From positions 64,001-128,000 of the IMG/VR virus record IMGVR_UViG_3300014697_000001: a DNA stretch of 64,000 nucleotides; one strand, given 5' to 3'. Position 1 is the first letter of the stretch. Each line of letters opens with the position of its first letter. Of this stretch, positions 1 through 64,000 are shown one piece after another. The notes below the pieces were generated by a model, which worked only from the letters and a program-made list of their open reading frames with translations, was not told where the DNA came from and searched no databases. The DNA is from a virus (Duplodnaviria > Caudoviricetes). The position numbers and the translations under genes are program-made.

Positions 1-119
1 TAACGAGCGGTGAACCTGGCCGTGAGATCCATGAGTTCTCCATGAACTACTACGCCAAACCTGAAATGGAAAAGGTGGTAGAAAGCCTGTCGCATAAGCT
101 GGCTCATCACGCATCGTAA
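1..119 (+). CDS. 3' end of a gene entering the window (partial)
   Basis: Open frame from position 3 (TSGEPGREIHEFSMNYY...HHAS) to TAA at 117-119, followed at once by a hairpin. Confidence 0.6.
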   Translation, partial: TSGEPGREIHEFSMNYYAKPEMEKVVESLSHKLAHHAS

Positions 120-122
120 CGA

Positions 123-152
123 CATAGAGGAGGGCGTGTGCCCTCCTCTATG
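123..152 (+). terminator. CATAGAG...CTCTATG family hairpin
   Basis: 13-bp stem catagaggagggc/gccctcctctatg; near-identical copy at 52464-52495. Confidence 0.7.
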
Positions 153-172
153 CTGACTTTAAAGGATTCGCT

Positions 173-688
173 ATGAAAATTACGTTGGTATATGCCCAGA
201 CTAAAGACTGCGCCATCGGATACAATGGGAATAAACCCCTACCGTGGAACTACCCCGAAGACCTGACTCACTTTGTCCAAGTCACACGGGGAAAACCCAT
301 GATCATGGGCATGTCGACCTTCGAATCGCTGCCAGGTCTTTTACCTGGCCGGTTCCATCATGTACTTACCCGCAAGAAGTCTTTTCTTTCGTTGGGTCGT
401 ACAGATAGGGTTATGTTCCATGCCTCTCTCGATGACGCCCTGAATGTGTGTCTGGAGGACATGGCCGAAGAAGTCTGTTTGATCGGAGGGGCTTCAGTCA
501 TCACAGAAGGGATGGGAGCGGCTGACACTATTCATCTGACAGTGATTCTGAACAAAACCCTCGAAGGAGACCTGGCCGTTGTTCCTGAAATACCCGGTGA
601 GTTTGAATGTGTCAATGTCCTGGCTTGCCCCACCAATCCCGACCTTGTTTTCCAGACATTTAAGCGAATCCCCCACTGGTCACCTTAA
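173..688 (+). CDS. folA: dihydrofolate reductase
   Basis: AIG..N.PLPW..PEDL.HF...T.GKP.IMG..TFESLP..LPGR...VLTR and IGGA motifs. Confidence 0.95.
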   Translation: MKITLVYAQTKDCAIGYNGNKPLPWNYPEDLTHFVQVTRGKPMIMGMSTFESLPGLLPGRFHHVLTRKKSFLSLGRTDRVMFHASLDDALNVCLEDMAEEVCLIGGASVITEGMGAADTIHLTVILNKTLEGDLAVVPEIPGEFECVNVLACPTNPDLVFQTFKRIPHWSP

Positions 689-726
689 TGCAGTTTATCC
701 TATGACTTCATTAACCAAATATAGGA

Positions 727-1008
727 ATGGTTATGGCCAGCGTGCCCCAGTTAACCACATCCCTTCGTAATCTACTGCAATCCATCCACAACACAATTGC
801 TGGTAAATTGGATGCAGCCGGTACGGCGGCGAATGCCTCTAAACTCGATGGCTCCACCAAAATCCAGATTCAGCAAGAAGTGGTCAGCAGTAATCTGGGG
901 CACGTTTCAGGCCGCATCTACAAGAATACAGAAGGTCCTGGGTTTGAAGCACTTTATCTGGACCATGACGGTACATTCCTGACACTGGGCAATGCTGGCA
1001 TAATGTAA
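727..1008 (+). CDS. small virion/fibre-associated protein
   Basis: KLDAAGTAANASKLDGST motif shared with fibre proteins at 19760-21709. Confidence 0.6.
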   Translation: MVMASVPQLTTSLRNLLQSIHNTIAGKLDAAGTAANASKLDGSTKIQIQQEVVSSNLGHVSGRIYKNTEGPGFEALYLDHDGTFLTLGNAGIM

Positions 1009-1138
1009 TCTAAACCAACAGTATGTCGAAGTATGCTCAAAATTTCCATGACACTCTATTGCAAAGAGCAAGCTACACTTAAAATAATAGCCCTGCAATG
1101 TGTTGTCAGTAGTTGGAAACACAACAGGAACAGCTTTC

Positions 1139-1621
1139 ATGTCCAAGGGTAAATATGTAATACCGGTGATCCTAGGTCAGCGCGGTCGAGAATTGTTTTT
1201 TGTCAAGGGGGACATTCCTCGCGACCGCAACCTGATCCTGGTTCGAAAGTTCGGTGAGAGGGGACTCACCGACAAAGACATCCGTCATCTCGATAAACTG
1301 CTGGAAGGTCAACACAGCGACATTCCGCGGCCGAATCGGGTCAAAGAGCTTGAGCATATCTGCGCTCAGTCAATAGGTCTGATCAGTGAACGTGAAGCCA
1401 CCTTGGTTCATGGCTACGTCACCAATGTTCTTCCCGGTGCCTTCAAGGCTCCTGAGTTGAGCAACTGGTACATCTTCGAGCGACCAAGTGAAATCATCCC
1501 GCTCAAGTTGGCACGCTTCTCGATCAACCTGCTCGAGCGCACTGAACGATCTGCGTTGGTCGAGGCCTTGAATATCATCAAGGTCCCGTCCACTCACACC
1601 GATTTCAGCGACTATCGGTGA
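1139..1621 (+). CDS. hypothetical protein
   Basis: AGGA RBS before ATG 1139; ends before hairpin 1630-1660. Confidence 0.7.
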   Translation: MSKGKYVIPVILGQRGRELFFVKGDIPRDRNLILVRKFGERGLTDKDIRHLDKLLEGQHSDIPRPNRVKELEHICAQSIGLISEREATLVHGYVTNVLPGAFKAPELSNWYIFERPSEIIPLKLARFSINLLERTERSALVEALNIIKVPSTHTDFSDYR

Positions 1622-1819
1622 CCGTAATTCGGCGTCCTGCGGGGCGCCGTTTTATGCCGCATGTCAAAATAGGAGACGTTATGACTGCATCAACCCCCAC
1701 GATGAAGTGGAGGCTAGGGTCTTTAAAGTCGAACAGATAACGGTCATTCGCGAGTACATGCTTTAATCCGTCAAAGAAAACGAATACACCATCATGTATG
1801 TTTAGTCAAGGAGTGTAAC

Positions 1820-2626
1820 ATGTCAGATTACCACGGAGCCGCCACTCGTTCGATAGACCCTGATACCTTCGCGCATTACGACGGCGAGACATGGTGGCGT
1901 CAGCTACGAGATGCGGTGATCAACGAAGAGAACTCTCGGGCACTGTGTCTGATCGACAGCCTGCCTCAGAGTCTGAAGTACCTCAAGCATGTGGGTCAGA
2001 CCCACGTGATTGTTGAGCATCCGGACCACATGACCGAAGACATGGTCGATGCCACCCGCAGTCTGCTGCTTTACACCGATACTTTCAGTACGCATGACGC
2101 GGCGCACATCCGTGAATTGCTCAGCATGCGCGGTTGGACCAAGCGTCATCTACCTGAGTGGTTCCAGACCTACGAAGGACATCTGACCAAAGCTGCTCGT
2201 GCGTCACTGGCGTATCACCTGACCATCATGGCGGCGATTGACCCACCTAAACCTGAAGAGCGGCACTTCCCCAAGGCCAGCACGAAGAAACCGCGACCGG
2301 GCGAGCAGCGCCTGTGGATCACTATCCGTGACACCAACAGCACCAAGGAACTGTGTTTCGGATGGGCCTATGAAACCAGCATCCTCTCCAACAAAGCTGA
2401 GGTACTGGATGTTCAGATCAACCGTCATCAACTGCCTGAAGACTGGCGGCATTACTTCAAGAAGCAGGCCATCGATGTCAGCGCTCGTGTCAGCAAAGGC
2501 GAGGACAATCTCTACCGCATCGAGCACCATAAAGCGCGCATGGGTGTCAAAGATGGATTCGCCCAGTGGCTGGAGATCGAAATCGACGATGGGGTCGAAC
2601 GTTATAAACGGGAGAGTAACCAATGA
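1820..2626 (+). CDS. hypothetical protein
   Basis: AAGGAG RBS, 268-aa ORF with phage-typical codon use. Confidence 0.8.
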   Translation: MSDYHGAATRSIDPDTFAHYDGETWWRQLRDAVINEENSRALCLIDSLPQSLKYLKHVGQTHVIVEHPDHMTEDMVDATRSLLLYTDTFSTHDAAHIRELLSMRGWTKRHLPEWFQTYEGHLTKAARASLAYHLTIMAAIDPPKPEERHFPKASTKKPRPGEQRLWITIRDTNSTKELCFGWAYETSILSNKAEVLDVQINRHQLPEDWRHYFKKQAIDVSARVSKGEDNLYRIEHHKARMGVKDGFAQWLEIEIDDGVERYKRESNQ

Positions 2627-2901
2627 GCCGTAAGCTGGGTAAGAAACATCCTCAATACGTCGGTACGAAAGGACTGGAGCGTCTGAAACGTGAACGATAC
2701 TACTGGAACCATAAGCGTCGGCTATGGGATACGTACATAGTGCAGAACCTTCTGACCCATAATAGCTTGCGTGATGTCTACTGGAACCCACAATGTGGGG
2801 TGGCGTGCTCCAAGGGTATTTTTAAGACGCTGACTCCAGCCAAGCAAAAGCACTACGCTAAACTGGAACGCTATTACTACCGCGCCAGTACCGGCCGTTA
2901 G
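2623..2901 (+). CDS. small basic hypothetical protein
   Basis: ATGA overlap with upstream gene; K/R/Y/W rich. Confidence 0.7.
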   Translation: MSRKLGKKHPQYVGTKGLERLKRERYYWNHKRRLWDTYIVQNLLTHNSLRDVYWNPQCGVACSKGIFKTLTPAKQKHYAKLERYYYRASTGR

Positions 2902-2957
2902 AAGTCCCCCCATGTCGTAACCACCATCATTTAACATCACCACCAAGGAGTGCTCCA

Positions 2958-4034
2958 ATGAGCCAGCATCAAGAACTGAAGCAGTACAACCGCACCAAGC
3001 GCGATGAGATGACTTTCGGCGTGTTGCCCGAGTACGTCCCCGCCAACCTGGTCGGTGAAGATGGTATCGGTGCCCGTATGTACGACTCCAATGAGATCCA
3101 CAATCTCATGATGGAAATGGATGCAGGTTTTGTCGGCATGCGTCGCAGCCTGATCGACAAACTGGAGAACGTCCAGCAACTGATCCTCTACACCGTGGCC
3201 GGTCAGATTGACAAACACGGCGTGCTGCGTTTCGCCACCTATCAGCGTGCCGCTGGTGCCGATGCTCGTCTTAAAGACGGTTTCTCCATCGGCTTCGGTG
3301 GTCATGTGGAAATCCCAGATCTCTTCGGTCAGTACAACATCACGCCCAATGGCGAATACGTTGAAATCGCCGAAGTGCCGTCGAGCTTCTATTCCACCCT
3401 TCGTTCAGGTATTCGCGAGCTGCAAGAGGAGGTGGTATTCTTTACGGCGGGTGATGTGGAGACCCCGTACAGCGAAAAAGAGATGCTGACAAACCTGGCG
3501 CGTGGCTTTGGTCTGGACGTCGAACTGGAACACATCGAGGTCGATGGCGAATTCACGGCTGAATTGCGTGAAGGTGCCATGGTGGTCACACCGCCTGCCG
3601 TTATCTCCCGCGATGCCGAAGCAGGCAAAGCATACATCTACACCATCCGTGAAGGCGCTACCCTGGCCGAAGTGTATGGGATGTTCACCGGCCAAGAACC
3701 GATCAATAAGGTTGAACCGCTGGATCTGGGTGCCAACGTGGTCCCCTTTGGCTTCGTCTGTGACCGCGACATGAGCAAGCCTGGATTCGTGGGCAATACC
3801 CATCTGGGCGTGCTGGCAATGTTCCGGGTAGATGCTAACGTCGACTTCAAGGTCCTTGAAGACAAGTACACCACGATTGGTTGGAAGACCAAGGATGAGC
3901 TGCGTGAGATGAAGGCACGCTGTGAGCCCTGGACCCAGTACGTGATCGAGCATCTGGATGCCATGGAAGCTCGTCTGATCGAAGATTGCAAGATCGATGC
4001 GCGTACCCAAGAGCTGGAAGCTAACTTTCAGTAA
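2958..4034 (+). CDS. Nudix-family phosphoesterase (COG4112-like)
   Basis: QLILY, YQR, D-ARL...SIGFGGHVE, GIRELQEEV Nudix box, VGNTHLGV, EPWT motifs. Confidence 0.8.
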   Translation: MSQHQELKQYNRTKRDEMTFGVLPEYVPANLVGEDGIGARMYDSNEIHNLMMEMDAGFVGMRRSLIDKLENVQQLILYTVAGQIDKHGVLRFATYQRAAGADARLKDGFSIGFGGHVEIPDLFGQYNITPNGEYVEIAEVPSSFYSTLRSGIRELQEEVVFFTAGDVETPYSEKEMLTNLARGFGLDVELEHIEVDGEFTAELREGAMVVTPPAVISRDAEAGKAYIYTIREGATLAEVYGMFTGQEPINKVEPLDLGANVVPFGFVCDRDMSKPGFVGNTHLGVLAMFRVDANVDFKVLEDKYTTIGWKTKDELREMKARCEPWTQYVIEHLDAMEARLIEDCKIDARTQELEANFQ

Positions 4035-4077
4035 TCTAAGTACTTGAAGTAGTTAGTTTTTACTGGCTAGATTATCT

Positions 4078-4925
4078 ATATGTAGTAGCACTGTGACAGC
4101 ATTTAAGGAATTGAATGTTTCTGACACTCTCGCCATTACTGTCGATGTTTAGACCAGGTGCTCTGTGGCTGGCTCAACGGGTGATGAAGGCCTTACCGCC
4201 CACTTATCACTCGTTGGACCGCGGTCATAGAAGTCCTCGGGTCAAGGCAAGAGACGGTTTCTCGCAGATGGCGCGCACCTCATGCCGTTGGAGCATGGTA
4301 GGGTGGCGACCAGAACGCACCTTGAACTTAACTGACAGGATCTGGGCACTGTCCAAATGCCCCACTAAAAATTCCCTCCAAGGAGGACGATATCGTCACA
4401 CGCGGACCAGTCTTGGTATTGGTCTTCTTACTAGGACACTTGATGGGATATTCCGGCCAGATAACAGCCGGATGGTTTTCCAGTGAGCAACACTTTAGTG
4501 CACCAAACAACTCATTCTATCTCGAGACCCCGGCCATTGTGCTGGTTAAGGCAGTATTACCATACTACCATGAGATTGAACTGTACGTTGGAATTGATCG
4601 CGGTGAAGCTCCAAGTAAAGTAGTAAGTGGGCAGGTATTGAAGACGGCTCGATCTGTCGAATTGCACGGGTACTGTGGGTCCCGTAAGCATTTCTAGGTC
4701 GAGTAGCATAATTGGGCTACCACCACACTCCTCACCGATTAAGTTCGGCCATTGATGATCAGCGGATCATCCAAGTCCTACCACCCGTAGGCACCGGTAG
4801 CAAAGGTTACGGAGAAGACGGCAATGTACACAGCTCAGGTAGCCCCTGAGTGGAACCTGAGCGTTCCTTCAATTGTGGTACACCCGAGCTTCTCCAATAC
4901 TTTCCTTTATTTTTTTGTTTTCTGT
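4078..4925 (+). ncRNA. candidate large structured ncRNA (about 840 nt)
   Basis: No credible CDS; many stems with G-U pairs on + strand (4175-4187/4204-4216, 4754-4760/4765-4771, 4811-4817/4889-4895); TATGT start and T-rich end. Confidence 0.65.
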
Positions 4926-4960
4926 AATTGTGTGTCTCTTTTCTATCGAGTGCACTCACC

Positions 4961-5254
4961 ATGATGGTTTCTGTTTCTCCTGCTAATCGAGTGGCGCCCG
5001 GTCACCTCGACAACCGTGAACGCTGGGTGGCTGCCCGCGTAACCGCCTCCCACCTCAACACCTTCTTGAAGCTGATCAAGAACGCCGATCCTGAGATGTA
5101 CAGTGGTGATGAATTTGAATCGGCCAAGCACCTGATGACCCACTTCCAATCCGCCTGCGGTGTATTTATCGACGCTCTACATACCGCAACCAGTGTCGAC
5201 CAACTCATTGAGATCAACGATGAGTTCTACAAAATGGCCTGCGCCAAGTCCTGA
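4961..5254 (+). CDS. hypothetical protein
   Basis: 97-aa ORF followed by hairpin 5258-5290. Confidence 0.7.
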   Translation: MMVSVSPANRVAPGHLDNRERWVAARVTASHLNTFLKLIKNADPEMYSGDEFESAKHLMTHFQSACGVFIDALHTATSVDQLIEINDEFYKMACAKS

Positions 5255-5297
5255 CACAGAGCCTGGGGAGTTCCCCAGGCTCTTTATGCGATTCGAC

Positions 5298-5327
5298 TTT
5301 TTTTCAACCATACATGATAGCGATGAA
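5298..5327 (+). promoter_or_regulatory. putative early (virion RNAP) promoter
   Basis: TTTTTTTCAACCATACATGATAGCGATGAA; motif recurs at 9263, 26295, 36986, 54207, 55053, 55342. Confidence 0.65.
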
Positions 5328-5359
5328 TACCCTACCCAGATCTTAAGGAGATCAGTACA

Positions 5360-5527
5360 ATGAAAGCATTACTCACCGTAGTTGCGATTGTAGGTGTTTC
5401 GGCAATCTACGCCTGGAACTGTAAGGACGTCAAAGAAGTCCGCCGCCAAACAGCAGAGCTTAAGAAACGCAACGAACATGACATCGCTGAGCTGGCTAAA
5501 GTCGGCATCCATATCAAGAATTCCTAA
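5360..5527 (+). CDS. 55-aa membrane microprotein (not in ORF track)
   Basis: TCTTAAGGAG RBS; MKALLTVVAIVGVSAIYAWNCKDVKEVRRQTAELKKRNEHDIAELAKVGIHIKNS. Confidence 0.75.
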   Translation: MKALLTVVAIVGVSAIYAWNCKDVKEVRRQTAELKKRNEHDIAELAKVGIHIKNS

Positions 5528-5554
5528 CCCCCCTGTTCTTAAGGAGAACACACC

Positions 5555-6238
5555 ATGACTAAGAATATCGCAATCGGCAGCGCCATCGTTGTAGGTCTGG
5601 CAGCAGTTGCAGGCCTTGGCTGGAAGACCCTCAAGGCCCGTAAGGCTTCTAAGGTCACTGCAGCACCGTCCCCATCGGTTACCACTGTCAACACTTCCCC
5701 GAAGGAAGCTGTGGCAACCGGTGAACAGGAGAAGGTCAAATCCACCCTGTCCATTGTCAAACCTGTTGTAGCCGAACCTGTCGCTGCAGAAGAAGTTAAA
5801 GCAGTGGTTCAGGATGATGCCGTCTCCAGTGTCACAGGCACAGACGGTGAAACCATCGCTGCAGTATCTCGCATCCGGGTACCTGAAGCATCCGAAGAAC
5901 CTGCGGTCGACACCACGCCGGCGTTCTGGAGTTTCTTCTACCGCAACATCCGTCGGGAGGAGGTTGTTAACCTGACTGCACAGGACTTCACCAGCAGCAC
6001 CAAGCCCACCCTGGCTAAGGGGTATCACAAGGCCCATATCGAAGGCTTTGATGCCCCGGCTATCGTTCACGTTACCAAAGGCCATGTATCGGCAGTGGTA
6101 CATGTTGGCGGTACTGTGTTCATGGGCTTTAGCACCTCGGGTAGCCGGTTCCCTAAGGCAGTCTCGAGTGAGGCGGATATCGCTGGGACATTCCACCTCG
6201 ATGCCCGCGCCGCTAAGGACTTCCTGAACGGTCGGTGA
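5555..6238 (+). CDS. membrane-anchored early protein
   Basis: TCTTAAGGAG RBS; N-terminal hydrophobic helix followed by K/R, low-complexity linker, globular C-terminus. Confidence 0.8.
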   Translation: MTKNIAIGSAIVVGLAAVAGLGWKTLKARKASKVTAAPSPSVTTVNTSPKEAVATGEQEKVKSTLSIVKPVVAEPVAAEEVKAVVQDDAVSSVTGTDGETIAAVSRIRVPEASEEPAVDTTPAFWSFFYRNIRREEVVNLTAQDFTSSTKPTLAKGYHKAHIEGFDAPAIVHVTKGHVSAVVHVGGTVFMGFSTSGSRFPKAVSSEADIAGTFHLDARAAKDFLNGR

Positions 6239-6240
6239 GA

Positions 6241-6292
6241 CGGCATAGAGAGGGAGCGCAAGCTCCCTCTCTTAGCTGTTTCTTTTTTCTTT
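6241..6292. terminator. hairpin terminator between convergent genes
   Basis: agagagggagc/gctccctctct stem plus T tract; near-duplicate at 11952-12004. Confidence 0.8.
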
Positions 6293-6295
6293 GGT

Positions 6296-6763
6296 TTACC
6301 AGTTCATGGCGGATCTGGCAGAGGAGAGGATGACTTCTTTACGCCCCAGGTATGTCTTAAGATCAACCTGTTTACAATGGTTGATCATGGCGGCTGGAAT
6401 AATCTCCTTTGTCTTATATTCGTGTTTCATGCCATTGTGCAGGTTGTTGACAGCAACCCAGATGTCTTTGTGCCAATCCACCTTATAGAGGTAGACGGTC
6501 AAGGCTTCTATTTCCTTCAGGGTTGGAGGGACATCCTCGAAGATGAACTCCAACGTCCTGCCAGAGGACTTAAAGCGGCTCATGGCGAAGTGTTTCTCCA
6601 CCACCGAGGCTAACCCTTGCGAAATGGCTTCCTCCATCACAGCCGTTGCGTAGAGCCACTCGTTGGATTCGCTCTTATCCCACTCGACTTTAACACCCGT
6701 GTAATGGATACCGGGCTTTAGTTCGGTATGGCGATAACCAGAACCATGGTAAAGATGATGCAT
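6296..6763 (-). CDS. conserved hypothetical, possible ADP-ribosyltransferase-like fold
   Basis: N-terminal LYHGS...LKPG, WLYAT, late HEY. Confidence 0.7.
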   Translation of the reverse strand: MHHLYHGSGYRHTELKPGIHYTGVKVEWDKSESNEWLYATAVMEEAISQGLASVVEKHFAMSRFKSSGRTLEFIFEDVPPTLKEIEALTVYLYKVDWHKDIWVAVNNLHNGMKHEYKTKEIIPAAMINHCKQVDLKTYLGRKEVILSSARSAMNW

Positions 6764-6831
6764 GGTGAATTCCCTTTGTTAAATAAGAAAAAGCTCACCG
6801 ATCCTGTAGAACAGAAACGGACATCGCCCCA

Positions 6832-7362
6832 ATGAAAAAGCTGCTAGTCTTCCGAGAAGGCATGTGCCCAGATTCTCGTGAGGTGGATGATTACCTACAT
6901 GATAGTGAGGTGATCAAGGGTGATTTCATAGACCTCAACCCCGACGACGAGCGTAAATACACGAAGGGTCGAGTGGCCCTCTACGATTCGACCTGGTCGG
7001 TTGTGTTCAAAGACGATCACCTCTATGACCACTGGCACCTGGTGGGTGAAGGCACTCGACTCTATGCCTTCGATGAGGATACCTTTAAGGCCACCAACAC
7101 ATTACTCGAACCTTACCGCGAACACCTCTTACTGACCGCGGTGTTACACAAGAACAATGCAATCACGCTCATCTACCGAGCGGGTAAGGGCATGTCTCAT
7201 CTACTGGACATGCACATGTCATTTATCCTCGACAGTTTTAACGATGGAGCCTACACCTATGTCATTCCTAGTGCAGATGTGGCTGCTGCTGCTTTATCCG
7301 ATTCGAAAGCGAAGGCTGCTCAAGACACTGAGAAGGACGATAAAAGCCACCGTCCTAAATGA
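6832..7362 (+). CDS. hypothetical protein
   Basis: 176-aa ORF divergent from 6763. Confidence 0.7.
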   Translation: MKKLLVFREGMCPDSREVDDYLHDSEVIKGDFIDLNPDDERKYTKGRVALYDSTWSVVFKDDHLYDHWHLVGEGTRLYAFDEDTFKATNTLLEPYREHLLLTAVLHKNNAITLIYRAGKGMSHLLDMHMSFILDSFNDGAYTYVIPSADVAAAALSDSKAKAAQDTEKDDKSHRPK

Positions 7363-7837
7363 GACCACGTATTTTGTCTACATGGACCTGCGGGGTCATT
7401 ACGGTTCATCGTACGCATTCAGTCAATTAAAGCAAGCCACGTACGACATGCTCCTTGACATGTACAGGCGCAAGCACCTACATAACGAGTTTTATCGTCA
7501 GCAGGTGCCGCGCTGGATAGACGAGTGGTTTGAGCGGATGTCTTGTCAAGGCAGTTACGTCTATCAACCCGGTCGGGATAAGCACGTTTACCATCTACCT
7601 AAAGCCCGACCTGCGCGGCGCATTTTTCTGCTGGTGGGTGACACCGTTCTTAATCAGCTGGGCGATACACCGGTTGAACGGTTTGAACTGTCAAACATGC
7701 TCTTCGACATTCTTGGCCGAAAGGCCAGTGAGGATGTAGCCACCGTTGTATTCGCCGACGGTGATCGGATCGTTAATCTATTCAAGTTAAAAACAACTGG
7801 CCAAGTGCCATCATATGACAGACCTAATAACGTCTGA
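7157..7837 (+). CDS. hypothetical protein (true start probably a later Met)
   Basis: Fills gap up to the histone-like gene; overlaps upstream ORF. Confidence 0.6.
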   Translation: MQSRSSTERVRACLIYWTCTCHLSSTVLTMEPTPMSFLVQMWLLLLYPIRKRRLLKTLRRTIKATVLNETTYFVYMDLRGHYGSSYAFSQLKQATYDMLLDMYRRKHLHNEFYRQQVPRWIDEWFERMSCQGSYVYQPGRDKHVYHLPKARPARRIFLLVGDTVLNQLGDTPVERFELSNMLFDILGRKASEDVATVVFADGDRIVNLFKLKTTGQVPSYDRPNNV

Positions 7838-7881
7838 TGGTGTTACAAATCCATTTTAATGCACTGAAGGAAATGTCCAAC

Positions 7882-8289
7882 ATGACCACCGCTACCAAGA
7901 AAGGCACTGCCGCTAAACCGGCTACCAAGGCCCCAGCCAAGAAGCCCGCCGCTACCAAAGCAGCCCCGAAAGCCCCCGCCAAGAAGCCGGTGGCTACCAA
8001 GCCCGCCGCAGCAAAAACTGCTCGCAAGCCGGTTGCAAAGCCTGCTGCCAAAGCTCCGGCCAAGAAGCCTGCACCGAAGGTCAAAGCCACCGTCATGGCT
8101 CTGGACCTGACCGAACTCCTGAAAGCTTTCGCTGCCGGTGGTAAGTCGCCGCGTAACGTGCGCCTGCCTGGCAGCGTCGATGTGAACGTCAAGGCTGCAC
8201 TGATCGCTGAAGCCAAGCGCCTGAAGATCTCGGTCTCGGCACTGACCTCGGCAATCGTGACCCAGTACATCGCCACGCTGTCTGCCTGA
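7882..8289 (+). CDS. histone H1-like (AKP-repeat) DNA-binding protein with C-terminal ribbon-helix-helix-like domain
   Basis: KAPAKKPAATK repeats over about 70 aa, then RLPGSVDVNVKAALIAEAKRLKISVSALTSAIVTQYI. Confidence 0.8.
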   Translation: MTTATKKGTAAKPATKAPAKKPAATKAAPKAPAKKPVATKPAAAKTARKPVAKPAAKAPAKKPAPKVKATVMALDLTELLKAFAAGGKSPRNVRLPGSVDVNVKAALIAEAKRLKISVSALTSAIVTQYIATLSA

Positions 8290-8295
8290 CCAAAC

Positions 8296-8324
8296 GGGAG
8301 AGCTTCGGCTCTCCCCTTATGCCG
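8296..8324 (+). terminator. UUCG hairpin followed by TATGCCG
   Basis: gggagagc-ttcg-gctctccc. Confidence 0.75.
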
Positions 8325-8371
8325 GCTCGACGGTACCATTGTATGTCTTTATCTATCGGTGAGATTTCATT

Positions 8372-8887
8372 ATGTGGACAAGACTTATAGCAGCAGTTGG
8401 TTTGAAAGGTATACTGGTCGGTCTTCTGGTAGCGGGGGTTGCCTCCACGTTCATCTACTGGGTGAACTGGACCGTTGAGGCCAATCGGACCCTGGTAAGC
8501 AATGCAGAGACCATCAAACAACACGAAGAGACCATCAACACCCTTCGTGGCGAGATACAGCAGTACCTCCAGGAAAACCACCAGCTAGAGGAGAAGTTCT
8601 ATCAGATAGAACAATCTCAGAGTGACCTTCTCTGCGCAGCCCGTTACGGTCAACCCGTCCAGGACAGTACGGTGCAGTTACCTCTGGTCAAAGAAGTTGT
8701 GGTCTACCGGGACCGGATGAGCAAATGCCCTACGCTTGACATCAATCAGGCTGAAGTGACGGACTCACTGGGCACTGCACTACGACCGTCAAATGAGCAG
8801 ATCGCTGTAAAGGTTCTTGAGAACTCTTGGGAGGCATTCTGCATCGCCAATAAACAGGAGCATCCCTCATGCTTACCTACCCAATAA
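8372..8887 (+). CDS. inner-membrane spanin (Rz-like)
   Basis: Single N-terminal TM, coiled coil, periplasmic cysteines, followed by overlapping lipoprotein gene. Confidence 0.7.
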   Translation: MWTRLIAAVGLKGILVGLLVAGVASTFIYWVNWTVEANRTLVSNAETIKQHEETINTLRGEIQQYLQENHQLEEKFYQIEQSQSDLLCAARYGQPVQDSTVQLPLVKEVVVYRDRMSKCPTLDINQAEVTDSLGTALRPSNEQIAVKVLENSWEAFCIANKQEHPSCLPTQ

Positions 8888-9213
8888 AGGCTCACAGTAA
8901 CAACCCGTTTAACCGATTCGTGATGTTCAGTACTCCGTACTCCCCCAAGCGCCCTAAACGCAGTCGGTGGTGGCTGTTGCTACTGTTTGTGGCCGTGGTC
9001 ACCCTACCGGGGTGTACAGCCAGGTACCTGGCTGTACCTGAATGTGAGATCACCTCGCCTCCGGATGCCGACCGCTACCTGCAAGCTGTCCCAGATGAGC
9101 GTTTGATCATGATGAGCAGTGCCTACATTGCTCAGGTCAAACAAACAGCCAGCTGCAACAAGAAGATACGTCTGGTCAATGCTGGCAATAAAGCACGTGA
9201 CACCCTCGATTGA
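8869..9213 (+). CDS. outer-membrane spanin lipoprotein (Rz1-like)
   Basis: Basic region, hydrophobic stretch and lipobox LPG-C; proline-rich mature N-terminus. Confidence 0.7.
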   Translation: MLTYPIKAHSNNPFNRFVMFSTPYSPKRPKRSRWWLLLLFVAVVTLPGCTARYLAVPECEITSPPDADRYLQAVPDERLIMMSSAYIAQVKQTASCNKKIRLVNAGNKARDTLD

Positions 9214-9217
9214 CCCT

Positions 9218-9251
9218 ATAGAGAGGAGCCAACGGGCTCCTCTCTATGCCG
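9218..9251 (+). terminator. hairpin ending in TATGCCG
   Basis: atagagaggagcc/ggctcctctctat 13-bp stem. Confidence 0.75.
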
Positions 9252-9262
9252 TCTCGATTCCA

Positions 9263-9293
9263 ATTTATTACAACGATACATGATAGCGGTGAA
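9263..9293 (+). promoter_or_regulatory. putative early promoter
   Basis: CAACGATACATGATAGCGGTGAA, nearly identical to 5298-5327. Confidence 0.65.
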
Positions 9294-9324
9294 TGCATCA
9301 CCGAGTTCTTAAGGAGAACTGATC

Positions 9325-9495
9325 ATGAACGTCAAAGCCATTTCTGTCATCGCTATTGCCGCTGCCGCTATCGGTTACTGCAGTTACAGGCAGTATAAGA
9401 AGTTCAAAAGCGAGACCCCTCTTTCGGCGGAACAAGCCGCTGAAGTTCAACGCATCCTTGACCCGGTTGCCGAGATTGTCAAACCCAGTCGTTAA
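9325..9495 (+). CDS. 56-aa membrane microprotein (not in ORF track)
   Basis: TCTTAAGGAG RBS; MNVKAISVIAIAAAAIGYCSYRQYKKFKSETPLSAEQAAEVQRILDPVAEIVKPSR. Confidence 0.75.
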   Translation: MNVKAISVIAIAAAAIGYCSYRQYKKFKSETPLSAEQAAEVQRILDPVAEIVKPSR

Positions 9496-9526
9496 CTACC
9501 CCCCAGCGTTCTAAGGAGAACGTGCC

Positions 9527-9799
9527 ATGAACGTGGCTGCTGTATACACCGGACACTCCAGTGAAAGTGTCCTAAAAGTCTACCGGGAGATTCAACGACT
9601 CCCACTGACCGAAGCCCATGCCGAACAGATCGAAGCCATCAAGGCACATGTCGATGTCCTGGTGACACAAGCCAGTCAGTGCATCGATCCTGTGGTTGGT
9701 GATAAGTTGTTAGCGTTGGCCCATAACCGTGTTCTTGAGATTGAACGTCTTATCGAGGAGAATGACCGTGTCCAATATTTCGGTAGTAGCTGCATTTAA
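9527..9799 (+). CDS. hypothetical early protein
   Basis: TAAGGAG RBS, helical 90-aa ORF. Confidence 0.75.
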   Translation: MNVAAVYTGHSSESVLKVYREIQRLPLTEAHAEQIEAIKAHVDVLVTQASQCIDPVVGDKLLALAHNRVLEIERLIEENDRVQYFGSSCI

Positions 9800-10106
9800 A
9801 CTCACCATTGGCGTGTGGGTTGATGACATGTTCTTCATGCAAGACTACAATGGTGAAGGATATGTACCCGACCGGATCGAGATTCATAATGACGCCGGTG
9901 AAGCAGTGGTGAAGGTCATTGACGAGAACGATCAAGTCATCTACACCAAGCCCACTCATTATTCGTTCGACAAGATAGTCACCTACGCCGAGGCACTGCA
10001 CGAGCTACCTATCTTTACAAAGCTGGACGAACCCGAACCAAGCCATCAAGCCTGTGTCGAGACTACAGACCAAGTCATCACCCTACGCGCCCCATCGCGC
10101 ACCTGA
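9762..10106 (+). CDS. hypothetical early protein
   Basis: In operon; start uncertain. Confidence 0.65.
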   Translation: MTVSNISVVAAFKLTIGVWVDDMFFMQDYNGEGYVPDRIEIHNDAGEAVVKVIDENDQVIYTKPTHYSFDKIVTYAEALHELPIFTKLDEPEPSHQACVETTDQVITLRAPSRT

Positions 10107-10125
10107 CCCCGATCTTAAGGAGATC

Positions 10126-10800
10126 ATGACCATGAACACTTATTCTTTCGTCATCAGCCACGATGACCTGCTCGAAGCCCGTATCAACACCACCGAGCCT
10201 TTCTCCGGCCTCTTTATCACCAAACTGCCAAGCTTTGATACCGAGCTTGGATATGAAGTCCGTGGAACCGAACTGATCGTCAAGTACGAAGAAGTCGATG
10301 GTGAACGCCTCCTACTTACCACAGGGAGCTACTACGCACAAGAGACTCCGTTACCAACTATCTACGGAATCGTCCTGAAATTACACGGCTTACGTACCCT
10401 GCGGGTTGGGAACAATCCAGTTGTGGTGGCAGATGTACATGTCAACAGTCCGGATGACTTCTACGTCACTCGCCGTAATGCCGGCGGGTTAGTCGAGAAC
10501 CATCCCGTCAAAGGCGATGTGTTCACCTACAAGGAAGGCTTTGGTTACACCACTCTCACCGAATCGGCCATTGATGATCTATACCGCAAGTATGTTCATC
10601 TGGGACATGGTGCCTTTATCCCAGGATGCTATCTGGTCCGCTTTGGCTCGGTAGTCGATAACGGCTCGGTGCTCTACGTGCCACTTGCATGGTTGTTCCA
10701 CGACCCTCTGGTGGCCCAGGCCCATTTCCCGACCATCGATACCGACCTCTGGAAGATGAAAGCCGATATGTTTTCCCTTAACTACGATGGGGGTGAGTGA
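10126..10800 (+). CDS. hypothetical early protein
   Basis: TCTTAAGGAG RBS before ATG 10126/10132. Confidence 0.8.
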   Translation: MTMNTYSFVISHDDLLEARINTTEPFSGLFITKLPSFDTELGYEVRGTELIVKYEEVDGERLLLTTGSYYAQETPLPTIYGIVLKLHGLRTLRVGNNPVVVADVHVNSPDDFYVTRRNAGGLVENHPVKGDVFTYKEGFGYTTLTESAIDDLYRKYVHLGHGAFIPGCYLVRFGSVVDNGSVLYVPLAWLFHDPLVAQAHFPTIDTDLWKMKADMFSLNYDGGE

Positions 10801-11087
10801 TGAACGTCTACCATGAACCCAATGGCCTTCTCTTCCGCAAGTTGGAAGGGGAGGCCGGGATCAGCTATGTCGCCATCGATCCAGACGAGGTGGATGGCAA
10901 CCTTACAGGCCTGCTTGTCCGTCACGGCTCGCCCGAATCGGGCTGTGGCTATTATCCCGCTAGTCTGGTAATGGCTGACTCTGAACTGCGTGAAAAAGTA
11001 GCGGCTGTGAAAGGTCGACGGAAACCCAGTGAACGCTGGATAGACCAGATTAAAAACCGCCTAATCGAATCGGGCATCCTTCATTGA
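10797..11087 (+). CDS. hypothetical protein
   Basis: Overlaps upstream stop. Confidence 0.7.
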   Translation: MMNVYHEPNGLLFRKLEGEAGISYVAIDPDEVDGNLTGLLVRHGSPESGCGYYPASLVMADSELREKVAAVKGRRKPSERWIDQIKNRLIESGILH

Positions 11088-11102
11088 TACAGGAGCAACA
11101 CC

Positions 11103-11624
11103 ATGCCGTACGCCATTTACACCATCGAAAGTAAGGAACCAAGTTATCTCATGGCGAATCCATTCACCATGAACTCGGAACCGATCGTCGACATGCGTTT
11201 CATCACCATGGCAAAAGACCCCTCTGGAGTCATGGCGGATCTCGTCAAGTTCATCAGCGACATGATCGACAACCGGCTCCGCGATGGTTTTGATGACGAT
11301 CCAAGCGAGATCGACAATGTTGGGGAACTCACCATGGTCATGCATGATCGGTTCATGACCCTGACGTCAATCCTGGCCGGGATCAAACTGACGCCTGTGT
11401 ATGTCCTCGATGATAACGAGGCGGCCATGGTGGATCAGGCCATTGAGCTGCTGGCCAAGTGTGAGGCGATCAATCGAGATCCCTCAGCAACCGACCGTCG
11501 CGTGTATGGTGGTAAAATACGCGACCTCAGAAGAGCCATGTTGGTGAGGCTGTCCAACTCCTCACTAGACCCTTCCGAACACGCTAACGAAAACCTTTCC
11601 GCTGCAATCCAACAACTGCTGTAA
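11103..11624 (+). CDS. hypothetical protein
   Basis: AGGAGCAACACCATG start. Confidence 0.8.
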   Translation: MPYAIYTIESKEPSYLMANPFTMNSEPIVDMRFITMAKDPSGVMADLVKFISDMIDNRLRDGFDDDPSEIDNVGELTMVMHDRFMTLTSILAGIKLTPVYVLDDNEAAMVDQAIELLAKCEAINRDPSATDRRVYGGKIRDLRRAMLVRLSNSSLDPSEHANENLSAAIQQLL

Positions 11625-11647
11625 CCCATAACCCAAGGAGCAACACC

Positions 11648-11944
11648 ATGCCGTATAAAGCCATTGCTAAAACCATCATCGAAGCCATCGAAGCCCGTGT
11701 CAAGGCTAACATCGCGGTCGGTAATTTCGGTACCATCAACTTGACCATGTCCGATAGCGAACTGAAGAACCGCATGGGGCTCGAGCGCCTGAAGACCATT
11801 ACCCGCAAGCGCCTGATCGCCAGCCTCTGCGCTGCCGATTATATCGTTAGTGATGATGGTGAGGAGATCACCATCGAAGTAGATGTAGCCTCGCGCTACA
11901 CCGATTTCGAGAGCCTTGAGGATCTCCTCGAATCGCTCGAATAA
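11648..11944 (+). CDS. hypothetical protein
   Basis: Same AGGAGCAACACCATGCCGTA start context as 11103. Confidence 0.8.
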   Translation: MPYKAIAKTIIEAIEARVKANIAVGNFGTINLTMSDSELKNRMGLERLKTITRKRLIASLCAADYIVSDDGEEITIEVDVASRYTDFESLEDLLESLE

Positions 11945-11951
11945 CCGGTGA

Positions 11952-12004
11952 CGGCATAGGGAGGGAGCTTGCGCTCCCTCCCTTAGCTGTTTCTTTTTTC
12001 TTTG
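11952..12004. terminator. hairpin terminator between convergent genes
   Basis: agggagggagc/gctccctccct stem plus T tract. Confidence 0.8.
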
Positions 12005-15000
12005 TTACTTGATTGAACGATCAATCCATTTGATGATGGCTTTAGCTGTGGGGTAGACTTCGATCATTTCGGTGAGGCTGAGCGTCCACATCTCAGGCTC
12101 GCGTTGGTGATAAAAGCGCTCCCAGTAGGCTTCATCGAGTTTCCGATCGGTGACGTACAGCCAGTCATTGAACTCGTTACCATCCTTGAAATCGAGCCAA
12201 GGGATAAATCCAATGGATGGGTCCCATTTCTTATCAGTTAGCATTGCTTTGACAAGCTGAGCTGCTTCTAACACCTGCGTGGCATTTAGTGCAGGGAGTG
12301 TTTCAGCAGCTACTAACTCCGGGACAGTTCGAACAACAGGCGTACCTTTAACAACCTCTACCTTAAGGTTCTTCAGAGACGTTCCTTCGAACTTCGGAAA
12401 GCGCTTCATGGGATCGGGGAGAGCGTCGAACTCGTTAACTGATTTTCGAACGAAATCCAGAATAGACTCGGTGTCTCCGGCGCTCTTCTCCCAGTGCTTC
12501 ACAGTGCGGTTGTGAATTTCCTGGACCTTGTCGTTCAATGGCCCAAGCACACCCATCCATGCCTTGGTGTGACGAGCGACTCTACCGTGAGCCTTTATCA
12601 CATTGCCCAGTGGACTGTCCCCTAACTTACCATCCAACATGAAGTACGTCGAAATATCCTTCGCAGGCACATCCCCTTCAACATATTTCTGCTTGTCAAG
12701 CCAGGTTCGACTCAGATAGGTTTTGTTCATCTCCTCCATGAACCGCTTGAGTTTATTAGCATGTTCGTATCTGAGGTATTCGCTATCGTCGTCCTTGTAC
12801 TTGGGTTTCTTGGGTCTAAGCAAGCCACCTAAGAGATCGGACAACCCTTCAAACGACACGGTGTCCTCGCCACCATCCCTTACGTCGATTGGCAGTTCGA
12901 GTTTCACCCTGTCGATAAATCGCTCAGCATCGCCCAGGGTAGCCGCTGGATTCTCCACCAAAGACTCCAGCGATGCCTCTAGATCATCCGGAGCACTGAC
13001 CCCGAGGATAGCCTCGACTTGAGATTTACTCCATGCCATGATGTCCTTAGAGCGCGTCGAGATGTTCGGCTCTGCACCGGTATCCAGATACGTCTCCCAG
13101 ACATGGCAGCGATGCTTCTGTCCGATTCGGTCAACACGGGCAATGGTCTGCGTCCGTTCGTAATCACGGAACGGGGCATTGGTGAACACAACTGTGTTTG
13201 CCATGGTCAACGGTACAGCTGTCGACAGGGACTTGAAGGTTGCCACCAGAGGATTGATGTCGTCGTCATTCTCAAACCGCTTGACGATGTTCGGCAAGTC
13301 CTTGTTGGTCTCCCCGTACACCAGCAGGGGTTTATACCCCGCCTTCGTCAGCAGGCTCTCAAGCTCCTTGACCACTTCCACGTAACTGGTAAAGATCACC
13401 GTTTTGGTGGTCGCGTTGTCGATGATCTCATCCAAGGGCATGTTGGGTAGCATGTCCAGGTGACACTGGATGCGCAGACGCCCCAATACCTGAGACAACG
13501 CCTCACCCATGACCCTGAGGTCAACGTACTTGATGATGGCACGGACATTCAAGAACGGTTTGCGGTACCGTTCAGGTAGCGAGGGAACAATGGTCTTCAG
13601 CTCGTACCGGTTACAGTACATCACCAGATCCTTCATGGTAACCGGATCATACCCCTTGCGAAGTTGAGCCACGCCACGTCGGTATTCAGAGAACGCTGCG
13701 GAGGCCATTCCGCCCTTTACAGTCTGCCCGTGAAGCTCCATGCAAGTCGCGTAGAGTTTTTCATACTCCGGCATCCCCTTTCGGTAGAAGGCCAAACGCT
13801 CATCGATAAACTTGCTCATCTTCTCGCGGACACTGGTCAGGGTATATTCCGATGAGTTGTTCATCGGTACCTTGATCTCATGGTAATCCACACCCGGAGT
13901 CTCGATGTCAGCTTTCACCACTTTGAAGGAGACAATACCGATTCGGTTAGCCAAGATCTCAATCGCCCGCTTAGCCTCCTTGCCAAATATCTTACGGAAG
14001 GACCCTTGTACTTCAGGAGTGAAGTCATTACAGATCGTCGCCAGCAGGGTGATGGCTTCAGAACCCATGGCCTTGAACGGCGTACCCGATGCATGGATCA
14101 CATCTCGGGCCTTGAGGGTCTGGCAGAGCTGGATCAGCAGGTTGGTCCGGTTGGACTGCTCGTTGAAGTTGTGCGATTCGTCGATCCCTACATAGACCTT
14201 GCCGAAGCTGCCTTTGTTAGCCCCGACGAAGGCCAAGAACTTCTCCAGATAATCGTAATGGACGATGTAGTACTTCTTGCCCAGAGTCAATTCCTCTCCA
14301 CTCAGGCTGTGCCAGTACTCTGGCGTCTGCTTGAAGAGTACCTTGATGGTTTTGACCCAGACGTCAAACACAGAGTTCTTCGGCACAACGAGCACTGAGG
14401 TGTCAGCCCCTAAGCAATGGGCCGTGGCGTATTGCGAGATCGTGTTATGGGTGACAATGAAGTCATCGGTGATGTACAGGTGTTTCGGATGATCCACCCT
14501 GATACATTGCGCCTCTTCCTGACCGACGAGCTTGATTGACTTAACACGTAGTTTGAGCGTTGCAGCATACTGTCCATCGTCTTTACAACGTTCCTGTTTG
14601 CGTTTTAACCTGAACAGTTCGGATGGTTTGGAGTGACGAATGTTGACTTGATATGCAGGGCGGCCATTTCGCGTCTCGCCGTTGTAAGTATAAGTCGGTT
14701 TCCGAACAGCGATCCTGGCGATACCACCCAGACTGCGAACCAGATACTGCACACCTTCCGCCAATTGCTTACTACTGGAGCAAAATGAGACGGTCCCTTG
14801 CTGATCCGAAGTTCCATCGGTGTCCATGAGGCCTTGAAGAAGACTCAGGCGTTGTGTCCGGGAACCCTGGAGATACTCACTAGGAATATGTTTTTCGTGA
14901 GAATACTTACCAAATAATCCAAGTTCTCTAACTATCCGTCTCAGTACATTGTCGCCGCGCTCAACACCCACAATGCTGTAGTCGATTTCAGTTATACGTT

Positions 15001-15946
15001 TGAATTCCACGGTGTCTGGTAAGGCATTACGGACATTCTCCAGTACCTCGGCATCTGGAGTACAAAAGGCAACATGGTATCGAAGACCACCGTCGCCCAA
15101 TAACGCACCCAGCACATACGGGTCAAGTGGGTATTGTACCTCTGTACCTTCATCTGGAGTGATGAGAGGAACGTACAGTCGATTCCCACCGCGAGATTCT
15201 AAAATCTCTTTCATGCGCAACGTCGATCGGACATCCCACTGGCGGGAAACATTACTCTGCCTTCCGTCGTGACATTCCCAGAGATGCTCACCACACGCCC
15301 TGGTTTTCCGCCCATCGACGAACTCAATTTCATAGATGTCTTTTACACCTTGAGGATAAACACCCGACACATTGACGGTCGTACCGTCCGGCGCAATCAC
15401 CTGACTCCCCACGCGCATGTCACCCATAGTGGCCCAACCACCAGGTACCTTGATTTTAGCGTCAAGAGGCTGAGCCTTACCCGATCCTGCTGCCGCGTCC
15501 ATCAACATTCCATTGAGCGAGTATTCAAACGTAGCTCGGTCGTAATGCTGTAAAAAGTTAATTTGATGGGGAAATAATGTGACTGTCAAGTCCTTCAGTG
15601 CCGACATGTTAAGCCTGGAGGTGAAATCACCCAGACCTATGTTGCGCAGCCACGTGCCAGCAATCAACTCATCGCGTACACGCTGTAGCGTCCGCCGACC
15701 CACATACGTCCGACGGGATTGGATCAGTTGATCCAACATGTACAGAACTTCGATGGCGTAGAACTTGGGAAACTTTACGCCACTTCGCGAAATAGCAGTG
15801 AACATGTTGTTGTTCAACTTGCTAGTTTTCCAGTGATTGTATACGTCTTTAGAGAACCTGAGCCCAGGTATTCCATTGACTATAATGTGAGAGCCGGTCT
15901 CCTTCACGGAGATCAACCCTAACAGACGCGAGAAATTGGCGTACAT
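12005..15946 (-). CDS. SF2/SNF2-like helicase of phiKZ-like phages, intein-containing, with C-terminal extension
   Basis: Walker A DAAAGSGK|T split by intein, DESH, SGTP, QTIARVDRIGQ. Confidence 0.9.
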   Translation of the reverse strand: MYANFSRLLGLISVKETGSHIIVNGIPGLRFSKDVYNHWKTSKLNNNMFTAISRSGVKFPKFYAIEVLYMLDQLIQSRRTYVGRRTLQRVRDELIAGTWLRNIGLGDFTSRLNMSALKDLTVTLFPHQINFLQHYDRATFEYSLNGMLMDAAAGSGKAQPLDAKIKVPGGWATMGDMRVGSQVIAPDGTTVNVSGVYPQGVKDIYEIEFVDGRKTRACGEHLWECHDGRQSNVSRQWDVRSTLRMKEILESRGGNRLYVPLITPDEGTEVQYPLDPYVLGALLGDGGLRYHVAFCTPDAEVLENVRNALPDTVEFKRITEIDYSIVGVERGDNVLRRIVRELGLFGKYSHEKHIPSEYLQGSRTQRLSLLQGLMDTDGTSDQQGTVSFCSSSKQLAEGVQYLVRSLGGIARIAVRKPTYTYNGETRNGRPAYQVNIRHSKPSELFRLKRKQERCKDDGQYAATLKLRVKSIKLVGQEEAQCIRVDHPKHLYITDDFIVTHNTISQYATAHCLGADTSVLVVPKNSVFDVWVKTIKVLFKQTPEYWHSLSGEELTLGKKYYIVHYDYLEKFLAFVGANKGSFGKVYVGIDESHNFNEQSNRTNLLIQLCQTLKARDVIHASGTPFKAMGSEAITLLATICNDFTPEVQGSFRKIFGKEAKRAIEILANRIGIVSFKVVKADIETPGVDYHEIKVPMNNSSEYTLTSVREKMSKFIDERLAFYRKGMPEYEKLYATCMELHGQTVKGGMASAAFSEYRRGVAQLRKGYDPVTMKDLVMYCNRYELKTIVPSLPERYRKPFLNVRAIIKYVDLRVMGEALSQVLGRLRIQCHLDMLPNMPLDEIIDNATTKTVIFTSYVEVVKELESLLTKAGYKPLLVYGETNKDLPNIVKRFENDDDINPLVATFKSLSTAVPLTMANTVVFTNAPFRDYERTQTIARVDRIGQKHRCHVWETYLDTGAEPNISTRSKDIMAWSKSQVEAILGVSAPDDLEASLESLVENPAATLGDAERFIDRVKLELPIDVRDGGEDTVSFEGLSDLLGGLLRPKKPKYKDDDSEYLRYEHANKLKRFMEEMNKTYLSRTWLDKQKYVEGDVPAKDISTYFMLDGKLGDSPLGNVIKAHGRVARHTKAWMGVLGPLNDKVQEIHNRTVKHWEKSAGDTESILDFVRKSVNEFDALPDPMKRFPKFEGTSLKNLKVEVVKGTPVVRTVPELVAAETLPALNATQVLEAAQLVKAMLTDKKWDPSIGFIPWLDFKDGNEFNDWLYVTDRKLDEAYWERFYHQREPEMWTLSLTEMIEVYPTAKAIIKWIDRSIK
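14444..15475 (-). mobile_element. class 3 intein (344 aa) with LAGLIDADG homing endonuclease
   Basis: Starts AQPLDAKI, block B CGEHLW, block F AQCIRV, block G FIVTHN followed by Thr; LGALLGDG and LQGLMDTDG motifs. Confidence 0.92.
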
Positions 15947-15995
15947 TTGAAAATATTCCTTTTAACTAGGAGTATAATGGAAGAGGATTCATAGA

Positions 15996-17570
15996 ATGAG
16001 CCACACCGCAAGCAAACCGACTGCAGCCGTCATGCTTAACGAAGCCCAGAACTACCGCACCAGCCTGGAAAGCCTGATGAGTGTAGGGCGTGCCCTGCTC
16101 AGCAGTCCGTCGATGGAAGATGCCTCTGCAACCGCCTTCCAGGTGTTGGCCGAGAATGTTCTTGAGCAAGCAGACCACCAACAGGACCTCGTAGCCGTTG
16201 ACGGTGTTGAAGAACCACAGGTCCGGGTCGAGCTGATCATGCAGGATGTCCTGACCCCTCGTCTGACCGAAGTCGAGCAGATCGAAGACGCTCTGCAAGC
16301 CAAGGCCGATGCAGAAGAACCTGTAGCTTTCCATACCAGCGAACGCGCCACTCACGCCTCGCAGGAAGAACTGATCCTGTCGATGGAGATGTTGGCTATC
16401 CATCGTAACTACATTGGTGCCATTCGCTCGGTCCTATCGATGGAATCCTTCCCGGTAGCGGCCGCCACACCTCTGCTTCAAAGCGTCACCCGCTGCTTTG
16501 GCTCGTATGCTGACAAGCTCGGTGTGTCGATGGAATCGTTGGAACAGACGCAAGTCCTCGGTGAAATGAGCGATGCCGTTGATCGCATCGAACAGTTGGT
16601 CACCAAGGCCCATGAGTCTGTGCTTGAGCAAGCTGAAGCCATTCGTGCAGACGCTCGAGCCGTCGGCAGCGATGAAACGGACAAGCTGGGTGACCTGATC
16701 GAAAAGCATCGCCAGGACAACCCGGTCGGTATCCAGTTCGAGGAAGGCACCTCTGTCAACAGCATCCAGTCGGATGCCGAACCCAAAGACGACGAAGAGC
16801 AAGAAGAAACGCTCGACGAGTCCGAGTCTGACGGTGAACAGGACGGTGCTATGGACGACACTTCCATGACCGATGACGAAATGGAACTCGTCCCGAACGA
16901 GGATGATCAGGAACAAGAGGAAGAAGCACCTCTTGAAGAAGACCCCGATCTCGAAGAGGCGCCTGAAGAAGAGGAAGAAACCGACCTCGACGACGAGCAG
17001 GAAGAAGAACTCCCTGAAGAAGTCGAAGAAGTCGAAGAAGAGGAGCTTCCCGAAGAGGAGGAAGAGCTCCCTGAGGAAGAAGAGGAAGGTGACGACCTCG
17101 ATAACGAAGAGGAAGAAGTAGCCAACGCCGACACGATCGACGAAGACGCTATTGAAACCGAAGTCGAAGAGGAAGAGGAGCCTGAATCCGAAGAGCAGGA
17201 AGAAGAGGAAGAAACTGCTGAAGAAGACGAAGACGACCTTGAAGAGGAGGAGGAAGACGGTGAAACCAATTCAAACGAATCTCTGGTCGAACCCATGGTC
17301 TGGGATGCCGACGCGTACGGCGAACAAGCCGCCGAAGTCCGTGGTATCCACACACAGATCCTTCGCTTCCTTGGCGATCACGGTATGCTCACCCCTGAAG
17401 GTCAGGCTATCGCTGAAAACGACCAAGCGGTCGATTTCGTGTTCTCCACTGACCTGATGACCCCGCATGCTGCTGAAGTATTGGCACGTCATTATCAGAC
17501 GTGGATCGGTGCCTCGCTGCGTGATGGGCAAGCCAATCTTCTCTCACTCGGTATCCTCCTTGGTGTGTAA
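15996..17570 (+). CDS. very acidic putative internal head/scaffold protein
   Basis: Repeated S-L/M-E motifs in N-terminal part, long E/D tract. Confidence 0.8.
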   Translation: MSHTASKPTAAVMLNEAQNYRTSLESLMSVGRALLSSPSMEDASATAFQVLAENVLEQADHQQDLVAVDGVEEPQVRVELIMQDVLTPRLTEVEQIEDALQAKADAEEPVAFHTSERATHASQEELILSMEMLAIHRNYIGAIRSVLSMESFPVAAATPLLQSVTRCFGSYADKLGVSMESLEQTQVLGEMSDAVDRIEQLVTKAHESVLEQAEAIRADARAVGSDETDKLGDLIEKHRQDNPVGIQFEEGTSVNSIQSDAEPKDDEEQEETLDESESDGEQDGAMDDTSMTDDEMELVPNEDDQEQEEEAPLEEDPDLEEAPEEEEETDLDDEQEEELPEEVEEVEEEELPEEEEELPEEEEEGDDLDNEEEEVANADTIDEDAIETEVEEEEEPESEEQEEEEETAEEDEDDLEEEEEDGETNSNESLVEPMVWDADAYGEQAAEVRGIHTQILRFLGDHGMLTPEGQAIAENDQAVDFVFSTDLMTPHAAEVLARHYQTWIGASLRDGQANLLSLGILLGV

Positions 17571-17601
17571 CTGAAATACTTGTACTGTTTTTACGGTATA
17601 G

Positions 17602-18035
17602 TATGTCAGACTATGCATTTAAAGCATGGTCAACCTGATGCGCTTCACTGCGTAGAGCCTGCTGGGGTACTTTTTCCCTAGCCCAGTACCCGACTACCCC
17701 CTTAGTCGTGGTGCACCTTCGTGAGGTGGGACAATCCCACCTCACGTCCCTGTTCGTTGCCCTGAGTGAACTTGTCGTGATAGCTCAGGTGATTGTGGTT
17801 CCGCCTTCCAGGCCAAGGGAAGGTGGTAAACGATGGTGTGTAGAGTGTCGTTGCTCCACATCGCTGCAAGAAACACAGTCGGGGAGTTTTCCGGCTTTCT
17901 CCTTGCCTGTGGTGTCTGGATTGGGGTCCGCTCCTTCTCTGATTCAGACATAAAGTGCAGCCTCCAGTGATCCGTCCTTTCGAACGATTGGGCTGATCAC
18001 TGGGGGAAGTACTTTATTTCTTTTTTTTGTTTTGC
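17602..18035 (+). ncRNA. candidate structured ncRNA (about 430 nt)
   Basis: About ten consecutive stem-loops, G-U pairs on + strand, TATGT start, T-rich end. Confidence 0.7.
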
Positions 18036-18080
18036 TGTGATTTCAAAATAACCCAGGGTAGGGTATGACAATCTTCGGAG

Positions 18081-18452
18081 ATGAGCATGGACGTTTATAC
18101 GATCGCGATACCACAGTGGCGGAAAGCCCGCGACAGAGACATTGAATTATTCGACATCACAGTCAAATCAGGTTTTGAACCCTTCGCCCCCTACAAGGAC
18201 GTCCTGTACGCCTACAAGCGCGGTGAAGTTACAGACGACCAATATACCGAGATCTACCTAAAGAAGCTCACAGAGCGTCTTAGGGCCGTTCCTGAGGACT
18301 TCCAGAGCTTCCTTGAACGTAAGGGACCGATAGCGGTGGCCTGTTACTGTAAAGCCGGTAAGTTCTGTCATCGTCACCTGTTTGTGGACTTCATTCAGGA
18401 AGTAGCAGAGGACAATGGATACACCGTCAGGCTAGGGGGTGAAATACTATGA
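18081..18452 (+). CDS. DUF488-like protein
   Basis: DITVKSG...FAP...YK...Y...CYCKAGKFCHRHL. Confidence 0.75.
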   Translation: MSMDVYTIAIPQWRKARDRDIELFDITVKSGFEPFAPYKDVLYAYKRGEVTDDQYTEIYLKKLTERLRAVPEDFQSFLERKGPIAVACYCKAGKFCHRHLFVDFIQEVAEDNGYTVRLGGEIL

Positions 18453-18479
18453 GGGCTCCCGATATAACCTGAGGACGAT

Positions 18480-19148
18480 ATGAACCCATTACTTATTTCC
18501 GCTGCCCGGCAGCGGTTAAAGAACATTCGAAGAGTCTACCCGAACAGCGGCCCTGGTGCCATTGAGCTGATCGCAGGTGACGATAGCGTAGGCTGGCTAG
18601 GTGAAGTGACCACCGGTTCACTGATTACTGGTGCCGCATTGATCTCCCGACTTGGGGGTGGCCTTGGCACTGGCGTCAATTCATCCAGTCCGTGGCTGAA
18701 ATTCGTTCACAACGGTAAAGTACTGTTTGTGGCAAGTCGTCCTTATTCTCGGCAAGTGTCTTGGTCGATGCTCAACAGCAAAGACATTCTGACTGGCGCT
18801 CGGACCCTGGTCATCGGGGAACACACCTACAAGGTACGTGTCTTGACTGGCGGTAACGCCAACCCAGCCAGTGTAGCCGGCGGCGAATGGGATGCATTGA
18901 TGTACGCGGTCAGTGAAGGCCGCCCGAGTGAATACGTGGGTCTTAAAGCGGCCAATTACAGTGACTCAGCTTTGGGGGTCGGTACTTCGTCCAACCCGAT
19001 ACGCACGATCTGTATGGAAACTATGGCTAACAACGCCGCCAATGGTCTGAACCGTGGTCGGGTTGGGGTACAGTGGTTTGGCGGACTCGTTAAGAGTGAT
19101 GACGGGACCTTGGTCTACTGGCGTCCTGTATTAGAACTGGTTGAATAA
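18480..19148 (+). CDS. phiKZ-family virion/fibre-tip domain protein
   Basis: GWLGEV, WLKF..NGKVLFV, YKVRVLTG, EWDALMY, WRPVLEL motifs of the paralogous virion family in phiKZ-like phages. Confidence 0.75.
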   Translation: MNPLLISAARQRLKNIRRVYPNSGPGAIELIAGDDSVGWLGEVTTGSLITGAALISRLGGGLGTGVNSSSPWLKFVHNGKVLFVASRPYSRQVSWSMLNSKDILTGARTLVIGEHTYKVRVLTGGNANPASVAGGEWDALMYAVSEGRPSEYVGLKAANYSDSALGVGTSSNPIRTICMETMANNAANGLNRGRVGVQWFGGLVKSDDGTLVYWRPVLELVE

Positions 19149-19149
19149 C

Positions 19150-19707
19150 ATGGCCTGTAAAACAGATAACTTTAAGTTTGACCCGGACAAGACAGCCCTG
19201 GAGAACCTCTTTGCCCTGATCTTCAGAACCAACCGCATCCGCTTGAGTTCTCGTGATCTGGATGTGGGGGCACCACGTGCCATTGAACCGGATGAACACG
19301 GTGACAACACTGTCATTAAGGTCAGTGGTAAGGTTAACGGCCCCGTCAAAGGCGATGCCGATCTTTACTATGCCCGTGCTGACATCGATACTCACTACCC
19401 GGTCTTTGAAATTGACGCTGCCAAGGCACCCCTGATTGACGGTAAGGAAGCCCTGATCCGTTACTTGGACGGTAAGTTCAACCTGGTCGATGGTGAATTC
19501 GATGTGGATATCGATCACCCCTTCGATTCGCTGGCGCAGTTCCTTGAGATAGAGATCTTTGCCAAAGACACATCCTACATCTACATCGGCCGTAAGACCA
19601 TCCACATCTTCTGGTCTGAAGCCGTACGGCGCATTACAGACGAAGGCATCATCCGGGTAACGGATGAGGGTCAGGTGCGTGGCGTACCGATTGAAGATTT
19701 CCAGTAA
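19150..19707 (+). CDS. putative virion structural protein
   Basis: LYYARADI motif like Y.RLD in other structural paralogs here. Confidence 0.7.
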   Translation: MACKTDNFKFDPDKTALENLFALIFRTNRIRLSSRDLDVGAPRAIEPDEHGDNTVIKVSGKVNGPVKGDADLYYARADIDTHYPVFEIDAAKAPLIDGKEALIRYLDGKFNLVDGEFDVDIDHPFDSLAQFLEIEIFAKDTSYIYIGRKTIHIFWSEAVRRITDEGIIRVTDEGQVRGVPIEDFQ

Positions 19708-19710
19708 AGC

Positions 19711-19750
19711 GCATAAAGACGGAGGGGCAGTGCCCCTCCGTCTATGCCGC
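19711..19750. terminator. hairpin between convergent genes
   Basis: agacggaggggca/tgcccctccgtct flanked by GCATA and TATGCCG. Confidence 0.75.
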
Positions 19751-19759
19751 GGGTATTAC

Positions 19760-21211
19760 TTAGACAGCCGGAGCCGGCGTCAGGTCAGCAGCAGCACTGT
19801 CGAACGCTGCAGCCATCTGAGCCATCAGGTCGTCGATGGACGCGGTGTTGTCAGCAATGGCCTGAGCCTGTGCATCGAAGCTAGGCTTCAGTGCAGCCGA
19901 GGTCACGTACTTGACATCATCGGTACCAGCTTGGACGTCAGCCGAAGTGGCCTTGTCGAGGATGTTCAGCTTGGTGTCAACCACAGCACTCAGGTCAACG
20001 ATGGCCTGAGCGTTCTGAGCAACCAGATCCTGCAGAGCAGTGATCACATCCGGGTTGTTCTGCAGAGCAGTGGCCAACTCGTTGATGGTGTCCAGGGTCT
20101 CAGGAGCGGCACCAACAAGAGCAGCTACGGCAGCGTCGATAGCTGCTTTGGCGCCGAGGGAGGTGACGTACTTGGCATCGTCGATACCTTCGATCACTTC
20201 AGCGCTTGTGGCCTTGGCGGCTACGAATGCGTTGAAGGAATCCTGCAGGGCCTGGATGGCAGCTGCGTCGCCAGCGTTGGCAGCTTGCAGTTGAGCAACC
20301 AGCGTGTCGAGGGTAACCTCAGCAGCCAGTTCGCCTTCACCCTGGGTCAGGGTGTTGGAGCCGATGTTGCCGCCTTTGTCGACCTTGTTCAGTTCCAGAC
20401 CGTCGGTCAGGGCAGTGAACTTGGTGTCCAGGGCAGTGTCGGCGTCGCCACGAGCGACGACTTCAGCGTCCAGAGCAGTCTGCAGGGCAGCATCTGCATC
20501 GGTACGAGCAGTGACTTCAGCTTCCTGAGCAGCTTGACCAGCAGCGATGTCGCTCTTCAGACCGGCCAGAACGGTGGCCAGAGTGACCTGCTGAGCATCA
20601 ACGCCTTCACCGACGGTGAGGGTGTTGGTGTCGACGTTGGCACCGACTTCGACGTAGGTCTTGCCAGCGTGAACTTCCAGCGCATCCACACGAGTGGAGA
20701 CGTCGGCGATCGCAGTGGCGTTGGCGTCGATCAGGGTCTGCAGAGCAGCGATGACGTCAGGGTTGTTCTGCAGCGCAGCTGCCAGTTCGTTGATGGTGTT
20801 CAGGGTTTCAGGAGCAGTACCTGCTACGTCGGCCCAGAACGCGTCCAGCAGTGCCTTGGAGACAGCCGGAGTCATGTACTTGTCGGAAGCCAGACCAGCA
20901 ACGGCTTCTTCCAGAGTAGCCGGTGCGTAGTTGGCGACCAGACCCAGACCGACCTGTTCGGCGGTAACTTCATGCGGGTTGTCGCGACGGGCGACGAACG
21001 CAGCGAAGTCAGCTTCCAGGATGGCCAGAGCGGCATTGATGTCGTCGCCGATCAGCGACTGGATCTCAGCCAGGGTTTTGCCTTCGAGCTTAGCGGAGTT
21101 GACCGCGGTGTCGATGGCGTTCAGCTTGGCATCAAGACGATCCTTGATGGTGGTGCTGAAGTTGGAAAGAGAAGCCAGCAGTAGAGCCAACTTGGTAGGA
21201 TCGAGTGACAT
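19760..21211 (-). CDS. tail-fibre-like coiled-coil protein
   Basis: RRDNPHEVTAEQVGLG motif, two APETL.TINELA.ALQNNPD repeats, strongly biased codons. Confidence 0.85.
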   Translation of the reverse strand: MSLDPTKLALLLASLSNFSTTIKDRLDAKLNAIDTAVNSAKLEGKTLAEIQSLIGDDINAALAILEADFAAFVARRDNPHEVTAEQVGLGLVANYAPATLEEAVAGLASDKYMTPAVSKALLDAFWADVAGTAPETLNTINELAAALQNNPDVIAALQTLIDANATAIADVSTRVDALEVHAGKTYVEVGANVDTNTLTVGEGVDAQQVTLATVLAGLKSDIAAGQAAQEAEVTARTDADAALQTALDAEVVARGDADTALDTKFTALTDGLELNKVDKGGNIGSNTLTQGEGELAAEVTLDTLVAQLQAANAGDAAAIQALQDSFNAFVAAKATSAEVIEGIDDAKYVTSLGAKAAIDAAVAALVGAAPETLDTINELATALQNNPDVITALQDLVAQNAQAIVDLSAVVDTKLNILDKATSADVQAGTDDVKYVTSAALKPSFDAQAQAIADNTASIDDLMAQMAAAFDSAAADLTPAPAV

Positions 21212-21232
21212 ATTTCACCTTTATGGTAAGTC

Positions 21233-21709
21233 TTAAATGGTGATGAGATCAGTGAGCTCATCGATGCTTTTCGTTACTTCCACCAACGCATGTTCAAACT
21301 CATCGACCAGAAGGTAGTCAGTTGCCGGACGTCCCGCCAGGTTTTCCGAGTTCGAAGCCGTGCCTTGTCTTGCTTCCACGACAATCTCTTGCCGAGTTCT
21401 ACCGTCAAGTCTCATAGAATTGACGGCAATATCTGTTACGCCCAGCTTCTCCTCAAGGAGAGCCTTGATCTGTTCGATGGTGTAGCTGCCGACTTGCTCA
21501 GCGGTAACCTGGTTAGGGTTATCCCTGCGCTTGGCGTAGATCGACAAGACAGCATTGAGAGTGGTGCGGTAAGTCCGTTTGGGCATCCCGGCACCACCAT
21601 CAGCACGGGTGCTGATGGTTATCTCAATACTGTCATCACCTGAGAGCAGATCAGGTTCGAGAGGAGGAAGTTGGGCGATCGTTACCACCTGCGGGACGTT
21701 ATCGGCCAT
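21233..21709 (-). CDS. fibre-associated protein
   Basis: RRDNPNQVTAEQVG motif shared with neighbour. Confidence 0.75.
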   Translation of the reverse strand: MADNVPQVVTIAQLPPLEPDLLSGDDSIEITISTRADGGAGMPKRTYRTTLNAVLSIYAKRRDNPNQVTAEQVGSYTIEQIKALLEEKLGVTDIAVNSMRLDGRTRQEIVVEARQGTASNSENLAGRPATDYLLVDEFEHALVEVTKSIDELTDLITI

Positions 21710-21731
21710 GACGCTTCCTCACTTCGGCAAA

Positions 21732-22865
21732 TTATACCGGCTCAGAACCAGGCACGGATACGCTAACGCTGATCTCGACCTGCAGCGGCTGTACCAGGCC
21801 TTCACGCCGAACGGCATTCAGACTGATCAGGAAGTCACCGATTGGCGAACCCAGGGTGTTGGTGGTCATCTCACCCAGCTGGGCCTTGTAGAAGGTAGCC
21901 CGCTGAATGTTCTGCACAACATCACCGGAGGCAGTCACTGCGCTGTCGGAAATGTCCAACCCGTGCTGCTCGTTGATGAAGTGCATTTTGCCTTCAGCGT
22001 CACGAACCAACTGGAATGGGAGGGCGACACCCGTCTCAAGCGAGGTGATCGACAGGACGACATCGTACAGGTCGGTGACCGGACGGCTCTCGCTGAGCAG
22101 GGCCACCGAGAACGGCCAGTTCCAATCGCCGTTTTCAGCGATCTCGATGCTGTAATGACCAGCCTCCGGTACCGGCAGGACACCCGACTTCCAGATACGG
22201 GCACTGACAGCCAGTTCCAGTTCACCGTTATTGGCGACAGTGAATTCGGTCGACGGGTTGCCACTGCCATTGAGCATGGTGCCATCAGCCTTCTGACCTT
22301 TGAGGGTCAGTTCACCAGTCACGATCACCGGATCGATGATATACGCTGGAACGGGAGCGGGGTATTCAGGGCCGTCGAGGACCGGGTCCACGACGACTTC
22401 AGCTAAAGGGATGCTACCCTCCACCAACTGGATTTCCAGCTGACCTTGGAAGCCGTAGGAGCCTTCCAGGGCCTGCAGAATCACCGAGGTGGCAGCCGGA
22501 TCGACTGCAACATTGAAATCGATGTCTTCGGCAGTGAAGCCGAGACCGAAACGGGCATTCAGAGCAGCCACAACATCACCGGTGGTGCTGGCGCCCTGGG
22601 TGAGCTCGACATTGACAATGCCTGCACTGACGAACAGCTGCGTCAGGTCAAGGCGGTCGTAGTAAGCGACCTGGCTGCCTTCGTACTGACTGTCAGCGGT
22701 GGCGGTGTAGATGACTTGGTTCTGGCGTGCCGGGTTGCTCGATGCTTCCACTGGACCGAAATTCAGATCGGTCGGAGCAAAAGAAAAACCCTTAGTAGCC
22801 GCTGCCTTATTTAGGGCAGCCAGCAGGACGCCACGTCCAGATTTGTCGACAAACGTGCTGGTCAT
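21732..22865 (-). CDS. virion structural protein
   Basis: YYDRLDL, LNARFGL, SYGFQG module plus beta-rich C-terminus. Confidence 0.75.
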   Translation of the reverse strand: MTSTFVDKSGRGVLLAALNKAAATKGFSFAPTDLNFGPVEASSNPARQNQVIYTATADSQYEGSQVAYYDRLDLTQLFVSAGIVNVELTQGASTTGDVVAALNARFGLGFTAEDIDFNVAVDPAATSVILQALEGSYGFQGQLEIQLVEGSIPLAEVVVDPVLDGPEYPAPVPAYIIDPVIVTGELTLKGQKADGTMLNGSGNPSTEFTVANNGELELAVSARIWKSGVLPVPEAGHYSIEIAENGDWNWPFSVALLSESRPVTDLYDVVLSITSLETGVALPFQLVRDAEGKMHFINEQHGLDISDSAVTASGDVVQNIQRATFYKAQLGEMTTNTLGSPIGDFLISLNAVRREGLVQPLQVEISVSVSVPGSEPV

Positions 22866-22977
22866 GTATATTTTCCTCTTCAAGAGATGAAGCACAGTTT
22901 AAATGACTGTACATAGGATTGCGGACATAGTGGCCAGACGGTGCCCCCGTCTGGCCATGTATGCTGGTTCGGATTAC

Positions 22978-23244
22978 CTACGCAGGGCTGAACAGGGTTG
23001 TCTCAGCCTTCAGGCAGTTCTTGCACAGGCACTGGTCGGTTTCAGCGATGTTGACCGCTTTGACGTCCATGCACCAGCACAGGTTACCTGATTTACCATC
23101 TTCGATAGCACAGTACGCAGGCCCACTGCAAGCCGGGCAGTTGTGTGTACTGGTTTGTCGCTGGATCTGTTTTAGTAGCCGTGCACGATCTTCCATGGTA
23201 AGTACCCGGTTAACCGCACTTGGAGTAACCACATCCTTCCACAC
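22978..23244 (-). CDS. cysteine-rich CWC family protein (start may be later Met)
   Basis: CPAC...C...CWC...CLCKNCL. Confidence 0.75.
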   Translation of the reverse strand: MWKDVVTPSAVNRVLTMEDRARLLKQIQRQTSTHNCPACSGPAYCAIEDGKSGNLCWCMDVKAVNIAETDQCLCKNCLKAETTLFSPA

Positions 23245-23956
23245 ACGTCGGACAACCGTCCATCAGGACCAGGCTACCGGTGCAGGTGGGGCATGTGCCG
23301 ACGCTATTGACTTTAAGACCAGTGTCCGTCACAGCGACTTCTTCATTGGCCTTCTCGTCAACCGTAACCGGGGCGCTCAGGTGACGGGTGTTCATCTGGC
23401 TGGCCAGTTTTTCCACCGAGACCTGGTTACCTTCGTCATCCAGAAAACCGCGATGCATGAGGATCTGCTGGATGGACCAGGCAATAGCCGCGACTTCAGA
23501 GTCGTGGAACTGAGGCTTGTTCCACTTGTTCATGCCACAGCGAACCACACCCTTGTCCCAGGTGACCTTACGCAGGTCTTGCAGGGCTTGGGTGATGTAC
23601 CCACCCCTAGCAGCTAGGGAAAGGCTGCGCATGCTGGCTGTGATCCACTGGTGTTCACTGGAGAGCTGGCCGCTCGGAATGAAGAATTCCACCGGACGCT
23701 CGATGGTGACTTCTTTACCGTTGACCACACCGGTGACTGGCATGAACGACACCAGTACGTAGACTTTCTTCTTGCCTTCACCGCTGACGTAGACAATCTT
23801 CTCGGAGATGGCCTGCAGAGCCCCTTGGGGGCGCGATTCAATTCGCAGGGTCAGCGGGTTTTCATCAACTGTCGGGGCGACAGGTGCAACCGGATCGTTG
23901 GCTTGCTCTTTCTTGAGACGTACCGCAACGATCTTGGAGGTTATTTCGATGGTCAT
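23210..23956 (-). CDS. nrdJb: class II ribonucleotide reductase small subunit
   Basis: RP.L, RPVEFF, HQWITA..R, SEVA, C-terminal CPTC...MDGCPTC..CGYSKCG. Confidence 0.88.
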   Translation of the reverse strand: MTIEITSKIVAVRLKKEQANDPVAPVAPTVDENPLTLRIESRPQGALQAISEKIVYVSGEGKKKVYVLVSFMPVTGVVNGKEVTIERPVEFFIPSGQLSSEHQWITASMRSLSLAARGGYITQALQDLRKVTWDKGVVRCGMNKWNKPQFHDSEVAAIAWSIQQILMHRGFLDDEGNQVSVEKLASQMNTRHLSAPVTVDEKANEEVAVTDTGLKVNSVGTCPTCTGSLVLMDGCPTCVEGCGYSKCG

Positions 23957-24030
23957 GCTATTTGTTCCATAACGCGTGAATGGGATGTGGGGTGTGGAAT
24001 GACCTGGGACCGAGTCCCAGGTCTGGGGTA

Positions 24031-26178
24031 TCACCACTTACCGTAGGTTCCTTCCTTGATCCCGTCAAAGAGGTTGGCCGCTACGTGCTCTTCGCCCTGG
24101 TAGATGACTTTCTCACTACCGGGCAATTCGATGGTCTCACCGTTTTCCAGCTCGAAGACGTAGACGGTGTTGTCCAGGTCTTCCTTACGTACCAGGACGC
24201 CCTGGAAGGCTTCTGGGTTGAAACGGAAGGTAGTGCAGCCCTTCAGACCTTGCTCGTATGCATCCATGTACAGATTCTGGAAGCGGTCGAACGGGAAGTC
24301 CGTCGGGACGTTCACGGTCTTGGAGATCGACGAATCGATCCAGCGCTGAGCGGCAGCTTGAACCAGCACGTGCTGCTCGGGACTGATGGTGTCAGCCGTA
24401 GCGAAGCAAGCAGGCAGGTCACCTTCTTTGGCTTCTGGGTTGATGAAGTGACGGTAGGCCGCCAATTCAAAGGACACCACCTCAACCTGTTCCTTGGTCT
24501 TCTTGCCTGGAACAATCACGTTGCGCATGTAGCTGTGAGAGAACGACGGCTCGATGCCGTTGGAGGCATTGTTACCCAGCGACAACGAGATAGTGCCGGT
24601 CGGTGCAATGGAGCTGTGGTGTGTGAAGCGTGCGCCCACTTCAGCCAGTTCAGCTACCAGCTCAGGCTCGACCTGTGCAATCTTGTTCATGTAGTGACTA
24701 TACTTGGCATGCAGGATACGACCTGGAACTTCATCACCAACCTTGTAGCCGTCTTCAACCAGCTGAGGACGCTGGCGCAGGTGACGGGCTGTCAGGGCGA
24801 AGACTTCATCCATGATCGGGGCAGGGCCCTTCTCTTTAGCCAGTGCCAGTGCATCACGCCAGCCTTGAACGGCCAGTTCCATGGTCACCTTCTCAGTGAA
24901 CTCCACGGAGGCTTCATCGCCGTAGACCATACCCAACATGGTCATGGTGGAACCCAGGCCCAGATAGCCCATGCCATGGCGACGCTTGCGGGTGATTTCC
25001 TTACGCTGATTTTCCAGCGGCAGGCCATTCAGCTCGACGACGTTGTCCAGCATACGGGTGAACACCGACACCACTTCACGGTAACGATCCCAGTCGAAGC
25101 GTGCTTCAGGGGTAAAGGGATTGATGACGAACTTGGTCAGGTTGATCGAACCCAGCAGGCAAGCGCCTTCCGGAGGCAGTGGCTGCTCACCGCAAGGGTT
25201 GGTAGCCTGGATGACTTCACACCACCAGTTGTTGTTCATCCGGTTGACGGCGTCAATCAAGATGAAGCCCGGCTCAGCGAAGTCGTAGGTGGACTTCATG
25301 ATGAGGTCCCACAGGCGCTTGGCACGCACGCGGCTGTAGATCTCACAGGCAACCAGACCTTGGTCATTGACGGTGTACTCGTCCTCGATGACGGGCCAGT
25401 CACGCCAGATCAGGTCTTCGGCCCGCACATCGTTAATGGCGAGCTTGTTGGTGACCGGGAAGTACAGATCCCATTCGGCATCGGCTTTCACTGCTTCGAT
25501 GAATTCATCAGTGATCAGCAGGCTCAGGTTGAACTGACGCAGACGACCATCTTCACGCTTGGCAGTGATGAAGGATTCGACATCCGGGTGAGACACGTCG
25601 AACGTACCCATCTGCGCACCACGACGGCCGCCTGCAGATGCTACGGTAAAGCACATCTTGTCGAAGATGTCCATGAAGGCCAGCGGGCCGTTAGTGCCAG
25701 CACCGGCACCGTGGACGTAGGCACCCTTCGGACGAATGGTCGAGAAGGCGTAGCCAATACCGCAACCGGCTTTCAGGGTAATGCCTGCATCGGAGACAGC
25801 GGCGAGGATGTTGCGCATCGAGTCGCGGACGGTCTGCGACACAGTGCAGTTGATCAGCGACACTGCAGGCTTGTGGAAACCAGCACCGGCGTTGGAGGTT
25901 ACGCGGCCTGCTGGGATGGCGCCGTTGTGCAGTGCCCAGAGGAAACGCTTTTCCCAATGCTCGGGGTCTTTCTCGACGGAGGACAGGGCTTTGGCCACGC
26001 GGAACCAGGTAGAGTCGATGTTGGCATCTACCGGATCGCCGTGACGGTCGCGAAGACGGTATTTCGATTCCCAAATGTCCAGAGAGGGAGCCTGAAGCGG
26101 GACATCCGTAGTCATGTTCTCGGTACATTTGGCAGCGACAGCAGTCATGTGTTGGCTCTCTTTTACTGGATTGATCAT
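24031..26178 (-). CDS. nrdJa: class II (B12-dependent) ribonucleotide reductase large subunit
   Basis: PAGR, SLINC, RRGAQMG, TNPCGEQ, CLLGSINL, IAPTGTIS, SISKTVN, LKGCTTFR. Confidence 0.93.
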   Translation of the reverse strand: MINPVKESQHMTAVAAKCTENMTTDVPLQAPSLDIWESKYRLRDRHGDPVDANIDSTWFRVAKALSSVEKDPEHWEKRFLWALHNGAIPAGRVTSNAGAGFHKPAVSLINCTVSQTVRDSMRNILAAVSDAGITLKAGCGIGYAFSTIRPKGAYVHGAGAGTNGPLAFMDIFDKMCFTVASAGGRRGAQMGTFDVSHPDVESFITAKREDGRLRQFNLSLLITDEFIEAVKADAEWDLYFPVTNKLAINDVRAEDLIWRDWPVIEDEYTVNDQGLVACEIYSRVRAKRLWDLIMKSTYDFAEPGFILIDAVNRMNNNWWCEVIQATNPCGEQPLPPEGACLLGSINLTKFVINPFTPEARFDWDRYREVVSVFTRMLDNVVELNGLPLENQRKEITRKRRHGMGYLGLGSTMTMLGMVYGDEASVEFTEKVTMELAVQGWRDALALAKEKGPAPIMDEVFALTARHLRQRPQLVEDGYKVGDEVPGRILHAKYSHYMNKIAQVEPELVAELAEVGARFTHHSSIAPTGTISLSLGNNASNGIEPSFSHSYMRNVIVPGKKTKEQVEVVSFELAAYRHFINPEAKEGDLPACFATADTISPEQHVLVQAAAQRWIDSSISKTVNVPTDFPFDRFQNLYMDAYEQGLKGCTTFRFNPEAFQGVLVRKEDLDNTVYVFELENGETIELPGSEKVIYQGEEHVAANLFDGIKEGTYGKW

Positions 26179-26294
26179 GGGGTTAAATGGCTATCGAAAA
26201 GGTTGAGTTTTCGTCGCCTGCACATAATTAGACCGCCCTCTAGTTCTTAAAAATAGAACCCCTAAATAGACTCGAGGGAAGTTACCATTCGACC

Positions 26295-26323
26295 ATTTAA
26301 TGACCCTACATTACCACCGTGTA
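26295..26323 (+). promoter_or_regulatory. putative early-type promoter
   Basis: ATTTAATGACCCTACATTACCACCGTGTA. Confidence 0.55.
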
Positions 26324-26357
26324 GACAGTCGTTAAAATAAAAGACTGCGACTTAACT

Positions 26358-26900
26358 ATGACTGTACAAGGGGACGTTATGGAAGGTTTTACTGTTCACA
26401 AGGTCTGCGATCACCTTGTGGTGAGTCTGTATCCATTACCGGGGTTCAAGACGTTGGGTACCTGTGTGGCTCGCGATAAGCAAGGTAAGACATCGAGCAT
26501 GATTCGGGTGTTCTACGCAGGCGATTTCTTCATCCGCCGCTTTGACAACGTCGAGCTCGAAGTGGTCCGCAAAGCTGTACTTAAACTGGCCCAGAACTTT
26601 GCGGTCAAGACTAAACAAGGCGTGGCCACGACCCGCTTGAATCTTTCCACTGCCCTCAGAAAGTGCGTCGAAGTCAATATTGTAAAGGATCTCAATCATG
26701 CCGTCACTGTTTCGCTTCTTCCGTCAGTATCCAACGAAGCACCAAGCTGCAACCAAACTCTTCAACGAAATGAAACAGATTTCGGTGAAGACAGCAGTGG
26801 TGACCATGCCAACGGCCGTCTATCGCAATCGCCGCGAGTTGAGTGCGGTGCAGGTGGAGGTGACAAACCTCCAGTTGAAGTTCGATACCGCCAGGCTTAA
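26358..26900 (+). CDS. hypothetical protein
   Basis: Follows promoter motif; 3' part overlaps next gene. Confidence 0.6.
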   Translation: MTVQGDVMEGFTVHKVCDHLVVSLYPLPGFKTLGTCVARDKQGKTSSMIRVFYAGDFFIRRFDNVELEVVRKAVLKLAQNFAVKTKQGVATTRLNLSTALRKCVEVNIVKDLNHAVTVSLLPSVSNEAPSCNQTLQRNETDFGEDSSGDHANGRLSQSPRVECGAGGGDKPPVEVRYRQA

Positions 26901-27048
26901 ATACGATGCACTGGTCAAGACCATGGGCCCTCTTGAAAATCTACTGAACCGCAAATCCCTGGCTGTCCAGAAACGGGAACTGGATGCCCACGGTCGCAAT
27001 GTGGCCCATGCCCTCTTCTACCTCAACCATAACCACAGGAACATCTGA
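26698..27048 (+). CDS. hypothetical coiled-coil protein
   Basis: AAGGA RBS; stop 2 nt before dcd start. Confidence 0.7.
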   Translation: MPSLFRFFRQYPTKHQAATKLFNEMKQISVKTAVVTMPTAVYRNRRELSAVQVEVTNLQLKFDTARLKYDALVKTMGPLENLLNRKSLAVQKRELDAHGRNVAHALFYLNHNHRNI

Positions 27049-27050
27049 GC

Positions 27051-27878
27051 ATGTCTATCAAGTCTGACAATTGGATCATTCATCAGTGCACCCGCCCTAC
27101 GCACCGGGTGTATGACTGCGATGGTCTCCCAGGCCGCCTGATTGCCCCACCGTACAGCGAAGAGGAGAAAGCCCTGATCGCCAACTGGTGCGATGAGAAC
27201 AAGCGCGACATCTTCGGCAATAAGGCTTATGCCAAACCCCTGTCGGATGATGATTGGCTGGATTGGAAGCCCATGATCGACAAGTTTCATGACCGCCCTG
27301 TGCGGTATGTCGATAAGGCCACCAACATGCCTTATCAGGGCGTCTTCATTGATGGCGAACCGTTGGATGAGGGCGTCCGTAAAGTGATTTCGTTCGGCAC
27401 CTCGTCCTATGGTTACGACGTTAGCCTGACGAGTGACCCCGACCAGATCAAGGTCTTCACCAACGTCTTCGAGCCTGAAATAGATCCCAAGCGCATGAAG
27501 GAGACCAACTTCGCAGCACCGTACATCCGGGTTGACGAAGACGGTGCCAAGTATGTGCTGATCCCGGCCCACAGTTACATCCAAGCTCCGACGGCCGAGT
27601 ACTTCAATATCCCGCGTGACGTATTGGTCATCGTGTTGGGTAAGAGTACCTATGCACGATCTGCGCTGATCTGCAACGTCACCCCCATTGAACCAGAGTT
27701 CGAAGGTGAAGTGGTCATCGAGGTCGCGAACGTGACCAATAGCCCGGTTCGCTGTTACCTTGGCGAAGGCATCGCACAGTTCTGTTTCTTCCAGGGTGAT
27801 GAAGCATGCCTGCGGTCGTACAAGGACAAGGCCGGCAAGTATCAAGGTCAACGTGGCTTGACCCTGGCACGGGTCTGA
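27051..27878 (+). CDS. dcd: dCTP deaminase
   Basis: MSIKSD.WI, ISFGTSSYGYDV, GKSTYAR, NVTPIEPE..G..IE, EGIAQ, KYQGQRG. Confidence 0.93.
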   Translation: MSIKSDNWIIHQCTRPTHRVYDCDGLPGRLIAPPYSEEEKALIANWCDENKRDIFGNKAYAKPLSDDDWLDWKPMIDKFHDRPVRYVDKATNMPYQGVFIDGEPLDEGVRKVISFGTSSYGYDVSLTSDPDQIKVFTNVFEPEIDPKRMKETNFAAPYIRVDEDGAKYVLIPAHSYIQAPTAEYFNIPRDVLVIVLGKSTYARSALICNVTPIEPEFEGEVVIEVANVTNSPVRCYLGEGIAQFCFFQGDEACLRSYKDKAGKYQGQRGLTLARV

Positions 27879-27965
27879 TTGGATTCACCTCCATTGTCAT
27901 ATCGGCAATGGTTAACCCGCCCACAAGGGCACAACCCATGCTACCGATGTAGCAGGAGGCTTCCC

Positions 27966-28361
27966 ATGGAAGATGTAAAAACCGCACCAACCGTCGTCGA
28001 CGGAATGACCGAGCGTCAAATCAAAGCACTGTACTGTCTGAACATTCTTCAGTTGATGGCTGTTCAGCGTCAGACAGTCCACTACGAGACCCTGGCCATC
28101 ATGTTGGGCCTCCCGACTCGTGGGAATGCCATGGCCAATGCTGTCTCTCTGGTGTTGCGTGATGTCTTTTCATTCTGCATCCGCGCGGGCTTGCCGCCAT
28201 TGACCGTGCTGGTAGTTCGTAAGCGTGGGACTGACAAGGGTATTCCAGGACCGGGTTTCTGGAAGCTGTACTTCCCAGATACTGTTCCGGACCTTGAAAC
28301 GCGTGTCTCCGTTACCGAACGCGAAACCGCTCGCTGTTTCGAGTTGTTCAGTCACCTGTAA
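27966..28361 (+). CDS. winged-helix-like hypothetical protein
   Basis: AGGAGG RBS; TVHY..LA..LG, C...GLPPLT.LVV.K..GIPG.GF pattern. Confidence 0.7.
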   Translation: MEDVKTAPTVVDGMTERQIKALYCLNILQLMAVQRQTVHYETLAIMLGLPTRGNAMANAVSLVLRDVFSFCIRAGLPPLTVLVVRKRGTDKGIPGPGFWKLYFPDTVPDLETRVSVTERETARCFELFSHL

Positions 28362-28424
28362 CCCCTAAGTCAACCATACAGGCGGGGCTACCCCGCCTGT
28401 ATGCCCCTTGTCAGAGAGATAATC

Positions 28425-29387
28425 ATGCCTAAGACGATTGTTCTGTACCACAAGAGCTGTAATGACGGTATTGCTGCTGCTTGGGCGGTGCACCAGAAAC
28501 TGAAAGACGTACCCGGCGAAGAAGTGAGTTACCTGCCTTACCAGTACGGCGATGAGCTGCCTGCAGAAGTCTGGGGGAACCATGTCATCATGGTGGATCT
28601 CAGTCTGCCCCGTGCCATGTTTGAGGCGATCTGTGTTGAGGTGGCCTCCATTCTCATCATCGATCATCACAAGACTGCCAAGGCCCTTGAGTCGATTATC
28701 CGCTCAGTGACTGGATATTCCGATTACATGGATCTGCGGCGTCAAGGCAAAAACACCTTCCTCTACCTGAACCAGCATTATAGCGGTGCTGTTCTTGCCT
28801 GGTCTTTCTTTAACGACATCCCCAATCTCAGTGAAGAGACCCCGCTGCCTGAAGCCTTGTCCCTGATCCAGGATTACGATCTCTGGAAACACAAACTGAT
28901 CCACACCCGGTCTTTCAATGCCTGGCTGTCGGCAGGGTGCTTGTCCATCGAGCGGTTCGATAGCGCGCTGAATGAAGACGGCACTGTCAAACCTGAAATC
29001 CTGGAGACAGGTCGGACGCTGGTGGAATACGACCATCGGATTGCATTGGGTATTGCCCGTGCCTACACCCGCCCTGTGGTCTGGAACGGCATCGAGGTGG
29101 CCACGGTCAACGCCCCTGCTCACTTGCGTAATGAAGTGGCAGACCTGTTGATGAAGGACTACTCTGTGGTGGTCTGCTACACCGTACGCAAAGACAAGAT
29201 CATCTACAGCCTGCGGTCAAATGAGGATGTCGATGTGAGTTCAATTGCCGAACAGTTCGGAGGTGGCGGTCATGCCAGTGCCGCAGCGTTCTCAGTGATC
29301 TCTGAAAACGGTGAACTTCGCGCCCTTCAATGGCTACATCCTAAACCCACTCTTCTCCAGCGCATCAAGCGCCTATTCGGGTTTTAA
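28425..29387 (+). CDS. DHH/DHHA1 phosphoesterase
   Basis: YH..C.DG, VD, IDHH, SGA.LAW, D.DLW, SLRS, GGGGHASAA. Confidence 0.9.
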   Translation: MPKTIVLYHKSCNDGIAAAWAVHQKLKDVPGEEVSYLPYQYGDELPAEVWGNHVIMVDLSLPRAMFEAICVEVASILIIDHHKTAKALESIIRSVTGYSDYMDLRRQGKNTFLYLNQHYSGAVLAWSFFNDIPNLSEETPLPEALSLIQDYDLWKHKLIHTRSFNAWLSAGCLSIERFDSALNEDGTVKPEILETGRTLVEYDHRIALGIARAYTRPVVWNGIEVATVNAPAHLRNEVADLLMKDYSVVVCYTVRKDKIIYSLRSNEDVDVSSIAEQFGGGGHASAAAFSVISENGELRALQWLHPKPTLLQRIKRLFGF

Positions 29388-29412
29388 CTCAACACTTCTG
29401 AGGTACACAACC

Positions 29413-30216
29413 ATGACTATTCAACGCACCTTCTGGCTTACTGTAGCGCTGCTACTGGTCTCTCTGATTGTCCTGCCGGCCCATGCCTTCAACCCACCCA
29501 CCCAAAGCAACATGAGCAACCTGCCGCTTTACTACCCCTGCTCTGTCAAGACGGCCAGTCACCATAAGCAAGGGGAAGGGTTCGTTTCCTGTGCCTGGAT
29601 CGGTGAATCGACCGTGGAGTTGTTCGATGAAAGTACAGGGCGGCACTACAACACCTTCAATCAGATCCTCTTCACGTGTTCGGGCCGTGGGCAATGCGTA
29701 GGTACAGGGGTCAACCAAGGCTACCCTGTAGGGGCTTATCCGGTCGGTAACCGGGGTGTCATCAATATCTGGTATTACCTAGATCAATCCACCGAAGGTC
29801 AGCCAATGGCTTATCGACTGGACCAGGGTCCTAATGCTGGACGGGGTCAGGTGGCTTACGTGGATGCTGCCAATTACATCCTTGAATACTACCAGACTTA
29901 TGGTGCCAGTGAAGATCTGATCAAGAACCGGATGGATCATCTCTACATTGGCGGTTTGGATGGTTATCTCTCTGACAGCCAGGTGCCTGACCTTGCACAG
30001 AAAGTCTCGATGGATGAAATCAATGAAGCCTGGTGCAACCCCAGGGCAGATGACGACTGCTCAATCAATGGTCGGGCGGTAAAGATAGCTGACCTGCCCA
30101 AATACCTGCCATTGGTCGATGAGACCCGTGTCGAGAATGAAGGTGGGATGTGCGAATACCCCATCTGCTACGACGGTAACGATAAACCCGTTGGTCTGCG
30201 TGCCAGCATGTACTGA
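29413..30216 (+). CDS. secreted cysteine-rich protein
   Basis: Sec signal peptide ending AHA-F; eight Cys in mature part. Confidence 0.75.
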   Translation: MTIQRTFWLTVALLLVSLIVLPAHAFNPPTQSNMSNLPLYYPCSVKTASHHKQGEGFVSCAWIGESTVELFDESTGRHYNTFNQILFTCSGRGQCVGTGVNQGYPVGAYPVGNRGVINIWYYLDQSTEGQPMAYRLDQGPNAGRGQVAYVDAANYILEYYQTYGASEDLIKNRMDHLYIGGLDGYLSDSQVPDLAQKVSMDEINEAWCNPRADDDCSINGRAVKIADLPKYLPLVDETRVENEGGMCEYPICYDGNDKPVGLRASMY

Positions 30217-30226
30217 GGAGAGACTC

Positions 30227-30610
30227 ATGAAAGAAGCATCTGTACGTCTAGGGGAATCTGCCTTGAACCTGTCTCCTGAGGCTGTCGAGAAACTTCATCG
30301 GTCAGCAGTTGCGGGTGGCCTACCGGTTGAGTTCGGTACGCCATCACTCTTTGGTCACCAGACGATCCAGCAGCGCGCCGACCGTCACGCCTCGGTGAAC
30401 GAGAAGAACGTCTGTGCAAAGATTGTCAGTGTTCACTATGACGAGTCCACTGGCCAACTGCGGGGTGTCATTCAACCTCATGGTCCCAAGAGCAAGTTGA
30501 TCAAGCAACTGATCGAGCGGGATCAAGCCGATCGGATGGTCCTTGGGATCAGGACACATATCAGCTCCAAGGCCTCTGAGATCATCGGGTTTGACCTGGT
30601 GCGGTTCTAG
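30227..30610 (+). CDS. degenerate prohead-protease-fold protein
   Basis: GAGGAG RBS; EFGTP, NVCAKI, VIQPHGP, LGIRT, IIGFDLV. Confidence 0.6.
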   Translation: MKEASVRLGESALNLSPEAVEKLHRSAVAGGLPVEFGTPSLFGHQTIQQRADRHASVNEKNVCAKIVSVHYDESTGQLRGVIQPHGPKSKLIKQLIERDQADRMVLGIRTHISSKASEIIGFDLVRF

Positions 30611-30676
30611 GGGCTGTAGCCGAGTCCTCACGGATTATTGTAAATCTAAAGACGAGAAGAAGACCAACTGGTGACC

Positions 30677-30714
30677 ACGACACAGGTGATGGGACATCCC
30701 ATCACCTGTGTCGT
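30677..30714. repeat. perfect 18-bp inverted repeat
   Basis: acgacacaggtgatggga-ca-tcccatcacctgtgtcgt. Confidence 0.85.
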
Positions 30715-30768
30715 ATTCTGTGACAGTAGCTGGAATTGTTATTTTTTTCTTTGGTCAAGAGTCGACAC

Positions 30769-31698
30769 ATGAACGGACTAATATTAAGCGCGGCAGCGTA
30801 TCGCAGATTGTCGAGAGGGTATTCGCGAGTCCTTGAGACGGTAGCGCCCTTCGAAGCCCGATCTCGGGTGGCCTCAGCAGTTATAGAGTCTAAAATTTAC
30901 TACTTTGGAGGGTGGGTTGATAGTGGCGATAACTACTCCGATGCTTTTTTCAGTTACGATGTAACTACAAAACAATTTGAATCACTGCCAAATCCATACG
31001 GAAAGCGAGCATTCTCGACATTAGTAGCCCATAATGGATTACTGTACATGTACGGCGGGCGTAACGCGACAGCTCGGTTCTCAAATGTTAGTCGATTCAA
31101 TCCTGTCACCAAAACATGGACAGAGCGAACATCCTTCCCGACTGCGCAGCGATTGATGGGTTCGGCCGCCACTGTGCTCAAAGATAAAATATATATCACA
31201 GGAGGCGCCTCAGATACCGGCCATTTCGACGGCCTGATGATCCACGATATACCGAAAAATACTAGCACTGTATATTCACTCGGTTCGAAAGGGCGCCGAT
31301 ACGGTAAGGCGGTCACTCTGGACAATAACGTATATTCTATCGGCGGGATCAATTCCGATATAGCAACTATATTTCCCGATGTCGATATTTATAGTGAGGC
31401 GCCCCAGAGGCAGGCAGGTGTGCCGTTACCTGCAGGTATGGAAAGATTTGGGGCGGCAGTTGTCGGTAATGAAATCGTCATTTACGGAGGGATTCGCTCA
31501 GAAAGCGGGTCGGCATACAGAACAGCAGATACCCAAATCTATTCACCTGCCACAAACACATGGAAAGTACTACCTAGCTCAGATACACCCATTGAACAAG
31601 TGACACTAGATGTTGTCAATGGAGAACTATATGCCTCGTTTGGCTGGATGTTAGACGAAGGGCGTCAAAATAAGATTTGGAAACTGGTTAGACAATAA
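30769..31698 (+). CDS. kelch-repeat beta-propeller protein
   Basis: Repeated IYYFGG, LYMYGG, IYITGG, VYSIGG, IVIYGG, LYASFG with downstream Y/F-x-P...W. Confidence 0.9.
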   Translation: MNGLILSAAAYRRLSRGYSRVLETVAPFEARSRVASAVIESKIYYFGGWVDSGDNYSDAFFSYDVTTKQFESLPNPYGKRAFSTLVAHNGLLYMYGGRNATARFSNVSRFNPVTKTWTERTSFPTAQRLMGSAATVLKDKIYITGGASDTGHFDGLMIHDIPKNTSTVYSLGSKGRRYGKAVTLDNNVYSIGGINSDIATIFPDVDIYSEAPQRQAGVPLPAGMERFGAAVVGNEIVIYGGIRSESGSAYRTADTQIYSPATNTWKVLPSSDTPIEQVTLDVVNGELYASFGWMLDEGRQNKIWKLVRQ

Positions 31699-31728
31699 CC
31701 CATTGTATCGATTTATTAGAGAATAACC

Positions 31729-32352
31729 ATGATCCGCATGACTCCCCCAATGGGTATTTCTGGTGCCTTCCTGTTTCGTGCGCCTTTCGTTGCAGATACG
31801 GACAAAAGTTATACCGTCATCGCCATTCGTCAATTCAACGAACTCATCGCCCGTGGGCAAGAGCCGTTGAAGCTGATCTATGCTCCAGTCGGGCTGACCG
31901 AGACCGCCTACAAGGATGACCTCTCACTGAATGCCCTGGTCATCTGTCTGCGTGATAAAGATGGATCATTGATCTATGTGCCTGACACCTACATCGAACG
32001 CTATCCAAGCATGGGCAGCATTCCCTACAGCCACTTGGTGCTGGCAGTCTCGTTAGGGATGTGGCCTGAGAACCGCAGTACCGACGATATCGTTCAGGCT
32101 ATCACCGAATCGGTCAAAGCCAAGATCGGTGTCGACCCGGTGTTCTACGTGACGCGTGCACCGGTCAGTGACCATGTCAGCGAGCAGCAACACACCCAGT
32201 TGACAGCGGCGCGGCGTGCGGCTGTGACCCACACAGAAACCGACACCGCCATCATCATTCGCCTGAGCGATACTGTCCAACGGATGCAAGCCACCATTGA
32301 TGAACAGACACTTCTGATCGAGGCCCTGGTCGCTGCACAGAACGCCCCATGA
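31729..32352 (+). CDS. conserved phiKZ-like protein (probably virion)
   Basis: TPP.G..G.F...PF, IYVPDTYI..YP motifs, C-terminal coiled coil; adjacent to DnaB. Confidence 0.75.
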   Translation: MIRMTPPMGISGAFLFRAPFVADTDKSYTVIAIRQFNELIARGQEPLKLIYAPVGLTETAYKDDLSLNALVICLRDKDGSLIYVPDTYIERYPSMGSIPYSHLVLAVSLGMWPENRSTDDIVQAITESVKAKIGVDPVFYVTRAPVSDHVSEQQHTQLTAARRAAVTHTETDTAIIIRLSDTVQRMQATIDEQTLLIEALVAAQNAP

Positions 32353-32356
32353 CAAA

Positions 32357-32394
32357 CGGCATAGAGAGCAGCCCTCGGGCTGCTCTCTTATGTT
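32357..32394. terminator. hairpin between convergent genes
   Basis: CGGCATA-gagagcagccc/gggctgctctc-TTATG. Confidence 0.75.
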
Positions 32395-32399
32395 GGCTC

Positions 32400-33959
32400 T
32401 TATGCTGCGATGTTTTCAATGTCGTCCCACGTAGCTCCGCCGCCTTCGGAGTTAGGACGTCCACCCACGACTTTGTAACTGAGGTCTTCATCCAGATCCA
32501 GGTCGTACGGGATGCCGTACATGTGGTTATCCAGATACCGCATGACGAAGTACTTGTGCGCCTCTGGAGTCGGCTCCACCACACCGCGGTGTTTACCCCA
32601 GATGTATTCCAAGTACGTGCCGTTGTTGACCACTTGTTTGTTGACGTAGAACTCCCAATCCACCTCGGTATCGAGCTTCTTACAACCCTGGTAGTAACCG
32701 CCGCCCGGCATGTCGCGAATGAACTTGGTGGGGTTCATGCGCTTCTCTTCCTTGGCTTGGGTCGAGAGCTGGTGTGCTGTGACCTGAAGGATCTTTTCAG
32801 CGGATGTGTACTCACGCACGCGCTTGAACAGGTCTTGCAGGTCGTCACCAGTCGAGCCTTGTGCACAGCCGTCTTTGCTGTACATTGCCAGGTAGTCGAC
32901 GAAAGATACTGCTACCTCATACCCTTTAGCCTTGTACTGCTCCAGGTGCTTGATGTACTTGGCATAGGAGAATGATGAACCCCGGATACGGTGAAGCTCC
33001 ACGTTCCAGCCACGGGCTTGCAGTTTCTCGATGACGTACTCGGCAGCAGCCTGCGGGTCCATACCTTTGACAGAGACTGCGTGACCGACTTCCCGCTGTC
33101 GCAGGATCACGTAGATCTTCTGGATGATCACTGGGATGTCATCTTCGGTACTGTAGAACAGAGCCAAAGGTTTCTTCTCAGGATCGAACAGGAAAGGATC
33201 GTTGAAAATGCAGGTGCCGATAAACAGGTCAAGCATAGTGCCTGACTTGTTGTTACCGGGCAGGGCATTGATCAGACCGAACTCACCGCGCCGACCACCT
33301 GCCTGAACGCCCATGAGACGGTTCAGGGCCTTGATTGGCCAGCGGATGATACCTTCGGTGCCCAAGGACTTATTCATGTCCTCGAACGCCGCGGTGACCG
33401 AACTCTTGTCCTGGAAGTTGACGCTGGTAATGAAGGCAGGGTCGACCCGGTCTTCAGTCTCCATGTCCACCGACAAGAGGTCTTGGGCGGTGTTGAGAAT
33501 AAAGCTGTCCCAGTCTTCGACTTCGGCTTCCTTGAAGCTCAGAGTGTAGGACGCCTTCTTGATGATTTCGTGCAGCTTCTCGCGGTTTTTGTAGCGGCGC
33601 AGTTCCTGCGAAATGTCATTGATATGTTTGCGGACGACGGACTCATCCGGGTACTTTCGGATAGACTTTTCAAGGGCTTTATAGGTGACATCGTCATGCT
33701 GGGTGTTCATCCGAAGTCGCTGAAGAAGCGAATCCGGTTCATATCTTTGTGAATCACCGTTATTAAGCATCCACAGGACTGTGGTGCGGAGATTGGCAAG
33801 GACGTTCCGCCCTTCGCCGATTTCGCTGATGTCATCTGGAAGCTGGAGGTTGGTCAATAGATCGCGAATTAACGAGACGTTACCGGATTTATACCCCTCT
33901 ACCTGGCTTTCAAGGTACAGAAGCGAAACGGATTTAACAAGGAATAGCTTAATGTCCAT
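32400..33959 (-). CDS. dnaB: DnaB-like replicative helicase (phiKZ gp118-like)
   Basis: GGRRGE, ALPGNNKS Walker A, STED, VDYL, TAHQLS, GKHRG; synteny with capsid gene. Confidence 0.9.
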   Translation of the reverse strand: MDIKLFLVKSVSLLYLESQVEGYKSGNVSLIRDLLTNLQLPDDISEIGEGRNVLANLRTTVLWMLNNGDSQRYEPDSLLQRLRMNTQHDDVTYKALEKSIRKYPDESVVRKHINDISQELRRYKNREKLHEIIKKASYTLSFKEAEVEDWDSFILNTAQDLLSVDMETEDRVDPAFITSVNFQDKSSVTAAFEDMNKSLGTEGIIRWPIKALNRLMGVQAGGRRGEFGLINALPGNNKSGTMLDLFIGTCIFNDPFLFDPEKKPLALFYSTEDDIPVIIQKIYVILRQREVGHAVSVKGMDPQAAAEYVIEKLQARGWNVELHRIRGSSFSYAKYIKHLEQYKAKGYEVAVSFVDYLAMYSKDGCAQGSTGDDLQDLFKRVREYTSAEKILQVTAHQLSTQAKEEKRMNPTKFIRDMPGGGYYQGCKKLDTEVDWEFYVNKQVVNNGTYLEYIWGKHRGVVEPTPEAHKYFVMRYLDNHMYGIPYDLDLDEDLSYKVVGGRPNSEGGGATWDDIENIAA

Positions 33960-34000
33960 GGATAAGCCTTAACCACCGCTCTAAAGAGGATGAATGTCTA

Positions 34001-34510
34001 ATGAGCAAAATCAAACTGGTCGTAGTCCCTGTCTGGCTCAACCTCATCATGAAGGAGCTGGGACTGTCGAATGCCGATCTCACTGATTGGGAAAAGTTGT
34101 CTGGCATAGTATCAAGCAGAGATCTTTTGATTTACCGCTTGGTGCAATCCCATCGTGAAGAAATCCTGAACATCCTGTTGGGTGAGGGTAAATGCACCTT
34201 CGATTTCGACGGTGTAGGTGAAAGCCTGAACCTCGAAGAACGTGCATTTTGCGCCAACGTGCCGTTCGAGACTACTGTCTTCGGTGCGACTACCAACAGG
34301 CAGGGTGAGCTACATGCCCATGTAGAAATGATCGACCAGAACACTCTGGGACTCTTTCTATGTACACAGGCATCGGATAAGCCTGAGCAGGATTTGAAAA
34401 CTACCCGTGCTGATCTTTCGCTTAAAATCAGTGCCGTACTCCATGGCATGGTAGGCGTACACGAGATGGCTAAAACTATCACGTTTCAGCACACCGTGAA
34501 CCAACTGTAA
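34001..34510 (+). CDS. conserved protein between DnaB and capsid gene
   Basis: Position and size as in phiKZ-like phages; GAGGA RBS. Confidence 0.75.
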   Translation: MSKIKLVVVPVWLNLIMKELGLSNADLTDWEKLSGIVSSRDLLIYRLVQSHREEILNILLGEGKCTFDFDGVGESLNLEERAFCANVPFETTVFGATTNRQGELHAHVEMIDQNTLGLFLCTQASDKPEQDLKTTRADLSLKISAVLHGMVGVHEMAKTITFQHTVNQL

Positions 34511-34656
34511 CTAAAAGCCGGTATTTTATTGAGGACTATTGCGGACATCTTTCTGCAATGGTATGCAAAACTTGCGTAAGTATCGGGGGACGGAGATGAA
34601 AACCCGGTATGCTCGCAGTCACGCAGCGCGCGCTGCAATCTTCGCGGAGAAACAAA

Positions 34657-36894
34657 ATGAGTGTAGTAGGTAAGAAGGCGCCGACCGCCCAGGAAACCCT
34701 GGCCAGTCAGGCTCAAGATCTGCAATCCCGTTTCAGCCAGGGTGCCATCGTTGGTAACATCGGTGTAGCATCCATGGAATCGCTGTCCTCGCTGGACCGT
34801 GAAAACCTGGAACTGTCCATGGAATCCGTAGTCAGCGACCTGTCGGTCTCCCTGGAATCCTTCGGCGGCGAAACCCTGACCAAGGCTCAGAAAGACGCTG
34901 TTGCCGTTATCGCCATGGCTTCGGCCTCCCCGGCTGAATACGCCCGTACCGCTCTCAGCGCTTCGGACGCTTCCGCTCCTCGTGGCGCTGGCACCGTCGT
35001 TTCCGTCGAGTCCCTCGGCGACTTCGACTTCATGGAAAAAGCTGTCGCTTCCCTGGAAGCCTTCGACAACAGCAACCTGACCGACTTCATCGGTCTGTCC
35101 ATGGTCTACAACCAGAAAGCGGCCAAGCAGGGCGAATTCGCTGAAGGCTTCTACCGTACCGTGGTTCTGACCCCGGAACAGGGCGGCGCTGACGTTACCA
35201 TCCGTTCGCACCTCGTGCTGAACCACTTCCTGCACAACACCCGTGGCGACCACGCCGACTTCAAACAGCGCCGTCTGCTCGAAGCTGCTCTGAACTACAA
35301 GATCCTGGCCGACCAGTCGACCACTCTGGTACCGGAAATCCATGACGGTAACAAGGATCTGTTCGTCGCCGAAAACGTCGTCGCTCCGCGCAGCGTTGAA
35401 CTGGGCAACCGTAAGGTCACCACCAGCGCTCTGAAAGTCGGCACTCGCGTCAACCTGGTCGGCCTGGCCCAGAACACTCTGGTCAAGATCGCCGGTCAAG
35501 CCAACCAGACCGATTCTCTGGACCGCAACGTCGGTCTGAAGACTCTGTACATCCGTAAGGGTGACAGCGACGTTCTGGGCTTCGATGTCGAGAACCTGCC
35601 GCGTGCTGCGTTCATCAAGGGCAACCAGGGTCTGGCCCGTGAACTGGAACTGAACTTCCGTACCAGCTCCATCCAGATCAACGCCAAGTCCCTGAACTAC
35701 AAGGGCGAGCCGGTAACCAACCCGATCCTGAAGCAGATCGTCGAAGGTGGTTACACCGTGACTCTGGCTCTGGTCGTGACTGGTAACGTGGACGTCGAGA
35801 AGGGCAACGCTGTTGTCAACCCGGCTACCATCGCTGTTGACCGTGTGGTTAACGCCGCTGGTGAAGTCCTGTCCCTGACCAACGCTGGCGTAGGCAAGAC
35901 CATCGCTGATGGCCTGGCTGACCTCGTTGTGATCGGCTGGGAACCGGCTGCTCGCCTGTCCAACGCCAACCGTCGTCTGCGCGGCCTGCAGCTGAACAGC
36001 TCCGAGTACACCGAGCGTTATCCGGTGATGCTGGGTAGCCCGCTGTCGATTCCGTCCCCGCTGGCTGAAGCCCGTGGCATGGCTGACATCGATCTGCTGG
36101 TGACCGCTGCGCGTCTGCGTAACGACAACATGGCTGTGACCACTCTGCAGCGCTTCGTTGACGGCCTGAGCCGTTGGAAGTTCCTGAGCGGTAGCATCGA
36201 CGCTGACGACCTCCTGCCGGAAGTCGAAGGTATCGCACGCTTCCTGGTCCGTCCGTGGTTCCGTGAGCGCAACCTCGACCTGCGTGAGCTGGTAATCAGC
36301 CGCCGCAGCTACGAGCGCGTACAGGACGTCCAGGCTGCTCTGGGCAACGTCCTGCGTAGCGACATTCAGGATGCTATCCTGGAGTCCAACTACAAGACCG
36401 CTCTGGACGCCTACACCGGCTACGTTGGTGAGAAGGTGCACGTGATCATCGGTTCCGATCCGAAGACTGCTTCGTACATCCTGAAGGACGGCGATGCCCG
36501 TACCCTGGGTGACGACATCAGCTTCGAGAAAGTGACCTCGGTCGACGAGCGCATTCGCCGCACCATCTACTGGACCTTCAAGCGTGAAACCGAAGGTCTC
36601 GATCCGCTGAACTGCGGTACTCACTTCTGGATTCCGGAACTGATCAGCCACGTTAACGTGAGCCGTGATGAAACCCAGATCCGTGAAGCGATGGTTCAGC
36701 CACGTAACCGTCACGTCAACCACCTCCCGATCTTCGGCAAGATCAACGTGATCGGCCTGGACGAAGTACTGTCGGAGGGCTGGGCGTATCCCGTCCAGAA
36801 CTTTCCCGGTAGCGCCGACGCCACCGACCCCGTCGAAGGTAGCACTGGCAGCACTGGTACCGGTTCTGATACCGGCGCTGGCACTGCAGGTTAA
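34657..36894 (+). CDS. major capsid protein (phiKZ gp120-like)
   Basis: 745 aa, extreme codon bias, propeptide with repeated S-x-E, AAKQGEFAE.FY.T.V and C-terminal QPR..H..HLP motifs. Confidence 0.92.
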   Translation: MSVVGKKAPTAQETLASQAQDLQSRFSQGAIVGNIGVASMESLSSLDRENLELSMESVVSDLSVSLESFGGETLTKAQKDAVAVIAMASASPAEYARTALSASDASAPRGAGTVVSVESLGDFDFMEKAVASLEAFDNSNLTDFIGLSMVYNQKAAKQGEFAEGFYRTVVLTPEQGGADVTIRSHLVLNHFLHNTRGDHADFKQRRLLEAALNYKILADQSTTLVPEIHDGNKDLFVAENVVAPRSVELGNRKVTTSALKVGTRVNLVGLAQNTLVKIAGQANQTDSLDRNVGLKTLYIRKGDSDVLGFDVENLPRAAFIKGNQGLARELELNFRTSSIQINAKSLNYKGEPVTNPILKQIVEGGYTVTLALVVTGNVDVEKGNAVVNPATIAVDRVVNAAGEVLSLTNAGVGKTIADGLADLVVIGWEPAARLSNANRRLRGLQLNSSEYTERYPVMLGSPLSIPSPLAEARGMADIDLLVTAARLRNDNMAVTTLQRFVDGLSRWKFLSGSIDADDLLPEVEGIARFLVRPWFRERNLDLRELVISRRSYERVQDVQAALGNVLRSDIQDAILESNYKTALDAYTGYVGEKVHVIIGSDPKTASYILKDGDARTLGDDISFEKVTSVDERIRRTIYWTFKRETEGLDPLNCGTHFWIPELISHVNVSRDETQIREAMVQPRNRHVNHLPIFGKINVIGLDEVLSEGWAYPVQNFPGSADATDPVEGSTGSTGTGSDTGAGTAG

Positions 36895-36929
36895 TCCGTA
36901 AGGGTTGACTGGGTGTCCTAGTGACGCAA

Positions 36930-36963
36930 ATAAAAAGCGGGCTTCGGCCCGCTTTTTATGCCG
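36930..36963 (+). terminator. capsid gene terminator
   Basis: aaaaagcgggc-ttcg-gcccgcttttt then ATGCCG. Confidence 0.85.
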
Positions 36964-36985
36964 CATGTCCAGAATCCATTGAAGC

Positions 36986-37014
36986 GAAATAGAGCGATAC
37001 ATTATCGATGTGAT
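36986..37014 (+). promoter_or_regulatory. putative early promoter upstream of nvRNAP operon
   Basis: AGCGATACATTATCGATGTGAT matches TACAT...TGA motif. Confidence 0.55.
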
Positions 37015-37125
37015 CAAGGAAATAAGTGATTGCCATTAGTCTGATGGCACGCAGTCAGTCATCAGTATCAAAAGAAATAAAATCACACAATTCCGTAGTA
37101 ATTTTTTAAATAATGGTGTTCATCT

Positions 37126-38256
37126 ATGGACGACGTCACTCGCATCGATAATCGCTTCAACAGGTACCCACATAGCGCTCATAATCCCGCTCACCTCGAA
37201 CGTGAAGATCTCCCTTATCAGCAGCGAAACGCTACGCGGATAAGAAGAGCCAGTGCGGACCATGAGCGAGGAGTGAGGGGTGCTCCGTATGTCACCACCA
37301 ACTATTACAACTACATGGAACGTGACGTTGTTGTGACCAGTCGAGACGGTACCGCTATTGTGGTTCCGCCGATCGGCAATGGCAGTGGCGATGAATTCAT
37401 CGTCTGTGTCACGCACACCATGAACAAGGCATCCATGGAACGGGCTCTTGATACGTTACGGACCCGTCCTAACCTGGATGACCGTGAGACCCAGTATTGG
37501 ATCAGGGCCTACGACGGTGCACTGCATGCAAACACTCAGCAGTTCGTGAGTGCCAGTGTGGAGTATGTCATCTATTGGCGCGACATGACAGACGCCTCCG
37601 GGCGTTGCTATATGCCGGATGTCGATCTGCTGGTAGAGTGGGTCGCAGACCGTGGAGCTCGCCATCCGTTTGACAAGATCAAGCGCGATGAACGGACCTT
37701 GCAGGACATAGCGCCTGGCATGGGTGAAGCGACTTTTGGTTTCATGCTTAAAGCTGTGGACAATGCCCATCAGGTGCAGCGCGGGACGCGCTACATCAAC
37801 GTGGGTGGTGATATTTTCATGATTCCGGTGGAGCGGGACCTGTCCTACCCAACTGGGATTCATGTGGTCTGCCGTAAGCCGGTGGATGAAGGACGAGTGG
37901 TCAGTGAAGTGATCAACCGCTCGTACACCTTCGAAGAGGCGGATAAGAAGTTCGGACTACACCGGACCGTGGAAGACGCTATCAACGGTGGACCGATCAC
38001 CGAGATGGCGAAGGGGATGATCGAGCGCGACATGACGATTCGGAAACTGGAGGAATCCAAGATCCGGACCGAACAGCTCGAGGCAGAGAAGACACTTCAG
38101 AACTTGCGTAATGAAGGGGCTTACAGCAAGGCTCAGCAAGACAGGGAAGCCGCGATGCGGCGTAATTATGTCGAATGGGCTAAGACGATCGTTGCGATCG
38201 TAGGGGCAGCCATTACTCTTTACGGGGTATTGTCTAAAATATCAGCCAAATCCTGA
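37126..38256 (+). CDS. conserved phiKZ-like protein with C-terminal coiled coil and hydrophobic tail
   Basis: Synteny between capsid and RNAP subunit; RYINVGG motif. Confidence 0.8.
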   Translation: MDDVTRIDNRFNRYPHSAHNPAHLEREDLPYQQRNATRIRRASADHERGVRGAPYVTTNYYNYMERDVVVTSRDGTAIVVPPIGNGSGDEFIVCVTHTMNKASMERALDTLRTRPNLDDRETQYWIRAYDGALHANTQQFVSASVEYVIYWRDMTDASGRCYMPDVDLLVEWVADRGARHPFDKIKRDERTLQDIAPGMGEATFGFMLKAVDNAHQVQRGTRYINVGGDIFMIPVERDLSYPTGIHVVCRKPVDEGRVVSEVINRSYTFEEADKKFGLHRTVEDAINGGPITEMAKGMIERDMTIRKLEESKIRTEQLEAEKTLQNLRNEGAYSKAQQDREAAMRRNYVEWAKTIVAIVGAAITLYGVLSKISAKS

Positions 38257-38274
38257 CAGAACAAGGGGTAGCCA

Positions 38275-39909
38275 ATGGACTCCGCATTATTCGAATACTC
38301 TCACCGCAAACGTGCGCCAGTGTTCAATGAGGATGTGGTCAAAGGGATTGCCTGTAAGGACGTCCCGCACGCCAAGGCCTACATTGATAGCCGCATCCGT
38401 TGTGGTGAGTCCCAGTATCCGGATGGGTTCGAATTTATCGGGAGTGAGCGCTGTTCGCCGTTGGAAACGTATAACGTCATTACTCGGGCGCGCTCGGGCA
38501 ATAACCGGATCTACGACATCGCGCACACCTCGGTGTATTTGGTGAAGTATCGGTTCAGGAATCAGGGCAAAGAACTTGCCCCGATGTACATGTACCTGCC
38601 GTATGTGGAACAGGCAGGCATGCTTTACATTTCAGGTAAGCCGTTTGCGGTGGCACCCGTCATGGGCGACATTGCTTTCGAGATCGAAGAGAACAGTGTG
38701 TTCATCCGCATCCCGCGTGCACCGATGTCGTTTAACCGCGAAAGCTACACCGTGGTGATCGATGGTCTGCGGGTCAAGGAGCAGGTGGTGTACTCCCAGC
38801 TACACAACAAGAAGGCACGCAACCGCAGCGATCTGATTCGCCTGGGGTATGTCTTCAGTTCCCTTCCGCATTACCTGTTCTGTAAGTATGGGCTGTACGA
38901 GGCGTTTGAAAAGTACACCGGCACCAGACCGGTGGTCATGCGCCAGCAAGATTACGACCCGGAAGCCTATCCTGAAGAATATTGGGTCAAGGTCAGCTCG
39001 ATGCGTAAAGCCCCACGGGGCGTGAACCCACGTCGTAACTACGAAGCCATTGCCACCGACTTTATCATGTTGATAGACCGCGGATCATGGAGTGAGCTGG
39101 CCAGTTCGATGGCAGCAGGGTTCTTCTACGTGATTGACCATTTCCCAGAGTACGTGGAAGACGTCAAGGATCTGAATGATACTTGGTGGTGGCGTGTATT
39201 CCTCGCGTTCATTCTCTGGGGTGAAAGCAACAACTACGGCAAGCTGGTCAGTGAAATTGACATTCACCTGAAGTCGCTCGATGGTTATGTGGACCAAGAA
39301 ACCATCAAGACACTGAAGGAAGTGAACATCGACTGCAACGATCTGTACGACCTGATGGCCCACATCATGAAAGAGATGCAGAACATGTTGAACAGCAAGC
39401 GAGGCCAGGAGGCCTGCCTGTACAACAAGCGTCTCGAAGTGCTGCGCTATCTGCTGCGTAACATCAACAACAATGTGTTCGAGTTCCTGTTCAAGATCAC
39501 CGGCAATTCCAAGAAGACCCTCACCAACAAGGAGTACGAGGATATTCTTCGCAAGTATTTCAACCCATGGTTGATCCATGGCATCAGCTCCGCTGCCGAA
39601 CATCCCGAAGTCTCCTCGGTGTCCAACCCGAGTGACAACATGTTCTTTAAGATCACGAGTGTGATTGTTCAGCAGACCGATACCCACGGCCGGGGTAAAA
39701 GCCAAGATGCCAAGCCGATTGGCCCCACCATGTACTTGGACTCCTCCTTCGCCGCTGTCACAGGGTTCGGCGTACTGCCGAAGTCAACTCCCATCGGAAA
39801 CAACCGGTTCAATCCGTGTATCCGTCTGGGACCTCGACATACGACCGAAGAGGTACCTGAGTTCAAACCTATCTTGGATCATACGCAAGCACTGATCCGA
39901 CGCACCTAA
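38275..39909 (+). CDS. non-virion RNA polymerase beta subunit N-terminal part (phiKZ gp123-like)
   Basis: P.FN..V..G, SVYLVKY.F, MYLPYV, LPHYLFCKYG, LYNKRL.VL.Y, R.NP motifs and synteny. Confidence 0.82.
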   Translation: MDSALFEYSHRKRAPVFNEDVVKGIACKDVPHAKAYIDSRIRCGESQYPDGFEFIGSERCSPLETYNVITRARSGNNRIYDIAHTSVYLVKYRFRNQGKELAPMYMYLPYVEQAGMLYISGKPFAVAPVMGDIAFEIEENSVFIRIPRAPMSFNRESYTVVIDGLRVKEQVVYSQLHNKKARNRSDLIRLGYVFSSLPHYLFCKYGLYEAFEKYTGTRPVVMRQQDYDPEAYPEEYWVKVSSMRKAPRGVNPRRNYEAIATDFIMLIDRGSWSELASSMAAGFFYVIDHFPEYVEDVKDLNDTWWWRVFLAFILWGESNNYGKLVSEIDIHLKSLDGYVDQETIKTLKEVNIDCNDLYDLMAHIMKEMQNMLNSKRGQEACLYNKRLEVLRYLLRNINNNVFEFLFKITGNSKKTLTNKEYEDILRKYFNPWLIHGISSAAEHPEVSSVSNPSDNMFFKITSVIVQQTDTHGRGKSQDAKPIGPTMYLDSSFAAVTGFGVLPKSTPIGNNRFNPCIRLGPRHTTEEVPEFKPILDHTQALIRRT

Positions 39910-39932
39910 GTTTACCAGATCTGGAGTACACC

Positions 39933-41849
39933 ATGAGCGACTTGATCAACTACGTCTACGACCGCGCCATCGATTACATCGAGAACCGGGCCAGTTCCAA
40001 CAGCCTTCGTCGCGAGTATGCGCGCTACATGTCGGCTCAGAATTACAACAACAGCGAGATGAATCAGCTGGTGGATGTGATTGCCATCGTGGCAGACAAC
40101 GACCTGCGCACCTCGCGTAGCTCGAACGAAGAAGCTATCGTCCGTGACGTGATCGTCGACATCGTCGACAGTCATGTGGGCGCCTTCGGTATGAGTGATC
40201 CGGATTTTGTTGACTCCGCCCCGGATGACATCTACACCGACATGCGTCGTCACGAGGAGAAGTGGAACACCCTACTGGCACGTATCCAGGGCCGCAGTGC
40301 CGGCACCGGTCGTTCCTCGGGTGGCTTTGGTGGTGACCGCCGTAGCGTCTTTGAGCGTGGCGATAACCGTGCCGTGGGCTCGCGTGCAGGTTCGGTGTTT
40401 AGCCGCAACGAACCTCAGCGTGATGTCCGGGGTAGCAACAGCATCTTTTCTCGTCGCCCAACGGTCCCGCAGGCTGAAGAACCGCGTGCTAGCCTGTTTA
40501 ACCGTGACGAGCAACAACCGCGCCGCGCCGGGTTCGGTCAAGCGGCAGCGGGTATTAGTCAAGGGCGCGTCGATGTGGCGCGGACTGACATCCCGACAAC
40601 CGTGCGTCAAGAACCGGTTGCTGAAACTCAGAAGCCTGACGGTCCTGATTTCAATGTAGATCGTCCGTACGATGACTTCTGGGTCAATGGCGAGAACTGG
40701 CAGCTGGCCCACCGTTCCAAGTTCGCCTGGACTTGGTCACCCAAACAACACACCCGCCGTACCTACGATCCCGACCAGGAAGTCTGCTTCCTTGTTAAGG
40801 GCAAGGACGGCTCTGTCCGAGAGGAGTTCCTAGCCGTGACTGGAGACCTGGTCGAGTACGCCCACGAAATCCGCAACATGACCCGCCCCAACCAAGTTCG
40901 TTCTGTGTCTGACCGTGAAAGCGGTGATGACCTGTTCCCCAGCAACGACCTGGATGTGGTTGACCTCGACGCACTGAAGAATGTGGAAGAAGCTGTCCGC
41001 AAGTACGTGCTCGATGACCTGAAACTGAACAGTGTCCACAGCGTGTCTGGCACTGAGGCAGTTTCCAGCTTGGAAGAAGCTGCCCTTCAGGCGGTCGGTG
41101 CTGCGCAAAAGCAGGATGAACACATCACCGTGACATCCAAGTTTGTAGCTGTCCAACTGCCCGCTGACAAGGAGACCATCAAAGCGCTGGATTCCATCAA
41201 GGCGCTGAATGAAAGCGAAGCGGATCTGCTGGTGCTGCAAAAGCGCCTGAAGACACTGCGTGGCAACATCGCTGAAAACGTGATGAACTACCTGGACAAG
41301 CATTACACCGACGAGGTGAACCGTGCAGTCCTGGATCAGTTTGGTCTGTCGGGCCTGAAGATCACCAGCTTTGTTGAGGACTTTGAAGACCTGCTCAATT
41401 GCGGTCGGTTCAAGAAGTTCGGTGCCGGCTATGCAGCACAGTTCCTCAGCCGTACACGCAACCTGCTGCTGAGCCTGACGCCGCTGACCGATGAGGCCAT
41501 GCGTATGGAGTTCATGGAGTGCACGGACACGCTGCCGATCGCTGAAGAAGATCCGGAAGCCTACCGTCAGTTCCGTGAAAATGTCGCGGTGCTGTTCAAG
41601 CCGCTGGGCATGGTCCATGTCAAGGCAAGCTCTGAAGAATTCGGGCTGGTCTCTGAGGAAGTGCGCACCCCCAATAAGAATGGGGCCGGTGCACAACCGC
41701 AGTTGGCTGAAGTTCTGGTGCAGCTGTATGCCACCGCACGCCGTCTGGCTGGCGCAGGGCACATCTACATGATGACCGCTGACAACCTGTGCTTCGAACT
41801 GGTGGCCATCAGTGGTGCCCGTGACATCGTAGGTATCCGTCTGGCTTAA
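39933..41849 (+). CDS. hypothetical protein with R/G/S-rich disordered linker
   Basis: 638 aa, GGAG RBS, followed by UUCG hairpin 41866-41897. Confidence 0.85.
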   Translation: MSDLINYVYDRAIDYIENRASSNSLRREYARYMSAQNYNNSEMNQLVDVIAIVADNDLRTSRSSNEEAIVRDVIVDIVDSHVGAFGMSDPDFVDSAPDDIYTDMRRHEEKWNTLLARIQGRSAGTGRSSGGFGGDRRSVFERGDNRAVGSRAGSVFSRNEPQRDVRGSNSIFSRRPTVPQAEEPRASLFNRDEQQPRRAGFGQAAAGISQGRVDVARTDIPTTVRQEPVAETQKPDGPDFNVDRPYDDFWVNGENWQLAHRSKFAWTWSPKQHTRRTYDPDQEVCFLVKGKDGSVREEFLAVTGDLVEYAHEIRNMTRPNQVRSVSDRESGDDLFPSNDLDVVDLDALKNVEEAVRKYVLDDLKLNSVHSVSGTEAVSSLEEAALQAVGAAQKQDEHITVTSKFVAVQLPADKETIKALDSIKALNESEADLLVLQKRLKTLRGNIAENVMNYLDKHYTDEVNRAVLDQFGLSGLKITSFVEDFEDLLNCGRFKKFGAGYAAQFLSRTRNLLLSLTPLTDEAMRMEFMECTDTLPIAEEDPEAYRQFRENVAVLFKPLGMVHVKASSEEFGLVSEEVRTPNKNGAGAQPQLAEVLVQLYATARRLAGAGHIYMMTADNLCFELVAISGARDIVGIRLA

Positions 41850-41947
41850 GCGATACGCCACAGGGTGACAGGGGAGGGCTTCGGCCTTTCCCTGTCATTC
41901 TATGGTGCATTTCTTTTTTGTCAGTCTTAAGTCTACGGGACATTATC

Positions 41948-42586
41948 ATGAACACAATCCTCAAACAAGCCATGGCGCCCGTCTACGCCGTCAGCTTGGA
42001 GAGTAATGCAGAAGGGGCTACGGTCCAGGAACGGGAATATGAGATCTACGGCAAAGTCAAGGACCTTGAAGCACTGGCCAAGTCGGCAGACCGTCAGGAG
42101 TTCCAGGAACAGTGGGGCATGCCCTGCAACGTAGGGGGCGATACGGGCATAAACGGTAACATCCGTGTCCGCATGACAAAGACCGGTGACGGTGAGCCTG
42201 TCTACACCCAGACCATCAAGGTCAAACAACCCGACGGCAATCAAGAGAATGAAATGGAGATCTCGGCCGATACATTCGCTATCTTCCGTTCCTTGGTACC
42301 CACTGGTCTGAAAAAGACCCGTTACTTCTTCCCGGTCAAGGACAGTGACTTGGTGCTTGAAGTGGACGTCTTTGAAGATGCCGAGGGTGTCCAGCAATCG
42401 ATGGTCAAGATCGATCTGGAAGTACCGGATGGTGTGAAGATCGAAGAGGTGGAGATTCCCTTTGCCCTGGAAGACATCCGCGTGATCAAACCCGGCATCA
42501 AGACCCAGGAAGACGCAGAGTTCGCCAGGACGCTGTTTAAGAACTCTTTTGAAGTAAGCAACCCGATGCATCGCAAGAAGCACTAA
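41948..42586 (+). CDS. CYTH-like (triphosphate tunnel) protein
   Basis: EREYE, IRVR, TIK, ENE, KTRY, LEVDVF, IDLE. Confidence 0.75.
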   Translation: MNTILKQAMAPVYAVSLESNAEGATVQEREYEIYGKVKDLEALAKSADRQEFQEQWGMPCNVGGDTGINGNIRVRMTKTGDGEPVYTQTIKVKQPDGNQENEMEISADTFAIFRSLVPTGLKKTRYFFPVKDSDLVLEVDVFEDAEGVQQSMVKIDLEVPDGVKIEEVEIPFALEDIRVIKPGIKTQEDAEFARTLFKNSFEVSNPMHRKKH

Positions 42587-42592
42587 CATGCC

Positions 42593-42640
42593 GCATAGAG
42601 CCTCCTAGAGCCTTTGAAGGGGCTCTAGGAGGCTCTATGT
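42593..42640. terminator. long hairpin between convergent genes
   Basis: catagagcctcctagagcc/ggctctaggaggctctatg. Confidence 0.8.
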
Positions 42641-42647
42641 CTGTACA

Positions 42648-42851
42648 TCATGCAGGAGTCGGGGCCAGCAGGGTCAATAAGGTATCGAGAAGCTTATCGA
42701 GCATCTCCATGTTGAATGAGGTTCCCGCGCGCTGCGATAAAACAATTTCAGAAAGTACAACCAACAATACGACAGCCAGAATGACCATCTTGACGTAGAA
42801 AGCAAATCCACGTTTGTTCTCAGGTGGTGTTACAGGTTCAACATTACCCAT
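42648..42851 (-). CDS. small membrane protein
   Basis: One TM helix then amphipathic helix. Confidence 0.7.
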   Translation of the reverse strand: MGNVEPVTPPENKRGFAFYVKMVILAVVLLVVLSEIVLSQRAGTSFNMEMLDKLLDTLLTLLAPTPA

Positions 42852-42861
42852 GGCCCGTTAC

Positions 42862-43344
42862 TCACGGTAGGTTTAATAGGGACGGGAAGAAGATCTTAGC
42901 CGCCTCTGCAAACACCTCGGACCAATCGATTGGTCCGTTTCCTGGCAGGAGACTGATCATAACCATTGCGACTATGGTCATCGTCGCCACTGCCACCGCC
43001 ACTATGACAAAGACCGGACTCTTCATGGCCTTACACAGCTTACGGGTTTCATCTTCAGGTGTAGTCTCTTCAAACTCTACCACCATGCCACCACCCACTG
43101 GGGCAGTGATACGGCAGTGACCGGTGTCCAGGTTAGCCCTAAGCACCAGATCCTTCACATCCGCACCCAGAGAATTCAGGGCGCGGTCAACATCGTGGCC
43201 GGTTGAAGACAGCTTCAAACGAAATTCTTCAGTGACGAACAGGTTGACCGTATCGACAACCACGCACCCCCACGGAAACTCTTCGAGCTCATCGTCACCA
43301 ATTACCTTTATCACGTCAGACAGTAGCATCATGACGCCCCTCAT
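42862..43344 (-). CDS. membrane protein
   Basis: C-terminal TM plus amphipathic helix, same layout as downstream gene. Confidence 0.7.
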   Translation of the reverse strand: MRGVMMLLSDVIKVIGDDELEEFPWGCVVVDTVNLFVTEEFRLKLSSTGHDVDRALNSLGADVKDLVLRANLDTGHCRITAPVGGGMVVEFEETTPEDETRKLCKAMKSPVFVIVAVAVATMTIVAMVMISLLPGNGPIDWSEVFAEAAKIFFPSLLNLP

Positions 43345-43347
43345 GGT

Positions 43348-43938
43348 CTATGGCTTGGCGAAACCCGTCGCACTTCTCACATCTCGACCATGGGCCACGG
43401 CCACAGCGATTGCATCGTACTCGTGTTCCGTCAGCGCGTCTTTGTGGATTCCCTCTCGATAGCGAATGTTTTCCATTCTAAGAACGCAGTCCTTCATGAC
43501 TGCCTTTTTCATGGTGAAGTTAGCAGGCTGAACAGCCCGCTTGGCTTGACCAGGGGTGACGCGGATAATGTCACTGCCTAGACCGTAATCTTCTACAGCC
43601 AGTCGAATGAAAATCATCATCTCTGTCAGGGTTTCAAAGCTCTGTACCCGACGTGGCATGAAGAATGGAGTCTCCACAGCCACGACATGAGGGTTAAAGA
43701 ATCGCAATGCACTGGCCACCGCATCTTGCAATGCGTGCTGGCGTGCCCAACGAGCCCCGTGCGATGAAACCAACCCCTGGTAGTCCTTTAGGATCTTCTC
43801 GGCCACGAAGGTTTCGGCAGTGACGACCTCGTACAATCCAGTACGCAAATCCAGGTCTGTCACCACCATCCCTAACATAGACGAGCCGTTATCGATCCCC
43901 ATGATGCGGTAGATGAATGACTCATCGTTAAACTGCAT
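43348..43938 (-). CDS. ruvC: RuvC-like Holliday junction resolvase
   Basis: IMGIDNG, VAVE, P..AK..V, HEYDAIAVA. Confidence 0.85.
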   Translation of the reverse strand: MQFNDESFIYRIMGIDNGSSMLGMVVTDLDLRTGLYEVVTAETFVAEKILKDYQGLVSSHGARWARQHALQDAVASALRFFNPHVVAVETPFFMPRRVQSFETLTEMMIFIRLAVEDYGLGSDIIRVTPGQAKRAVQPANFTMKKAVMKDCVLRMENIRYREGIHKDALTEHEYDAIAVAVAHGRDVRSATGFAKP

Positions 43939-43971
43939 GGCTAGGCCCCCAGGGAGTCAGTTTACCGGGTG

Positions 43972-44847
43972 TTAACCGCCCAGCATCTGCATGGACACCG
44001 TCGGGATCTGGCTGGTGCCAAGAAGCGGCTGGACAGCACCCACTTCCAGACTGAAGTCAAAGCCTTTGCTGTTGTAAATCAGCTCGTAGTGACCGCTGAT
44101 GATCGAGGCGATCTGGGCAGCAATGACTTCTTTGAAGTTGACTGCGCCAGACGGCGCATTGATCGACACATCGGCATCGATTCCTGTGCAGAAACCGAAC
44201 TCACTGATTACCGCCAACCGACGATCCCCAAACAGGGTCTCTGCGACGTTGTACAGCTCAGCCACGTCCTTTTCCGTGAACGGCATGGGCACGATAGCCG
44301 AAGTGGCCAGGTACTCGTTGCTGGTGGTCACCGCGCCGGTGTTGGGGATCTCTGGCGGCGTAGGGGAGAGGTTGGCTTCGGTGTAGACGTAGTCTTCGAC
44401 GATGGTTTGATCATCGAGAATGGTGCGCTTGGTCATCCGAGGACGGACCGACGACAGGTCCAGCCGCTTCCCGTAATAGGCAACGAGGTTCACGGAATCA
44501 ACCGTGATGGTCTTGCGCAGGCAGTAGCGGGTTCGCTCACCGGCAGTCAGGTCGTCATTGATCGGACGAACCACGAACGGCAGGTGATGGTACAGGCCAG
44601 CGTCTGCCGAGGTATGGTCGACACCCTGGCTCAAGGGGATGTTGTTCGGCCCCATGGTGTAGCCGTGTCCACCGATACCGATGGTGAAGAACTTCAATGT
44701 CGGGCGAGCGTTGGGCGGTATGGCTGCGCTGGCTTGGATATCGAACTTCTGGTTGAGCGTGGTGTTCTCTTCTTTAACAAAGGAACTGCCAAGGAAGTTG
44801 GCTACCTGAAGGTAGTTGGACAGTTGGGTTGGGACAATCTTTTGCAT
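43972..44847 (-). CDS. virion structural protein (phiKZ gp139-like)
   Basis: TLNQKF, IG.GGH, LYHHLPFVVR, AYYGK.L, ISE.G.C.G.D motifs. Confidence 0.8.
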   Translation of the reverse strand: MQKIVPTQLSNYLQVANFLGSSFVKEENTTLNQKFDIQASAAIPPNARPTLKFFTIGIGGHGYTMGPNNIPLSQGVDHTSADAGLYHHLPFVVRPINDDLTAGERTRYCLRKTITVDSVNLVAYYGKRLDLSSVRPRMTKRTILDDQTIVEDYVYTEANLSPTPPEIPNTGAVTTSNEYLATSAIVPMPFTEKDVAELYNVAETLFGDRRLAVISEFGFCTGIDADVSINAPSGAVNFKEVIAAQIASIISGHYELIYNSKGFDFSLEVGAVQPLLGTSQIPTVSMQMLGG

Positions 44848-44898
44848 GGCGAGGCCTTTAGCAAGCGTAAAGATAGGGTATGGTCATAGAATTCGCTT

Positions 44899-45918
44899 TC
44901 ATTGATCCTGGATCGGCAGGTGATCAATGCGCGAACGTCGCAGCCAGTTCTCGTGGTTGTAGTAGCCGATGATCCACTGGCCTGCGAGGTTATTCGAGTA
45001 CTCGTCATGGAACTGAATAATCAAAGCATTGGAGACCTTAGGGTCATTGATGTAGATCTCGCCCGTGTTCAGACCGTTGTAGACTACCTTTGCCCCATAG
45101 AGGTTAAATGGCAGCGGGCGCTTCTCGAACACCCACTCATCACCAGTGACCCGTTTGGCCATATCCACCGCCCAGGCCCCAACCAGATCACCGTGCTTGA
45201 GGTGCTTGAGGGTATGGTCGTAATCAACGAAGCGATCCATGGGTAGGATCATCTCGGCTGGAAGCTTGTCGTGATTGCCCGGCCCCAGGTAACGCTTGAC
45301 TTCCAGGGTTGTCTTGATCGGACGATCCAGAAGCTGGACAGCCTCACGGATATAGACCTTGATTTCACCCATCCAGATCGGGTGTTCTGGATTGATCTTG
45401 ACGTTGGCATTCCAGGTCACAGGTGGAATGTAGTCGTCACATTCGATATCATTCTCAATGATCGACCCCATGTGCGTTTGAAAGAGCACGGTGGTGATGT
45501 CGATCTGTTCGAAGTCGATGGTGACCAGGTGAGGTTCAAGGTGAAGTCCGTACTGATCCTTCAGTGCCTTGAGGATCACCGCATCGGAATTTTCCACTGC
45601 ATAGATGACAAACGGTACTGCAGCAAAATGGTCCTGGATGATCCGCCGGCGGTAGGTCAGGTGCTGCGAGCGGCGCCAGCCCGATTCCGGTGTCGGCTTG
45701 ACTTCGATCCGCGTCAGCGTGGTGACGTTGGGGCGCTGAAGATCGTAGTCGTGAACGTGAGGCAGGTTAATCGGGATCTCTCGATCTTGCTCGGGGATGG
45801 GAGGACCGAAGGTAACCTGCCATGGCTCGATAGCGGTGCCGTTGGTAAAGTTCAAAATGTCAAGCAGTTGCTGCTCGACCGGTTTGTTGTACTTCAGTGG
45901 ACGGATATACATACCCAC
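44899..45918 (-). CDS. virion structural protein
   Basis: LTYRR module, PFNLYGAKVVYNG motif; structural block. Confidence 0.75.
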   Translation of the reverse strand: MGMYIRPLKYNKPVEQQLLDILNFTNGTAIEPWQVTFGPPIPEQDREIPINLPHVHDYDLQRPNVTTLTRIEVKPTPESGWRRSQHLTYRRRIIQDHFAAVPFVIYAVENSDAVILKALKDQYGLHLEPHLVTIDFEQIDITTVLFQTHMGSIIENDIECDDYIPPVTWNANVKINPEHPIWMGEIKVYIREAVQLLDRPIKTTLEVKRYLGPGNHDKLPAEMILPMDRFVDYDHTLKHLKHGDLVGAWAVDMAKRVTGDEWVFEKRPLPFNLYGAKVVYNGLNTGEIYINDPKVSNALIIQFHDEYSNNLAGQWIIGYYNHENWLRRSRIDHLPIQDQ

Positions 45919-45923
45919 CTCTA

Positions 45924-46370
45924 TTAGGGTTGTTGCAGGACGGTGAGTTGACCGTACCAGCGAAGCGATTTAGGGGAAGCCTTCAGAATGTTACTCTCAG
46001 GCGTCAGGACCTGGTCCATAAAGTCACTGGGATCAAAAACTATCCCTGAGCGTTGGGTCAGGATGCGCCCGACGTCGTAGCTGACAATCTGACCACTGTA
46101 CGGAATACGAACAGCCCCGGCAAAGAGCGCACCTATATCCAAGCGCTGGATGGTAATCAGGGCTTGATTGGTGAAGCGGTTCTCTTCGCTGTTGGGGGGT
46201 ATGGAAGCCGCTTTCAACCGCAGGCTGACTTGCGGACCTTCACTGCCAATGACTTCTGTCAGCTCCACGTAACGTGGGTTGAGTTGTGTGCCGTGCTGTT
46301 CATTGAAACTGATCAGTGCGGCCTCGTACGGTGTAAAACGCAGGAGTTGTTCAAGACTAAAGTTCGCCAC
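45924..46370 (-). CDS. virion structural protein
   Basis: QRLDI and SLRWYG module. Confidence 0.75.
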   Translation of the reverse strand: MANFSLEQLLRFTPYEAALISFNEQHGTQLNPRYVELTEVIGSEGPQVSLRLKAASIPPNSEENRFTNQALITIQRLDIGALFAGAVRIPYSGQIVSYDVGRILTQRSGIVFDPSDFMDQVLTPESNILKASPKSLRWYGQLTVLQQP

Positions 46371-46372
46371 AG

Positions 46373-47359
46373 TTACACCGCTCGATAATCAATGGTTAGT
46401 TCGCCCACGTACCGCAGGTTCTGAGGCTTGAAGGCAATGGACAGGGTGGCGAGGTCACCCGCTGTCAGCATGGAGAAGGTAGTGGCGACGACATCGTCAC
46501 TGGACAATGGAAACCCTGTCTGAGTACTGGCTTGATTCAGGATGTAGTTGAGGGTTGGCAGCGGTGGACCTTCCATGTAGATCTGATCACCCATGGTGTA
46601 CCATCCGAAGTCCAGTCGACTGTAGATGACATCCAGATCACCGAGGTAATACCCCTCACCACTGGCAGTCAACCGAATCCGACTGTTGTCATGGGCATAC
46701 CCACCCATCACCTCGACCGGGCTCAACGTGATCCGGTCAATTTCCAAGGGGTAAGGTAAGGTGTCGGGATTGGCAGCCGTTAACTGCGACAGCAGGACCG
46801 CCTTGACGTTGGTGTCAAAGTCAGTGGGGGTCCGGAAACCCGTAACCGTACGATTTGGCAGTACATCTATCAGCTGACGCTGTAGCGGCTTGACCTCAAA
46901 GGGGGCTCCTCCATAAAGCAGGAACTGACCGTCTTTGATGGTCATTGTGTGTTGACCGAAGGTGGCAATGGACTGCTCGACAAATTGCTCCGACCGGTCG
47001 TATAGCCCAGCACGGTCAAACCACCCCCGCATCAACGTCTTGGCAGTAACAGGCAGGTCAGCACGCAGGATAGAACCGTAGCGCTGCACCATGGCGCTCA
47101 TGGGAATGCGACGATATGTCAGCTGGATCTTGTCCTGATACCCCCAGTAGTCGATCATGGATTTAGCAGGGGCAATACCCACCTCGATCAACGCCTGAGT
47201 GGGATTTGCCGGGTCAGTGACAGGTACAGAATGTTCAAACCCCTCTACTTCAACACCTGCCTTCACCATGGAGCGAAGCAGGCGATAAAACGCCTGCTCG
47301 TCGTTTTCCTGGAGAGCAGCTTGGGTGTTACTAGGGCCATTAAGGATTGACGAAGTCAT
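46373..47359 (-). CDS. virion structural protein
   Basis: Two Y.R modules (TYRRI, YSRLD), NLRYVG; start at Met overlapping upstream stop. Confidence 0.75.
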   Translation of the reverse strand: MTSSILNGPSNTQAALQENDEQAFYRLLRSMVKAGVEVEGFEHSVPVTDPANPTQALIEVGIAPAKSMIDYWGYQDKIQLTYRRIPMSAMVQRYGSILRADLPVTAKTLMRGWFDRAGLYDRSEQFVEQSIATFGQHTMTIKDGQFLLYGGAPFEVKPLQRQLIDVLPNRTVTGFRTPTDFDTNVKAVLLSQLTAANPDTLPYPLEIDRITLSPVEVMGGYAHDNSRIRLTASGEGYYLGDLDVIYSRLDFGWYTMGDQIYMEGPPLPTLNYILNQASTQTGFPLSSDDVVATTFSMLTAGDLATLSIAFKPQNLRYVGELTIDYRAV

Positions 47360-49529
47360 TGGACACAGTCCTGTTAAAAAGGTCTGCAATCGGCTTGCTT
47401 GCCAATGCAGGAATGGTGACCGTGGTGTTGTTCAGTTGACTGAGGTCGAGTGACGGCTGACCGAGAACAGTGACCAGTGAGTTCAGCATCAGTCCGCCTT
47501 CCAGGTGCTGGTTAAGACCACTGAGGTTGAAGTCAATCCCAAGGTCCAAACCAAACTCATGGGCAGCACTGCGGGACAGGTCCTGAATAGTCATCCCGGA
47601 CAGGTCGATTACCCCTTTGAGCTTTGCCGCGCCATAAAAGTCTAAAGGCGTTACCTGAGGCACTGGTAGCTGCACGTCATGTCCAACCCAACCACCTGGG
47701 TTATGCCAGCGCAGATGAGGCCAATCCAACATGATCACGGCTTCATCGTTGATCTGCTGGATATAATGAACACTGTAGCTTGACAGCTGAGACATGATCC
47801 CCAACATGGCTTGCTGGATGTCCTTGACCGTCTGTGCGGTACGCAATTCCAACCCAGTGGCCTGATTCAGAATTCCCAGCATGATCTCATCGAGTTCTGC
47901 CTGGTTGTACTTCTCAAAGTCAAGGCTGCGGGCCCTGAGCCAATCGGCGTAATATTGTCCGTTGTCCATGTCCACCGGCATGTCAACATAGAACCGGTCA
48001 ACGAGAAGTTTTATCTCCCCGTATTGGAACAGGTCTTCCCGGTAAACATAGAGGTCTCGATGCAACAGCATCCGACGCTGAATGTTCTGACTTAGCCTCA
48101 GGAATGAATCCACTGAAACATAAGACGTGATGCTTTCGTTGTCTCGCAGTGCCTCATGGATAAATGCGTCTGAGGTCACTGCCGTGGTCGTGATGGACCG
48201 CAGCTCCTCAAACGTCGGTAGAGGCTGACGACGGACTCGTTTGGCCATGATCCGTGGGATCTCGGTCAACTCGATACCCATGCGCCGGAAGTAAAGGTAC
48301 TGGTATACCAGGTACGCTTCCTTCATGCTGAGCTTGACGCCATCCCCACCGTCTGGCAACTGCATGATCAACACTGTACGGTACTGGCCACTGTCAGCCA
48401 AATAGATCCAGTGGTTGAGTAGGACCTCGCTCAGGGTATAGGGTTCCGATTCCTTAAGGTCAATGACGTTGGATTCCAGTGACTTGGTACGCACCTCCGA
48501 CGTCAAGCTGCGGCTCATGGCCTCTGGCACGTATTGCTCGGCGTAGAAGTTTTCTTCGTCGTTGGAGCGCGCCAAGGTACGCTGCAGATCCAACATCATC
48601 CGAGGTGTCTTGATGTCTTCACCCAAAGCCGACGGGATGGCATTGACACTCATGCGTTCGAACTGTATCTCGGGGTCCATTTGTTCCAGTAGATTGGTGT
48701 CATTTTGCTGCATGACGTATTCGGCCAGTGGGAACTTTCGTTCGGTCATGACCTTACCCACCAGCTCCTGGAACATTTCGTCCTTGCCATTGTTGTTCAG
48801 GATATAGCGGATGTTCCGGTAGAAGTACAGGCGCTGGAACTCATTCATCGAGTCGTAGTACTTATCCAGCGGACCAAAACTAGCCAGGTATCGACGGATG
48901 TGGTAACTGTGGACGCGATTGGTTCGTGCATTGGCCGATCGGATGGATTTGATCGCTTCCGGCATGGCCATAAACAGGACACCCAGGCGCGCCATGACAA
49001 AATACGCGTTGTTGATACGGTAGTCGTCATTTGCCCAACGGACAAACTGAGCATTGATCCAGTTCTGCAGCTCTGTAATGAGGTTGACTTCGCGTGCTTC
49101 AACTTCAGCGGCGTCATGATACAGAATACTATGATCCGGCGCAGTTATTGCTGTGCTCAGGTCCACCGGGTTTAAAATCCCGTGGATCAGTGCATCTTGA
49201 GCGGGGTAGCGCGCCAACAGTTCTTTATAGTAACGAGACCCGTACTGATATTCGCGCCAGGTGGCACGGTGCAGGGTCATGTTTTCCTTGGTGAACTCGA
49301 TGTTCTCATGGGTGTCCATGGACACCACTGTCATCACAGTGTCCGACGGATGGTACTGACCTGCAAGGTTCAGGTAATACTTCCATGTCTCGGGACGGTC
49401 ATCCAACACCTCATGACCAAGAAGGGCTAGGCGCTGGTTGATGATGGTGGAGGTTGCTTCGTCCTTGACCACCAAAGTTGCTGCCAGTCGAATCACCGAC
49501 TCGTGATAAATCTGATACAGAGTACTCAT
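47340..49529 (-). CDS. virion structural protein (phiKZ gp128-like)
   Basis: TWKYYLNLAG.YH.SD, VHS.HI..YLAS, YFYRNI.Y, LSSYSV; divergent from portal. Confidence 0.85.
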   Translation of the reverse strand: MSTLYQIYHESVIRLAATLVVKDEATSTIINQRLALLGHEVLDDRPETWKYYLNLAGQYHPSDTVMTVVSMDTHENIEFTKENMTLHRATWREYQYGSRYYKELLARYPAQDALIHGILNPVDLSTAITAPDHSILYHDAAEVEAREVNLITELQNWINAQFVRWANDDYRINNAYFVMARLGVLFMAMPEAIKSIRSANARTNRVHSYHIRRYLASFGPLDKYYDSMNEFQRLYFYRNIRYILNNNGKDEMFQELVGKVMTERKFPLAEYVMQQNDTNLLEQMDPEIQFERMSVNAIPSALGEDIKTPRMMLDLQRTLARSNDEENFYAEQYVPEAMSRSLTSEVRTKSLESNVIDLKESEPYTLSEVLLNHWIYLADSGQYRTVLIMQLPDGGDGVKLSMKEAYLVYQYLYFRRMGIELTEIPRIMAKRVRRQPLPTFEELRSITTTAVTSDAFIHEALRDNESITSYVSVDSFLRLSQNIQRRMLLHRDLYVYREDLFQYGEIKLLVDRFYVDMPVDMDNGQYYADWLRARSLDFEKYNQAELDEIMLGILNQATGLELRTAQTVKDIQQAMLGIMSQLSSYSVHYIQQINDEAVIMLDWPHLRWHNPGGWVGHDVQLPVPQVTPLDFYGAAKLKGVIDLSGMTIQDLSRSAAHEFGLDLGIDFNLSGLNQHLEGGLMLNSLVTVLGQPSLDLSQLNNTTVTIPALASKPIADLFNRTVSNDFVNP

Positions 49530-49556
49530 CGTTTAAGATCCAAAAGGAGTAGTGAG

Positions 49557-52460
49557 ATGGCCGACGAAACACGCCGCTTTCCCAGGTTCTTGTCAACGCG
49601 TGACATTGACAATGAAACCAAAGCGGCACTCAGCAAGATGCAGCCTGACCCGCGTGGCGCTGCGACGCCCCGGCAAAATATGCGTCTGCCAGACAACCGT
49701 GTGTTGGCGCATGTGGCTAACACAACGATTGGCAATATTCGCGATGCACGCAACCTTTTCCAGATCCTTCCGGACATGGATTATGCGCGTCAGATCCTGA
49801 TTTCAGCTACGCTGGCACCAGGTGACCTGACAGATGCCAAGGTGCTGTACACGATTAAAAACCAGAAACTGGATTCCAACCTGACCGGACCCTTACTGAG
49901 GAAGGTCCAGGAATTCTTCGATGACTCCTATAGGATTACGTCGCTGCTGCAGCCTATTCTCAACGATGTTCTGTTTGAGAAGGGTTCGTATCCTATCTTG
50001 GTTTTGCCCGAGTCTTCCATTGACCGCATTATCAACGCAGACAACTACAGTGGTGTGTCTCTGGAATCGGCAGTGCAGCAGCTCGATGGCCACATTCGTC
50101 AGGAAACCGACAACAAAGGACGTTACCTGCCATGGGGTGTACTGGGCCAAGGGTCCACCAATCCTGAAAAGGTTGACTCGTACACGGGCGTCTCGTTCGA
50201 ATCGATCAACTACCGCACTGATCAGTATAACCATGAGGTCAATGTAACCGGTATCAAGGTCTCGCTGGAGAACCTGATTCCTGAAGACAGTGAGCACCGT
50301 GATCAGCGCAGTAAGCTCAGTGAATTGTCCAAAACGATGCAGAAGGCGATTACTGATAAGGGGTCCACTATCGAGGTGTTGGATAACCTCAACATCCTCA
50401 AACGGCCGATGGTCGTGGAGACCCGTCGCAAGTTGGCTGTCAAGCGTATCTATGGTGGGCGTTTGCACTCCAGGGCGTCACTTGAGAGCCGGGCCGATCG
50501 GGGCGATCAGGACGCCAAGCGAACCTTGTCTGCCATCGAACGAAGCTTCTACAATAAGCGCCGTTACACCCACGTGCCAGTACAGCCGGTGATGACGCAT
50601 CGGCAGACGGGGGTTGAAACCTACGGTCATCCGTTGGTCATGCACCTGCCGGCTGAATCAGTAATCCCGATCCACGTCCCCGGTAACCCAGCAGAGCATG
50701 TCGGGTACTACGTTCTACTGGATGTCGATGGTAACCCTATCGATGTCGCCGATCAGAGCTCGTACTACGACGACATCAAAGCTCAGATGAACAACGTCGA
50801 CAGCTACGCCAGCCAAATGATTCAGCAAGCCCGCCGTGGGTTTGAAGGCATGGGCGGCTTTCAGAACGAAATCATTGACGAACTGGGGCGCATTCACGGG
50901 GAGGTGATCGAGGGTGATCTGCTGAGCCGCCTACGTTCTGGGGCATTGTCTGGCAACTACGAACTGGGCATGACTGAGAATCACAACCGTATCTGGCTGG
51001 CGCGTCACCTGAAGGGTCAGCGGACCATGATCTTGTTTGTCCCTGCGGAGATGATGACCTACATTGCGTTTGACTACAACGAGTTCGGTGTAGGCAAGAC
51101 AGTGCTGGAAGACGGTAAGATTCTAGGTTCGATTCGTGCGGCGATCATGTTGGCTAACACGCTGGCTACGATCAACAACGCCGTGGGCGGAAAGACCCTG
51201 GAGATCACCCTGGACCCACAGGACGAAGACCCGGTCAGCACAGTAGAGTTCATGCTCTCTGAATACGCCAAGGTCAACAGCCAGGGGTTCAGTCGCATCG
51301 TAGGCTCGACGCACCCTCTAGGATTGGCGGATCAAATTCAAAATCACGGGGTGAATGTCGTCGTCAGTGGCAACACCCGCTACCCGGAAACCAAACTGGA
51401 CGTCAGTCAGCGTGAAGGCACCTCTCGCCCGATCGACACTGAGATGGAAGAGATGTACCGCCGTCGACACATCCAGATGTTCGGCCTGAGCCCTGAGATC
51501 ATGGAGGGTATCAACTCAACGGACTTTGCGACCACGGTAGTTCAGAACAACCTGATGCTGCTTAAGCGCGTGATCCAGAACCAGGACAAGTTCGATCCGT
51601 TCTTGACAGACTTCATCCGTAGCTACTTGCTCAACTCCGGAATCTTCCTGACTGAGATGCGCGAGTTCGTAACCGAGAACAAGAAGTTCTTGGACAACAC
51701 GGGCGAACAGAAGTTGTCTGAAGAGGAGCTGATTGACCAGTTCATCTTTGAATTCGTCGAGTCGCTACATGCTAACCTGCCAGCGCCTGAAGTGGGTGAT
51801 GTCAGCAAATCCATGCAGGGCTACGATGCGTACAGTGAGGCACTGGACAAGGTTATCGCGGCGTACATCAGTGAAGAGATGTTTGCATCTGATACCGCCA
51901 TTGGCATGGAGGAAATGATCCCAACCATCACCGCTGTGGTCAAAGCTGAATTCCAGCGTCGCTGGCTGCGTAAGCGCAACATCATGCCGGAAGTGGATAT
52001 CTTCACTACAGTCGACGAGGAAGATGGCTCTCCAGCCTTCAACCTGCTGGAGACAGCAAGCAACCATCTGGATGGACTCAATGGTTCGATCGCCGACTAC
52101 GTCAAAGAGTTGCTTACCGCGGCCAAGAAGCGGGCTAAAATCCTGAAAGATCTGGCAGACCGTAAACAGGAACTGCAAGAGATTAAGGATGAGGCCGGTG
52201 GTAGTGAGTTCGGCGGTGGGGATGACGCCGGCGGCGAGGAAAGCTTTGATGCCGAGGGAGGGGATGACGGCCTGGGTGGTGAGGAGGAGAGTTTTGACCT
52301 AGACGAACCTGCTGAAGGAGAAGTTCCAGACGACGAAGGACTGGACGAGGAGCTTCCTGAGGAAGGAGAAGAGCCTGCGGAGGAAGAACAGGCTGAAGAA
52401 GAGGAACCTGCCGAGGGAGAGGAAGAGGATTTGGATATCCCTGACGAACCTAAGGTGTAA
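49557..52460 (+). CDS. portal protein (phiKZ gp129-like)
   Basis: LPD...A.QILIS..L.P, GSYP.LVLPE, HLP.ESVIP, YIAFDY...G.G; acidic C-tail; AAGGAG RBS. Confidence 0.82.
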   Translation: MADETRRFPRFLSTRDIDNETKAALSKMQPDPRGAATPRQNMRLPDNRVLAHVANTTIGNIRDARNLFQILPDMDYARQILISATLAPGDLTDAKVLYTIKNQKLDSNLTGPLLRKVQEFFDDSYRITSLLQPILNDVLFEKGSYPILVLPESSIDRIINADNYSGVSLESAVQQLDGHIRQETDNKGRYLPWGVLGQGSTNPEKVDSYTGVSFESINYRTDQYNHEVNVTGIKVSLENLIPEDSEHRDQRSKLSELSKTMQKAITDKGSTIEVLDNLNILKRPMVVETRRKLAVKRIYGGRLHSRASLESRADRGDQDAKRTLSAIERSFYNKRRYTHVPVQPVMTHRQTGVETYGHPLVMHLPAESVIPIHVPGNPAEHVGYYVLLDVDGNPIDVADQSSYYDDIKAQMNNVDSYASQMIQQARRGFEGMGGFQNEIIDELGRIHGEVIEGDLLSRLRSGALSGNYELGMTENHNRIWLARHLKGQRTMILFVPAEMMTYIAFDYNEFGVGKTVLEDGKILGSIRAAIMLANTLATINNAVGGKTLEITLDPQDEDPVSTVEFMLSEYAKVNSQGFSRIVGSTHPLGLADQIQNHGVNVVVSGNTRYPETKLDVSQREGTSRPIDTEMEEMYRRRHIQMFGLSPEIMEGINSTDFATTVVQNNLMLLKRVIQNQDKFDPFLTDFIRSYLLNSGIFLTEMREFVTENKKFLDNTGEQKLSEEELIDQFIFEFVESLHANLPAPEVGDVSKSMQGYDAYSEALDKVIAAYISEEMFASDTAIGMEEMIPTITAVVKAEFQRRWLRKRNIMPEVDIFTTVDEEDGSPAFNLLETASNHLDGLNGSIADYVKELLTAAKKRAKILKDLADRKQELQEIKDEAGGSEFGGGDDAGGEESFDAEGGDDGLGGEEESFDLDEPAEGEVPDDEGLDEELPEEGEEPAEEEQAEEEEPAEGEEEDLDIPDEPKV

Positions 52461-52463
52461 CGA

Positions 52464-52495
52464 CATAGAGGAGGGGCAGCTGCCCCTCCTCTATG
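52464..52495. terminator. hairpin between convergent genes
   Basis: catagaggaggggca/tgcccctcctctatg. Confidence 0.8.
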
Positions 52496-52502
52496 CTGAT
52501 TG

Positions 52503-53264
52503 TCACCTGAATGTGGTAGGGACTTGGAACGTCTCACCCTCGTAGATGGCTTGATGAATGATACGCATGCCGAGGATGTTACCGACCAACTGCCAGTAAA
52601 CATTACCACTGCCGCCGCCAAGACGCTGACCCAGACGGACAGGGCGTACCACACTGTTCACCAAGTCTACGGTCCAGCTAGCCGGGACCGATATACGTGT
52701 ACCATTGATGTAAAACGATACGTTACCGGATTTCCTAACCACCGCAAGATGTATGGTGCTATTGGCGGTAAGGGGTGGGCAGTTCACTGTCGCCGCCGGG
52801 GTATTGATTGACACACCACCGAAGAATAGTCTACCGCTGGTTCGAGTTGAATTGGTCAAATAACAAACATCGAGGTTACGGAGTTGACCGGGTGCTGACC
52901 AGGTCTGCCATGACAGTAACGGGATGAGGTAGCTGTTATCAGCTGGCTGGTGTTTAATCGAGGAGAAGTCAAAGACCGCTTCGTACGTAAAATCTCCCGA
53001 GCCCGGAAGATAGCTGACGTTATTCGGCAACGTGGCTGATGTACCGTCCTGACCACTGAACTTAAGTGAACCGGCTTCCCCTACCATCTTCTTGGTGGTG
53101 TCGAGGGTGATCTGGGTCGGGTGACTGATGGTCACCGGGGCGTTGGTGATGAGGTCGTAGGCGCCTGTGGAGTTAAACGCTAATTGAAACCGGATCTTGT
53201 CCTTATAAGGACGCATACCGTATTTACGTCTGGTCGTATCGGCAGACAATTGGAGAATGTTCAT
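52503..53264 (-). CDS. LamG/concanavalin A-like lectin domain protein
   Basis: SLKF.G, GDFTYE, HLAVVRK.G...FYING, GNI..MRI....Y. Confidence 0.85.
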   Translation of the reverse strand: MNILQLSADTTRRKYGMRPYKDKIRFQLAFNSTGAYDLITNAPVTISHPTQITLDTTKKMVGEAGSLKFSGQDGTSATLPNNVSYLPGSGDFTYEAVFDFSSIKHQPADNSYLIPLLSWQTWSAPGQLRNLDVCYLTNSTRTSGRLFFGGVSINTPAATVNCPPLTANSTIHLAVVRKSGNVSFYINGTRISVPASWTVDLVNSVVRPVRLGQRLGGGSGNVYWQLVGNILGMRIIHQAIYEGETFQVPTTFR

Positions 53265-53896
53265 TGGATCATGTCCATTATGTTAGTGGAAGGGAATGCT
53301 CGATCATCACCCCAGATAATTCGGATGCCGGCTCTACCGCCTTCACCAGAACTACCCTTGTCTCTCCAGATACCACCACCGCCACCAAAGTCGCCACCGT
53401 CACGTGAGAAGGTGCCGGTGGCACCCGTCAGCTGGAAAGTCTTCAGGTCTATACCAAAGCTGTTACGATCGGCACCAACCAAGCCGACGTTACCACCGGA
53501 ATCCATCTGGCTGTAATTACTGGACAGGCCCTGGGTGCCATCACCGCCCTTGACTACGGCAGACAACGGCGAGGCTGCTGTGAAGCCAAATGCTGAGGTG
53601 GTGTTGATCGCCGCTTTAGTATTCCAGTTGGTCGGAGGGACCATCAACTGGTATGCCTGACCAGGGACCACTGGGATGTTGTTGATGTACCTAACATTGG
53701 CGCCATCGCCTGTGAAGTTGTTACGGATGGAACCGCAACCACCAGCACCGACCAGGGCTACACAGACTTCATGGACATTGGCAGGACAGATCCAGGTAAA
53801 GGTACCGGGTTGATCAAAGAGTATCTGACCAGGTAACGGGGGAGGTAACCCTTTACGAATTCGATTCGATACAGCTACAAGAATACTGAGAGCCAT
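53261..53896 (-). CDS. glycine-rich fibre-tip-like protein
   Basis: PGTFTW..P..V..V....VGAGG, IPVVPGQ.Y, GGGGG, G..G.IRIIWG. Confidence 0.8.
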   Translation of the reverse strand: MALSILVAVSNRIRKGLPPPLPGQILFDQPGTFTWICPANVHEVCVALVGAGGCGSIRNNFTGDGANVRYINNIPVVPGQAYQLMVPPTNWNTKAAINTTSAFGFTAASPLSAVVKGGDGTQGLSSNYSQMDSGGNVGLVGADRNSFGIDLKTFQLTGATGTFSRDGGDFGGGGGIWRDKGSSGEGGRAGIRIIWGDDRAFPSTNIMDMIQ

Positions 53897-53950
53897 TGTT
53901 AATTCCAGGTATTGATTAGAGGAATGGGTTACTCATAAGATTTCGTAATT

Positions 53951-54152
53951 TAATCCTGCCTTGAGTAATCATCTGAATAAATTCAAAAGACTATAAAGAG
54001 CGAGGTTGTAAGGAACGAAGTGACTGGAGACGGAGCGCCTGCGGAGGAGAGCAACGACGACATCCCTAGTGCTTTTCTAAGCTGACCGAAGGTCCGACTG
54101 ACTCGGGACGAAGTCCCTTACCGAGTAAAATAATCCATACTTGAGTAATCAT
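53951..54152. repeat. 22-bp direct repeats 180 bp apart enclosing GAA-loop hairpins
   Basis: taatcctgccttgagtaatcat (53951) and taatccatacttgagtaatcat (54131). Confidence 0.8.
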
Positions 54153-54206
54153 ATCCAGATAACGGATAGGACCTCAAGTCAGCGTTACTTTTATGCTGCA
54201 TCGATT

Positions 54207-54242
54207 AGAAATAAGCCCGACCCTACATGATAAACCCGATAT
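54207..54242 (+). promoter_or_regulatory. putative early promoter
   Basis: GACCCTACATGATA. Confidence 0.55.
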
Positions 54243-54270
54243 CACATACCCATGTAAGAAGGAGTACACC

Positions 54271-54996
54271 ATGCAAGTAATGTCCCGTGCTATTGATTCG
54301 GACATGATGACCCCTGAACTCTTTAGGGATATCCTGGAACTGTTTCATGGAGGGTATCAGGTAAGAGACAGTGGAGGCCATCAACAACATCGAACTCCGA
54401 CGGTGGTCATGTTTCGTGGCAAGGTCTCTGAAGAAGATGGCTTTGTCCTGATGGCAATTGAAGCAGGCCTTGAGAGTAGTCTCAGACCTATTGTCAAGCG
54501 TCAAGGCGATGCGGGCATGTACTGGATGGAGATTGACGAACCCCATAACCTGAATCGCTCTCAGACGACTGCGTTCCACCCTTACGAGCAGACCACCGCT
54601 GCTGAGGATGCCATGCATTGGGCAGACATCCTGTACCGGTCAGGATTGATCGATGGGTACGTAGGGCTGCACGATTATGAGATTGTCTACCCAGAACGCT
54701 TGATGGGGGATACCATCAGTCGTCACTGCATGGAAGAGGTCTTTGATGAACGTGTGCTGGGTAAAGCCAGTCGCTTTGACCTGTACTTTAAGGATGAGGA
54801 CACAGGGGCGTTCTATCCGGTCGATGATTGCACCATCTGGGGCGGAGCGATACTTGAACATGGCCACTACCATTACCTGGGTGAATACATTCGCGTACTG
54901 GAGGTCAATAACCTGATCACCGACCACCGTAAGATCCTGGCACGGACGTTGCGTAAGGCATTGCGTTACCATTACATCACCACAGCTCAAAGCTGA
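54271..54996 (+). CDS. hypothetical early protein
   Basis: AAGGAG RBS before ATG 54271. Confidence 0.8.
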   Translation: MQVMSRAIDSDMMTPELFRDILELFHGGYQVRDSGGHQQHRTPTVVMFRGKVSEEDGFVLMAIEAGLESSLRPIVKRQGDAGMYWMEIDEPHNLNRSQTTAFHPYEQTTAAEDAMHWADILYRSGLIDGYVGLHDYEIVYPERLMGDTISRHCMEEVFDERVLGKASRFDLYFKDEDTGAFYPVDDCTIWGGAILEHGHYHYLGEYIRVLEVNNLITDHRKILARTLRKALRYHYITTAQS

Positions 54997-55162
54997 GGTG
55001 ACGGAGGGGGTGATAAAGCCCCCTTTTCTTTTGTGCTGGTCGATTCGATTCGAATTAAAGTCAGCCCTACATCACCTAGGTGAAGTGGTCACTTCTCTTG
55101 TTAGAATTCGTTGTGCCTTCGAAGTCAGTTCAGTCAAAATAGTAAAAAATAACTAGGTCGGT

Positions 55163-55335
55163 AGTATGTTATAGGGAGGATAGGTGCCACAGTGCCTCCG
55201 GGGTAGGATCAGGCGAGCGATCGGCAATGGCCATCGCCCCTGACTACCCACTATGCCGTCTCACCGAAATTCCGATAGATCAGTCGTTAGGCCTGTGCCT
55301 GATAAACTGATCTATCATCCCTTTATTTTTTTGAT
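55163..55335 (+). ncRNA. candidate small structured RNA (about 170 nt)
   Basis: Three stem-loops, TATGT start, CTTTATTTTTTTG end. Confidence 0.55.
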
Positions 55336-55341
55336 TCTAAC

Positions 55342-55372
55342 TTTTTTCAACCCTACATAGTACTGGTGATAT
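55342..55372 (+). promoter_or_regulatory. putative early promoter
   Basis: TTTTTTCAACCCTACATAGTACTGGTGATA. Confidence 0.65.
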
Positions 55373-55402
55373 ACCCCAGCAATCCCCTCAGGAGTCACGT
55401 CC

Positions 55403-55636
55403 ATGACTGACACAGTACCTAGCACGTGCCGTTTCTTCATGCCGCACCCCGAGACGGGGGTGATGGTCCCAGTAACCCGGTCAGCCATGTCATTCATGCC
55501 ACTGACCACGTTCCTTAAACGATCGTATTACCGGTTAGACGACGGGCGTTTCATTCGCAGCCTCACCGCGGCCGGAGGAGATGATCGCTCGTACCGTGAG
55601 CAGTTTCACAGACACTTACTCGAACAACTGATTTAA
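55403..55636 (+). CDS. hypothetical early protein
   Basis: AGGAG RBS. Confidence 0.7.
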   Translation: MTDTVPSTCRFFMPHPETGVMVPVTRSAMSFMPLTTFLKRSYYRLDDGRFIRSLTAAGGDDRSYREQFHRHLLEQLI

Positions 55637-55667
55637 CACCATTACCCTGTTCTTAGGAGAACTACCC

Positions 55668-56168
55668 ATGAATGTTCATACCCTCGATGTTTCCGCTATC
55701 GCCACCATTCTCTCCAAGACTGCGAATGTCGACGAGAGCAGCACCCGTGCGGTCGTTACCTTTGGTCGCGGCGCAGCCAACAAGGTGGTCTTCAACAAGA
55801 CCACCAAAGGTCAGCTGGACCTCAAGTCCGTGCAGATCGAATACCGTTGCACCTACACCCTGTACTTCAATCCCTGGGGTAGTTTGTCCGCTGCTGAGAA
55901 GCACCATGTAGCTGCAGCATGCATCGCCCTCGGTGTCGATCATTTCGTCATCGGGTACAACGATGTCGTCGGTCTGGTAAACAACTGCACTGAGGCTAAC
56001 CCCAAGGTGCGTGAAGTACCGGCCGCTGATCCGTGGGATGCTGTAGAACCTACAGTGGTGCGGACCTTTGGCACATCCACTCACACCCGGTCCCCTGAAA
56101 GTGCTTCAGTGGCCCTGGGTACCCTGTTGGGTATTGGCCTTGGCATGCTTTCATCCAAGCGCCGTTAA
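55668..56168 (+). CDS. hypothetical protein with C-terminal membrane anchor
   Basis: TCTTAGGAG RBS; VALGTLLGIGLGMLSSKRR tail. Confidence 0.8.
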   Translation: MNVHTLDVSAIATILSKTANVDESSTRAVVTFGRGAANKVVFNKTTKGQLDLKSVQIEYRCTYTLYFNPWGSLSAAEKHHVAAACIALGVDHFVIGYNDVVGLVNNCTEANPKVREVPAADPWDAVEPTVVRTFGTSTHTRSPESASVALGTLLGIGLGMLSSKRR

Positions 56169-56210
56169 TCACACCACCCGATTCACTACCGGCCCAAAGG
56201 AGGGCGCACC

Positions 56211-56375
56211 ATGTTTAAGAAACTGTTCGGTATCGACAACCGCGCCCTCAAATCCGATCTGGACCATACCGTACGCTTGCTCGAACTGGCAATGCGTCGC
56301 TGTGGCGTTCGCAGTCCAGAGGTTCTGGAATATGAACGTAAGATTGCGCACCTGGAATCAGCGCTTGGCATCTGA
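56211..56375 (+). CDS. 54-aa protein (not in ORF track)
   Basis: AAGGAGG RBS; MFKKLFGIDNRALKSDLDHTVRLLELAMRRCGVRSPEVLEYERKIAHLESALGI. Confidence 0.7.
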   Translation: MFKKLFGIDNRALKSDLDHTVRLLELAMRRCGVRSPEVLEYERKIAHLESALGI

Positions 56376-56394
56376 CTCACGGAAGGAGAATACG

Positions 56395-56748
56395 ATGAAT
56401 AACAATGACCTCTACACCATCATCAGGGCAGTGGAAGACCACGGTCATCAATTGCTCGATGATAACCTGCCAGGAACTCAGCTTGTAAAGGCTGACGCAG
56501 TCGGTATCCACCATTGGATGGGCCGTACGAGTATTGTCGCACTCTTTGAGGACAAGACTCAGTACATGCTCAACAGCATCTACCTCGACGTGACAGGTCG
56601 CCCGCATATCTCCACCGAGCATGTCGGTGGCCGGATCATGCCCACGGGTTACCTTGAGGATGCTGTGACGGAATACAACAATGCTGACAGCCACGCCAAA
56701 CACGGTCGTATCGACCACATTGTTCGGGCCAGCACCAAATACCTTTAA
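56395..56748 (+). CDS. hypothetical protein
   Basis: AAGGAG RBS before ATG 56395. Confidence 0.75.
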   Translation: MNNNDLYTIIRAVEDHGHQLLDDNLPGTQLVKADAVGIHHWMGRTSIVALFEDKTQYMLNSIYLDVTGRPHISTEHVGGRIMPTGYLEDAVTEYNNADSHAKHGRIDHIVRASTKYL

Positions 56749-56779
56749 ACAACTCGTACCCCATTTTAAGGATATCGCC

Positions 56780-57196
56780 ATGAACAAGCAAGAATACCTC
56801 GCTCTGCCTACCCCTACCCTGACTGCCCAGAACGCTGCAATCATCGAAGCGGTGAAAGCGGCTAACTTCATCCTTAAGGATGAGCATGACAGTACGGGTG
56901 AACGCACCGCACCCCTGTCTGGCGTAGCCGTGTACCAGGACGGCACCCGGCAGGAAGTCGTGGCGCTGTTCAATGGCGCTTACTCGCCATACTACTCGCT
57001 GAACCGTATCGCCGTTCGCAAGGACGGTAGCGTCGCAGTAACCCGTGATAACTGTGCCGGCACCGTCATGCATGCCACCGATGATCCGAAAGCCGACCTG
57101 GCAGGCATCATCGAAAACATCAATTGGGACGCTGTCGCGAAGTACCCATGCCTGGCTCCAGGCCAGTATTTCAACATCGTACTTAAGACTGCGTAA
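56780..57196 (+). CDS. hypothetical protein
   Basis: TAAGGA RBS before ATG 56780. Confidence 0.75.
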   Translation: MNKQEYLALPTPTLTAQNAAIIEAVKAANFILKDEHDSTGERTAPLSGVAVYQDGTRQEVVALFNGAYSPYYSLNRIAVRKDGSVAVTRDNCAGTVMHATDDPKADLAGIIENINWDAVAKYPCLAPGQYFNIVLKTA

Positions 57197-57249
57197 AAAT
57201 AGCTCCTCTAGACACCGTAACACCCACCCTAGTCTAGAGGAGACTCGTT

Positions 57250-57576
57250 ATGCGTACGTTAACGCAAACCGTTACCATTGGGGATTTCCGTAGCGGATAC
57301 ATCATCGATTTAATCGATGACTGTATCAGCAAGGATTCCATAACTGGTGACACGGTGACCATCAAAGTCATCGATGACTGTCCGGTAGTAGACATGGTCT
57401 ACATACCTGACGTCACCGGTTACAATGACGGAGCACCAATCTTCCCCACATCTGGTGGGGATTGGATGGAATTGAACGGTTGCCTTAGGGCAGTCGTGTC
57501 AATCCATCTGATACGAAGAGGCTATAACCTCTTTGTATACGGCAGGCACCAGATTCGTCTGGTGCCTGCTTGGTAA
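57250..57576 (+). CDS. hypothetical protein
   Basis: GAGGAG RBS (within hairpin 57203-57242). Confidence 0.7.
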   Translation: MRTLTQTVTIGDFRSGYIIDLIDDCISKDSITGDTVTIKVIDDCPVVDMVYIPDVTGYNDGAPIFPTSGGDWMELNGCLRAVVSIHLIRRGYNLFVYGRHQIRLVPAW

Positions 57577-57586
57577 AGGGAATAAG

Positions 57587-57627
57587 TGGAGGGGCGAAAA
57601 CCCCTCCATTCTTTTTTTCTTTTTTGT
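57587..57627. terminator. terminator between convergent operons
   Basis: tggagggg/cccctcca stem plus long T tract. Confidence 0.8.
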
Positions 57628-58347
57628 TCAGACCCGCAGGTTTTTCGGGTGCAGTCCCGCAACCAGTTTCTGCGTTACCTTGGCACAGCATTCGGCCTTG
57701 GTGATCTTGCCATCTTTGTTGATGTCAAGGCCTTTGTTCTGCACGTAGGTAGTTGGGCGAGTCTTTTCATCCCAGAGCACGTAGTCATCGGGCTTGCCAA
57801 CACCGACCGGCCAGAGAATACGCAGGTACACATCCCCCAGGTTTTTCAGCTTGCCTTTGTACGGAGCAAAGAATTTGTGCACGTAGATCAGCTGTTGTTC
57901 GGCCGTGAGCTTAAGTAGAGCCGGCAAGGTAATACCGACATCTTTCGCCGCGGCCGCACCAAACTGGATGAGTCCGTAGTAGGGAGCGCCGGCGCCGTTT
58001 TTGATCGTCGGGGAGAAGGTCTCGCCGGTTTCGAATGCCATGCATGCCATCAGGTCATCCGGACCATTGTCGGGCATTGCCAAGTTGTCACAGATGTGCT
58101 TGACGATGCGGATGAATTCGTCACTGACCTTTTCCGACCAGGCCGTAGCCTTGCAATAGTCCAGGAAGATTGTATCAAGGTCATGTTCCTCAACCGCCCG
58201 CTTGCGCGCGGCTTCAGAAAGACGCCTGGCGTTCATGAAAGACCCATGACTCAATGGACCCCAGGCACCGTCGATGGCACCGGTATAAAGACCCATGGCT
58301 TTCATACTGCGCTGAAGTGATTTCAGTTGATTAACCGTTGCCGCCAT
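57628..58347 (-). CDS. modular endolysin: peptidoglycan-binding domain plus lysozyme-like/transglycosylase domain
   Basis: LQ..M...GLY.G.IDG.WGP; LMACMAFET, GLIQF, QQL.YV..FF, Y..ILWP, N.GLD.NKDG.IT. Confidence 0.85.
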   Translation of the reverse strand: MAATVNQLKSLQRSMKAMGLYTGAIDGAWGPLSHGSFMNARRLSEAARKRAVEEHDLDTIFLDYCKATAWSEKVSDEFIRIVKHICDNLAMPDNGPDDLMACMAFETGETFSPTIKNGAGAPYYGLIQFGAAAAKDVGITLPALLKLTAEQQLIYVHKFFAPYKGKLKNLGDVYLRILWPVGVGKPDDYVLWDEKTRPTTYVQNKGLDINKDGKITKAECCAKVTQKLVAGLHPKNLRV

Positions 58348-58993
58348 TTTGCACCTCAAACCGCTGGGTGAAGTCCAGGACGATTGTATCGATCATGGCC
58401 TTCAGGTTAGTGAACGGTGTATCGCGAACGGTGTACTCGGTATCATCCAGCGCACTGCCGGCATGATGAGCCATGTACTTGAGGCCTTGCCCCACCAACG
58501 TCAGTGGCGTAACAGGACTGTTTTCATACCGGGTGATATGGATACCGTTGCGATACTCCATACCTTTTGCAGCGATTAGCCGCGGAATCGCGATACTGGC
58601 AGTCTGATCGGCCGCTGCCTGGGCGTAGGTTTCCAGATTCAATGGCGGGGTAGTGAGCTTGACATTAAGGAAGTCGTTGATGATCCCATCTTCAAGATAC
58701 AGCATGTCCTGGGTGCTACTGATTTTATTGCGCATGTAGAACGTGGTGTGGTTTGGCCGGTCCTTGGGTTGGTACAGGGTGGCGATGCCGCCGTTATACG
58801 GAGCCGGTTCGCTTTCTCGCCAGTACTCAATCTGATACCCGATCAGGGCATAGACATATTGCGAGGCATAGTTGAATACGGTTGCTTTTCGAATGCGGCA
58901 GTTGGCATTCATGACAGGGCCCTGTGCAGTATCGAGCCGGTGAACCATGAATTCACCCCGATCAGGGCCGTGGTAAAGTTCGAGTGTAGTCAT
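58331..58993 (-). CDS. hypothetical protein in rSAM/oxygenase operon
   Basis: Overlaps both neighbours. Confidence 0.75.
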   Translation of the reverse strand: MTTLELYHGPDRGEFMVHRLDTAQGPVMNANCRIRKATVFNYASQYVYALIGYQIEYWRESEPAPYNGGIATLYQPKDRPNHTTFYMRNKISSTQDMLYLEDGIINDFLNVKLTTPPLNLETYAQAAADQTASIAIPRLIAAKGMEYRNGIHITRYENSPVTPLTLVGQGLKYMAHHAGSALDDTEYTVRDTPFTNLKAMIDTIVLDFTQRFEVQNGGNG

Positions 58994-59454
58994 TGCTTAA
59001 AGAACTCCATGTCTATGTGTCCATTGAGGTAGTTTGATACCAGAGCTGCACGCAGCTCGCCATTTATGGATGGCTTTACCAGATGAATTACATCCCCTCG
59101 GATGATAACCATTCTACCTTGCCGAGGTTTGATTTCCAAAGCTTCGTTGTCTGGATCGACCACCAACTCACCTTCTGCGTCCAGAAGATAGAGGATCGAA
59201 GTCAGGTGGTACGGGAGGTGGTCATGGGGAGTGACTCCTTCAATACCGACGTGGACGTGCCCACACACCATCCAGAGCGAGGGGGTAGCATCCGGATGAT
59301 TGGCAAAAACGATGTCGCGAAGAACCGATTTCATGTAGTCGTTTATTCGCGGATCGGTGATGTGCGAGAGTTCCTTTTCCGCATACATGGCATCAAGAAG
59401 CCACTCCGGTGGTTCAATGCCTTCAACGATGATATAATCGCCTGGTTTGATCAT
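58990..59454 (-). CDS. 2OG-Fe(II) oxygenase-like (type B')
   Basis: PHDH, LTSILYL, P..GRMVII....H.V, R. Confidence 0.8.
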   Translation of the reverse strand: MIKPGDYIIVEGIEPPEWLLDAMYAEKELSHITDPRINDYMKSVLRDIVFANHPDATPSLWMVCGHVHVGIEGVTPHDHLPYHLTSILYLLDAEGELVVDPDNEALEIKPRQGRMVIIRGDVIHLVKPSINGELRAALVSNYLNGHIDMEFFKQ

Positions 59455-59464
59455 GATACGACAC

Positions 59465-60013
59465 TCACACAAAGTAGCATTCGTTAACCAATGAGAGACG
59501 CATGTCCTCATTGACAGTTGGGACACTGTGCTGGATGTAGCTCGGGATTATCCACAGATCGCCGGCCTTGGGCGTGACGCGATAGTTATCAAAATGCTCA
59601 TCGCGTATTCTGCGTGAATAACCGCGTGATGCAGTGAATCGCGGATCGCTGACCATCAGTCCCGAGGTGTAATCAAAGGGGTAAAATATACTGGTGATGC
59701 CCGAACTGCCGTGAATGTGAGCACCCAGTTCGGTGCCTCGCTTGATCCATTTGCCAAATGTGTCGAGCACCATATCCTGAGGTTCAATGTTAAAGACCTC
59801 ACGGATGTAACGGTGAAGGGCATCGGTTATCAACCCATCGCGAAATGCGCAGATGAGTGGAAATTCCTCTGCAGTGACCACATAAGGTATCTTTGATTCG
59901 GGTGGTGTGGCGTCGTTCAACAGAAAGATTTCATTCGCCAGCCCCTCTATATCCACCTGACCGGCAAAGTTGACGCATGCCAGTTTGATTCTCCAAGGCT
60001 CAATAAAGTCCAT
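59465..60013 (-). CDS. 2OG-Fe(II) oxygenase-like (type A', TIGR02466-like)
   Basis: AHIH, ITSIFYP, DPR, PKAGDL.IIPSY..HSV, RLS. Confidence 0.85.
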   Translation of the reverse strand: MDFIEPWRIKLACVNFAGQVDIEGLANEIFLLNDATPPESKIPYVVTAEEFPLICAFRDGLITDALHRYIREVFNIEPQDMVLDTFGKWIKRGTELGAHIHGSSGITSIFYPFDYTSGLMVSDPRFTASRGYSRRIRDEHFDNYRVTPKAGDLWIIPSYIQHSVPTVNEDMRLSLVNECYFV

Positions 60014-60554
60014 TGTCGCGATTCTCCCATCGGTTGGTTCGCAAGATAGTGAATATGACGTCTTTATCGAGTCCTTCAGGCGTTGCCTCGGCCAAGGGCC
60101 TGAGTTCGTCACTGTCCGATATATCGCAGACTATACCCACACGCAGTTCCGGATGTGGCGACGGATGTGCCGAATGCACTGTACTGCCACGAATGATCAC
60201 TAATCTGCCGGCTTTTGGAAAGACTTCAACAGCCTCTCCCAATGGGTCTACAACAAGGGCGCCTTCTGCATCGGTCAGATAGAGAATTGCAGTCAACAGA
60301 TAGGGTCCGTGATCATGGACACCGACTCCATAATTCCCTTGAAGTACGTGTGCCGTTGCAGCAAACGCACCCCGATGACCGGCACCATGACTGGAAATTG
60401 CCAATGGTGCGAGTATGTCGCGTGCGTAAGGCCAGATGATCTCGTCTCTAACCTGCGACTTATCCGGATAAATCAGGCATTCATGGATTAACTTCTCGTC
60501 GAACTCAACCCCGTCGATAATGATGTATTCGCCATCGGCTATCATAGCGGTCAC
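60000..60554 (-). CDS. 2OG-Fe(II) oxygenase-like (type B)
   Basis: VHDH, LTAILYL, PKAGRLVII....HS, R. Confidence 0.8.
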   Translation of the reverse strand: MTAMIADGEYIIIDGVEFDEKLIHECLIYPDKSQVRDEIIWPYARDILAPLAISSHGAGHRGAFAATAHVLQGNYGVGVHDHGPYLLTAILYLTDAEGALVVDPLGEAVEVFPKAGRLVIIRGSTVHSAHPSPHPELRVGIVCDISDSDELRPLAEATPEGLDKDVIFTILRTNRWENRDNGLY

Positions 60555-60559
60555 CGACT

Positions 60560-61126
60560 CTAAACGTTCTTACGAAGGTAGTATTCGTGTAGCAGTGACA
60601 GTCTTACGTCCTCTTTTACATAGGACACGCTGTGCTGGATGTAGCTCGGAAAGATGTATACATCGCCTGCGCGCGGTGTGATTTTTACAGTCGAGAAGAA
60701 TTTGTCACGGATTTCCTTAGGGTATCCTCGACAGGCATTGACCCTGGGATCGAACATATTCAGGCCCGAGACGGAATCACTTGGGTACACAATCGCGCTG
60801 ATGCAGGAGCCGGGATGATAATGCGGAAACAACCCTTCGCCTTCCGGAATCCATTTGGCATTGGTCTCTACCTCATATCGTCCGGTGATGTCGTATTCGA
60901 ACACTTCATTGGAATACTCACACACCTTAGGCGTGATGATCTGGTCACGGGTATGCATGAGGATTGGGATCAGCTCAGGGTCTAGAAACTTCTGGTCGAT
61001 GTCTTCATCGGTGGCCATGTTGTTAAGCATGAAGACTTCATTATTCAGTTCGTTGACATCGATGCCAAAGTCGGTAGCCAGGTTGAAATGACCCAGTTGA
61101 ATCTTCCAAGGATGAATGATGTTCAT
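60560..61126 (-). CDS. 2OG-Fe(II) oxygenase-like (type A, TIGR02466-like)
   Basis: PHYH, ISAIVYP, DPR, PRAGDV.IFPSY..HSV, RLS. Confidence 0.85.
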   Translation of the reverse strand: MNIIHPWKIQLGHFNLATDFGIDVNELNNEVFMLNNMATDEDIDQKFLDPELIPILMHTRDQIITPKVCEYSNEVFEYDITGRYEVETNAKWIPEGEGLFPHYHPGSCISAIVYPSDSVSGLNMFDPRVNACRGYPKEIRDKFFSTVKITPRAGDVYIFPSYIQHSVSYVKEDVRLSLLHEYYLRKNV

Positions 61127-61572
61127 ACGTCACCTGCATTGTTGATTTGTTCAAGTCCTTGCTCGGTACATTCCAGGTAGAAATACCTGACCGTCTGAGG
61201 CGACCAGCCGGTCTCGAGCCAATTTGGCAGGGTGTTCACCGCTGCCAGAATTTTTTCATAGGTGTCAGGGTCTTGACTGTAAGGTACAAAGTACTGGTCA
61301 TGACCCATAAACAGGTCGGGATCGTCCAGGCTTTCTTGAATATCGAACCCATAGACTTCGTGCAACTTGGTGGCATAGATCACTGCCACGGCATAGCTCT
61401 TGGCTGGATAGATCAACGGGAATGTAGCACTGGTATAGTAATGCAGGGCATTGTTGACCAGTTCGGGATGTTCGATGATTTCCATTTTGGCAAAATCATC
61501 ACTGTGGTCTAGGACAAGTTCATGATAGAGACGTTGGTATTCTTTATAGATAGAACGATCAGTCATCACCAC
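61123..61572 (-). CDS. hypothetical protein accompanying radical SAM cluster
   Basis: IYPAKSYAVAVIYA and L.DPDLF...D.YF.PY motifs; coupled to both neighbours. Confidence 0.75.
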   Translation of the reverse strand: MVMTDRSIYKEYQRLYHELVLDHSDDFAKMEIIEHPELVNNALHYYTSATFPLIYPAKSYAVAVIYATKLHEVYGFDIQESLDDPDLFMGHDQYFVPYSQDPDTYEKILAAVNTLPNWLETGWSPQTVRYFYLECTEQGLEQINNAGDV

Positions 61573-62614
61573 GCACCGGATTCGTAGAAGGGTTGAGGTC
61601 CCAGCGGTTTTTCATATCCAACAGACATTCATCATGACCGATATGATGCATGATGAGTTGGACATCGCCACGGGCACAGTGATCCATGAAACAACAATCG
61701 CCACACGCAGGATGGTTGCTGTAGTTCAGCAAGTTATTGTAGTACATTTCCGAGCGGTAGTCTATTACCGCCTCGGCTGTCCACGGACGAGGCACAATAA
61801 ACGCATCCGAAAACAGAGGAAACTTTTCCATGAGCACCGGGGTGTAATAGAGTTCGCCTCGATGATAAACCACCTCAACACTGTCCGAAACTGTAGGGAT
61901 CAGGTATCGGTTGTACCGCGTGTCTTTGCACTCATGGATACCTCTTGTAAATGCTGCGAAATCCCGTATAAATTCCTGACGAACCAGCAGATTATCGAGA
62001 CCTCGCCTGGAGTGAGGGAAGACATACTCCACCAGCTTTTCCATGCCGATGTCCAGTTCCTGAACCATTTGGTTGTTGGTCAGTGAGAACTCCTCGACGC
62101 TGGCATTGACCATGTTTATTGTCAGGTAGACCAGCTTGAACTGGGTCTCGTGCATGTGTTCATTCAGTATCTGAATCCGGCGCTTGATCATCGCCAGGTA
62201 TTTGGGATTGCCTGCATTTTTCAAGGTGGCTGGAACCACAAGGCGAAACTTCTTCCCCGCCATTAATCGGTCAACCTTCTTGGCAAACTCCACCAAGCCA
62301 GTATCAAATAACAATGCCAGTGACACGGTCAATGAGCTGTATCGTTCGGCCAGGTCTTTAACTAATGGGCTGTCTAGAATCGACAGCCCTGACTTGGACG
62401 AGACTACATCCGTAGGGCCTAACGTCAGCTCGTGCAAGCGATAACCGGCCTCTTTCATCTGGTCTGCTAGAATGATGAGACGCTCGTGATCACCGGGGCC
62501 GACAAAATCACTGGTAGCATTTTTATCGATAGCGCAATCGGCGCAGGAATATCCACAACCCTTTAAAATCTCAAGCGTAATGTTAAACGCCAGATCACTT
62601 TGATTGGACAGCAT
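61559..62614 (-). CDS. radical SAM-like protein with C-terminal Cys cluster
   Basis: CGYSCADC (CxxxCxxC); CGDCCFMDHC...C. Confidence 0.85.
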   Translation of the reverse strand: MLSNQSDLAFNITLEILKGCGYSCADCAIDKNATSDFVGPGDHERLIILADQMKEAGYRLHELTLGPTDVVSSKSGLSILDSPLVKDLAERYSSLTVSLALLFDTGLVEFAKKVDRLMAGKKFRLVVPATLKNAGNPKYLAMIKRRIQILNEHMHETQFKLVYLTINMVNASVEEFSLTNNQMVQELDIGMEKLVEYVFPHSRRGLDNLLVRQEFIRDFAAFTRGIHECKDTRYNRYLIPTVSDSVEVVYHRGELYYTPVLMEKFPLFSDAFIVPRPWTAEAVIDYRSEMYYNNLLNYSNHPACGDCCFMDHCARGDVQLIMHHIGHDECLLDMKNRWDLNPSTNPVRGDD

Positions 62615-63620
62615 ATTGCAGCCCCACTAAGCATTCTCGTATGGAGAGCATTTCCATGATGGTGGTGATCCCCTTTTCACTACAGCTGCTGAGGTACTCG
62701 CACGTTTCACAAGCAGTACCGGCGATATGCTTAAGTGAGCTCTCCAATGCCTTGCTACGGTGTGCTAGCAGGTTATCCATTGTCCAGGGACGCTTGATCA
62801 CGAACGCCTCGTTAAGGAAGGCATAGTCGTCTTTAAGGAAGGGTACCCAGTGAAGCTTTCCATCGGTATAAAGCAGGTTGACCATGGTGCCGGTGTCTAG
62901 GCACAGGTCAGGGTTCCGACGCCGTTCATCGACCCCGGTGAGCTCACTGTAAAATGAGCTGATTCGATGTGAGATGGCTTTAACCGATTCGCTGGTGGTC
63001 AGATCCAACCGCATCGACCGACCATAGGGAATGTTGAGAATATCGTCCTTGTCTACGGGAAATTCGACATCAAACCCCTTGAGCATCCGGTCTTCGAAAT
63101 CATCGGTCACGGTGTCTCTGGTACAGTTTATGACAAAACCCGCTTCGTTGAGGTAGGCTCTTTTCAGAGTATTTTTGATAAAGGTTAACTTACTGTCGAT
63201 CATTTTCCCAAACTTACCCGTCTTAAAGAAATCAGGGGCGGCCGGGATCAAAAAACGTATTGCCTTACCGGGAAATGCATCATCGATTTCTCGACACATC
63301 TTGGCGTAATTGTCAAGGTTCTTATCGAGAAAGGCAGCATTGATGGTCACCTGTTCAAACATCTGGCCCAGTTCTTTGACGATCGGGTTTTGGAAGACTT
63401 CCAGGCTGTTGTCTGCAGACATGTAATCTGTCGGACCCATGCCAAGGTCAAACGCTACATACCCGGCACTGCGCATCTCATTGATCAGCGCCAGTAACTC
63501 GGGCAGGTCGTAGATATCGCCTCCCAGGGTACGGTCTATCATACACCCAGAACACGAGTGCGCACAGCCTTTAAAAATGTCAAGCGTGATTTCCAGACGC
63601 TGCCTATGGGGTACTTTCAT
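62595..63620 (-). CDS. radical SAM-like protein with C-terminal Cys cluster
   Basis: CAHSCSGC (CxxxCxxC); CETCEYLSSC...C. Confidence 0.85.
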   Translation of the reverse strand: MKVPHRQRLEITLDIFKGCAHSCSGCMIDRTLGGDIYDLPELLALINEMRSAGYVAFDLGMGPTDYMSADNSLEVFQNPIVKELGQMFEQVTINAAFLDKNLDNYAKMCREIDDAFPGKAIRFLIPAAPDFFKTGKFGKMIDSKLTFIKNTLKRAYLNEAGFVINCTRDTVTDDFEDRMLKGFDVEFPVDKDDILNIPYGRSMRLDLTTSESVKAISHRISSFYSELTGVDERRRNPDLCLDTGTMVNLLYTDGKLHWVPFLKDDYAFLNEAFVIKRPWTMDNLLAHRSKALESSLKHIAGTACETCEYLSSCSEKGITTIMEMLSIRECLVGLQYAVQSK

Positions 63621-64000
63621 GTGCTTCCCACCGCTTTAATAGATTATAGAATCCGTTGCACGAGTCCTCGAGGGACTTGACAGGACGTAGATGCTCAGAC
63701 AGGCATCCGCCTTTGTACTCACACGCATTGCAGAATTTATTCTTTTCAACCCGTTTACGTTCGCCTTCACACCATCGATGATAGTCGGCCATGTCCTTGA
63801 TCGGTAGGAAAAACTCTCGATCATTGAGGTCAAATTCCAATACTGCGAATGTCCCCTCTGGAGTTACGTAAAGGTGGTCGTCACTGTAGGAGTGGCCATA
63901 ACCGTCCACTGCCCGAATGATCTGTTGCTGATTCTCGATGTGAAACTTACGCTGGGGATGATGAATCAATGCCCATACCAGGTTTTCGTACTCGCTGAAT
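63604..64000 (-). CDS. C-terminal part of a third radical SAM/SPASM-like protein (partial)
   Basis: YVTPEG; CNACEYKGGC...SC; frame runs off the window. Confidence 0.7.
   Translation of the reverse strand, partial: FSEYENLVWALIHHPQRKFHIENQQQIIRAVDGYGHSYSDDHLYVTPEGTFAVLEFDLNDREFFLPIKDMADYHRWCEGERKRVEKNKFCNACEYKGGCLSEHLRPVKSLEDSCNGFYNLLKRWEAHESTP

Follow-up and report, generated by a model that had tools for sequence, protein, structure and literature searches.

A structured RNA unit of Pseudomonas-type jumbo phages that may gate translation of an exported microprotein from an AUC codon

A 0.85-kb stretch of phage DNA is a real RNA unit, conserved and base-paired, that belongs to a small clade of jumbo phages of the Pseudomonas type. 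It lies in the window, by which we mean the whole 64,000-nt stretch of DNA that was analyzed (positions 64,001 to 128,000 of IMG/VR record IMGVR_UViG_3300014697_000001). The carriers are phiKZ-related, and the cultured Pseudomonas phage pPa_SNUABM_DT01 (here DT01) is among them. The original prediction, made from the window alone, was of a large structured noncoding RNA. A discrete, base-paired unit with nucleotide conservation above that of the neighboring genes was borne out, but "noncoding" was not: the unit is probably not noncoding, because two small frames are kept open. The result is an unusual mixture in which frames are open for translation, yet nucleotides rather than amino acids bear most of the constraint. 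Perhaps the RNA structure gates AUC-initiated synthesis of an exported microprotein.

RESULTS

The unit, its carriers, and its predicted ends

We collected 18 homologous units from related jumbo phages, each 830 to 890 nt long, one of them carried by DT01. A DT01-like phage of P. fluorescens SBW25, JPTI55, may be a further carrier (PMC12595487). One order of elements is common to all 18 units: the 5' motif, a first Shine-Dalgarno sequence (SD1), ORF-A, a second Shine-Dalgarno sequence (SD2), ATC, ORF-B, the 3' domain, and a T-run. The units form two subgroups, group A and the DT01-like group B. Nucleotide identity in the unit is higher than in the flanking genes (88% versus 75% for L002 and 82% versus 67% for L005). 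The unit is also an accessory, mosaic element: L038 resembles the window in its 5' half, but its ORF-B is 75% identical; two to three complete relatives do not have the unit; and in L003 a different small ORF sits in its place, with the terminal 3' domain alone retained behind that ORF. Because of this mosaicism, recombination between phages may explain part of the high nucleotide identity.

Three features mark the predicted ends of the transcript.

4056 to 4063, + strand: A/T-rich ...TAC element, GTTTTTAC, ending 19 nt upstream of the predicted start; putative promoter element
4079 to 4098, + strand: TATG and the first 17 nt of the RNA, GUAGUAGCACUGUGACA, near-invariant; predicted +1 at G4082
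4910 to 4916, + strand: T-run, presumed transcript end

We predict a single transcription unit of ∼835 nt from G4082 to the T-run at 4910 to 4916, with start and termination both read from the sequence; TATG (4079 to 4082) and the T-run are located where the original prediction had put the two ends. TATG is kept in 18/18 units, and the segment from 4079 to 4098 is identical in 16 of the 18 homologues (the variants are L038 and L042). Upstream of it, the ...TAC element reads GTTTTTAC in group A and AAATAAATAC in group B, at a fixed distance from TATG. In phiKZ, late promoters have a TATG core with G as +1 and no conserved sequence detected downstream of TATG, and middle promoters have the motif AAanTTACc near -24 (PMC4666361); DT01 encodes both phiKZ-type polymerases (PMC4666361, PMC8541153). 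The TATG of the unit matches a phiKZ-type promoter at the sequence level only, and the ...TAC element resembles the middle-promoter motif, at about -24. A scan for sigma-70 promoters and terminators returned chance-level sites only. The 5' motif and the 3' domain are each single-copy in the 250-kb genome, which rules them out as a general promoter and a general terminator of the phage, respectively.

The T-run lies 830 to 890 nt downstream of the 5' motif in 18/18 units. By eye, an outer helix between AAAGG (4802 to 4806) and CCUUU (4905 to 4909), abutting the U-tract, is possible. A scan for the intrinsic-terminator consensus did not call the T-run site; the stem in front of it is branched, which explains why a simple scan of this kind passes over it.

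Covariation supports RNA structure in the 5', ORF-B, and 3' parts of the unit

The structural elements discussed below are the following.

4163 to 4230, + strand: long irregular hairpin of the 5' domain (4163-4171/4222-4230 and 4175-4187/4204-4216), in the MFE fold
4277 to 4310, + strand: conserved hairpin with the stem CAUGC (4282-4286) / GCAUG (4293-4297)
4333 to 4362, + strand: H-type pseudoknot (S1, 4333-4337/4349-4353; S2, 4343-4347/4358-4362)
4393 to 4442, + strand: 5' strand of a long-range helix, spanning the ORF-B start region and the hydrophobic-segment codons
4550 to 4569, + strand: hairpin within ORF-B, GCAGUAU UACC AUACUAC
4612 to 4660, + strand: 3' strand of the long-range helix, partner of 4393 to 4442
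4698 to 4909, + strand: structured 3' untranslated domain, with hairpins at 4703-4720, 4736-4749, 4754-4771, and 4778-4791 and a terminal three-way domain
4811 to 4895, + strand: the terminal three-way domain, with GGAGAAG/CUUCUCC as its closing stem and CUCAGG/CCUGAG and GGAAC/GUUCC inside

All complementary segments listed in the original prediction are present at their coordinates. The MFE folds contain the stems 4163-4171/4222-4230 and 4175-4187/4204-4216 with their G-U pairs, as well as the 3' hairpins GATGATC/GATCATC, GGAGAAG/CTTCTCC, CTCAGG/CCTGAG, and GGAAC/GTTCC. Most of the hairpins first noted carry compensatory changes; TCAAGG (4242) / CCTTGA (4320) is present in the sequence and lies outside the consensus fold.

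Is this pairing maintained by selection? Covariation among homologues, a check suggested with the original prediction, was measured against two controls, shuffles and sliding of the pairing partners, and exceeded both in each part of the unit. Pairs with changes on both sides numbered 34 in the 5' part (alignment A6; 21.0 ± 2.8 shuffled, 0/500, and 6 to 15 slid), 17 in the ORF-B part (A7; 8.3 ± 1.8 shuffled and 1 to 8 slid), and 19 in the 3' part (A5; 10.4 ± 2.1 shuffled and 3 to 5 slid), where the shuffle counts are not to be read as probabilities because only 7 related sequences were used. A stricter measure, which counts further pair types, was significant only in the 5' part (70 versus 55.5).

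In the 5' domain, the long irregular hairpin (A6 helices 5 to 8) has changed on both sides in 14 of its 25 pairs. The hairpin at 4277 to 4310 has, in most homologues, the loop UAAGG followed by GGUGGCGACC, and its stem covaries in both subgroups (CAUGC/GCAUG, CACGG/CCGUG, CACGU/ACGUG, CACGC/GCGUG, and CACCC/GGGUG). The idea that this UAAGG-loop hairpin is the ribosome-binding site of a hidden frame was rejected by eye, as the spacing is too short and the downstream frame is unconserved.

The pseudoknot lies between the usual ORF-A stop and SD2. Its position and geometry (loops of 3 to 5, 0, and 4 nt) are equal in four lineages of differing sequence, with the stems GACAG/CUGUC plus GGGCA/UGCCC, AGGCAU/AUGCCU plus GGGCC/GGCCC, AGGCAU/AUGCCU plus GGGGC/GCCCC, and AGACG/CGUCU plus AGGGCG/UGCCCU; any such pseudoknot arises in 6 to 18% of shuffles. 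Comparison of the units showed it to be missing from L042 and group B. A6 helix 1, which would pair the 5' leader with the start of ORF-B, is regarded as unsupported: it does not vary in group A, L042 breaks it, and group B sequences cannot form it. That group B is without both the pseudoknot and this pairing counts against the explanation given in the Discussion.

The two strands of the long-range helix, which pairs columns 22 to 71 of A7 with columns 241 to 289, are the most conserved blocks of the unit. Closure is predicted at 24 to 28 pairs in 6/6 sequences from both subgroups, compared with 5 to 9 in shuffles. L036 has double compensation at two neighboring pairs (U-A to C-G and C-G to U-A), and most other changes preserve pairing. 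Within ORF-B, the hairpin at 4550 to 4569 (A7 helix 12) has 6 of 8 pairs changed on both sides, at the cost of amino acid changes (V to T and YY to CR).

The claim that G-U pairs work only on the + strand stood for the 5' part and the ORF-B region. Here the + strand is favored by the ratio of G-U to A-C counts (59:25 in the 5' part and 117:14 in the middle part) and by the RNAalifold energies (-108.7 versus -95.0 and -157.7 versus -132.4, respectively); for the 3' domain, the strand is undecided. Folding energy, also put forward as a check, gave z = -2.95 for the 3' domain, with 0/200 shuffles as good, and was unexceptional for the whole unit (z = -1.47 on the + strand and -4.0 on the - strand, from 20 shuffles each). 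The 5' region gave z = -1.75, with 9/200 shuffles as good. Values for the ORF-B region ranged from -0.3 (window) to -3.0 (L031); that the single-sequence folding energy of this region is no better than that of shuffles is a second observation that goes against our explanation.

Two frames with Shine-Dalgarno sequences are kept open

According to the original prediction, the stretch held no credible coding sequence. The homologues contradict this, since two SD-preceded frames are conserved.

4105 to 4109, + strand: SD1, AAGGA, 5 nt upstream of the ORF-A AUG
4115 to 4486, + strand: ORF-A, a leader-like frame of 123 codons in the window
4380 to 4386, + strand: SD2, AAGGAGG, 5 nt upstream of AUC
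4392 to 4697, + strand: ORF-B, 101 codons, first codon AUC, stop TAG at 4695 to 4697

In 10 of 13 units, 5 nt separate the AAGGA of SD1 from the ATG of ORF-A; in the other 3, the spacer is 8 nt and the start codon is TTG. ORF-A has 0 stops in 13/13 units tested, compared with 0 to 6 in the other five frames. Its length is 64 to 77 codons in the other 12 units tested; the window frame runs to 123 codons because a 1-nt deletion near 4318 bypasses the usual stop (TGA, 4333 to 4335). The frame of ORF-A relative to the conserved hairpin varies by lineage, and compensating indels resynchronize it. In DT01, ORF-A is annotated as PA10_00292.

ORF-B, part of which had been noted as a frame at 4413 to 4697, starts at AUC 4392. 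In 18/18 units, ATC stands as the codon 4 to 8 nt downstream of an SD, at the right spacing, and it is never AUG, GUG, or UUG; a canonical start is thus lacking. In E. coli, translation starts very poorly at AUC. SD2 is AAGGAGG or a weaker GGAG-type variant in group A and CUCUAAGGAG in group B, and an upstream CCUCC is able to pair with it. An in-frame TAG lies directly 5' of the ORF-B ATC in L053, and the internal ATG chosen by gene callers is ATT in L002; in public assemblies, gene callers predict both ORF-A and ORF-B. ORF-B has 0 stops in 13/13 units tested, with 0 to 8 in the other five frames, and is open from ATC in five further units. It is 98 to 117 codons long across units. There are no indels in group A, and those in group B (3, 3, 3, 6, and 24 nt) are all multiples of three.

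The N terminus of the window ORF-B is hydrophobic (IVTRGPVLVLVFLLGHL...), and in the group A proteins a hydrophobic segment is present but no cleavage motif stands out. By eye, every group B N terminus begins with basic residues, continues with a hydrophobic core, and closes with an AxA-type motif, even though the sequences diverge, and IRSLRGAAALALLSLSVALSAQA and IKTLSVATMAMLTLLVATVANA are signal-peptide-like examples. Comparison of the group A and group B ORF-B proteins by hhalign detected no similarity, and AlphaFold, run on ORF-B with 7 sequences, gave a mean pLDDT of 40. Programmed frameshifting or readthrough fusing ORF-A to ORF-B was rejected because the frame relation varies: from one homologue to another, ORF-B may occupy frame +0, +1, or +2 with respect to ORF-A, and there are stops between them.

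Constraint falls on nucleotides rather than on codons

ORF-A and ORF-B are kept open, yet they do not evolve like normal genes. Their pN/pS was 0.63 to 0.75, compared with 0.29 to 0.35 in flanking genes (0.6 to 0.9 for the frames overall, 0.63 for ORF-B, and 0.32 to 0.74 for ORF-A); the ORF frame always had the lowest value of the three frames, ORF-A included. Variable columns were spread flat over the codon positions (35/33/39 for ORF-B, and 67/65/71), compared with 59/36/95 and 94/68/215 in neighboring genes. ORF-A of the window and L038 is an exception to the flat pattern, with 6/7/17 changes by codon position and a pN/pS of 0.32. The synonymous sites of ORF-B are constrained: synonymous divergence was 0.10 to 0.31, 3 to 5 times lower than the 0.54 to 0.85 of flanking genes. 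Codon-usage scores were 0.11 for ORF-B and -0.16, a noncoding-like value, for ORF-A; controls gave 0.33 to 0.74 for true genes of 55 to 358 codons and 0.14 for the untranslated 3' domain. The best-conserved "peptide motifs" coincide with RNA hairpins.

Searches return no known RNA or protein family

As originally stated, the unit has no match to GOLLD or ROOL. Rfam 15 covariance models, which include these two as well as group I/II introns, tmRNA, and RNase P, gave 0 matches in the whole window at the gathering threshold, and at an E value of ≤10 the segment from 3950 to 5050 gave only three chance-level hits (12 to 13 bits, against thresholds of 40 to 45). ARAGORN found no tRNA or tmRNA. DNA searches of cultured phages in near and distant modes found no match to the window, and a search with the DT01 unit found DT01 itself only. 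A first metagenome scan with a core 20-mer had 0 hits. Among proteins, searches of ORF-A, ORF-B, and their neighbors against Pfam and PHROGs assigned no family to ORF-A or ORF-B. A profile of the ORF-B alignment run against 1.84 billion representatives found its own cluster only, word-index searches found clade members only, and the ESM atlas had no usable hit, with a low language-model recognition score.

DISCUSSION

How can open frames and constrained nucleotides be reconciled? We lean, if only somewhat, toward an RNA that is translated but selected mainly for its nucleotide structure, a structure that perhaps gates synthesis of ORF-B from its AUC. A phage RNA polymerase would initiate at TATG. 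ORF-A, with an SD, an AUG, and a peptide nearly free to drift, would serve as a leader, and the ribosomes translating it would open the 5' domain. Translation of ORF-A would normally terminate 40 to 67 nt upstream of ORF-B, which for most group A units is at the pseudoknot. The start region of ORF-B would normally be closed, because its SD is partly paired, its AUC is weak, and its first ∼50 nt pair with nt ∼220 to 270. The ORF-B product, presumably a small protein that evolves fast and has a signal or anchor segment at its N terminus, would then be made only at a low level, in step with translation of ORF-A. The branched 3' domain would end the RNA and probably stabilize it.

A more tentative possibility is a new class of large RNA (∼0.84 kb) in which the fold is the product and the frames stay open only because ribosome passage serves the working of the RNA. 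Such a class would be translation-gated, with an obligatory AUC start, and phiKZ-type polymerases would transcribe it in jumbo phages like DT01.

It is unlikely, in our judgment, that the unit consists of two ordinary small, fast-evolving accessory genes and a terminator, with the high identity due to recent cassette exchange and the hairpins incidental or local elements. Such genes would fit the calls of both frames in public assemblies, the annotation of ORF-A as PA10_00292 in DT01, the mosaic and accessory nature of the unit, which two to three complete relatives are missing, the other small ORF at the equivalent place in L003, and a pN/pS of 0.6 to 0.9, which is compatible with relaxed or diversifying selection. 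However, exchange alone leaves unexplained the compensatory changes, some of which cost amino acid changes, and the equal long-range closure in subgroups of unrelated sequence. Nor does it account for a synonymous divergence capped near 0.3 where the flanks reach 0.85, for an AUC that is invariant in 18 units, or for the near-invariant 17 nt at the 5' end.

We consider it quite improbable that the unit is a pure large structured noncoding RNA whose fold is the product (a scaffold, decoy, or sponge), with frames that are untranslated or whose translation is irrelevant. Covariation in all three parts, flat codon-position variation, constrained synonymous sites, codon usage unlike that of genes, low AlphaFold and language-model scores, the lack of a canonical ORF-B start, and conserved peptide motifs that are hairpins would all be expected of such an RNA, which without an Rfam match would therefore be a new family. 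Several features, on the other hand, are unexpected without selection on translation and count against it: ORF-A and ORF-B are free of stops in 13/13 strongly diverged units while other frames have 0 to 8, ORF-B indels are all multiples of three, ORF-A frameshifts are compensated, both frames follow correctly spaced SDs, and N termini are signal-peptide-like. The original prediction had named protein-level conservation of the frames at 4115 to 4486 and 4413 to 4697 as evidence against itself. These frames are open in every homologue tested, yet their protein-level conservation is weak, so that the noncoding reading is weakened and not refuted.

A type I toxin-antitoxin-like or lysis-timing module, in which ORF-B is a membrane-active peptide silenced by mRNA fold-back, ORF-A is a mok-type leader, and an antisense RNA or processing releases translation, is very improbable: the hydrophobic ORF-B N terminus, upstream leader frame, start region buried in long-range pairing, and very weak start codon agree with it, but ORF-B has ∼100 codons where a hok-like toxin has under about 60 residues and a single transmembrane helix, the group B signal peptide looks cleavable and is not a short transmembrane toxin, the frames overlap only in the window, through the 1-nt deletion, a nonsystematic look identified no antisense promoter or RNA, and Pfam and PHROGs gave no match.

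If the mechanism of structure-gated ORF-B synthesis is true, the unit would offer a clear example from nature of non-AUG translation gated by RNA structure, in a jumbo phage that uses its own polymerases for transcription. The mechanism is testable, because the cultured P. aeruginosa phage DT01 carries the unit. More generally, "gene-free, hairpin-rich" stretches flagged by eye can conceal small frames without canonical starts.

To our knowledge, phages have few large structured RNAs, most of them without a known function. The unit is like GOLLD and ROOL in its size class (0.6 to 0.9 kb), phage location, many covarying helices, and lack of a known function; it differs from them in matching no Rfam model even at an E value of ≤10 and in having two SD-preceded open frames, a feature with which we know of no description of GOLLD or ROOL. 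With hok/mok/sok it shares a structured mRNA, long-range pairing that closes the start region of a small hydrophobic protein, and, as proposed here, translation that depends on a leader frame. It differs from that system in an ORF-B that is twice as long and exported-looking and an ORF-A that does not overlap; there is no sequence or family match, and the nonsystematic look found no antisense RNA. The dual-function RNAs SgrS/SgrT, RNAIII/hld, and SR1/SR1P likewise combine conserved structure with a small peptide and nucleotide constraint on coding positions, but they are bacterial base-pairing regulators of 0.2 to 0.5 kb with known targets, and the unit has two frames. The putative coupling, in which translation of one frame opens the paired start of the next, resembles that of MS2 coat and replicase in a single-stranded RNA phage, and the AUU start of infC is a parallel for a noncanonical AUN codon retained by selection where expression is low or regulated; here, the carrier is a DNA jumbo phage and the start is AUC, not AUU. 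Finally, the unit is like phiKZ promoters in that TATG sits right at its conserved 5' end and is preceded, at a distance of about 20 nt, by an A/T-rich ...TAC element, but unlike the late promoters of phiKZ, the unit has 17 near-invariant nucleotides after the predicted +1, a sequence that is unique in the genome.

An accessory locus in related jumbo phages

The source record is a 250.5-kb IMG/VR virus (CheckV completeness, 94%), of which the window covers bases 64001 to 128000. Genes matching jumbo-phage families include those for its major head protein and replicative helicase, among others. Of cultured phages, Pseudomonas phage pPa_SNUABM_DT01 (DT01) is the closest, with 53% amino acid identity in the gene upstream of the locus. 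The unit studied here lies in an intergenic stretch:

2958-4034, + strand: upstream gene, matching phrog_8902
4035-4960: intergenic stretch
4961-5254, + strand: downstream gene

In DT01, the homologue of the upstream gene is annotated with an uncharacterised Nudix hydrolase subfamily domain, and genes for an HslV-like protease and an AAA ATPase are found in the same neighbourhood.

We gathered 18 units via four routes (L numbers denote related records or contigs). Related 160- to 277-kb phage records were reached through a flanking protein, conserved core words, and the head protein; DNA search of these records recovered the full unit in three and the first 30 nt only in five more distant ones, DT01 among them. 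A protein search with ORF-B, the second frame of the unit, added four contigs from other assemblies, and five more units came from scanning metagenomes with the 5' motif. The distance from motif to T-run is 830 to 890 nt in every unit. Group A comprises the window, L038, L002, L005, L040, L036/L041, and L042, and group B comprises DT01, L053, L031, L032, L049, L033/L034/L054, L050, and L051; the few islands alignable between them are the 5' motif, one hairpin, the CUCUAAGGAG box, and the 3' end.

This is an accessory element. In the complete 254-kb relative L003, it is replaced by a different small ORF while the terminal 3' domain is retained, so this domain can exist separately from the remainder. 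There (7085-7400), the small ORF (ATG 7167) reads into a domain copy and T-run nearly identical to those of L002. In two other complete relatives, the DNA search found nothing that convincingly matched the unit. Several relatives carry one to three additional genes between the Nudix-like gene and the unit (L002:7079-8656; L040:594-2096; L041:204-2095), including an ORF of ∼390 to 426 residues with a weak AAA ATPase match and another of 95 residues. None of these genes is present in the window, so the locus is a variable cargo slot.

Nucleotide identity to the window is higher in the unit than in its neighbours (88% versus 75% for L002; 82% versus 67% for L005). The unit is also mosaic: L038 is near-identical to the window in its flanks and 5' half, with an ORF-B protein only 75% identical. 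Ordinary small genes spread via recombination remain a rival explanation.

Two frames are kept open

The original prediction of a giant noncoding RNA held that the stretch has no credible coding sequence. This was contradicted by two frames preceded by Shine-Dalgarno (SD) sequences, both free of stops in 13/13 units tested (other five frames, 0 to 8 stops). ORF-A (ATG 4115, + strand) starts 5 nt after AAGGA and spans 64 to 77 codons in 12/13 units tested. It has 123 codons in the window because a 1-nt deletion near 4318 eliminates the usual stop (4333-4335). Seen against the near-twin L038 (2375-2395), the deletion carries ORF-A past the usual TGA into a 95-nt overlap with ORF-B; either recent mutation or misassembly may account for it.

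ORF-B (98 to 117 codons) begins with ATC in 18/18 units, 4 to 8 nt after an SD that is AAGGAGG, a weaker GGAG type in some group A units, or CUCUAAGGAG in group B. An in-frame TAG immediately precedes this ATC in L053. In an unconstrained nucleotide alignment, group B ORF-B gaps measured 3, 3, 3, 6, and 24 nt, and N-termini in this group keep a signal-peptide layout despite differing sequences. In some lineages, the ORF-A frame shifts relative to a conserved hairpin and a second indel restores it. A conserved frameshift or readthrough fusion of the two frames was ruled out, since their frame relation varies.

The RNA structure covaries

No Rfam family matched. The complementary segments named originally are all present, and most appear in minimum-free-energy folds. 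Among seven group A sequences, pairs changed on both sides exceeded both controls (shuffles and slid 3' partners) in all three sections.

Pairs changed on both sides, by section
Section; observed; shuffle mean; 3' partners slid
5' part; 34; 21; 6-15
ORF-B part; 17; 8; 1-8
3' domain; 19; 10; 3-5

The main elements are as follows:

4163-4230: long 5' hairpin, clear covariation
4282-4297: hairpin common to groups A and B, clear covariation
4333-4362: H-type pseudoknot, four different sequence pairs with one geometry
4550-4569: hairpin with compensatory changes that come at the cost of amino acid changes
3' hairpins and terminal three-way domain: clear covariation

Conservation is highest in two blocks, 4393-4442 and 4612-4660, which are partners in one helix; two neighbouring pairs of this helix are doubly compensated in L036. 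In groups A and B alike (6/6 sequences), pairing with the 3' part of ORF-B is predicted to close the ORF-B start region, with 24 to 28 pairs versus 5 to 9 in shuffles (0 to 3 of 30 shuffles equally high).

Folding energy by itself is not striking. The z-score was -2.95 for the 3' domain, -1.75 for the 5' part, and -0.3 for the ORF-B part; for the whole unit, it was -1.47 on the + strand and -4.0 on the - strand (20 shuffles each). RNAalifold energies and G-U:A-C counts favoured the + strand, as proposed, in the 5' and ORF-B parts; neither strand was favoured in the 3' domain.

GCUAC(C) at 4716-4721 can pair with upstream GUAGC (hairpin, 4703-4720) or with downstream GGUAGC (4796-4801), which would close a four-way junction; L036 matches a middle-strand change in both partners. 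This hints at two alternative conformations. UAAGG, which is complementary to the 16S rRNA 3' end, is displayed by hairpins inside ORF-A and ORF-B that lie far from usable start codons (window 4286-4292; L032 about 2070-2090; 3' end of group B ORF-B). These hairpins may act in ribosome standby or bind a protein.

Both frames depart from normal gene behaviour

Variable columns per codon position numbered 35/33/39 (group A) and 67/65/71 (group B), compared with 59/36/95 and 94/68/215 in neighbouring genes. Synonymous divergence was 0.10 to 0.31 in ORF-B and up to 0.54 to 0.85 in flanking genes. The frames are conserved as open, but the protein-level signal is weak: pN/pS was 0.6 to 0.9, always lowest in the ORF frame by a slight margin only, and group A and B ORF-B proteins have no detectable likeness. 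Profile, protein, and ESM atlas searches found no ORF-B relatives outside the clade, and its AlphaFold pLDDT was 40. The best-conserved peptide motifs fall on the UAAGG-loop hairpins. Codon-usage log-odds were 0.11 for ORF-B and -0.16 for ORF-A, compared with 0.33 to 0.74 for control genes (one of 55 codons) and 0.14 for the untranslated 3' domain. A pure noncoding RNA remains a rival.

Proposed organization and likeness to phiKZ promoters

We take the unit as a translated, strongly structured RNA; in our reading, selection keeps both frames ribosome-readable, with most sequence constraint on RNA pairing. ORF-A would serve as a leader frame, and we infer its coupling to ORF-B, whose start region would be buried and whose AUC start may be deliberately weak. 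ORF-B would encode a rapidly evolving small protein that is probably exported. The branched 3' domain would end and stabilise the RNA. A further rival is a module resembling type I toxins.

TATG (4079-4082) and the following 16 nt form a single-copy sequence in the genome, identical in 16/18 units; an A/T-rich ...TAC element (+ strand) lies upstream, its end 19 nt from G4082. Virion and non-virion RNA polymerases of the phiKZ type are both encoded by DT01 (PMC8541153). The phiKZ late-promoter core is TATG with G as +1, and phiKZ middle promoters carry AAanTTACc near -24 (PMC4666361). From this likeness, we infer a role for the 5' motif and a predicted RNA running from G4082 to about 4916.

Follow-up and report, generated by a model that had tools for sequence, protein, structure and literature searches.

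Three folded loci in a jumbo phage genome

The stretch of DNA analysed here (64,000 nt; the window) is part of a 250-kb (250.5-kb) phiKZ-like jumbo phage genome, G000. Its nearest cultured relative is Pseudomonas phage pPa_SNUABM_DT01 (DT01), and the major capsid proteins of the two phages are 80% identical. Three structured-RNA cassettes lie on the + strand, as described in the initial annotation (Table 1). They recur in DT01, in the related G001–G010 and in further contigs; relatives keep all three, and compensatory base-pair changes are numerous in their copies. The existence of the loci, their conservation and their structures are direct observations of this analysis. A search of the whole window with Rfam 15 gave no matches at gathering thresholds (models including GOLLD, ROOL, 6S, RsmY/Z, RNase P, tmRNA, group I/II introns and HEARO), and at a relaxed threshold the three loci yielded chance-level matches only (E 0.05 or higher, far below gathering scores). 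No tRNA or tmRNA was found. As a side observation, wastewater runs labelled RNA-Seq contained only short contigs and were judged to be probably DNA.

Table 1 Coordinates of the features of the three loci in the window.
Feature	Position	Strand	Remarks
Locus 1, promoter-like region	4057..4082	+	TTTTTAC (4057-4063), 15 nt, TATG (4079-4082)
Locus 1, start string	4076-4085	+	ctaTATGTag
Locus 1, 5' 20-mer	4079..4098	+	TATGTAGTAGCACTGTGACA
Locus 1, predicted transcript	4082..4916	+	~835-nt highly structured RNA
Locus 1, conserved ORF	4392..4697	+	~100 codons; hydrophobic, signal-peptide-like N-terminus
Locus 1, 3' multibranch domain and T-rich tail	4799..4917	+	compensatory changes in stems
Locus 1, CTTTATTT and T-run	4905-4917	+	
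Locus 2, promoter-like region	17588..17605	+	TTTTTAC, then GGTATAGTATG
Locus 2, start string	17599-17607	+	tagTATGTc
Locus 2, predicted transcript	17605..18030	+	~430-nt structured non-coding RNA
Locus 2, conserved core (model R1)	17750..17900	+	UUCGUUGCC, loop GAACU..UCGUGAUA, GUAAACGAUG, CCGGCU
Locus 2, terminal 21-bp hairpin	17952..18029	+	nearly invariant sequence, then U-rich tail
Locus 2, CTTTATTT and T-run	18012-18029	+	
DUF488-N3a protein gene with own promoter-like motif	18046..18452	+	AAAATAAC-N11-TATG; downstream of locus 2 terminator
Locus 3, promoter-like region	55142..55177	+	GTAAAAAATAAC, 16 nt, then TATAGGGAGG
Locus 3, start string	55162-55170	+	tagTATGTt
Locus 3, predicted transcript	55170..55333 (locus about 55170-55335)	+	~165 nt
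Locus 3, long hairpin	55200-55249		preceded by hairpin 1; core GCGAUCGGCAAUGGCCAUCGC
Locus 3, CUAUGCCGUCUC	55251-55262		
Locus 3, terminator hairpin	55274-55316		followed by T-run
Locus 3, CTTTATTT and T-run	55321-55333	+	

A family of non-coding RNA at locus 2

The fold of locus 2 had a z-score of -7.7 against shuffled sequence. In an alignment of 11 sequences (A9), 12 helices comprising 71 pairs were supported; 96% of cells were paired, compared with 38-53% when the structure was slid, and 29 pairs showed compensatory change, compared with 4-8 when slid. For four of five measures, the observed values were reached by 0 of 500 shuffles. About a third of the columns were invariant. Of the 21 pairs in helix 12, 10 are invariant and 8 show compensatory change, and the terminal hairpin of the distant G002 carries the compensated change CCUCUAGUG/CACUAGGGG. 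A model of the conserved core (R1) was built from alignment A11. It detected a copy on which it had not been trained in G002, within the same gene order (65 bits, E about 1e-15), and found nothing in Noxifer, phiKZ and 201phi2-1.

No conserved ORF was found in locus 2, where open frames varied in frame and extent between genomes. The + strand of the G005 copy holds no ORF of 45 codons or more, and a close relative carries eight frame-breaking indels of 1-2 nt. Locus 2 is a new family of ~430-nt non-coding RNA, without coding. Among the relatives with an aligned promoter region, GTATAGTATGT was conserved in G001, G003, G004, DT01 and G006; G005 has TATAGTGTGT and G002 has CATTATATGTAGGA.

In every relative whose flanks were read, locus 2 lies between the gene of an acidic 524-aa protein and a DUF488 gene. 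This order is conserved in G002, and locus 2 keeps its position even in a relative in which the flanking protein has dropped to 32% identity. The downstream gene (Pfam PF22751, E 4.6e-8) has a promoter-like motif that is conserved in relatives. Locus 2 would act in trans: the folded RNA would bind a partner, and its most likely role is that of a protein-binding scaffold.

A folded RNA with a conserved ORF at locus 1

The locus 1 family comprises 10 genomes or contigs in two subfamilies, A and B. The subfamily A consensus contains 221 pairs, with 92.9% of cells paired compared with 35-40% when slid, and with compensatory change in 57 pairs compared with 9-13 when slid. These statistics held along the whole transcript, the interior of the ORF included; the fold z-score of the whole locus against shuffled sequence was only -1.9. 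The conservation of structure that the initial annotation called for in relatives was borne out by strong covariation at loci 1 and 2. Upstream of the transcript, GTAGTT.GTTTTTAC-N15-TATGTAG was conserved in G003, G006, L081 and L083. The 5' 20-mer is identical in seven aligned sequences (G000, G003, G006, DT01 and L077-L079) and in L076, differs by one base in L081 and L083, and has diverged in L080. Pairing of the 20-mer with the invariant AAGGTTACGG near 4813-4822 is predicted; as both sides barely vary, it has no covariation support. In G003 the locus 1 core retains 88% identity, compared with 73% at the DNA level for a neighbouring gene; the neighbouring genes there differ, and the promoter-like region and the end are kept. 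In the complete genome G004, the 3' multibranch domain is the only part of locus 1 left, and because it is largely deleted, the locus is dispensable in this phage.

The cassettes had been described as free of ORFs, which fails at locus 1. Its ~100-codon ORF has an invariant ATC start 5-9 nt past AAGGAG, and the frame is open with AAGGAG and ATC kept in all 10 sequences, while the other frames of subfamily A contain 4-9 stops. Only one gap column falls inside the ORF in subfamily A; in subfamily B, all gap runs in the ORF are multiples of 3, compared with gaps of 1, 2, 5 or 8 nt in the UTR. Variable columns per codon position numbered 35/32/36 in subfamily A, with no third-position excess, and followed a weak third > first > second order in subfamily B (e.g., 38/25/49); RNA structure across the ORF may mask the third-position signal. 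The product belongs to no Pfam or PHROG family, and its AF2 model (pLDDT 47.6) shows an N-terminal helix only. The criteria for a Sec-type signal peptide were a basic n-region, a hydrophobic core and an A-x-A-like cleavage motif. Judged by eye, the subfamily B products carry putative cleavage motifs, IRSLRGAAVLALLTLSVALSVQA (before E), ..SAQA and ..ANA, and those of subfamily A are less canonical. The pyrimidine-rich strand of a long helix could account in part for the hydrophobic N-terminus.

The indel pattern shows coding selection on the locus 1 ORF. Since the ORF is conserved and its indels in subfamily B are multiples of three, locus 1 is a structured mRNA or a dual-function RNA and not a pure ncRNA. 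Its transcript would be a folded RNA of ~835 nt that also encodes a protein of ~100 residues. Translation most likely starts at the conserved AUC, which is a weak start codon in bacteria, downstream of a strong Shine-Dalgarno sequence. As the fold traverses the reading frame, it probably serves to control translation or stability, or else to provide a separate function of the RNA.

An apparent promoter-plus-leader module at locus 3

Locus 3 had a fold z-score of -4.9 against shuffled sequence, and compensated changes were visible when its copies were compared by reading. Its promoter motif and spacing are repeated in G003, G004, G006 and G007-G010, and within G000 the motif is also found ahead of a 657-aa gene (genome position 211,776). 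The module heads ORFs as copies 1 and 3 of G003/G004, in G006 and in G007-G010. Two lineages have copies that stand alone and end in a terminator, namely G000/G001 and copy 2 of G003/G004; in G000, the terminator hairpin comes next and is followed by a separate promoter of the common class. No match to locus 3 was found in G005, and none in DT01 by sequence search. Locus 3 is a stand-alone copy of a promoter-plus-leader module that in relatives lies mostly upstream of protein genes. It would yield a short leader RNA, which could compete for whatever binds the leader module.

Start and end signals

TATGT had been proposed as the common start of the cassettes. The string is present at all three loci and is conserved at loci 1 and 2, but not at locus 3. 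There the TATG (55165-55168) falls within the spacer, the conserved start in relatives is T(A/G)T(A/G)GGAG (55170-55177 in the window), and TATG is absent from the module start in G003, G004 and G006. The upstream elements are of two kinds, TTTTTAC...TATGTAG at loci 1 and 2 versus GTAAAAAATAAC-N15/16-TATAGG at locus 3. The TATG ascribed to phiKZ late promoters agrees with the published consensus, in which G is +1 (PMC4666361), and DT01 encodes both phiKZ-type RNA polymerases (PMC8541153). The TATG of loci 1 and 2 fits this consensus, and at locus 1 its G was chosen as the putative +1 by analogy with phiKZ. A simple scan of positions 3500-18500 called no sigma-70-like promoter at the starts of locus 1 or 2.

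The common end signal, a long stem followed by CTTTATTT and a T-run, is found at all three loci of the window, but CTTTATTT is not kept in relatives of locus 2, which have CATTGTTATTTT or CTCTGGTTATGCTTTT at this position. The T-run of locus 2 is degenerate or absent in DT01 and G005, with none at all in G005. Across the 250.5-kb genome, + strand copies of CTTTATTT occur only at the three loci. The count itself is ordinary, because base composition predicts ~2.7 copies on each strand; what is notable is the same context at all three sites. The simple scan (3500-18500) called no canonical intrinsic terminator, defined as a GC-rich hairpin followed by a T-run within 0-2 nt, at 4917 or 18029. At the ends of loci 1 and 2, the T-run begins several nucleotides past the stem, and the terminal stems have long or branched loops. 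The transcription of the loci, the polymerase used and the timing are inferred, as is every function considered here.

Interpretation of the three loci

The data make it likely that the loci are real, conserved RNA units of the DT01-like jumbo phage clade, highly folded and separately bracketed, and that they are of three different kinds, with only general phage transcription signals in common. The initial annotation had united them in one phage ncRNA system, consisting of three non-coding, stand-alone late units of the non-virion RNA polymerase whose products serve as sponges, decoys or packaged RNAs. We consider a single system improbable and did not retain it. All three loci are structured and on the + strand with TATG-type starts and T-rich ends, the trio is found together in G003, G006 and G007-G010, and TATG with G as +1 matches the phiKZ late-promoter consensus; but no sequence or fold is common to the three, the upstream elements of loci 1 and 2 differ from that of locus 3, and the locus 3 start in relatives is TATAGG. 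The coding selection on the locus 1 ORF and the place of the locus 3 module, mostly at the head of ORFs, also argue against it, as do the loss of most of locus 1 in G004 and the lack of a locus 3 match in G005 and, by sequence search, in DT01.

Stand-alone bracketing, also claimed initially, held up: locus 1 keeps its promoter-like region and end in G003 while its neighbours differ, and past the locus 2 hairpin a conserved promoter-like motif belongs to the DUF488 gene itself. Both findings weigh against the view that the loci are no separate RNAs but act in cis within neighbouring mRNAs (as long structured leaders, trailers or attenuators), and so do the terminator hairpin and separate promoter that follow locus 3 in G000; in addition, plain attenuators would not usually comprise 430 nt, 12 covarying helices and invariant loops. 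This explanation is unlikely, even though the locus 3 module is the 5' leader of ORFs in most relatives and the DUF488 gene always comes next after locus 2, even in G002. Transcription may run on from locus 2 or 3 into the genes that follow; read-through is plausible, because the scan called no canonical terminator at the ends of loci 1 and 2 and G005 lacks the T-run of locus 2. It is very improbable that the loci are functionless, as decaying genes, mobile-element remnants or chance clusters of GC-rich hairpins, and covariation already largely refutes this. Compensatory changes at loci 1 and 2 are far above controls, the locus 1 core has diverged less in G003 than the neighbouring gene, and the gene order around locus 2 is kept where the flanking protein is only 32% identical. 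These observations stand against the marginal z-score of locus 1 as a whole, its presence, absence or partial retention among close genomes, and the occurrence of another strongly folded unit (57197-57627) in no relative.

For the preferred reading of three distinct RNA units, we also put forward a joint proposal, which is tentative and rather unlikely to hold in full. Locus 2 would be the RNA subunit of a phage ribonucleoprotein not seen before, or a ribozyme, needed by DT01-like jumbo phages during infection, and in locus 1, as a true dual-function RNA, the fold would gate translation from the non-canonical AUC start. Locus 2 may work with one of the two proteins encoded beside it, the acidic one of 524 aa or the DUF488 protein (ParB/Srx fold).

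Comparison with known systems

The middle and late promoters of phiKZ (AAanTTACc near -24; TATG, G = +1) resemble loci 1 and 2 in the TATG at the proposed start and in an A-rich ...TAAC or TTTTTAC element ~12-25 nt upstream. Unlike in phiKZ, the spacing at loci 1 and 2 is variable, between 7 and 15 nt. PhiKZ is only distant kin of this phage, and the relatives of locus 3 have TATAGG. Leader-derived short RNAs, with a promoter closely followed by a terminator, are reported for 201phi2-1 (PMC11512511), and locus 3 looks like the same class. In the available parts of the dRNA-seq and ONT-cappable-seq mapping of phiKZ and 201phi2-1, the sRNAs and 5'UTR-derived sRNAs are under 250 nt and come from other genera, and no RNA of 430 or 835 nt is reported.

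Locus 2 and the RNA part of locus 1 resemble the large bacterial and phage ncRNAs GOLLD, ROOL, raiA and OLE in comprising hundreds of nucleotides, many covarying helices and invariant unpaired blocks, with function unassigned in each case; locus 2 and the locus 1 RNA are phage-borne. Unlike these RNAs, loci 1 and 2 are known from one clade of jumbo phages and have no tRNA genes nearby, and a search that allowed E up to 10 gave no match to any of the corresponding Rfam models. Staphylococcus aureus RNAIII (hld) and SgrS (SgrT) are dual-function RNAs, and locus 1 is likewise extensively folded with a small conserved ORF inside. Its ORF is larger (~100 codons) and has an apparent AUC start, and, unlike in RNAIII and SgrS, compensatory helices run through the coding part.

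Source phage, relatives and occurrence of the loci

The source genome is a 250,515-bp viral contig from IMG/VR with 52.8% G+C, of which the window covers bases 64,001–128,000. Its proteins include PHROG matches to a major head protein of phiKZ type, to a virion structural protein and to a polymerase subunit, and these assign it to the phiKZ-like jumbo phages. The closest cultured phage is Pseudomonas phage pPa_SNUABM_DT01 (DT01; MW735835.1), whose capsid protein is 80% identical; for every other cultured phage this identity is below 60%. DT01 encodes virion and non-virion multisubunit RNA polymerases, and the RNA genes described for it are two tRNAs only, with no others (PMC8541153).

Since blastn at distant sensitivity gave no match to loci 1, 2 or 3 among GenBank phages, relatives were gathered through protein-anchored and pattern scans. 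Ten related IMG/VR contigs (G001–G010), most of 250–277 kb, were recovered, additional relative contigs were drawn from NCBI, JGI and Logan, and the loci were placed in DT01 through weak, collinear matches, the locus 1 type at about 249,880–250,790 and locus 2 at about 262,320–262,790 of MW735835.1. All three loci are present in G003, G006 and G007–G010, and loci 1 and 2 in DT01. G005 has locus 2 with traces only of locus 1, and the sole part of locus 1 retained in G004, a complete genome with direct terminal repeats, is the 3' domain. The protein upstream of locus 3 recovered no related loci as an anchor. Rfam gave no hit at gathering thresholds across the window and nothing credible in the three loci at permissive thresholds, and ARAGORN found no tRNA or tmRNA.

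Coordinates of the features discussed (window positions unless another sequence is named; L-numbers denote stretches from relatives)
Feature	Position	Strand	Description
Locus 1	4082-4916	+	Folded, ORF-bearing RNA
Locus 1 ORF start	4380-4394	+	ATC behind AAGGAG; same place in 9 other sequences, e.g. L079:3643, L081:2950
Locus 1 3' domain	4789-4917	+	Multibranch domain and T-run; remnant in G004 at L005:5240-5400
PA10_00292 (DT01)	L051:1127-1360		MW735835.1 249926-250159
Conserved locus 1 ORF (DT01)	L051:1401-1727		
Acidic protein gene	15996-17570		524 aa, very acidic C-terminus
Locus 2	17605-18030	+	Structured RNA; relative with flanks at L113:1180-1960
Locus 2 core	17750-17900	+	Region of covariance model R1
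DUF488-N3a gene	18081-18452		ParB/Srx-fold protein
Locus 3	about 55170-55333	+	Leader module; three tandem copies in G003 (L023) and G004 (L025:1500-1800)
GC-rich hairpin before TATGCCG or TATGTCG	8315-8335, 9240-9262, 55200-55262		Examples
Commonest promoter-like class	5290-5330, 9255-9295, 55335-55375	+	About 10 further genome sites
Fourth folded unit	57197-57627	+	426 nt
ORF in fourth unit	57250-57576	+	108 codons, with Shine-Dalgarno sequence

Start and end strings of the three loci

The initial annotation had described three dispersed structured-RNA cassettes, with TATGT starts and common end signals, as one possible phage ncRNA system. The start and end strings it quoted were all found in place. 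On the + strand of the whole genome, CTTTATTT occurs only at loci 1, 2 and 3, each time after a long stem and before a T-run; the bare count equals the chance expectation, so that the notable part is the context common to the three copies. When folding energies were compared with those of dinucleotide shuffles, z was -7.7 at locus 2 and -4.9 at locus 3, both strong gains, and -1.9 at locus 1 taken whole, a marginal one. The initial observation is confirmed in part and its interpretation supported in part: the strings, stems and T-runs stand, whereas the idea of a single system with common signals fails, because locus 1 bears an ORF, locus 3 is a copy of a leader module and the upstream elements differ.

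Locus 2 represents a structured non-coding RNA family

On comparative sequence evidence, we regard it as a solid result that locus 2 belongs to a bona fide new family of large structured non-coding RNAs. Eleven locus 2 sequences were aligned across about 430–460 nt (alignment A9), from which RNAalifold derived a consensus of 12 helices and 71 pairs. Standard pairs were found in 96.0% of cells, compared with 38–53% when the 3' partners were slid by 1–3 columns, and both sides had changed at 29 pairs compared with 4–8 when slid; none of 500 column shuffles matched the observed values for four of five measures. No conserved ORF was found, as open frames differ among the genomes and are absent in G005. 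A relative of about 97% identity in DNA sequencing run X1, which served for the indel pattern only, carries eight 1–2-nt indels inside 17670–17915, and its flanking-gene indels are of 3 or 9 nt. About a third of the columns are invariant despite helix turnover. Among the invariant blocks are a AUGCGCUU.A.UGCGUA hairpin, UUCGUUGCC, the loop GAACU..UCGUGAUA, GUAAACGAUG, CCGGCU and CC.CUCCU, as well as a large part of the 21-bp terminal stem.

Covariance model R1, built on the locus 2 core, detected a copy outside its training set in G002 (65 bits, E about 1e-15), where the protein upstream is only 32% identical and the gene order (acidic protein gene, RNA, DUF488 gene) is unchanged. This copy shows compensated changes in the first hairpin and the terminal stem, and we take the untrained match as independent confirmation of the predicted family. 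R1 gave no match in Noxifer, phiKZ or 201phi2-1, and an exact-pattern scan of metagenome contigs found the core in 11, all jumbo-sized or fragments.

The acidic protein gene and the DUF488-N3a gene flank locus 2 in every relative whose flanks were read, including one with only 32% protein identity. The DUF488-N3a gene 3' of the RNA has its own conserved AAATAA(C/T)-N11-TAT(G/A) motif, placed after the locus 2 hairpin. A functional link between locus 2 and the two flanking proteins is possible; a literature search on DUF488 returned a link to the ParB-CTPase fold only, and no RNA link was found.

Locus 1 combines a covarying fold with a reading frame

Equally solid is a folded, ORF-bearing RNA family at locus 1; like the locus 2 family, it occurs in a clade with a cultured P. 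aeruginosa phage among its members. Searching with its 5' 20-mer yielded four more contigs of about 276 kb each. The sequences form subfamily A (G000, which is the window's own genome, G003, G006 and, via protein look-ups, L080, L081 and L083) and subfamily B (DT01 and L077–L079), with only about 41% identity between them. Common to both are the 5' 20-mer, the hairpin CCUCAYGC.UAAGGCGCRUGG, CUCYAAGGAG and AAGGUUACGG, and, at the 3' end, CCCCAAGACUU with a T-run after it. The subfamily A consensus structure (n = 6 sequences) has 221 pairs; paired cells amounted to 92.9%, compared with 35–40% when slid, and compensatory change was seen at 57 pairs, compared with 9–13 when slid.

An ORF of about 100 codons is present in 10 of 10 locus 1 sequences, with an invariant ATC 5–9 nt after AAGGAG. 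At usable Shine-Dalgarno distances, these 10 sequences contain no in-frame ATG, GTG or TTG, and the ORF apparently starts at a conserved non-canonical AUC, which would be unusual. In subfamily A, gap columns number 1/307 in the ORF span, 41/336 in the 5' part and 33/239 in the 3' part, and each of the other two frames contains 4–9 stops. In subfamily B, gap runs are of 3 or 6 nt inside the ORF and of 1, 2, 5, 8 and so on outside, a pattern that would be difficult to account for if the reading frame were not under selection. Subfamily B N-termini resemble Sec signal peptides and the subfamily A N-terminus is a hydrophobic helix. The product matched no Pfam or PHROG family, and its AF2 model was poor (pLDDT 47.6).

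In G003 the cassette lies among different neighbouring genes and retains a promoter-like GTAGTT.GTTTTTAC-N15-TATGTAG and a T-rich end; its core is 88% identical and its 5' quarter diverged, and DNA identity of the neighbouring gene is only 73%. Extra genes separate the anchor gene from the cassette in G003 and G004, which made the first MAFFT alignment of locus 1 there misleading. In G004, the 3' multibranch domain and T-run now follow a small ORF. Locus 1 is thus dispensable in this complete genome, having been mostly lost, and its 3' domain can, as far as this arrangement suggests, be used as a portable end.

Parts of locus 1 were present in 20 rows of a sequencing-run search. In three wastewater runs labelled 'METAGENOMIC RNA-Seq', Logan contigs of 150–314 nt matched 4441–4849 with 0–6 mismatches; these runs were rated probably DNA and gave no cover of locus 2, and so they provide no evidence for or against expression. 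At a lower word share, the locus 1 core was also seen in sludge, farm, hydrocarbon and freshwater metagenomes, and is widespread in the environment.

Locus 3 is a stand-alone copy of a leader module

Locus 3 is a stand-alone copy of a leader module. Its conserved part consists of a promoter-like GGTAAAAAATA(A/C)C-N15/16-T(A/G)T(A/G)GGAG, then hairpin 1, GGAGAAGGUACC...UCUCC, a long hairpin whose core is GCGAU.GGCAAU.GCCAUCGC, and CUAUGCCG. The TATGT at 55165, formerly proposed as its start, falls within the spacer; the spacing places the conserved start at TATAGG, 55170–55175. The module heads small ORFs in G006 and G007–G010, and ends in a terminator hairpin and T-run in G000 and G001. Elsewhere in G000, a 657-aa gene is preceded by the same promoter and first hairpin. 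The tandem copies in G003 and G004 each have their own promoter-like motif: copy 1 heads a homolog of a 267-aa gene, copy 2 stands alone with a terminator of its own, and copy 3 precedes a small ORF.

The CUAUGCCGUCUC 3' of the long hairpin is part of a general signal of intergenic DNA, in which TATG(C/T)CG comes after a GC hairpin. Intergenic DNA makes up about 14% of the genome and holds 30 of the 48 copies of TATGCCG. GC-rich hairpins directly before TATGCCG or TATGTCG are widespread between genes, and the signal may serve as a terminator flank, as a late start site or in both roles.

A further, very strongly folded unit lies downstream of locus 3 (z -12.9), a chain of near-perfect hairpins followed by a GC hairpin and T-run. 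Its ORF matched no Pfam or PHROG family. The unit has no match in any of the 10 related genomes and may therefore be a strain-specific insertion.

Transcription signals

In phiKZ, late promoters carry TATG with G as +1, and middle promoters carry AAanTTACc near -24 (PMC4666361). Loci 1 and 2 have TTTTTAC 7–15 nt upstream of TATGTAG, and by analogy with this distant phage TATG can reasonably be read as their putative start signal. For loci 1 and 2, neither a sigma-70-like promoter nor a canonical terminator was called at the ends. AAAAATAAC stands at locus 3 and at two mRNA promoters. Among promoter-like classes, TTCGATTCGAA...TTTTTCAACnnTACATgATAGcgGTGA is the commonest of the genome, with about 13 copies, on the + strand only. 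Its full form, TTCGATTC(G/C)AA..TTTTTCAACnnTACAT(G/A)ATAGcgGTGA, often stands directly after a terminator and is unlike the starts of the three RNA units.

Proposed functions and alternatives

For locus 2, the function that we tentatively favour is that of a trans-acting scaffold RNA that binds protein, a role that, among those possible, we would put at somewhat below even chances. Its many invariant unpaired blocks and a terminal-stem sequence conserved beyond the needs of termination point in this direction, as does its constant position between one pair of genes. In the main alternative, conserved C-rich unpaired motifs (ACCCCC, CACUCCUC) would let the RNA act as a sponge for Shine-Dalgarno-like sequences. 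A ribozyme is possible but unsupported. A genome-wide search with complementary 12-mers of each RNA gave no convincing antisense target close to the start of a gene; locus 3 showed an excess, which comes from CTATGCCGTCTC, an intergenic signal repeated in either orientation. An origin or primer RNA was also considered and set aside, as the cumulative GC skew has no more than a local dip, following the minus-strand helicase gene.

Locus 1 is in our reading either a structured mRNA or an RNA with a dual function. Its fold is very probably under constraint, and we lean towards translation of its ORF. Against a conventional gene, the variable columns of subfamily A are spread flatly over the codon positions (35/32/36), and 97 consensus pairs, 18 of them compensatory, fall inside the ORF; the lack of a protein family match and the poor AF2 model count against it as well. 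A mobile insert had been suspected as the core of locus 1, since this core is 88% identical in G003 and absent in G004; the idea was dropped because the whole cassette is present in G003, G006 and others, and G004 has a deletion that spares the 3' domain. Under the reading given above, the fold of locus 1 would probably gate or stabilise expression of a small membrane or secreted protein. Leader-bearing mRNAs and the predicted short leader RNA of locus 3 may compete for a shared factor.

Locus 1 is a natural example in which a reading frame runs through covarying helices, here with an apparently conserved AUC start, and bears on how phages tune translation. In the DT01 record, the sole CDS annotated in the locus 1 interval, the hypothetical PA10_00292 (77 aa), lies in the variable 5' part and is probably spurious, and the conserved ORF downstream is absent.

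Few large structured RNAs are conserved, their functions are hard-won, and to our knowledge very few come from virulent phages; no report of a structured RNA of such size in phiKZ-like phages was found in the literature consulted. For phiKZ, silencing with antisense oligomers has been described (bioRxiv 10.1101/2024.07.31.605949). The regions of loci 1 and 2 are essentially unannotated in DT01, and their presence in this cultured, published Pseudomonas aeruginosa phage makes both accessible to direct experimental study.

Follow-up and report, generated by a model that had tools for sequence, protein, structure and literature searches.

The window, i.e. the whole stretch of 64,000 nucleotides that was analysed, covers positions 64001-128000 of an IMG/VR virus record with a length of 250.5 kb and stems from a phiKZ-related jumbo phage. 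Among cultured phages, Pseudomonas phage pPa_SNUABM_DT01 is the closest to it (64% identity of the DUF488 proteins). Relatives of the multisubunit RNA polymerase beta and beta' subunits are encoded by the phage; pPa_SNUABM_DT01 possesses virion and non-virion RNA polymerases, as in phiKZ (PMC8541153). A gap of 510 nt between an ORF of 524 codons (15996-17570, + strand) and one of 123 codons (18081-18452, + strand) holds the RNA gene described here (17597-18028, + strand; approximately 425 nt). The product of the downstream ORF is a PHIKZ151-family DUF488 protein, and genes of virion structural proteins (PHIKZ083 family) follow this ORF on its 3' side. Translation of the DUF488 gene probably starts at the second ATG (18087), as the GGAG motif abuts the first one and the homologues align from residue 2-3. 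The upstream protein (524 residues) is extremely acidic, contains several S-x-E sites and had no match in Pfam or PHROG; its gene is always present immediately 5' of the RNA, and the product may be a head-internal protein that is cleaved by the prohead protease. Farther upstream, a divergently oriented helicase gene (12005-15946, - strand; 1313 residues) carries a LAGLIDADG homing-endonuclease/intein insertion.

A DNA similarity search of the RNA region against 50,697 phage records gave no match, although pPa_SNUABM_DT01 contains a homologue; the sequence identity outside short blocks is too low, and homologues were therefore sought by synteny and pattern scans. A DUF488 protein search of viral contigs yielded seven loci of the same gene order with a gap of 480-560 nt, and local BLAST revealed conserved blocks inside the gaps of the DUF488-linked loci. 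Pattern scans of viral and metagenome collections with the best-conserved block supplied further members, from which near-duplicates were removed. The resulting non-redundant set consists of 14 sequences (the window and 13 further homologues), all at the same genomic position, with pairwise identities between lineages of 53-80% in the variable parts; among them is the locus of the cultured P. aeruginosa phage pPa_SNUABM_DT01 (gap of 513 nt, no annotation there). With a covariance model built from the junction/P7 part (see Table 1 for the elements), every family member searched scored 106-137 bits, and exactly one copy was found in the genome of the window and one in pPa_SNUABM_DT01. The same model detected nothing convincing (E > 0.08) when applied to five contigs of more distant DUF488-bearing phages or to Noxifer, phiKZ, 201phi2-1, PA1C and Wellington. 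In PA1C and Wellington, only about 50 nt are present upstream of the DUF488 gene, and the corresponding gaps of the contigs L009 and L014 are weakly structured (z of -2.4 and -1.1, respectively). Since the element is missing from the more distant DUF488 phages, the RNA is regarded as the invention of one clade and not as a general DUF488 leader. The RNA is very probably real and conserved and, judged by sequence comparison, represents a new RNA family restricted to jumbo phages related to pPa_SNUABM_DT01.

Table 1. Elements of the RNA and of its flanks in the window (RNA position 1 corresponds to window position 17597).
Element	Position in the window	Strand	Observation
Promoter-like start motif, 11 nt, TATAG and TATG	17596..17606	+	10 nt invariant in 13 of 14 sequences
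P1 hairpin, 8 bp	17609-17616/17624-17631	+	different small hairpin in relatives; comparatively weakest helix
P2, invariant 5-bp stem with conserved 6-nt loop	17639..17654	+	loop predicted unpaired (0.87-1.0)
P3 variable hairpin	17661..17682	+	in the own fold of every homologue, with different sequence
P4 two-part hairpin with C-rich apical loop	17686..17714	+	run of four to five C in 12 of 14 homologues
P5 strong hairpin, perfect 12 bp in the window	17720-17731/17735-17746	+	compensatory changes in 4 pairs
Three-way junction domain	17754..17833	+	closing helix P6 and arms P6a, P6b
P6 closing helix, 5 bp	17754-17758/17829-17833	+	invariant
P6a	17761-17767/17783-17789	+	both-side changes in 6 of 7 pairs; 100% of cells paired
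P6a loop, 15-16 nt	17768-17782	+	invariant
P6b	17801-17809/17818-17826	+	both-side changes in 5 of 6 pairs; 100% of cells paired
P7 hairpin with conserved internal UGCUCC element	17835..17862	+	outer helix: both-side changes in 5 of 7 pairs
GCUGC linker, conserved	17863..17867	+	complementary to GCAGC 17957-17961 at the foot of P10
P8 hairpin, 11-15 bp	17874..17911	+	same hairpin in 14 of 14, stems differ
P8 apical loop	17887-17898	+	near-invariant CCGGCU with self-complementary CCGG core
P9 hairpin, 10-16 bp	17912-17926/17937-17951	+	forms in 14 of 14 separate folds
P9 apical loop	17927-17936	+	invariant CUCCU at 17931-17935; similar to the 16S anti-Shine-Dalgarno core
P10 long terminal stem-loop, terminator hairpin	17953..18014; stem includes 17961-17972/17995-18006	+	both-side changes in 10 of 24 pairs
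U-rich tail, TTTATTT followed by eight T	18013..18028	+	probable 3' end
TATG/TATAG-type motif (18064-18067), GGAG (18077-18080), probable start codon (18087)	18060..18089	+	conserved between terminator and RBS

The description of the region in the earlier note as a non-coding RNA formed by a chain of hairpins was borne out by the predicted fold and by the helices, which are kept through compensatory changes in the 13 further homologues, this comparison being decisive. The + strand folds at -218 kcal/mol; dinucleotide shuffles give -158.9 +/- 6.0 kcal/mol, corresponding to z = -9.8. On the - strand, z is only -3.3, and the G-U pairs thus mark the + strand as the RNA. When 24 long non-coding gaps in this genome were compared, the gap of the RNA ranked top in fold stability per base and in strand asymmetry. 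Direct repeats of at least 14 nt were absent from 17400-18200, and repeat-based RNA classes (type III antitoxin arrays, CRISPR-like arrays, RNA anti-CRISPRs) are consequently not fitted.

Ten helices are common to all 14 sequences (five 5' hairpins, the three-way junction, three further hairpins and the terminator stem; see Table 1), while the invariant nucleotides cluster in loops and junctions. In the core formed by the junction and P7, 99% of 404 cells were standard-paired and both-side changes were present in 16 of 29 pairs; the covariation score was reached by none of 500 shuffles, and sliding the partners by 1-3 columns as a control lowered the core pairing to 28-61%. The P2 stem shows no variation and is therefore uninformative in terms of covariation. 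P3 to P5 recurred in the separate folds of homologues that differ in sequence; the P5 stem sequence is lineage-dependent, with UUCG tetraloops in several lineages, and a loop motif of P6b is missing from the window sequence and its twin. P8 and P9 were judged from the separate folds of the 14 sequences; the MAFFT alignments (whole-length and part-C) misplaced the P8 of the window. Nearly all stems listed in the earlier note were found at their proposed positions, and all of these but one recurred in the minimum-free-energy fold; its GGGTACT/AGTACCC stem, however, competes with the P3/P4 arrangement favored by the homologues. The CTGCA/TGCAG helix, proposed there to close a junction with two arms, is complementary in 12 of the 14 sequences but overlaps the base of P10, for which the covariation is better. 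In this helix, which corresponds to the GCUGC linker and its GCAGC counterpart, pairing was complete in these 12 sequences, with one compensatory double change and two single mismatches, one change being wobble-compatible; it may act as an intermediate of folding or represent an alternative state, a short pseudoknot, or a junction-closing or transient helix. A competition between GUGAU of the P6a loop and the 5' strand of the terminator was considered and rejected, as the terminator arm covaries and the loop never changes; pairing of the C-rich P4 loop with the invariant G-run of P10 was not supported, as the homologues L016 and L032 keep the G-run without having the C-run.

Conservation sets in abruptly at the start motif (17596-17606). 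TATG is present at 17602-17605 in 13 of the 14 sequences; the exception, L016, has TGTG instead, which renders the start-site rule uncertain. The late promoters of phiKZ are defined by T(-3)ATG(+1) alone, all four bases being needed (PMC7598289). From the motif, G17601 or G17605 is the probable first nucleotide of the transcript. The early-type consensus of the phage is absent from the start of the RNA, and no sigma-70-like site was found there; with its TATG start and without the early consensus, the RNA fits a phiKZ-type late unit. The assignment as a "late" RNA in the earlier note is plausible on these grounds, with the start position being deduced from the motif. The early-type consensus itself extends over about 40 nt and has TACATGATAG at its end; about 14 copies are present on the + strand, e.g. 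at window positions 5311, 9277, 54224 and 55354, and it precedes the gene start by 43-46 nt in the five cases where crude gene calls place one. GTATAG was rejected as a general promoter word (47 sites genome-wide versus approximately 100 expected, the latter being an estimate from base composition).

At the 3' end, the covarying P10 stem, the TTTATTT tail and the T-run fit a terminator of the phiKZ type, in which a stem precedes a TTAT-type tail (PMC10914365), and they also resemble the terminators of the phage itself. A simple terminator scanner did not flag P10, which is tentatively attributed to the loop-size limit of the program and the long branched top of the hairpin. The ordinary terminators of the phage are composed of a G+C-rich hairpin and a CTCTATGCCGT-type tail (e.g. 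window 129/146, 9223/9242, 52470/52489) and are often arranged as back-to-back bidirectional pairs; the TATG in their tail may have a second role as a restart site. From both ends of the conserved region, we infer that the RNA is an independent gene with its own start and terminator. Correspondingly, the conserved motif between the terminator and the RBS of the DUF488 gene indicates that the latter probably has its own start. Two RNA-labelled public runs (X19 and X8) contain contigs identical to 17735-17902 and 17742-18122 of the window; their coverage is low and DNA carry-over is possible, and they were therefore given no weight as a sign of transcription.

The window gave no match to Rfam 15 at gathering thresholds, the families covered including RNAIII, 6S, RNase P, tmRNA, SRP, riboswitches, ribozymes, GOLLD, ROOL and OLE. 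At E values up to 10, only chance-level microRNA/snoRNA matches were obtained for 17400-18200, and only chance-level matches for the RNA region of four homologous loci. No tRNA or tmRNA was detected in the window by ARAGORN, no RNA like the one of the window is described in the literature searched, and the DUF488 literature searched provided no functional lead.

The CTCCTT-displaying loop, to which the earlier note had ascribed a possible silencing of strong-RBS mRNAs, is real and constitutes part of the P9 apical loop (17931-17936); its conservation is confirmed insofar as the CUCCU core is invariant in all 14 sequences and apical in every fold, with the stem beneath varying freely. A second copy of CTCCTT (17900-17905) is paired as part of the 3' strand of P8. 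CUCCU was predicted to be unpaired with a probability of at least 0.92 in nine of the 14 homologues and of 0.67 in a further one; for the four members of the L006 group (L006, L007, L008, L034), the value was about 0.2. In these four, CUCCU can pair with the neighboring GGAGUG in the 3' arm of P9 to give an alternative hairpin, which may, according to the fold predictions, act as a built-in mask of the loop. A C/U-rich, Shine-Dalgarno-complementary motif is thus found in the conserved apical loops of P9 (14 of 14) and P4 (C4-5; 12 of 14), an arrangement by which regulators of the RNAIII type are defined, and the phage offers many sites for it: GGAG is located 4-10 nt before the start codon at 148 candidate gene starts (ORFs of at least 60 codons), including 28 cases of AAGGAG. 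On this sequence evidence, anti-Shine-Dalgarno silencing is possible. A protein sponge, which the earlier note offered as an alternative, conflicts with none of the results and may likewise be considered. That the RNA is a regulator resembling RNAIII, in which the CUCCU and P4 loops would block the Shine-Dalgarno sequences of strong-RBS mRNAs late and the remainder would merely provide stability, is nevertheless considered rather unlikely, albeit a serious alternative. Pairing would depend on a core of 5-6 nt only, and no above-chance complementarity exists anywhere in the phage genome: the conserved loops gave 9-12-nt chance-level matches only, none of them at a ribosome-binding site. Where the window has CUCCUU, most relatives have CUCCUC, yet no shift in RBS preference goes along with this lineage difference, AAGGAG being favored throughout. 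Since the own genes of the phage use the same GGAG-type sites, the selectivity of such silencing would be unexplained, as would be the remaining invariant loops and the junction; furthermore, masking of the loop in cis is possible in the four L006-group homologues.

Another reading is an RNA that works by itself, i.e. a ribozyme or a CCGG-held multimer in the manner of the ROOL/GOLLD cages or the phi29 pRNA ring. The size of the RNA, its dense invariant junction and loop nucleotides, its three-way junction, the CCGG core that is self-complementary in 14 of 14 sequences, and the phage-encoded nature that it shares with GOLLD and ROOL (10.1101/2024.12.08.627333) are consistent with such a machine; the idea is, however, quite improbable, as there was no similarity to any Rfam ribozyme or large-RNA family at E values up to 10, conservation extends over the entire CCGGCU and, thus, beyond the palindrome, and no junction for cleavage or ligation can be pointed out. 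The constant position immediately upstream of the co-oriented DUF488 gene, with the terminator ending 50-60 nt before its start codon, could also be explained by a cis-acting leader or attenuator that controls read-through of the P10 terminator. This is held to be highly improbable: besides the TATG/TATAG-type motif that points to a separate start of the DUF488 gene, no conserved antiterminator was found (a single candidate alternative pairing lacked covariation), the element is absent at the more distant DUF488 genes of PA1C, Wellington, L009 and L014, and 425 nt would be very long for a leader. It is hardly credible that the region contains no functional RNA at all, being protein-coding or merely a G+C-rich spacer. 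Mechanical ORFs of up to 81 codons are present in the RNA region of the window, but none is conserved: the longest ORFs vary in position and length across all homologues, even in the 98%-identical twin, and the indels among homologues are not multiples of three. The strong covariation and clear strand asymmetry argue against this as well.

RNAs with a defined three-dimensional fold and macromolecular partners typically combine conserved helices of free sequence with loops and junctions that do not vary. As the helices of the present RNA are free in sequence and its loops and junctions invariant, the reading as a trans-acting scaffold or RNP-type RNA, with the CUCCU loop as one of several contact sites, is tentatively favored over the others. 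The three-way junction together with the 16-nt, P2 and CCGG loops makes up most of the conservation, which a simple anti-Shine-Dalgarno regulator would leave unaccounted for. In the proposed mechanism, the RNA would be transcribed by the non-virion RNA polymerase of the phage from the TATG-type (middle/late) start, the transcript would end at the P10 hairpin and the U-tract, and the product would act in trans as a compactly folded molecule rather than as a plain antisense RNA. One or several protein partners would dock, or tertiary/quaternary RNA-RNA contacts form, at the junction with its 16-nt loop and at the loops of P2 and P8 (CCGG), and the rigid CUCCU loop of P9 would, with the C-rich P4 loop, contact G-rich sequences of the Shine-Dalgarno type or a factor specific for the 3' tail of the 16S rRNA. 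The computed data do not separate this scaffold or RNP from a base-pairing regulator, and the invariant loops lie beyond the reach of covariation. A more specific variant, which is decidedly unlikely, is that a late, rigid RNA (probably an RNP) presents a copy of the anti-Shine-Dalgarno tail as a decoy that captures Shine-Dalgarno-bearing mRNAs or titrates a factor or defence nuclease recognizing the 16S 3' end; the CCGG loop might additionally join copies of this decoy RNA into a multimer. If true, this would imply a global reprogramming of translation in the infected cell.

Two more non-coding cassettes on the + strand of the window (4078-4925 and 55163-55335) have a TATGT-type start and end in a stem, CTTTATTT and a T-run. 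The first 24 nt of the former recur in pPa_SNUABM_DT01 (at about 249,881; 96% identity), and part of the latter recurs at 41,423-41,475 of the same phage; both cassettes possibly represent additional conserved RNAs of this clade. As start and stop signals are shared by at least three cassettes, the clade may possess a small group of late non-coding RNAs; if true, this would add a level of control, so far unexplored, to phages in which transcription (in the phage nucleus) is separated from translation. For phiKZ-type jumbo phages, the literature searched contains few small, poorly characterised RNAs (PMC8244752, PMC11512511, PMC13282480). The host phage pPa_SNUABM_DT01 is cultured and engineerable, and the RNA is thus open to direct experiment.

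The comparison with known systems concerned regulatory as well as structural RNAs. Like Staphylococcus aureus RNAIII and further sRNAs whose loops are C-rich (UCCC), the phage RNA is a long serial-hairpin RNA with a terminator end and Shine-Dalgarno-complementary C/U-rich apical loops; however, it shows no sequence or model similarity to RNAIII, has no embedded peptide gene and comes from a phage with Gram-negative hosts, most of its conserved elements are not C-rich loops, and its target pairing is putative. The transcriptomes of phiKZ and 201phi2-1 comprise only sRNAs of less than 250 nt at other loci (PMC8244752, PMC11512511, PMC10914365), such as sRNA005 and the sRNA upstream of gp182, which are located upstream of a tail gene in phiKZ and 201phi2-1 (PMC11512511, PMC10914365), and a review of 2026 states that phiKZ expresses non-coding RNAs and nothing further (PMC13282480). 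These sRNAs are likewise jumbo-phage non-coding transcripts between phage start sites and intrinsic terminators (in the present case as deduced from sequence), but the RNA described here is flanked by genes of the PHIKZ151 and PHIKZ083 families, and its model is unmatched in those phages. With the phi29 pRNA, it shares the phage-encoded nature, a three-way junction and loops able to mediate intermolecular contacts; it differs by the lack of similarity, by its length (approximately 425 nt versus 174 nt) and by a self-complementary CCGG instead of a complementary loop pair, and nothing ties it to DNA packaging. Compared with GOLLD, ROOL, OLE and raiA, the RNA is smaller (approximately 425 nt), matches none of their Rfam models, does not reside beside tRNA genes (none being present in the window) and is restricted to one phiKZ-related clade. 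Nevertheless, it is similar to these RNAs in being large, multi-domain and covariation-supported with conserved loops and junctions, several of them being phage-associated as well: though absent from Rfam and GenBank annotation, it rivals the classic "ornate" RNAs in size and covariation.
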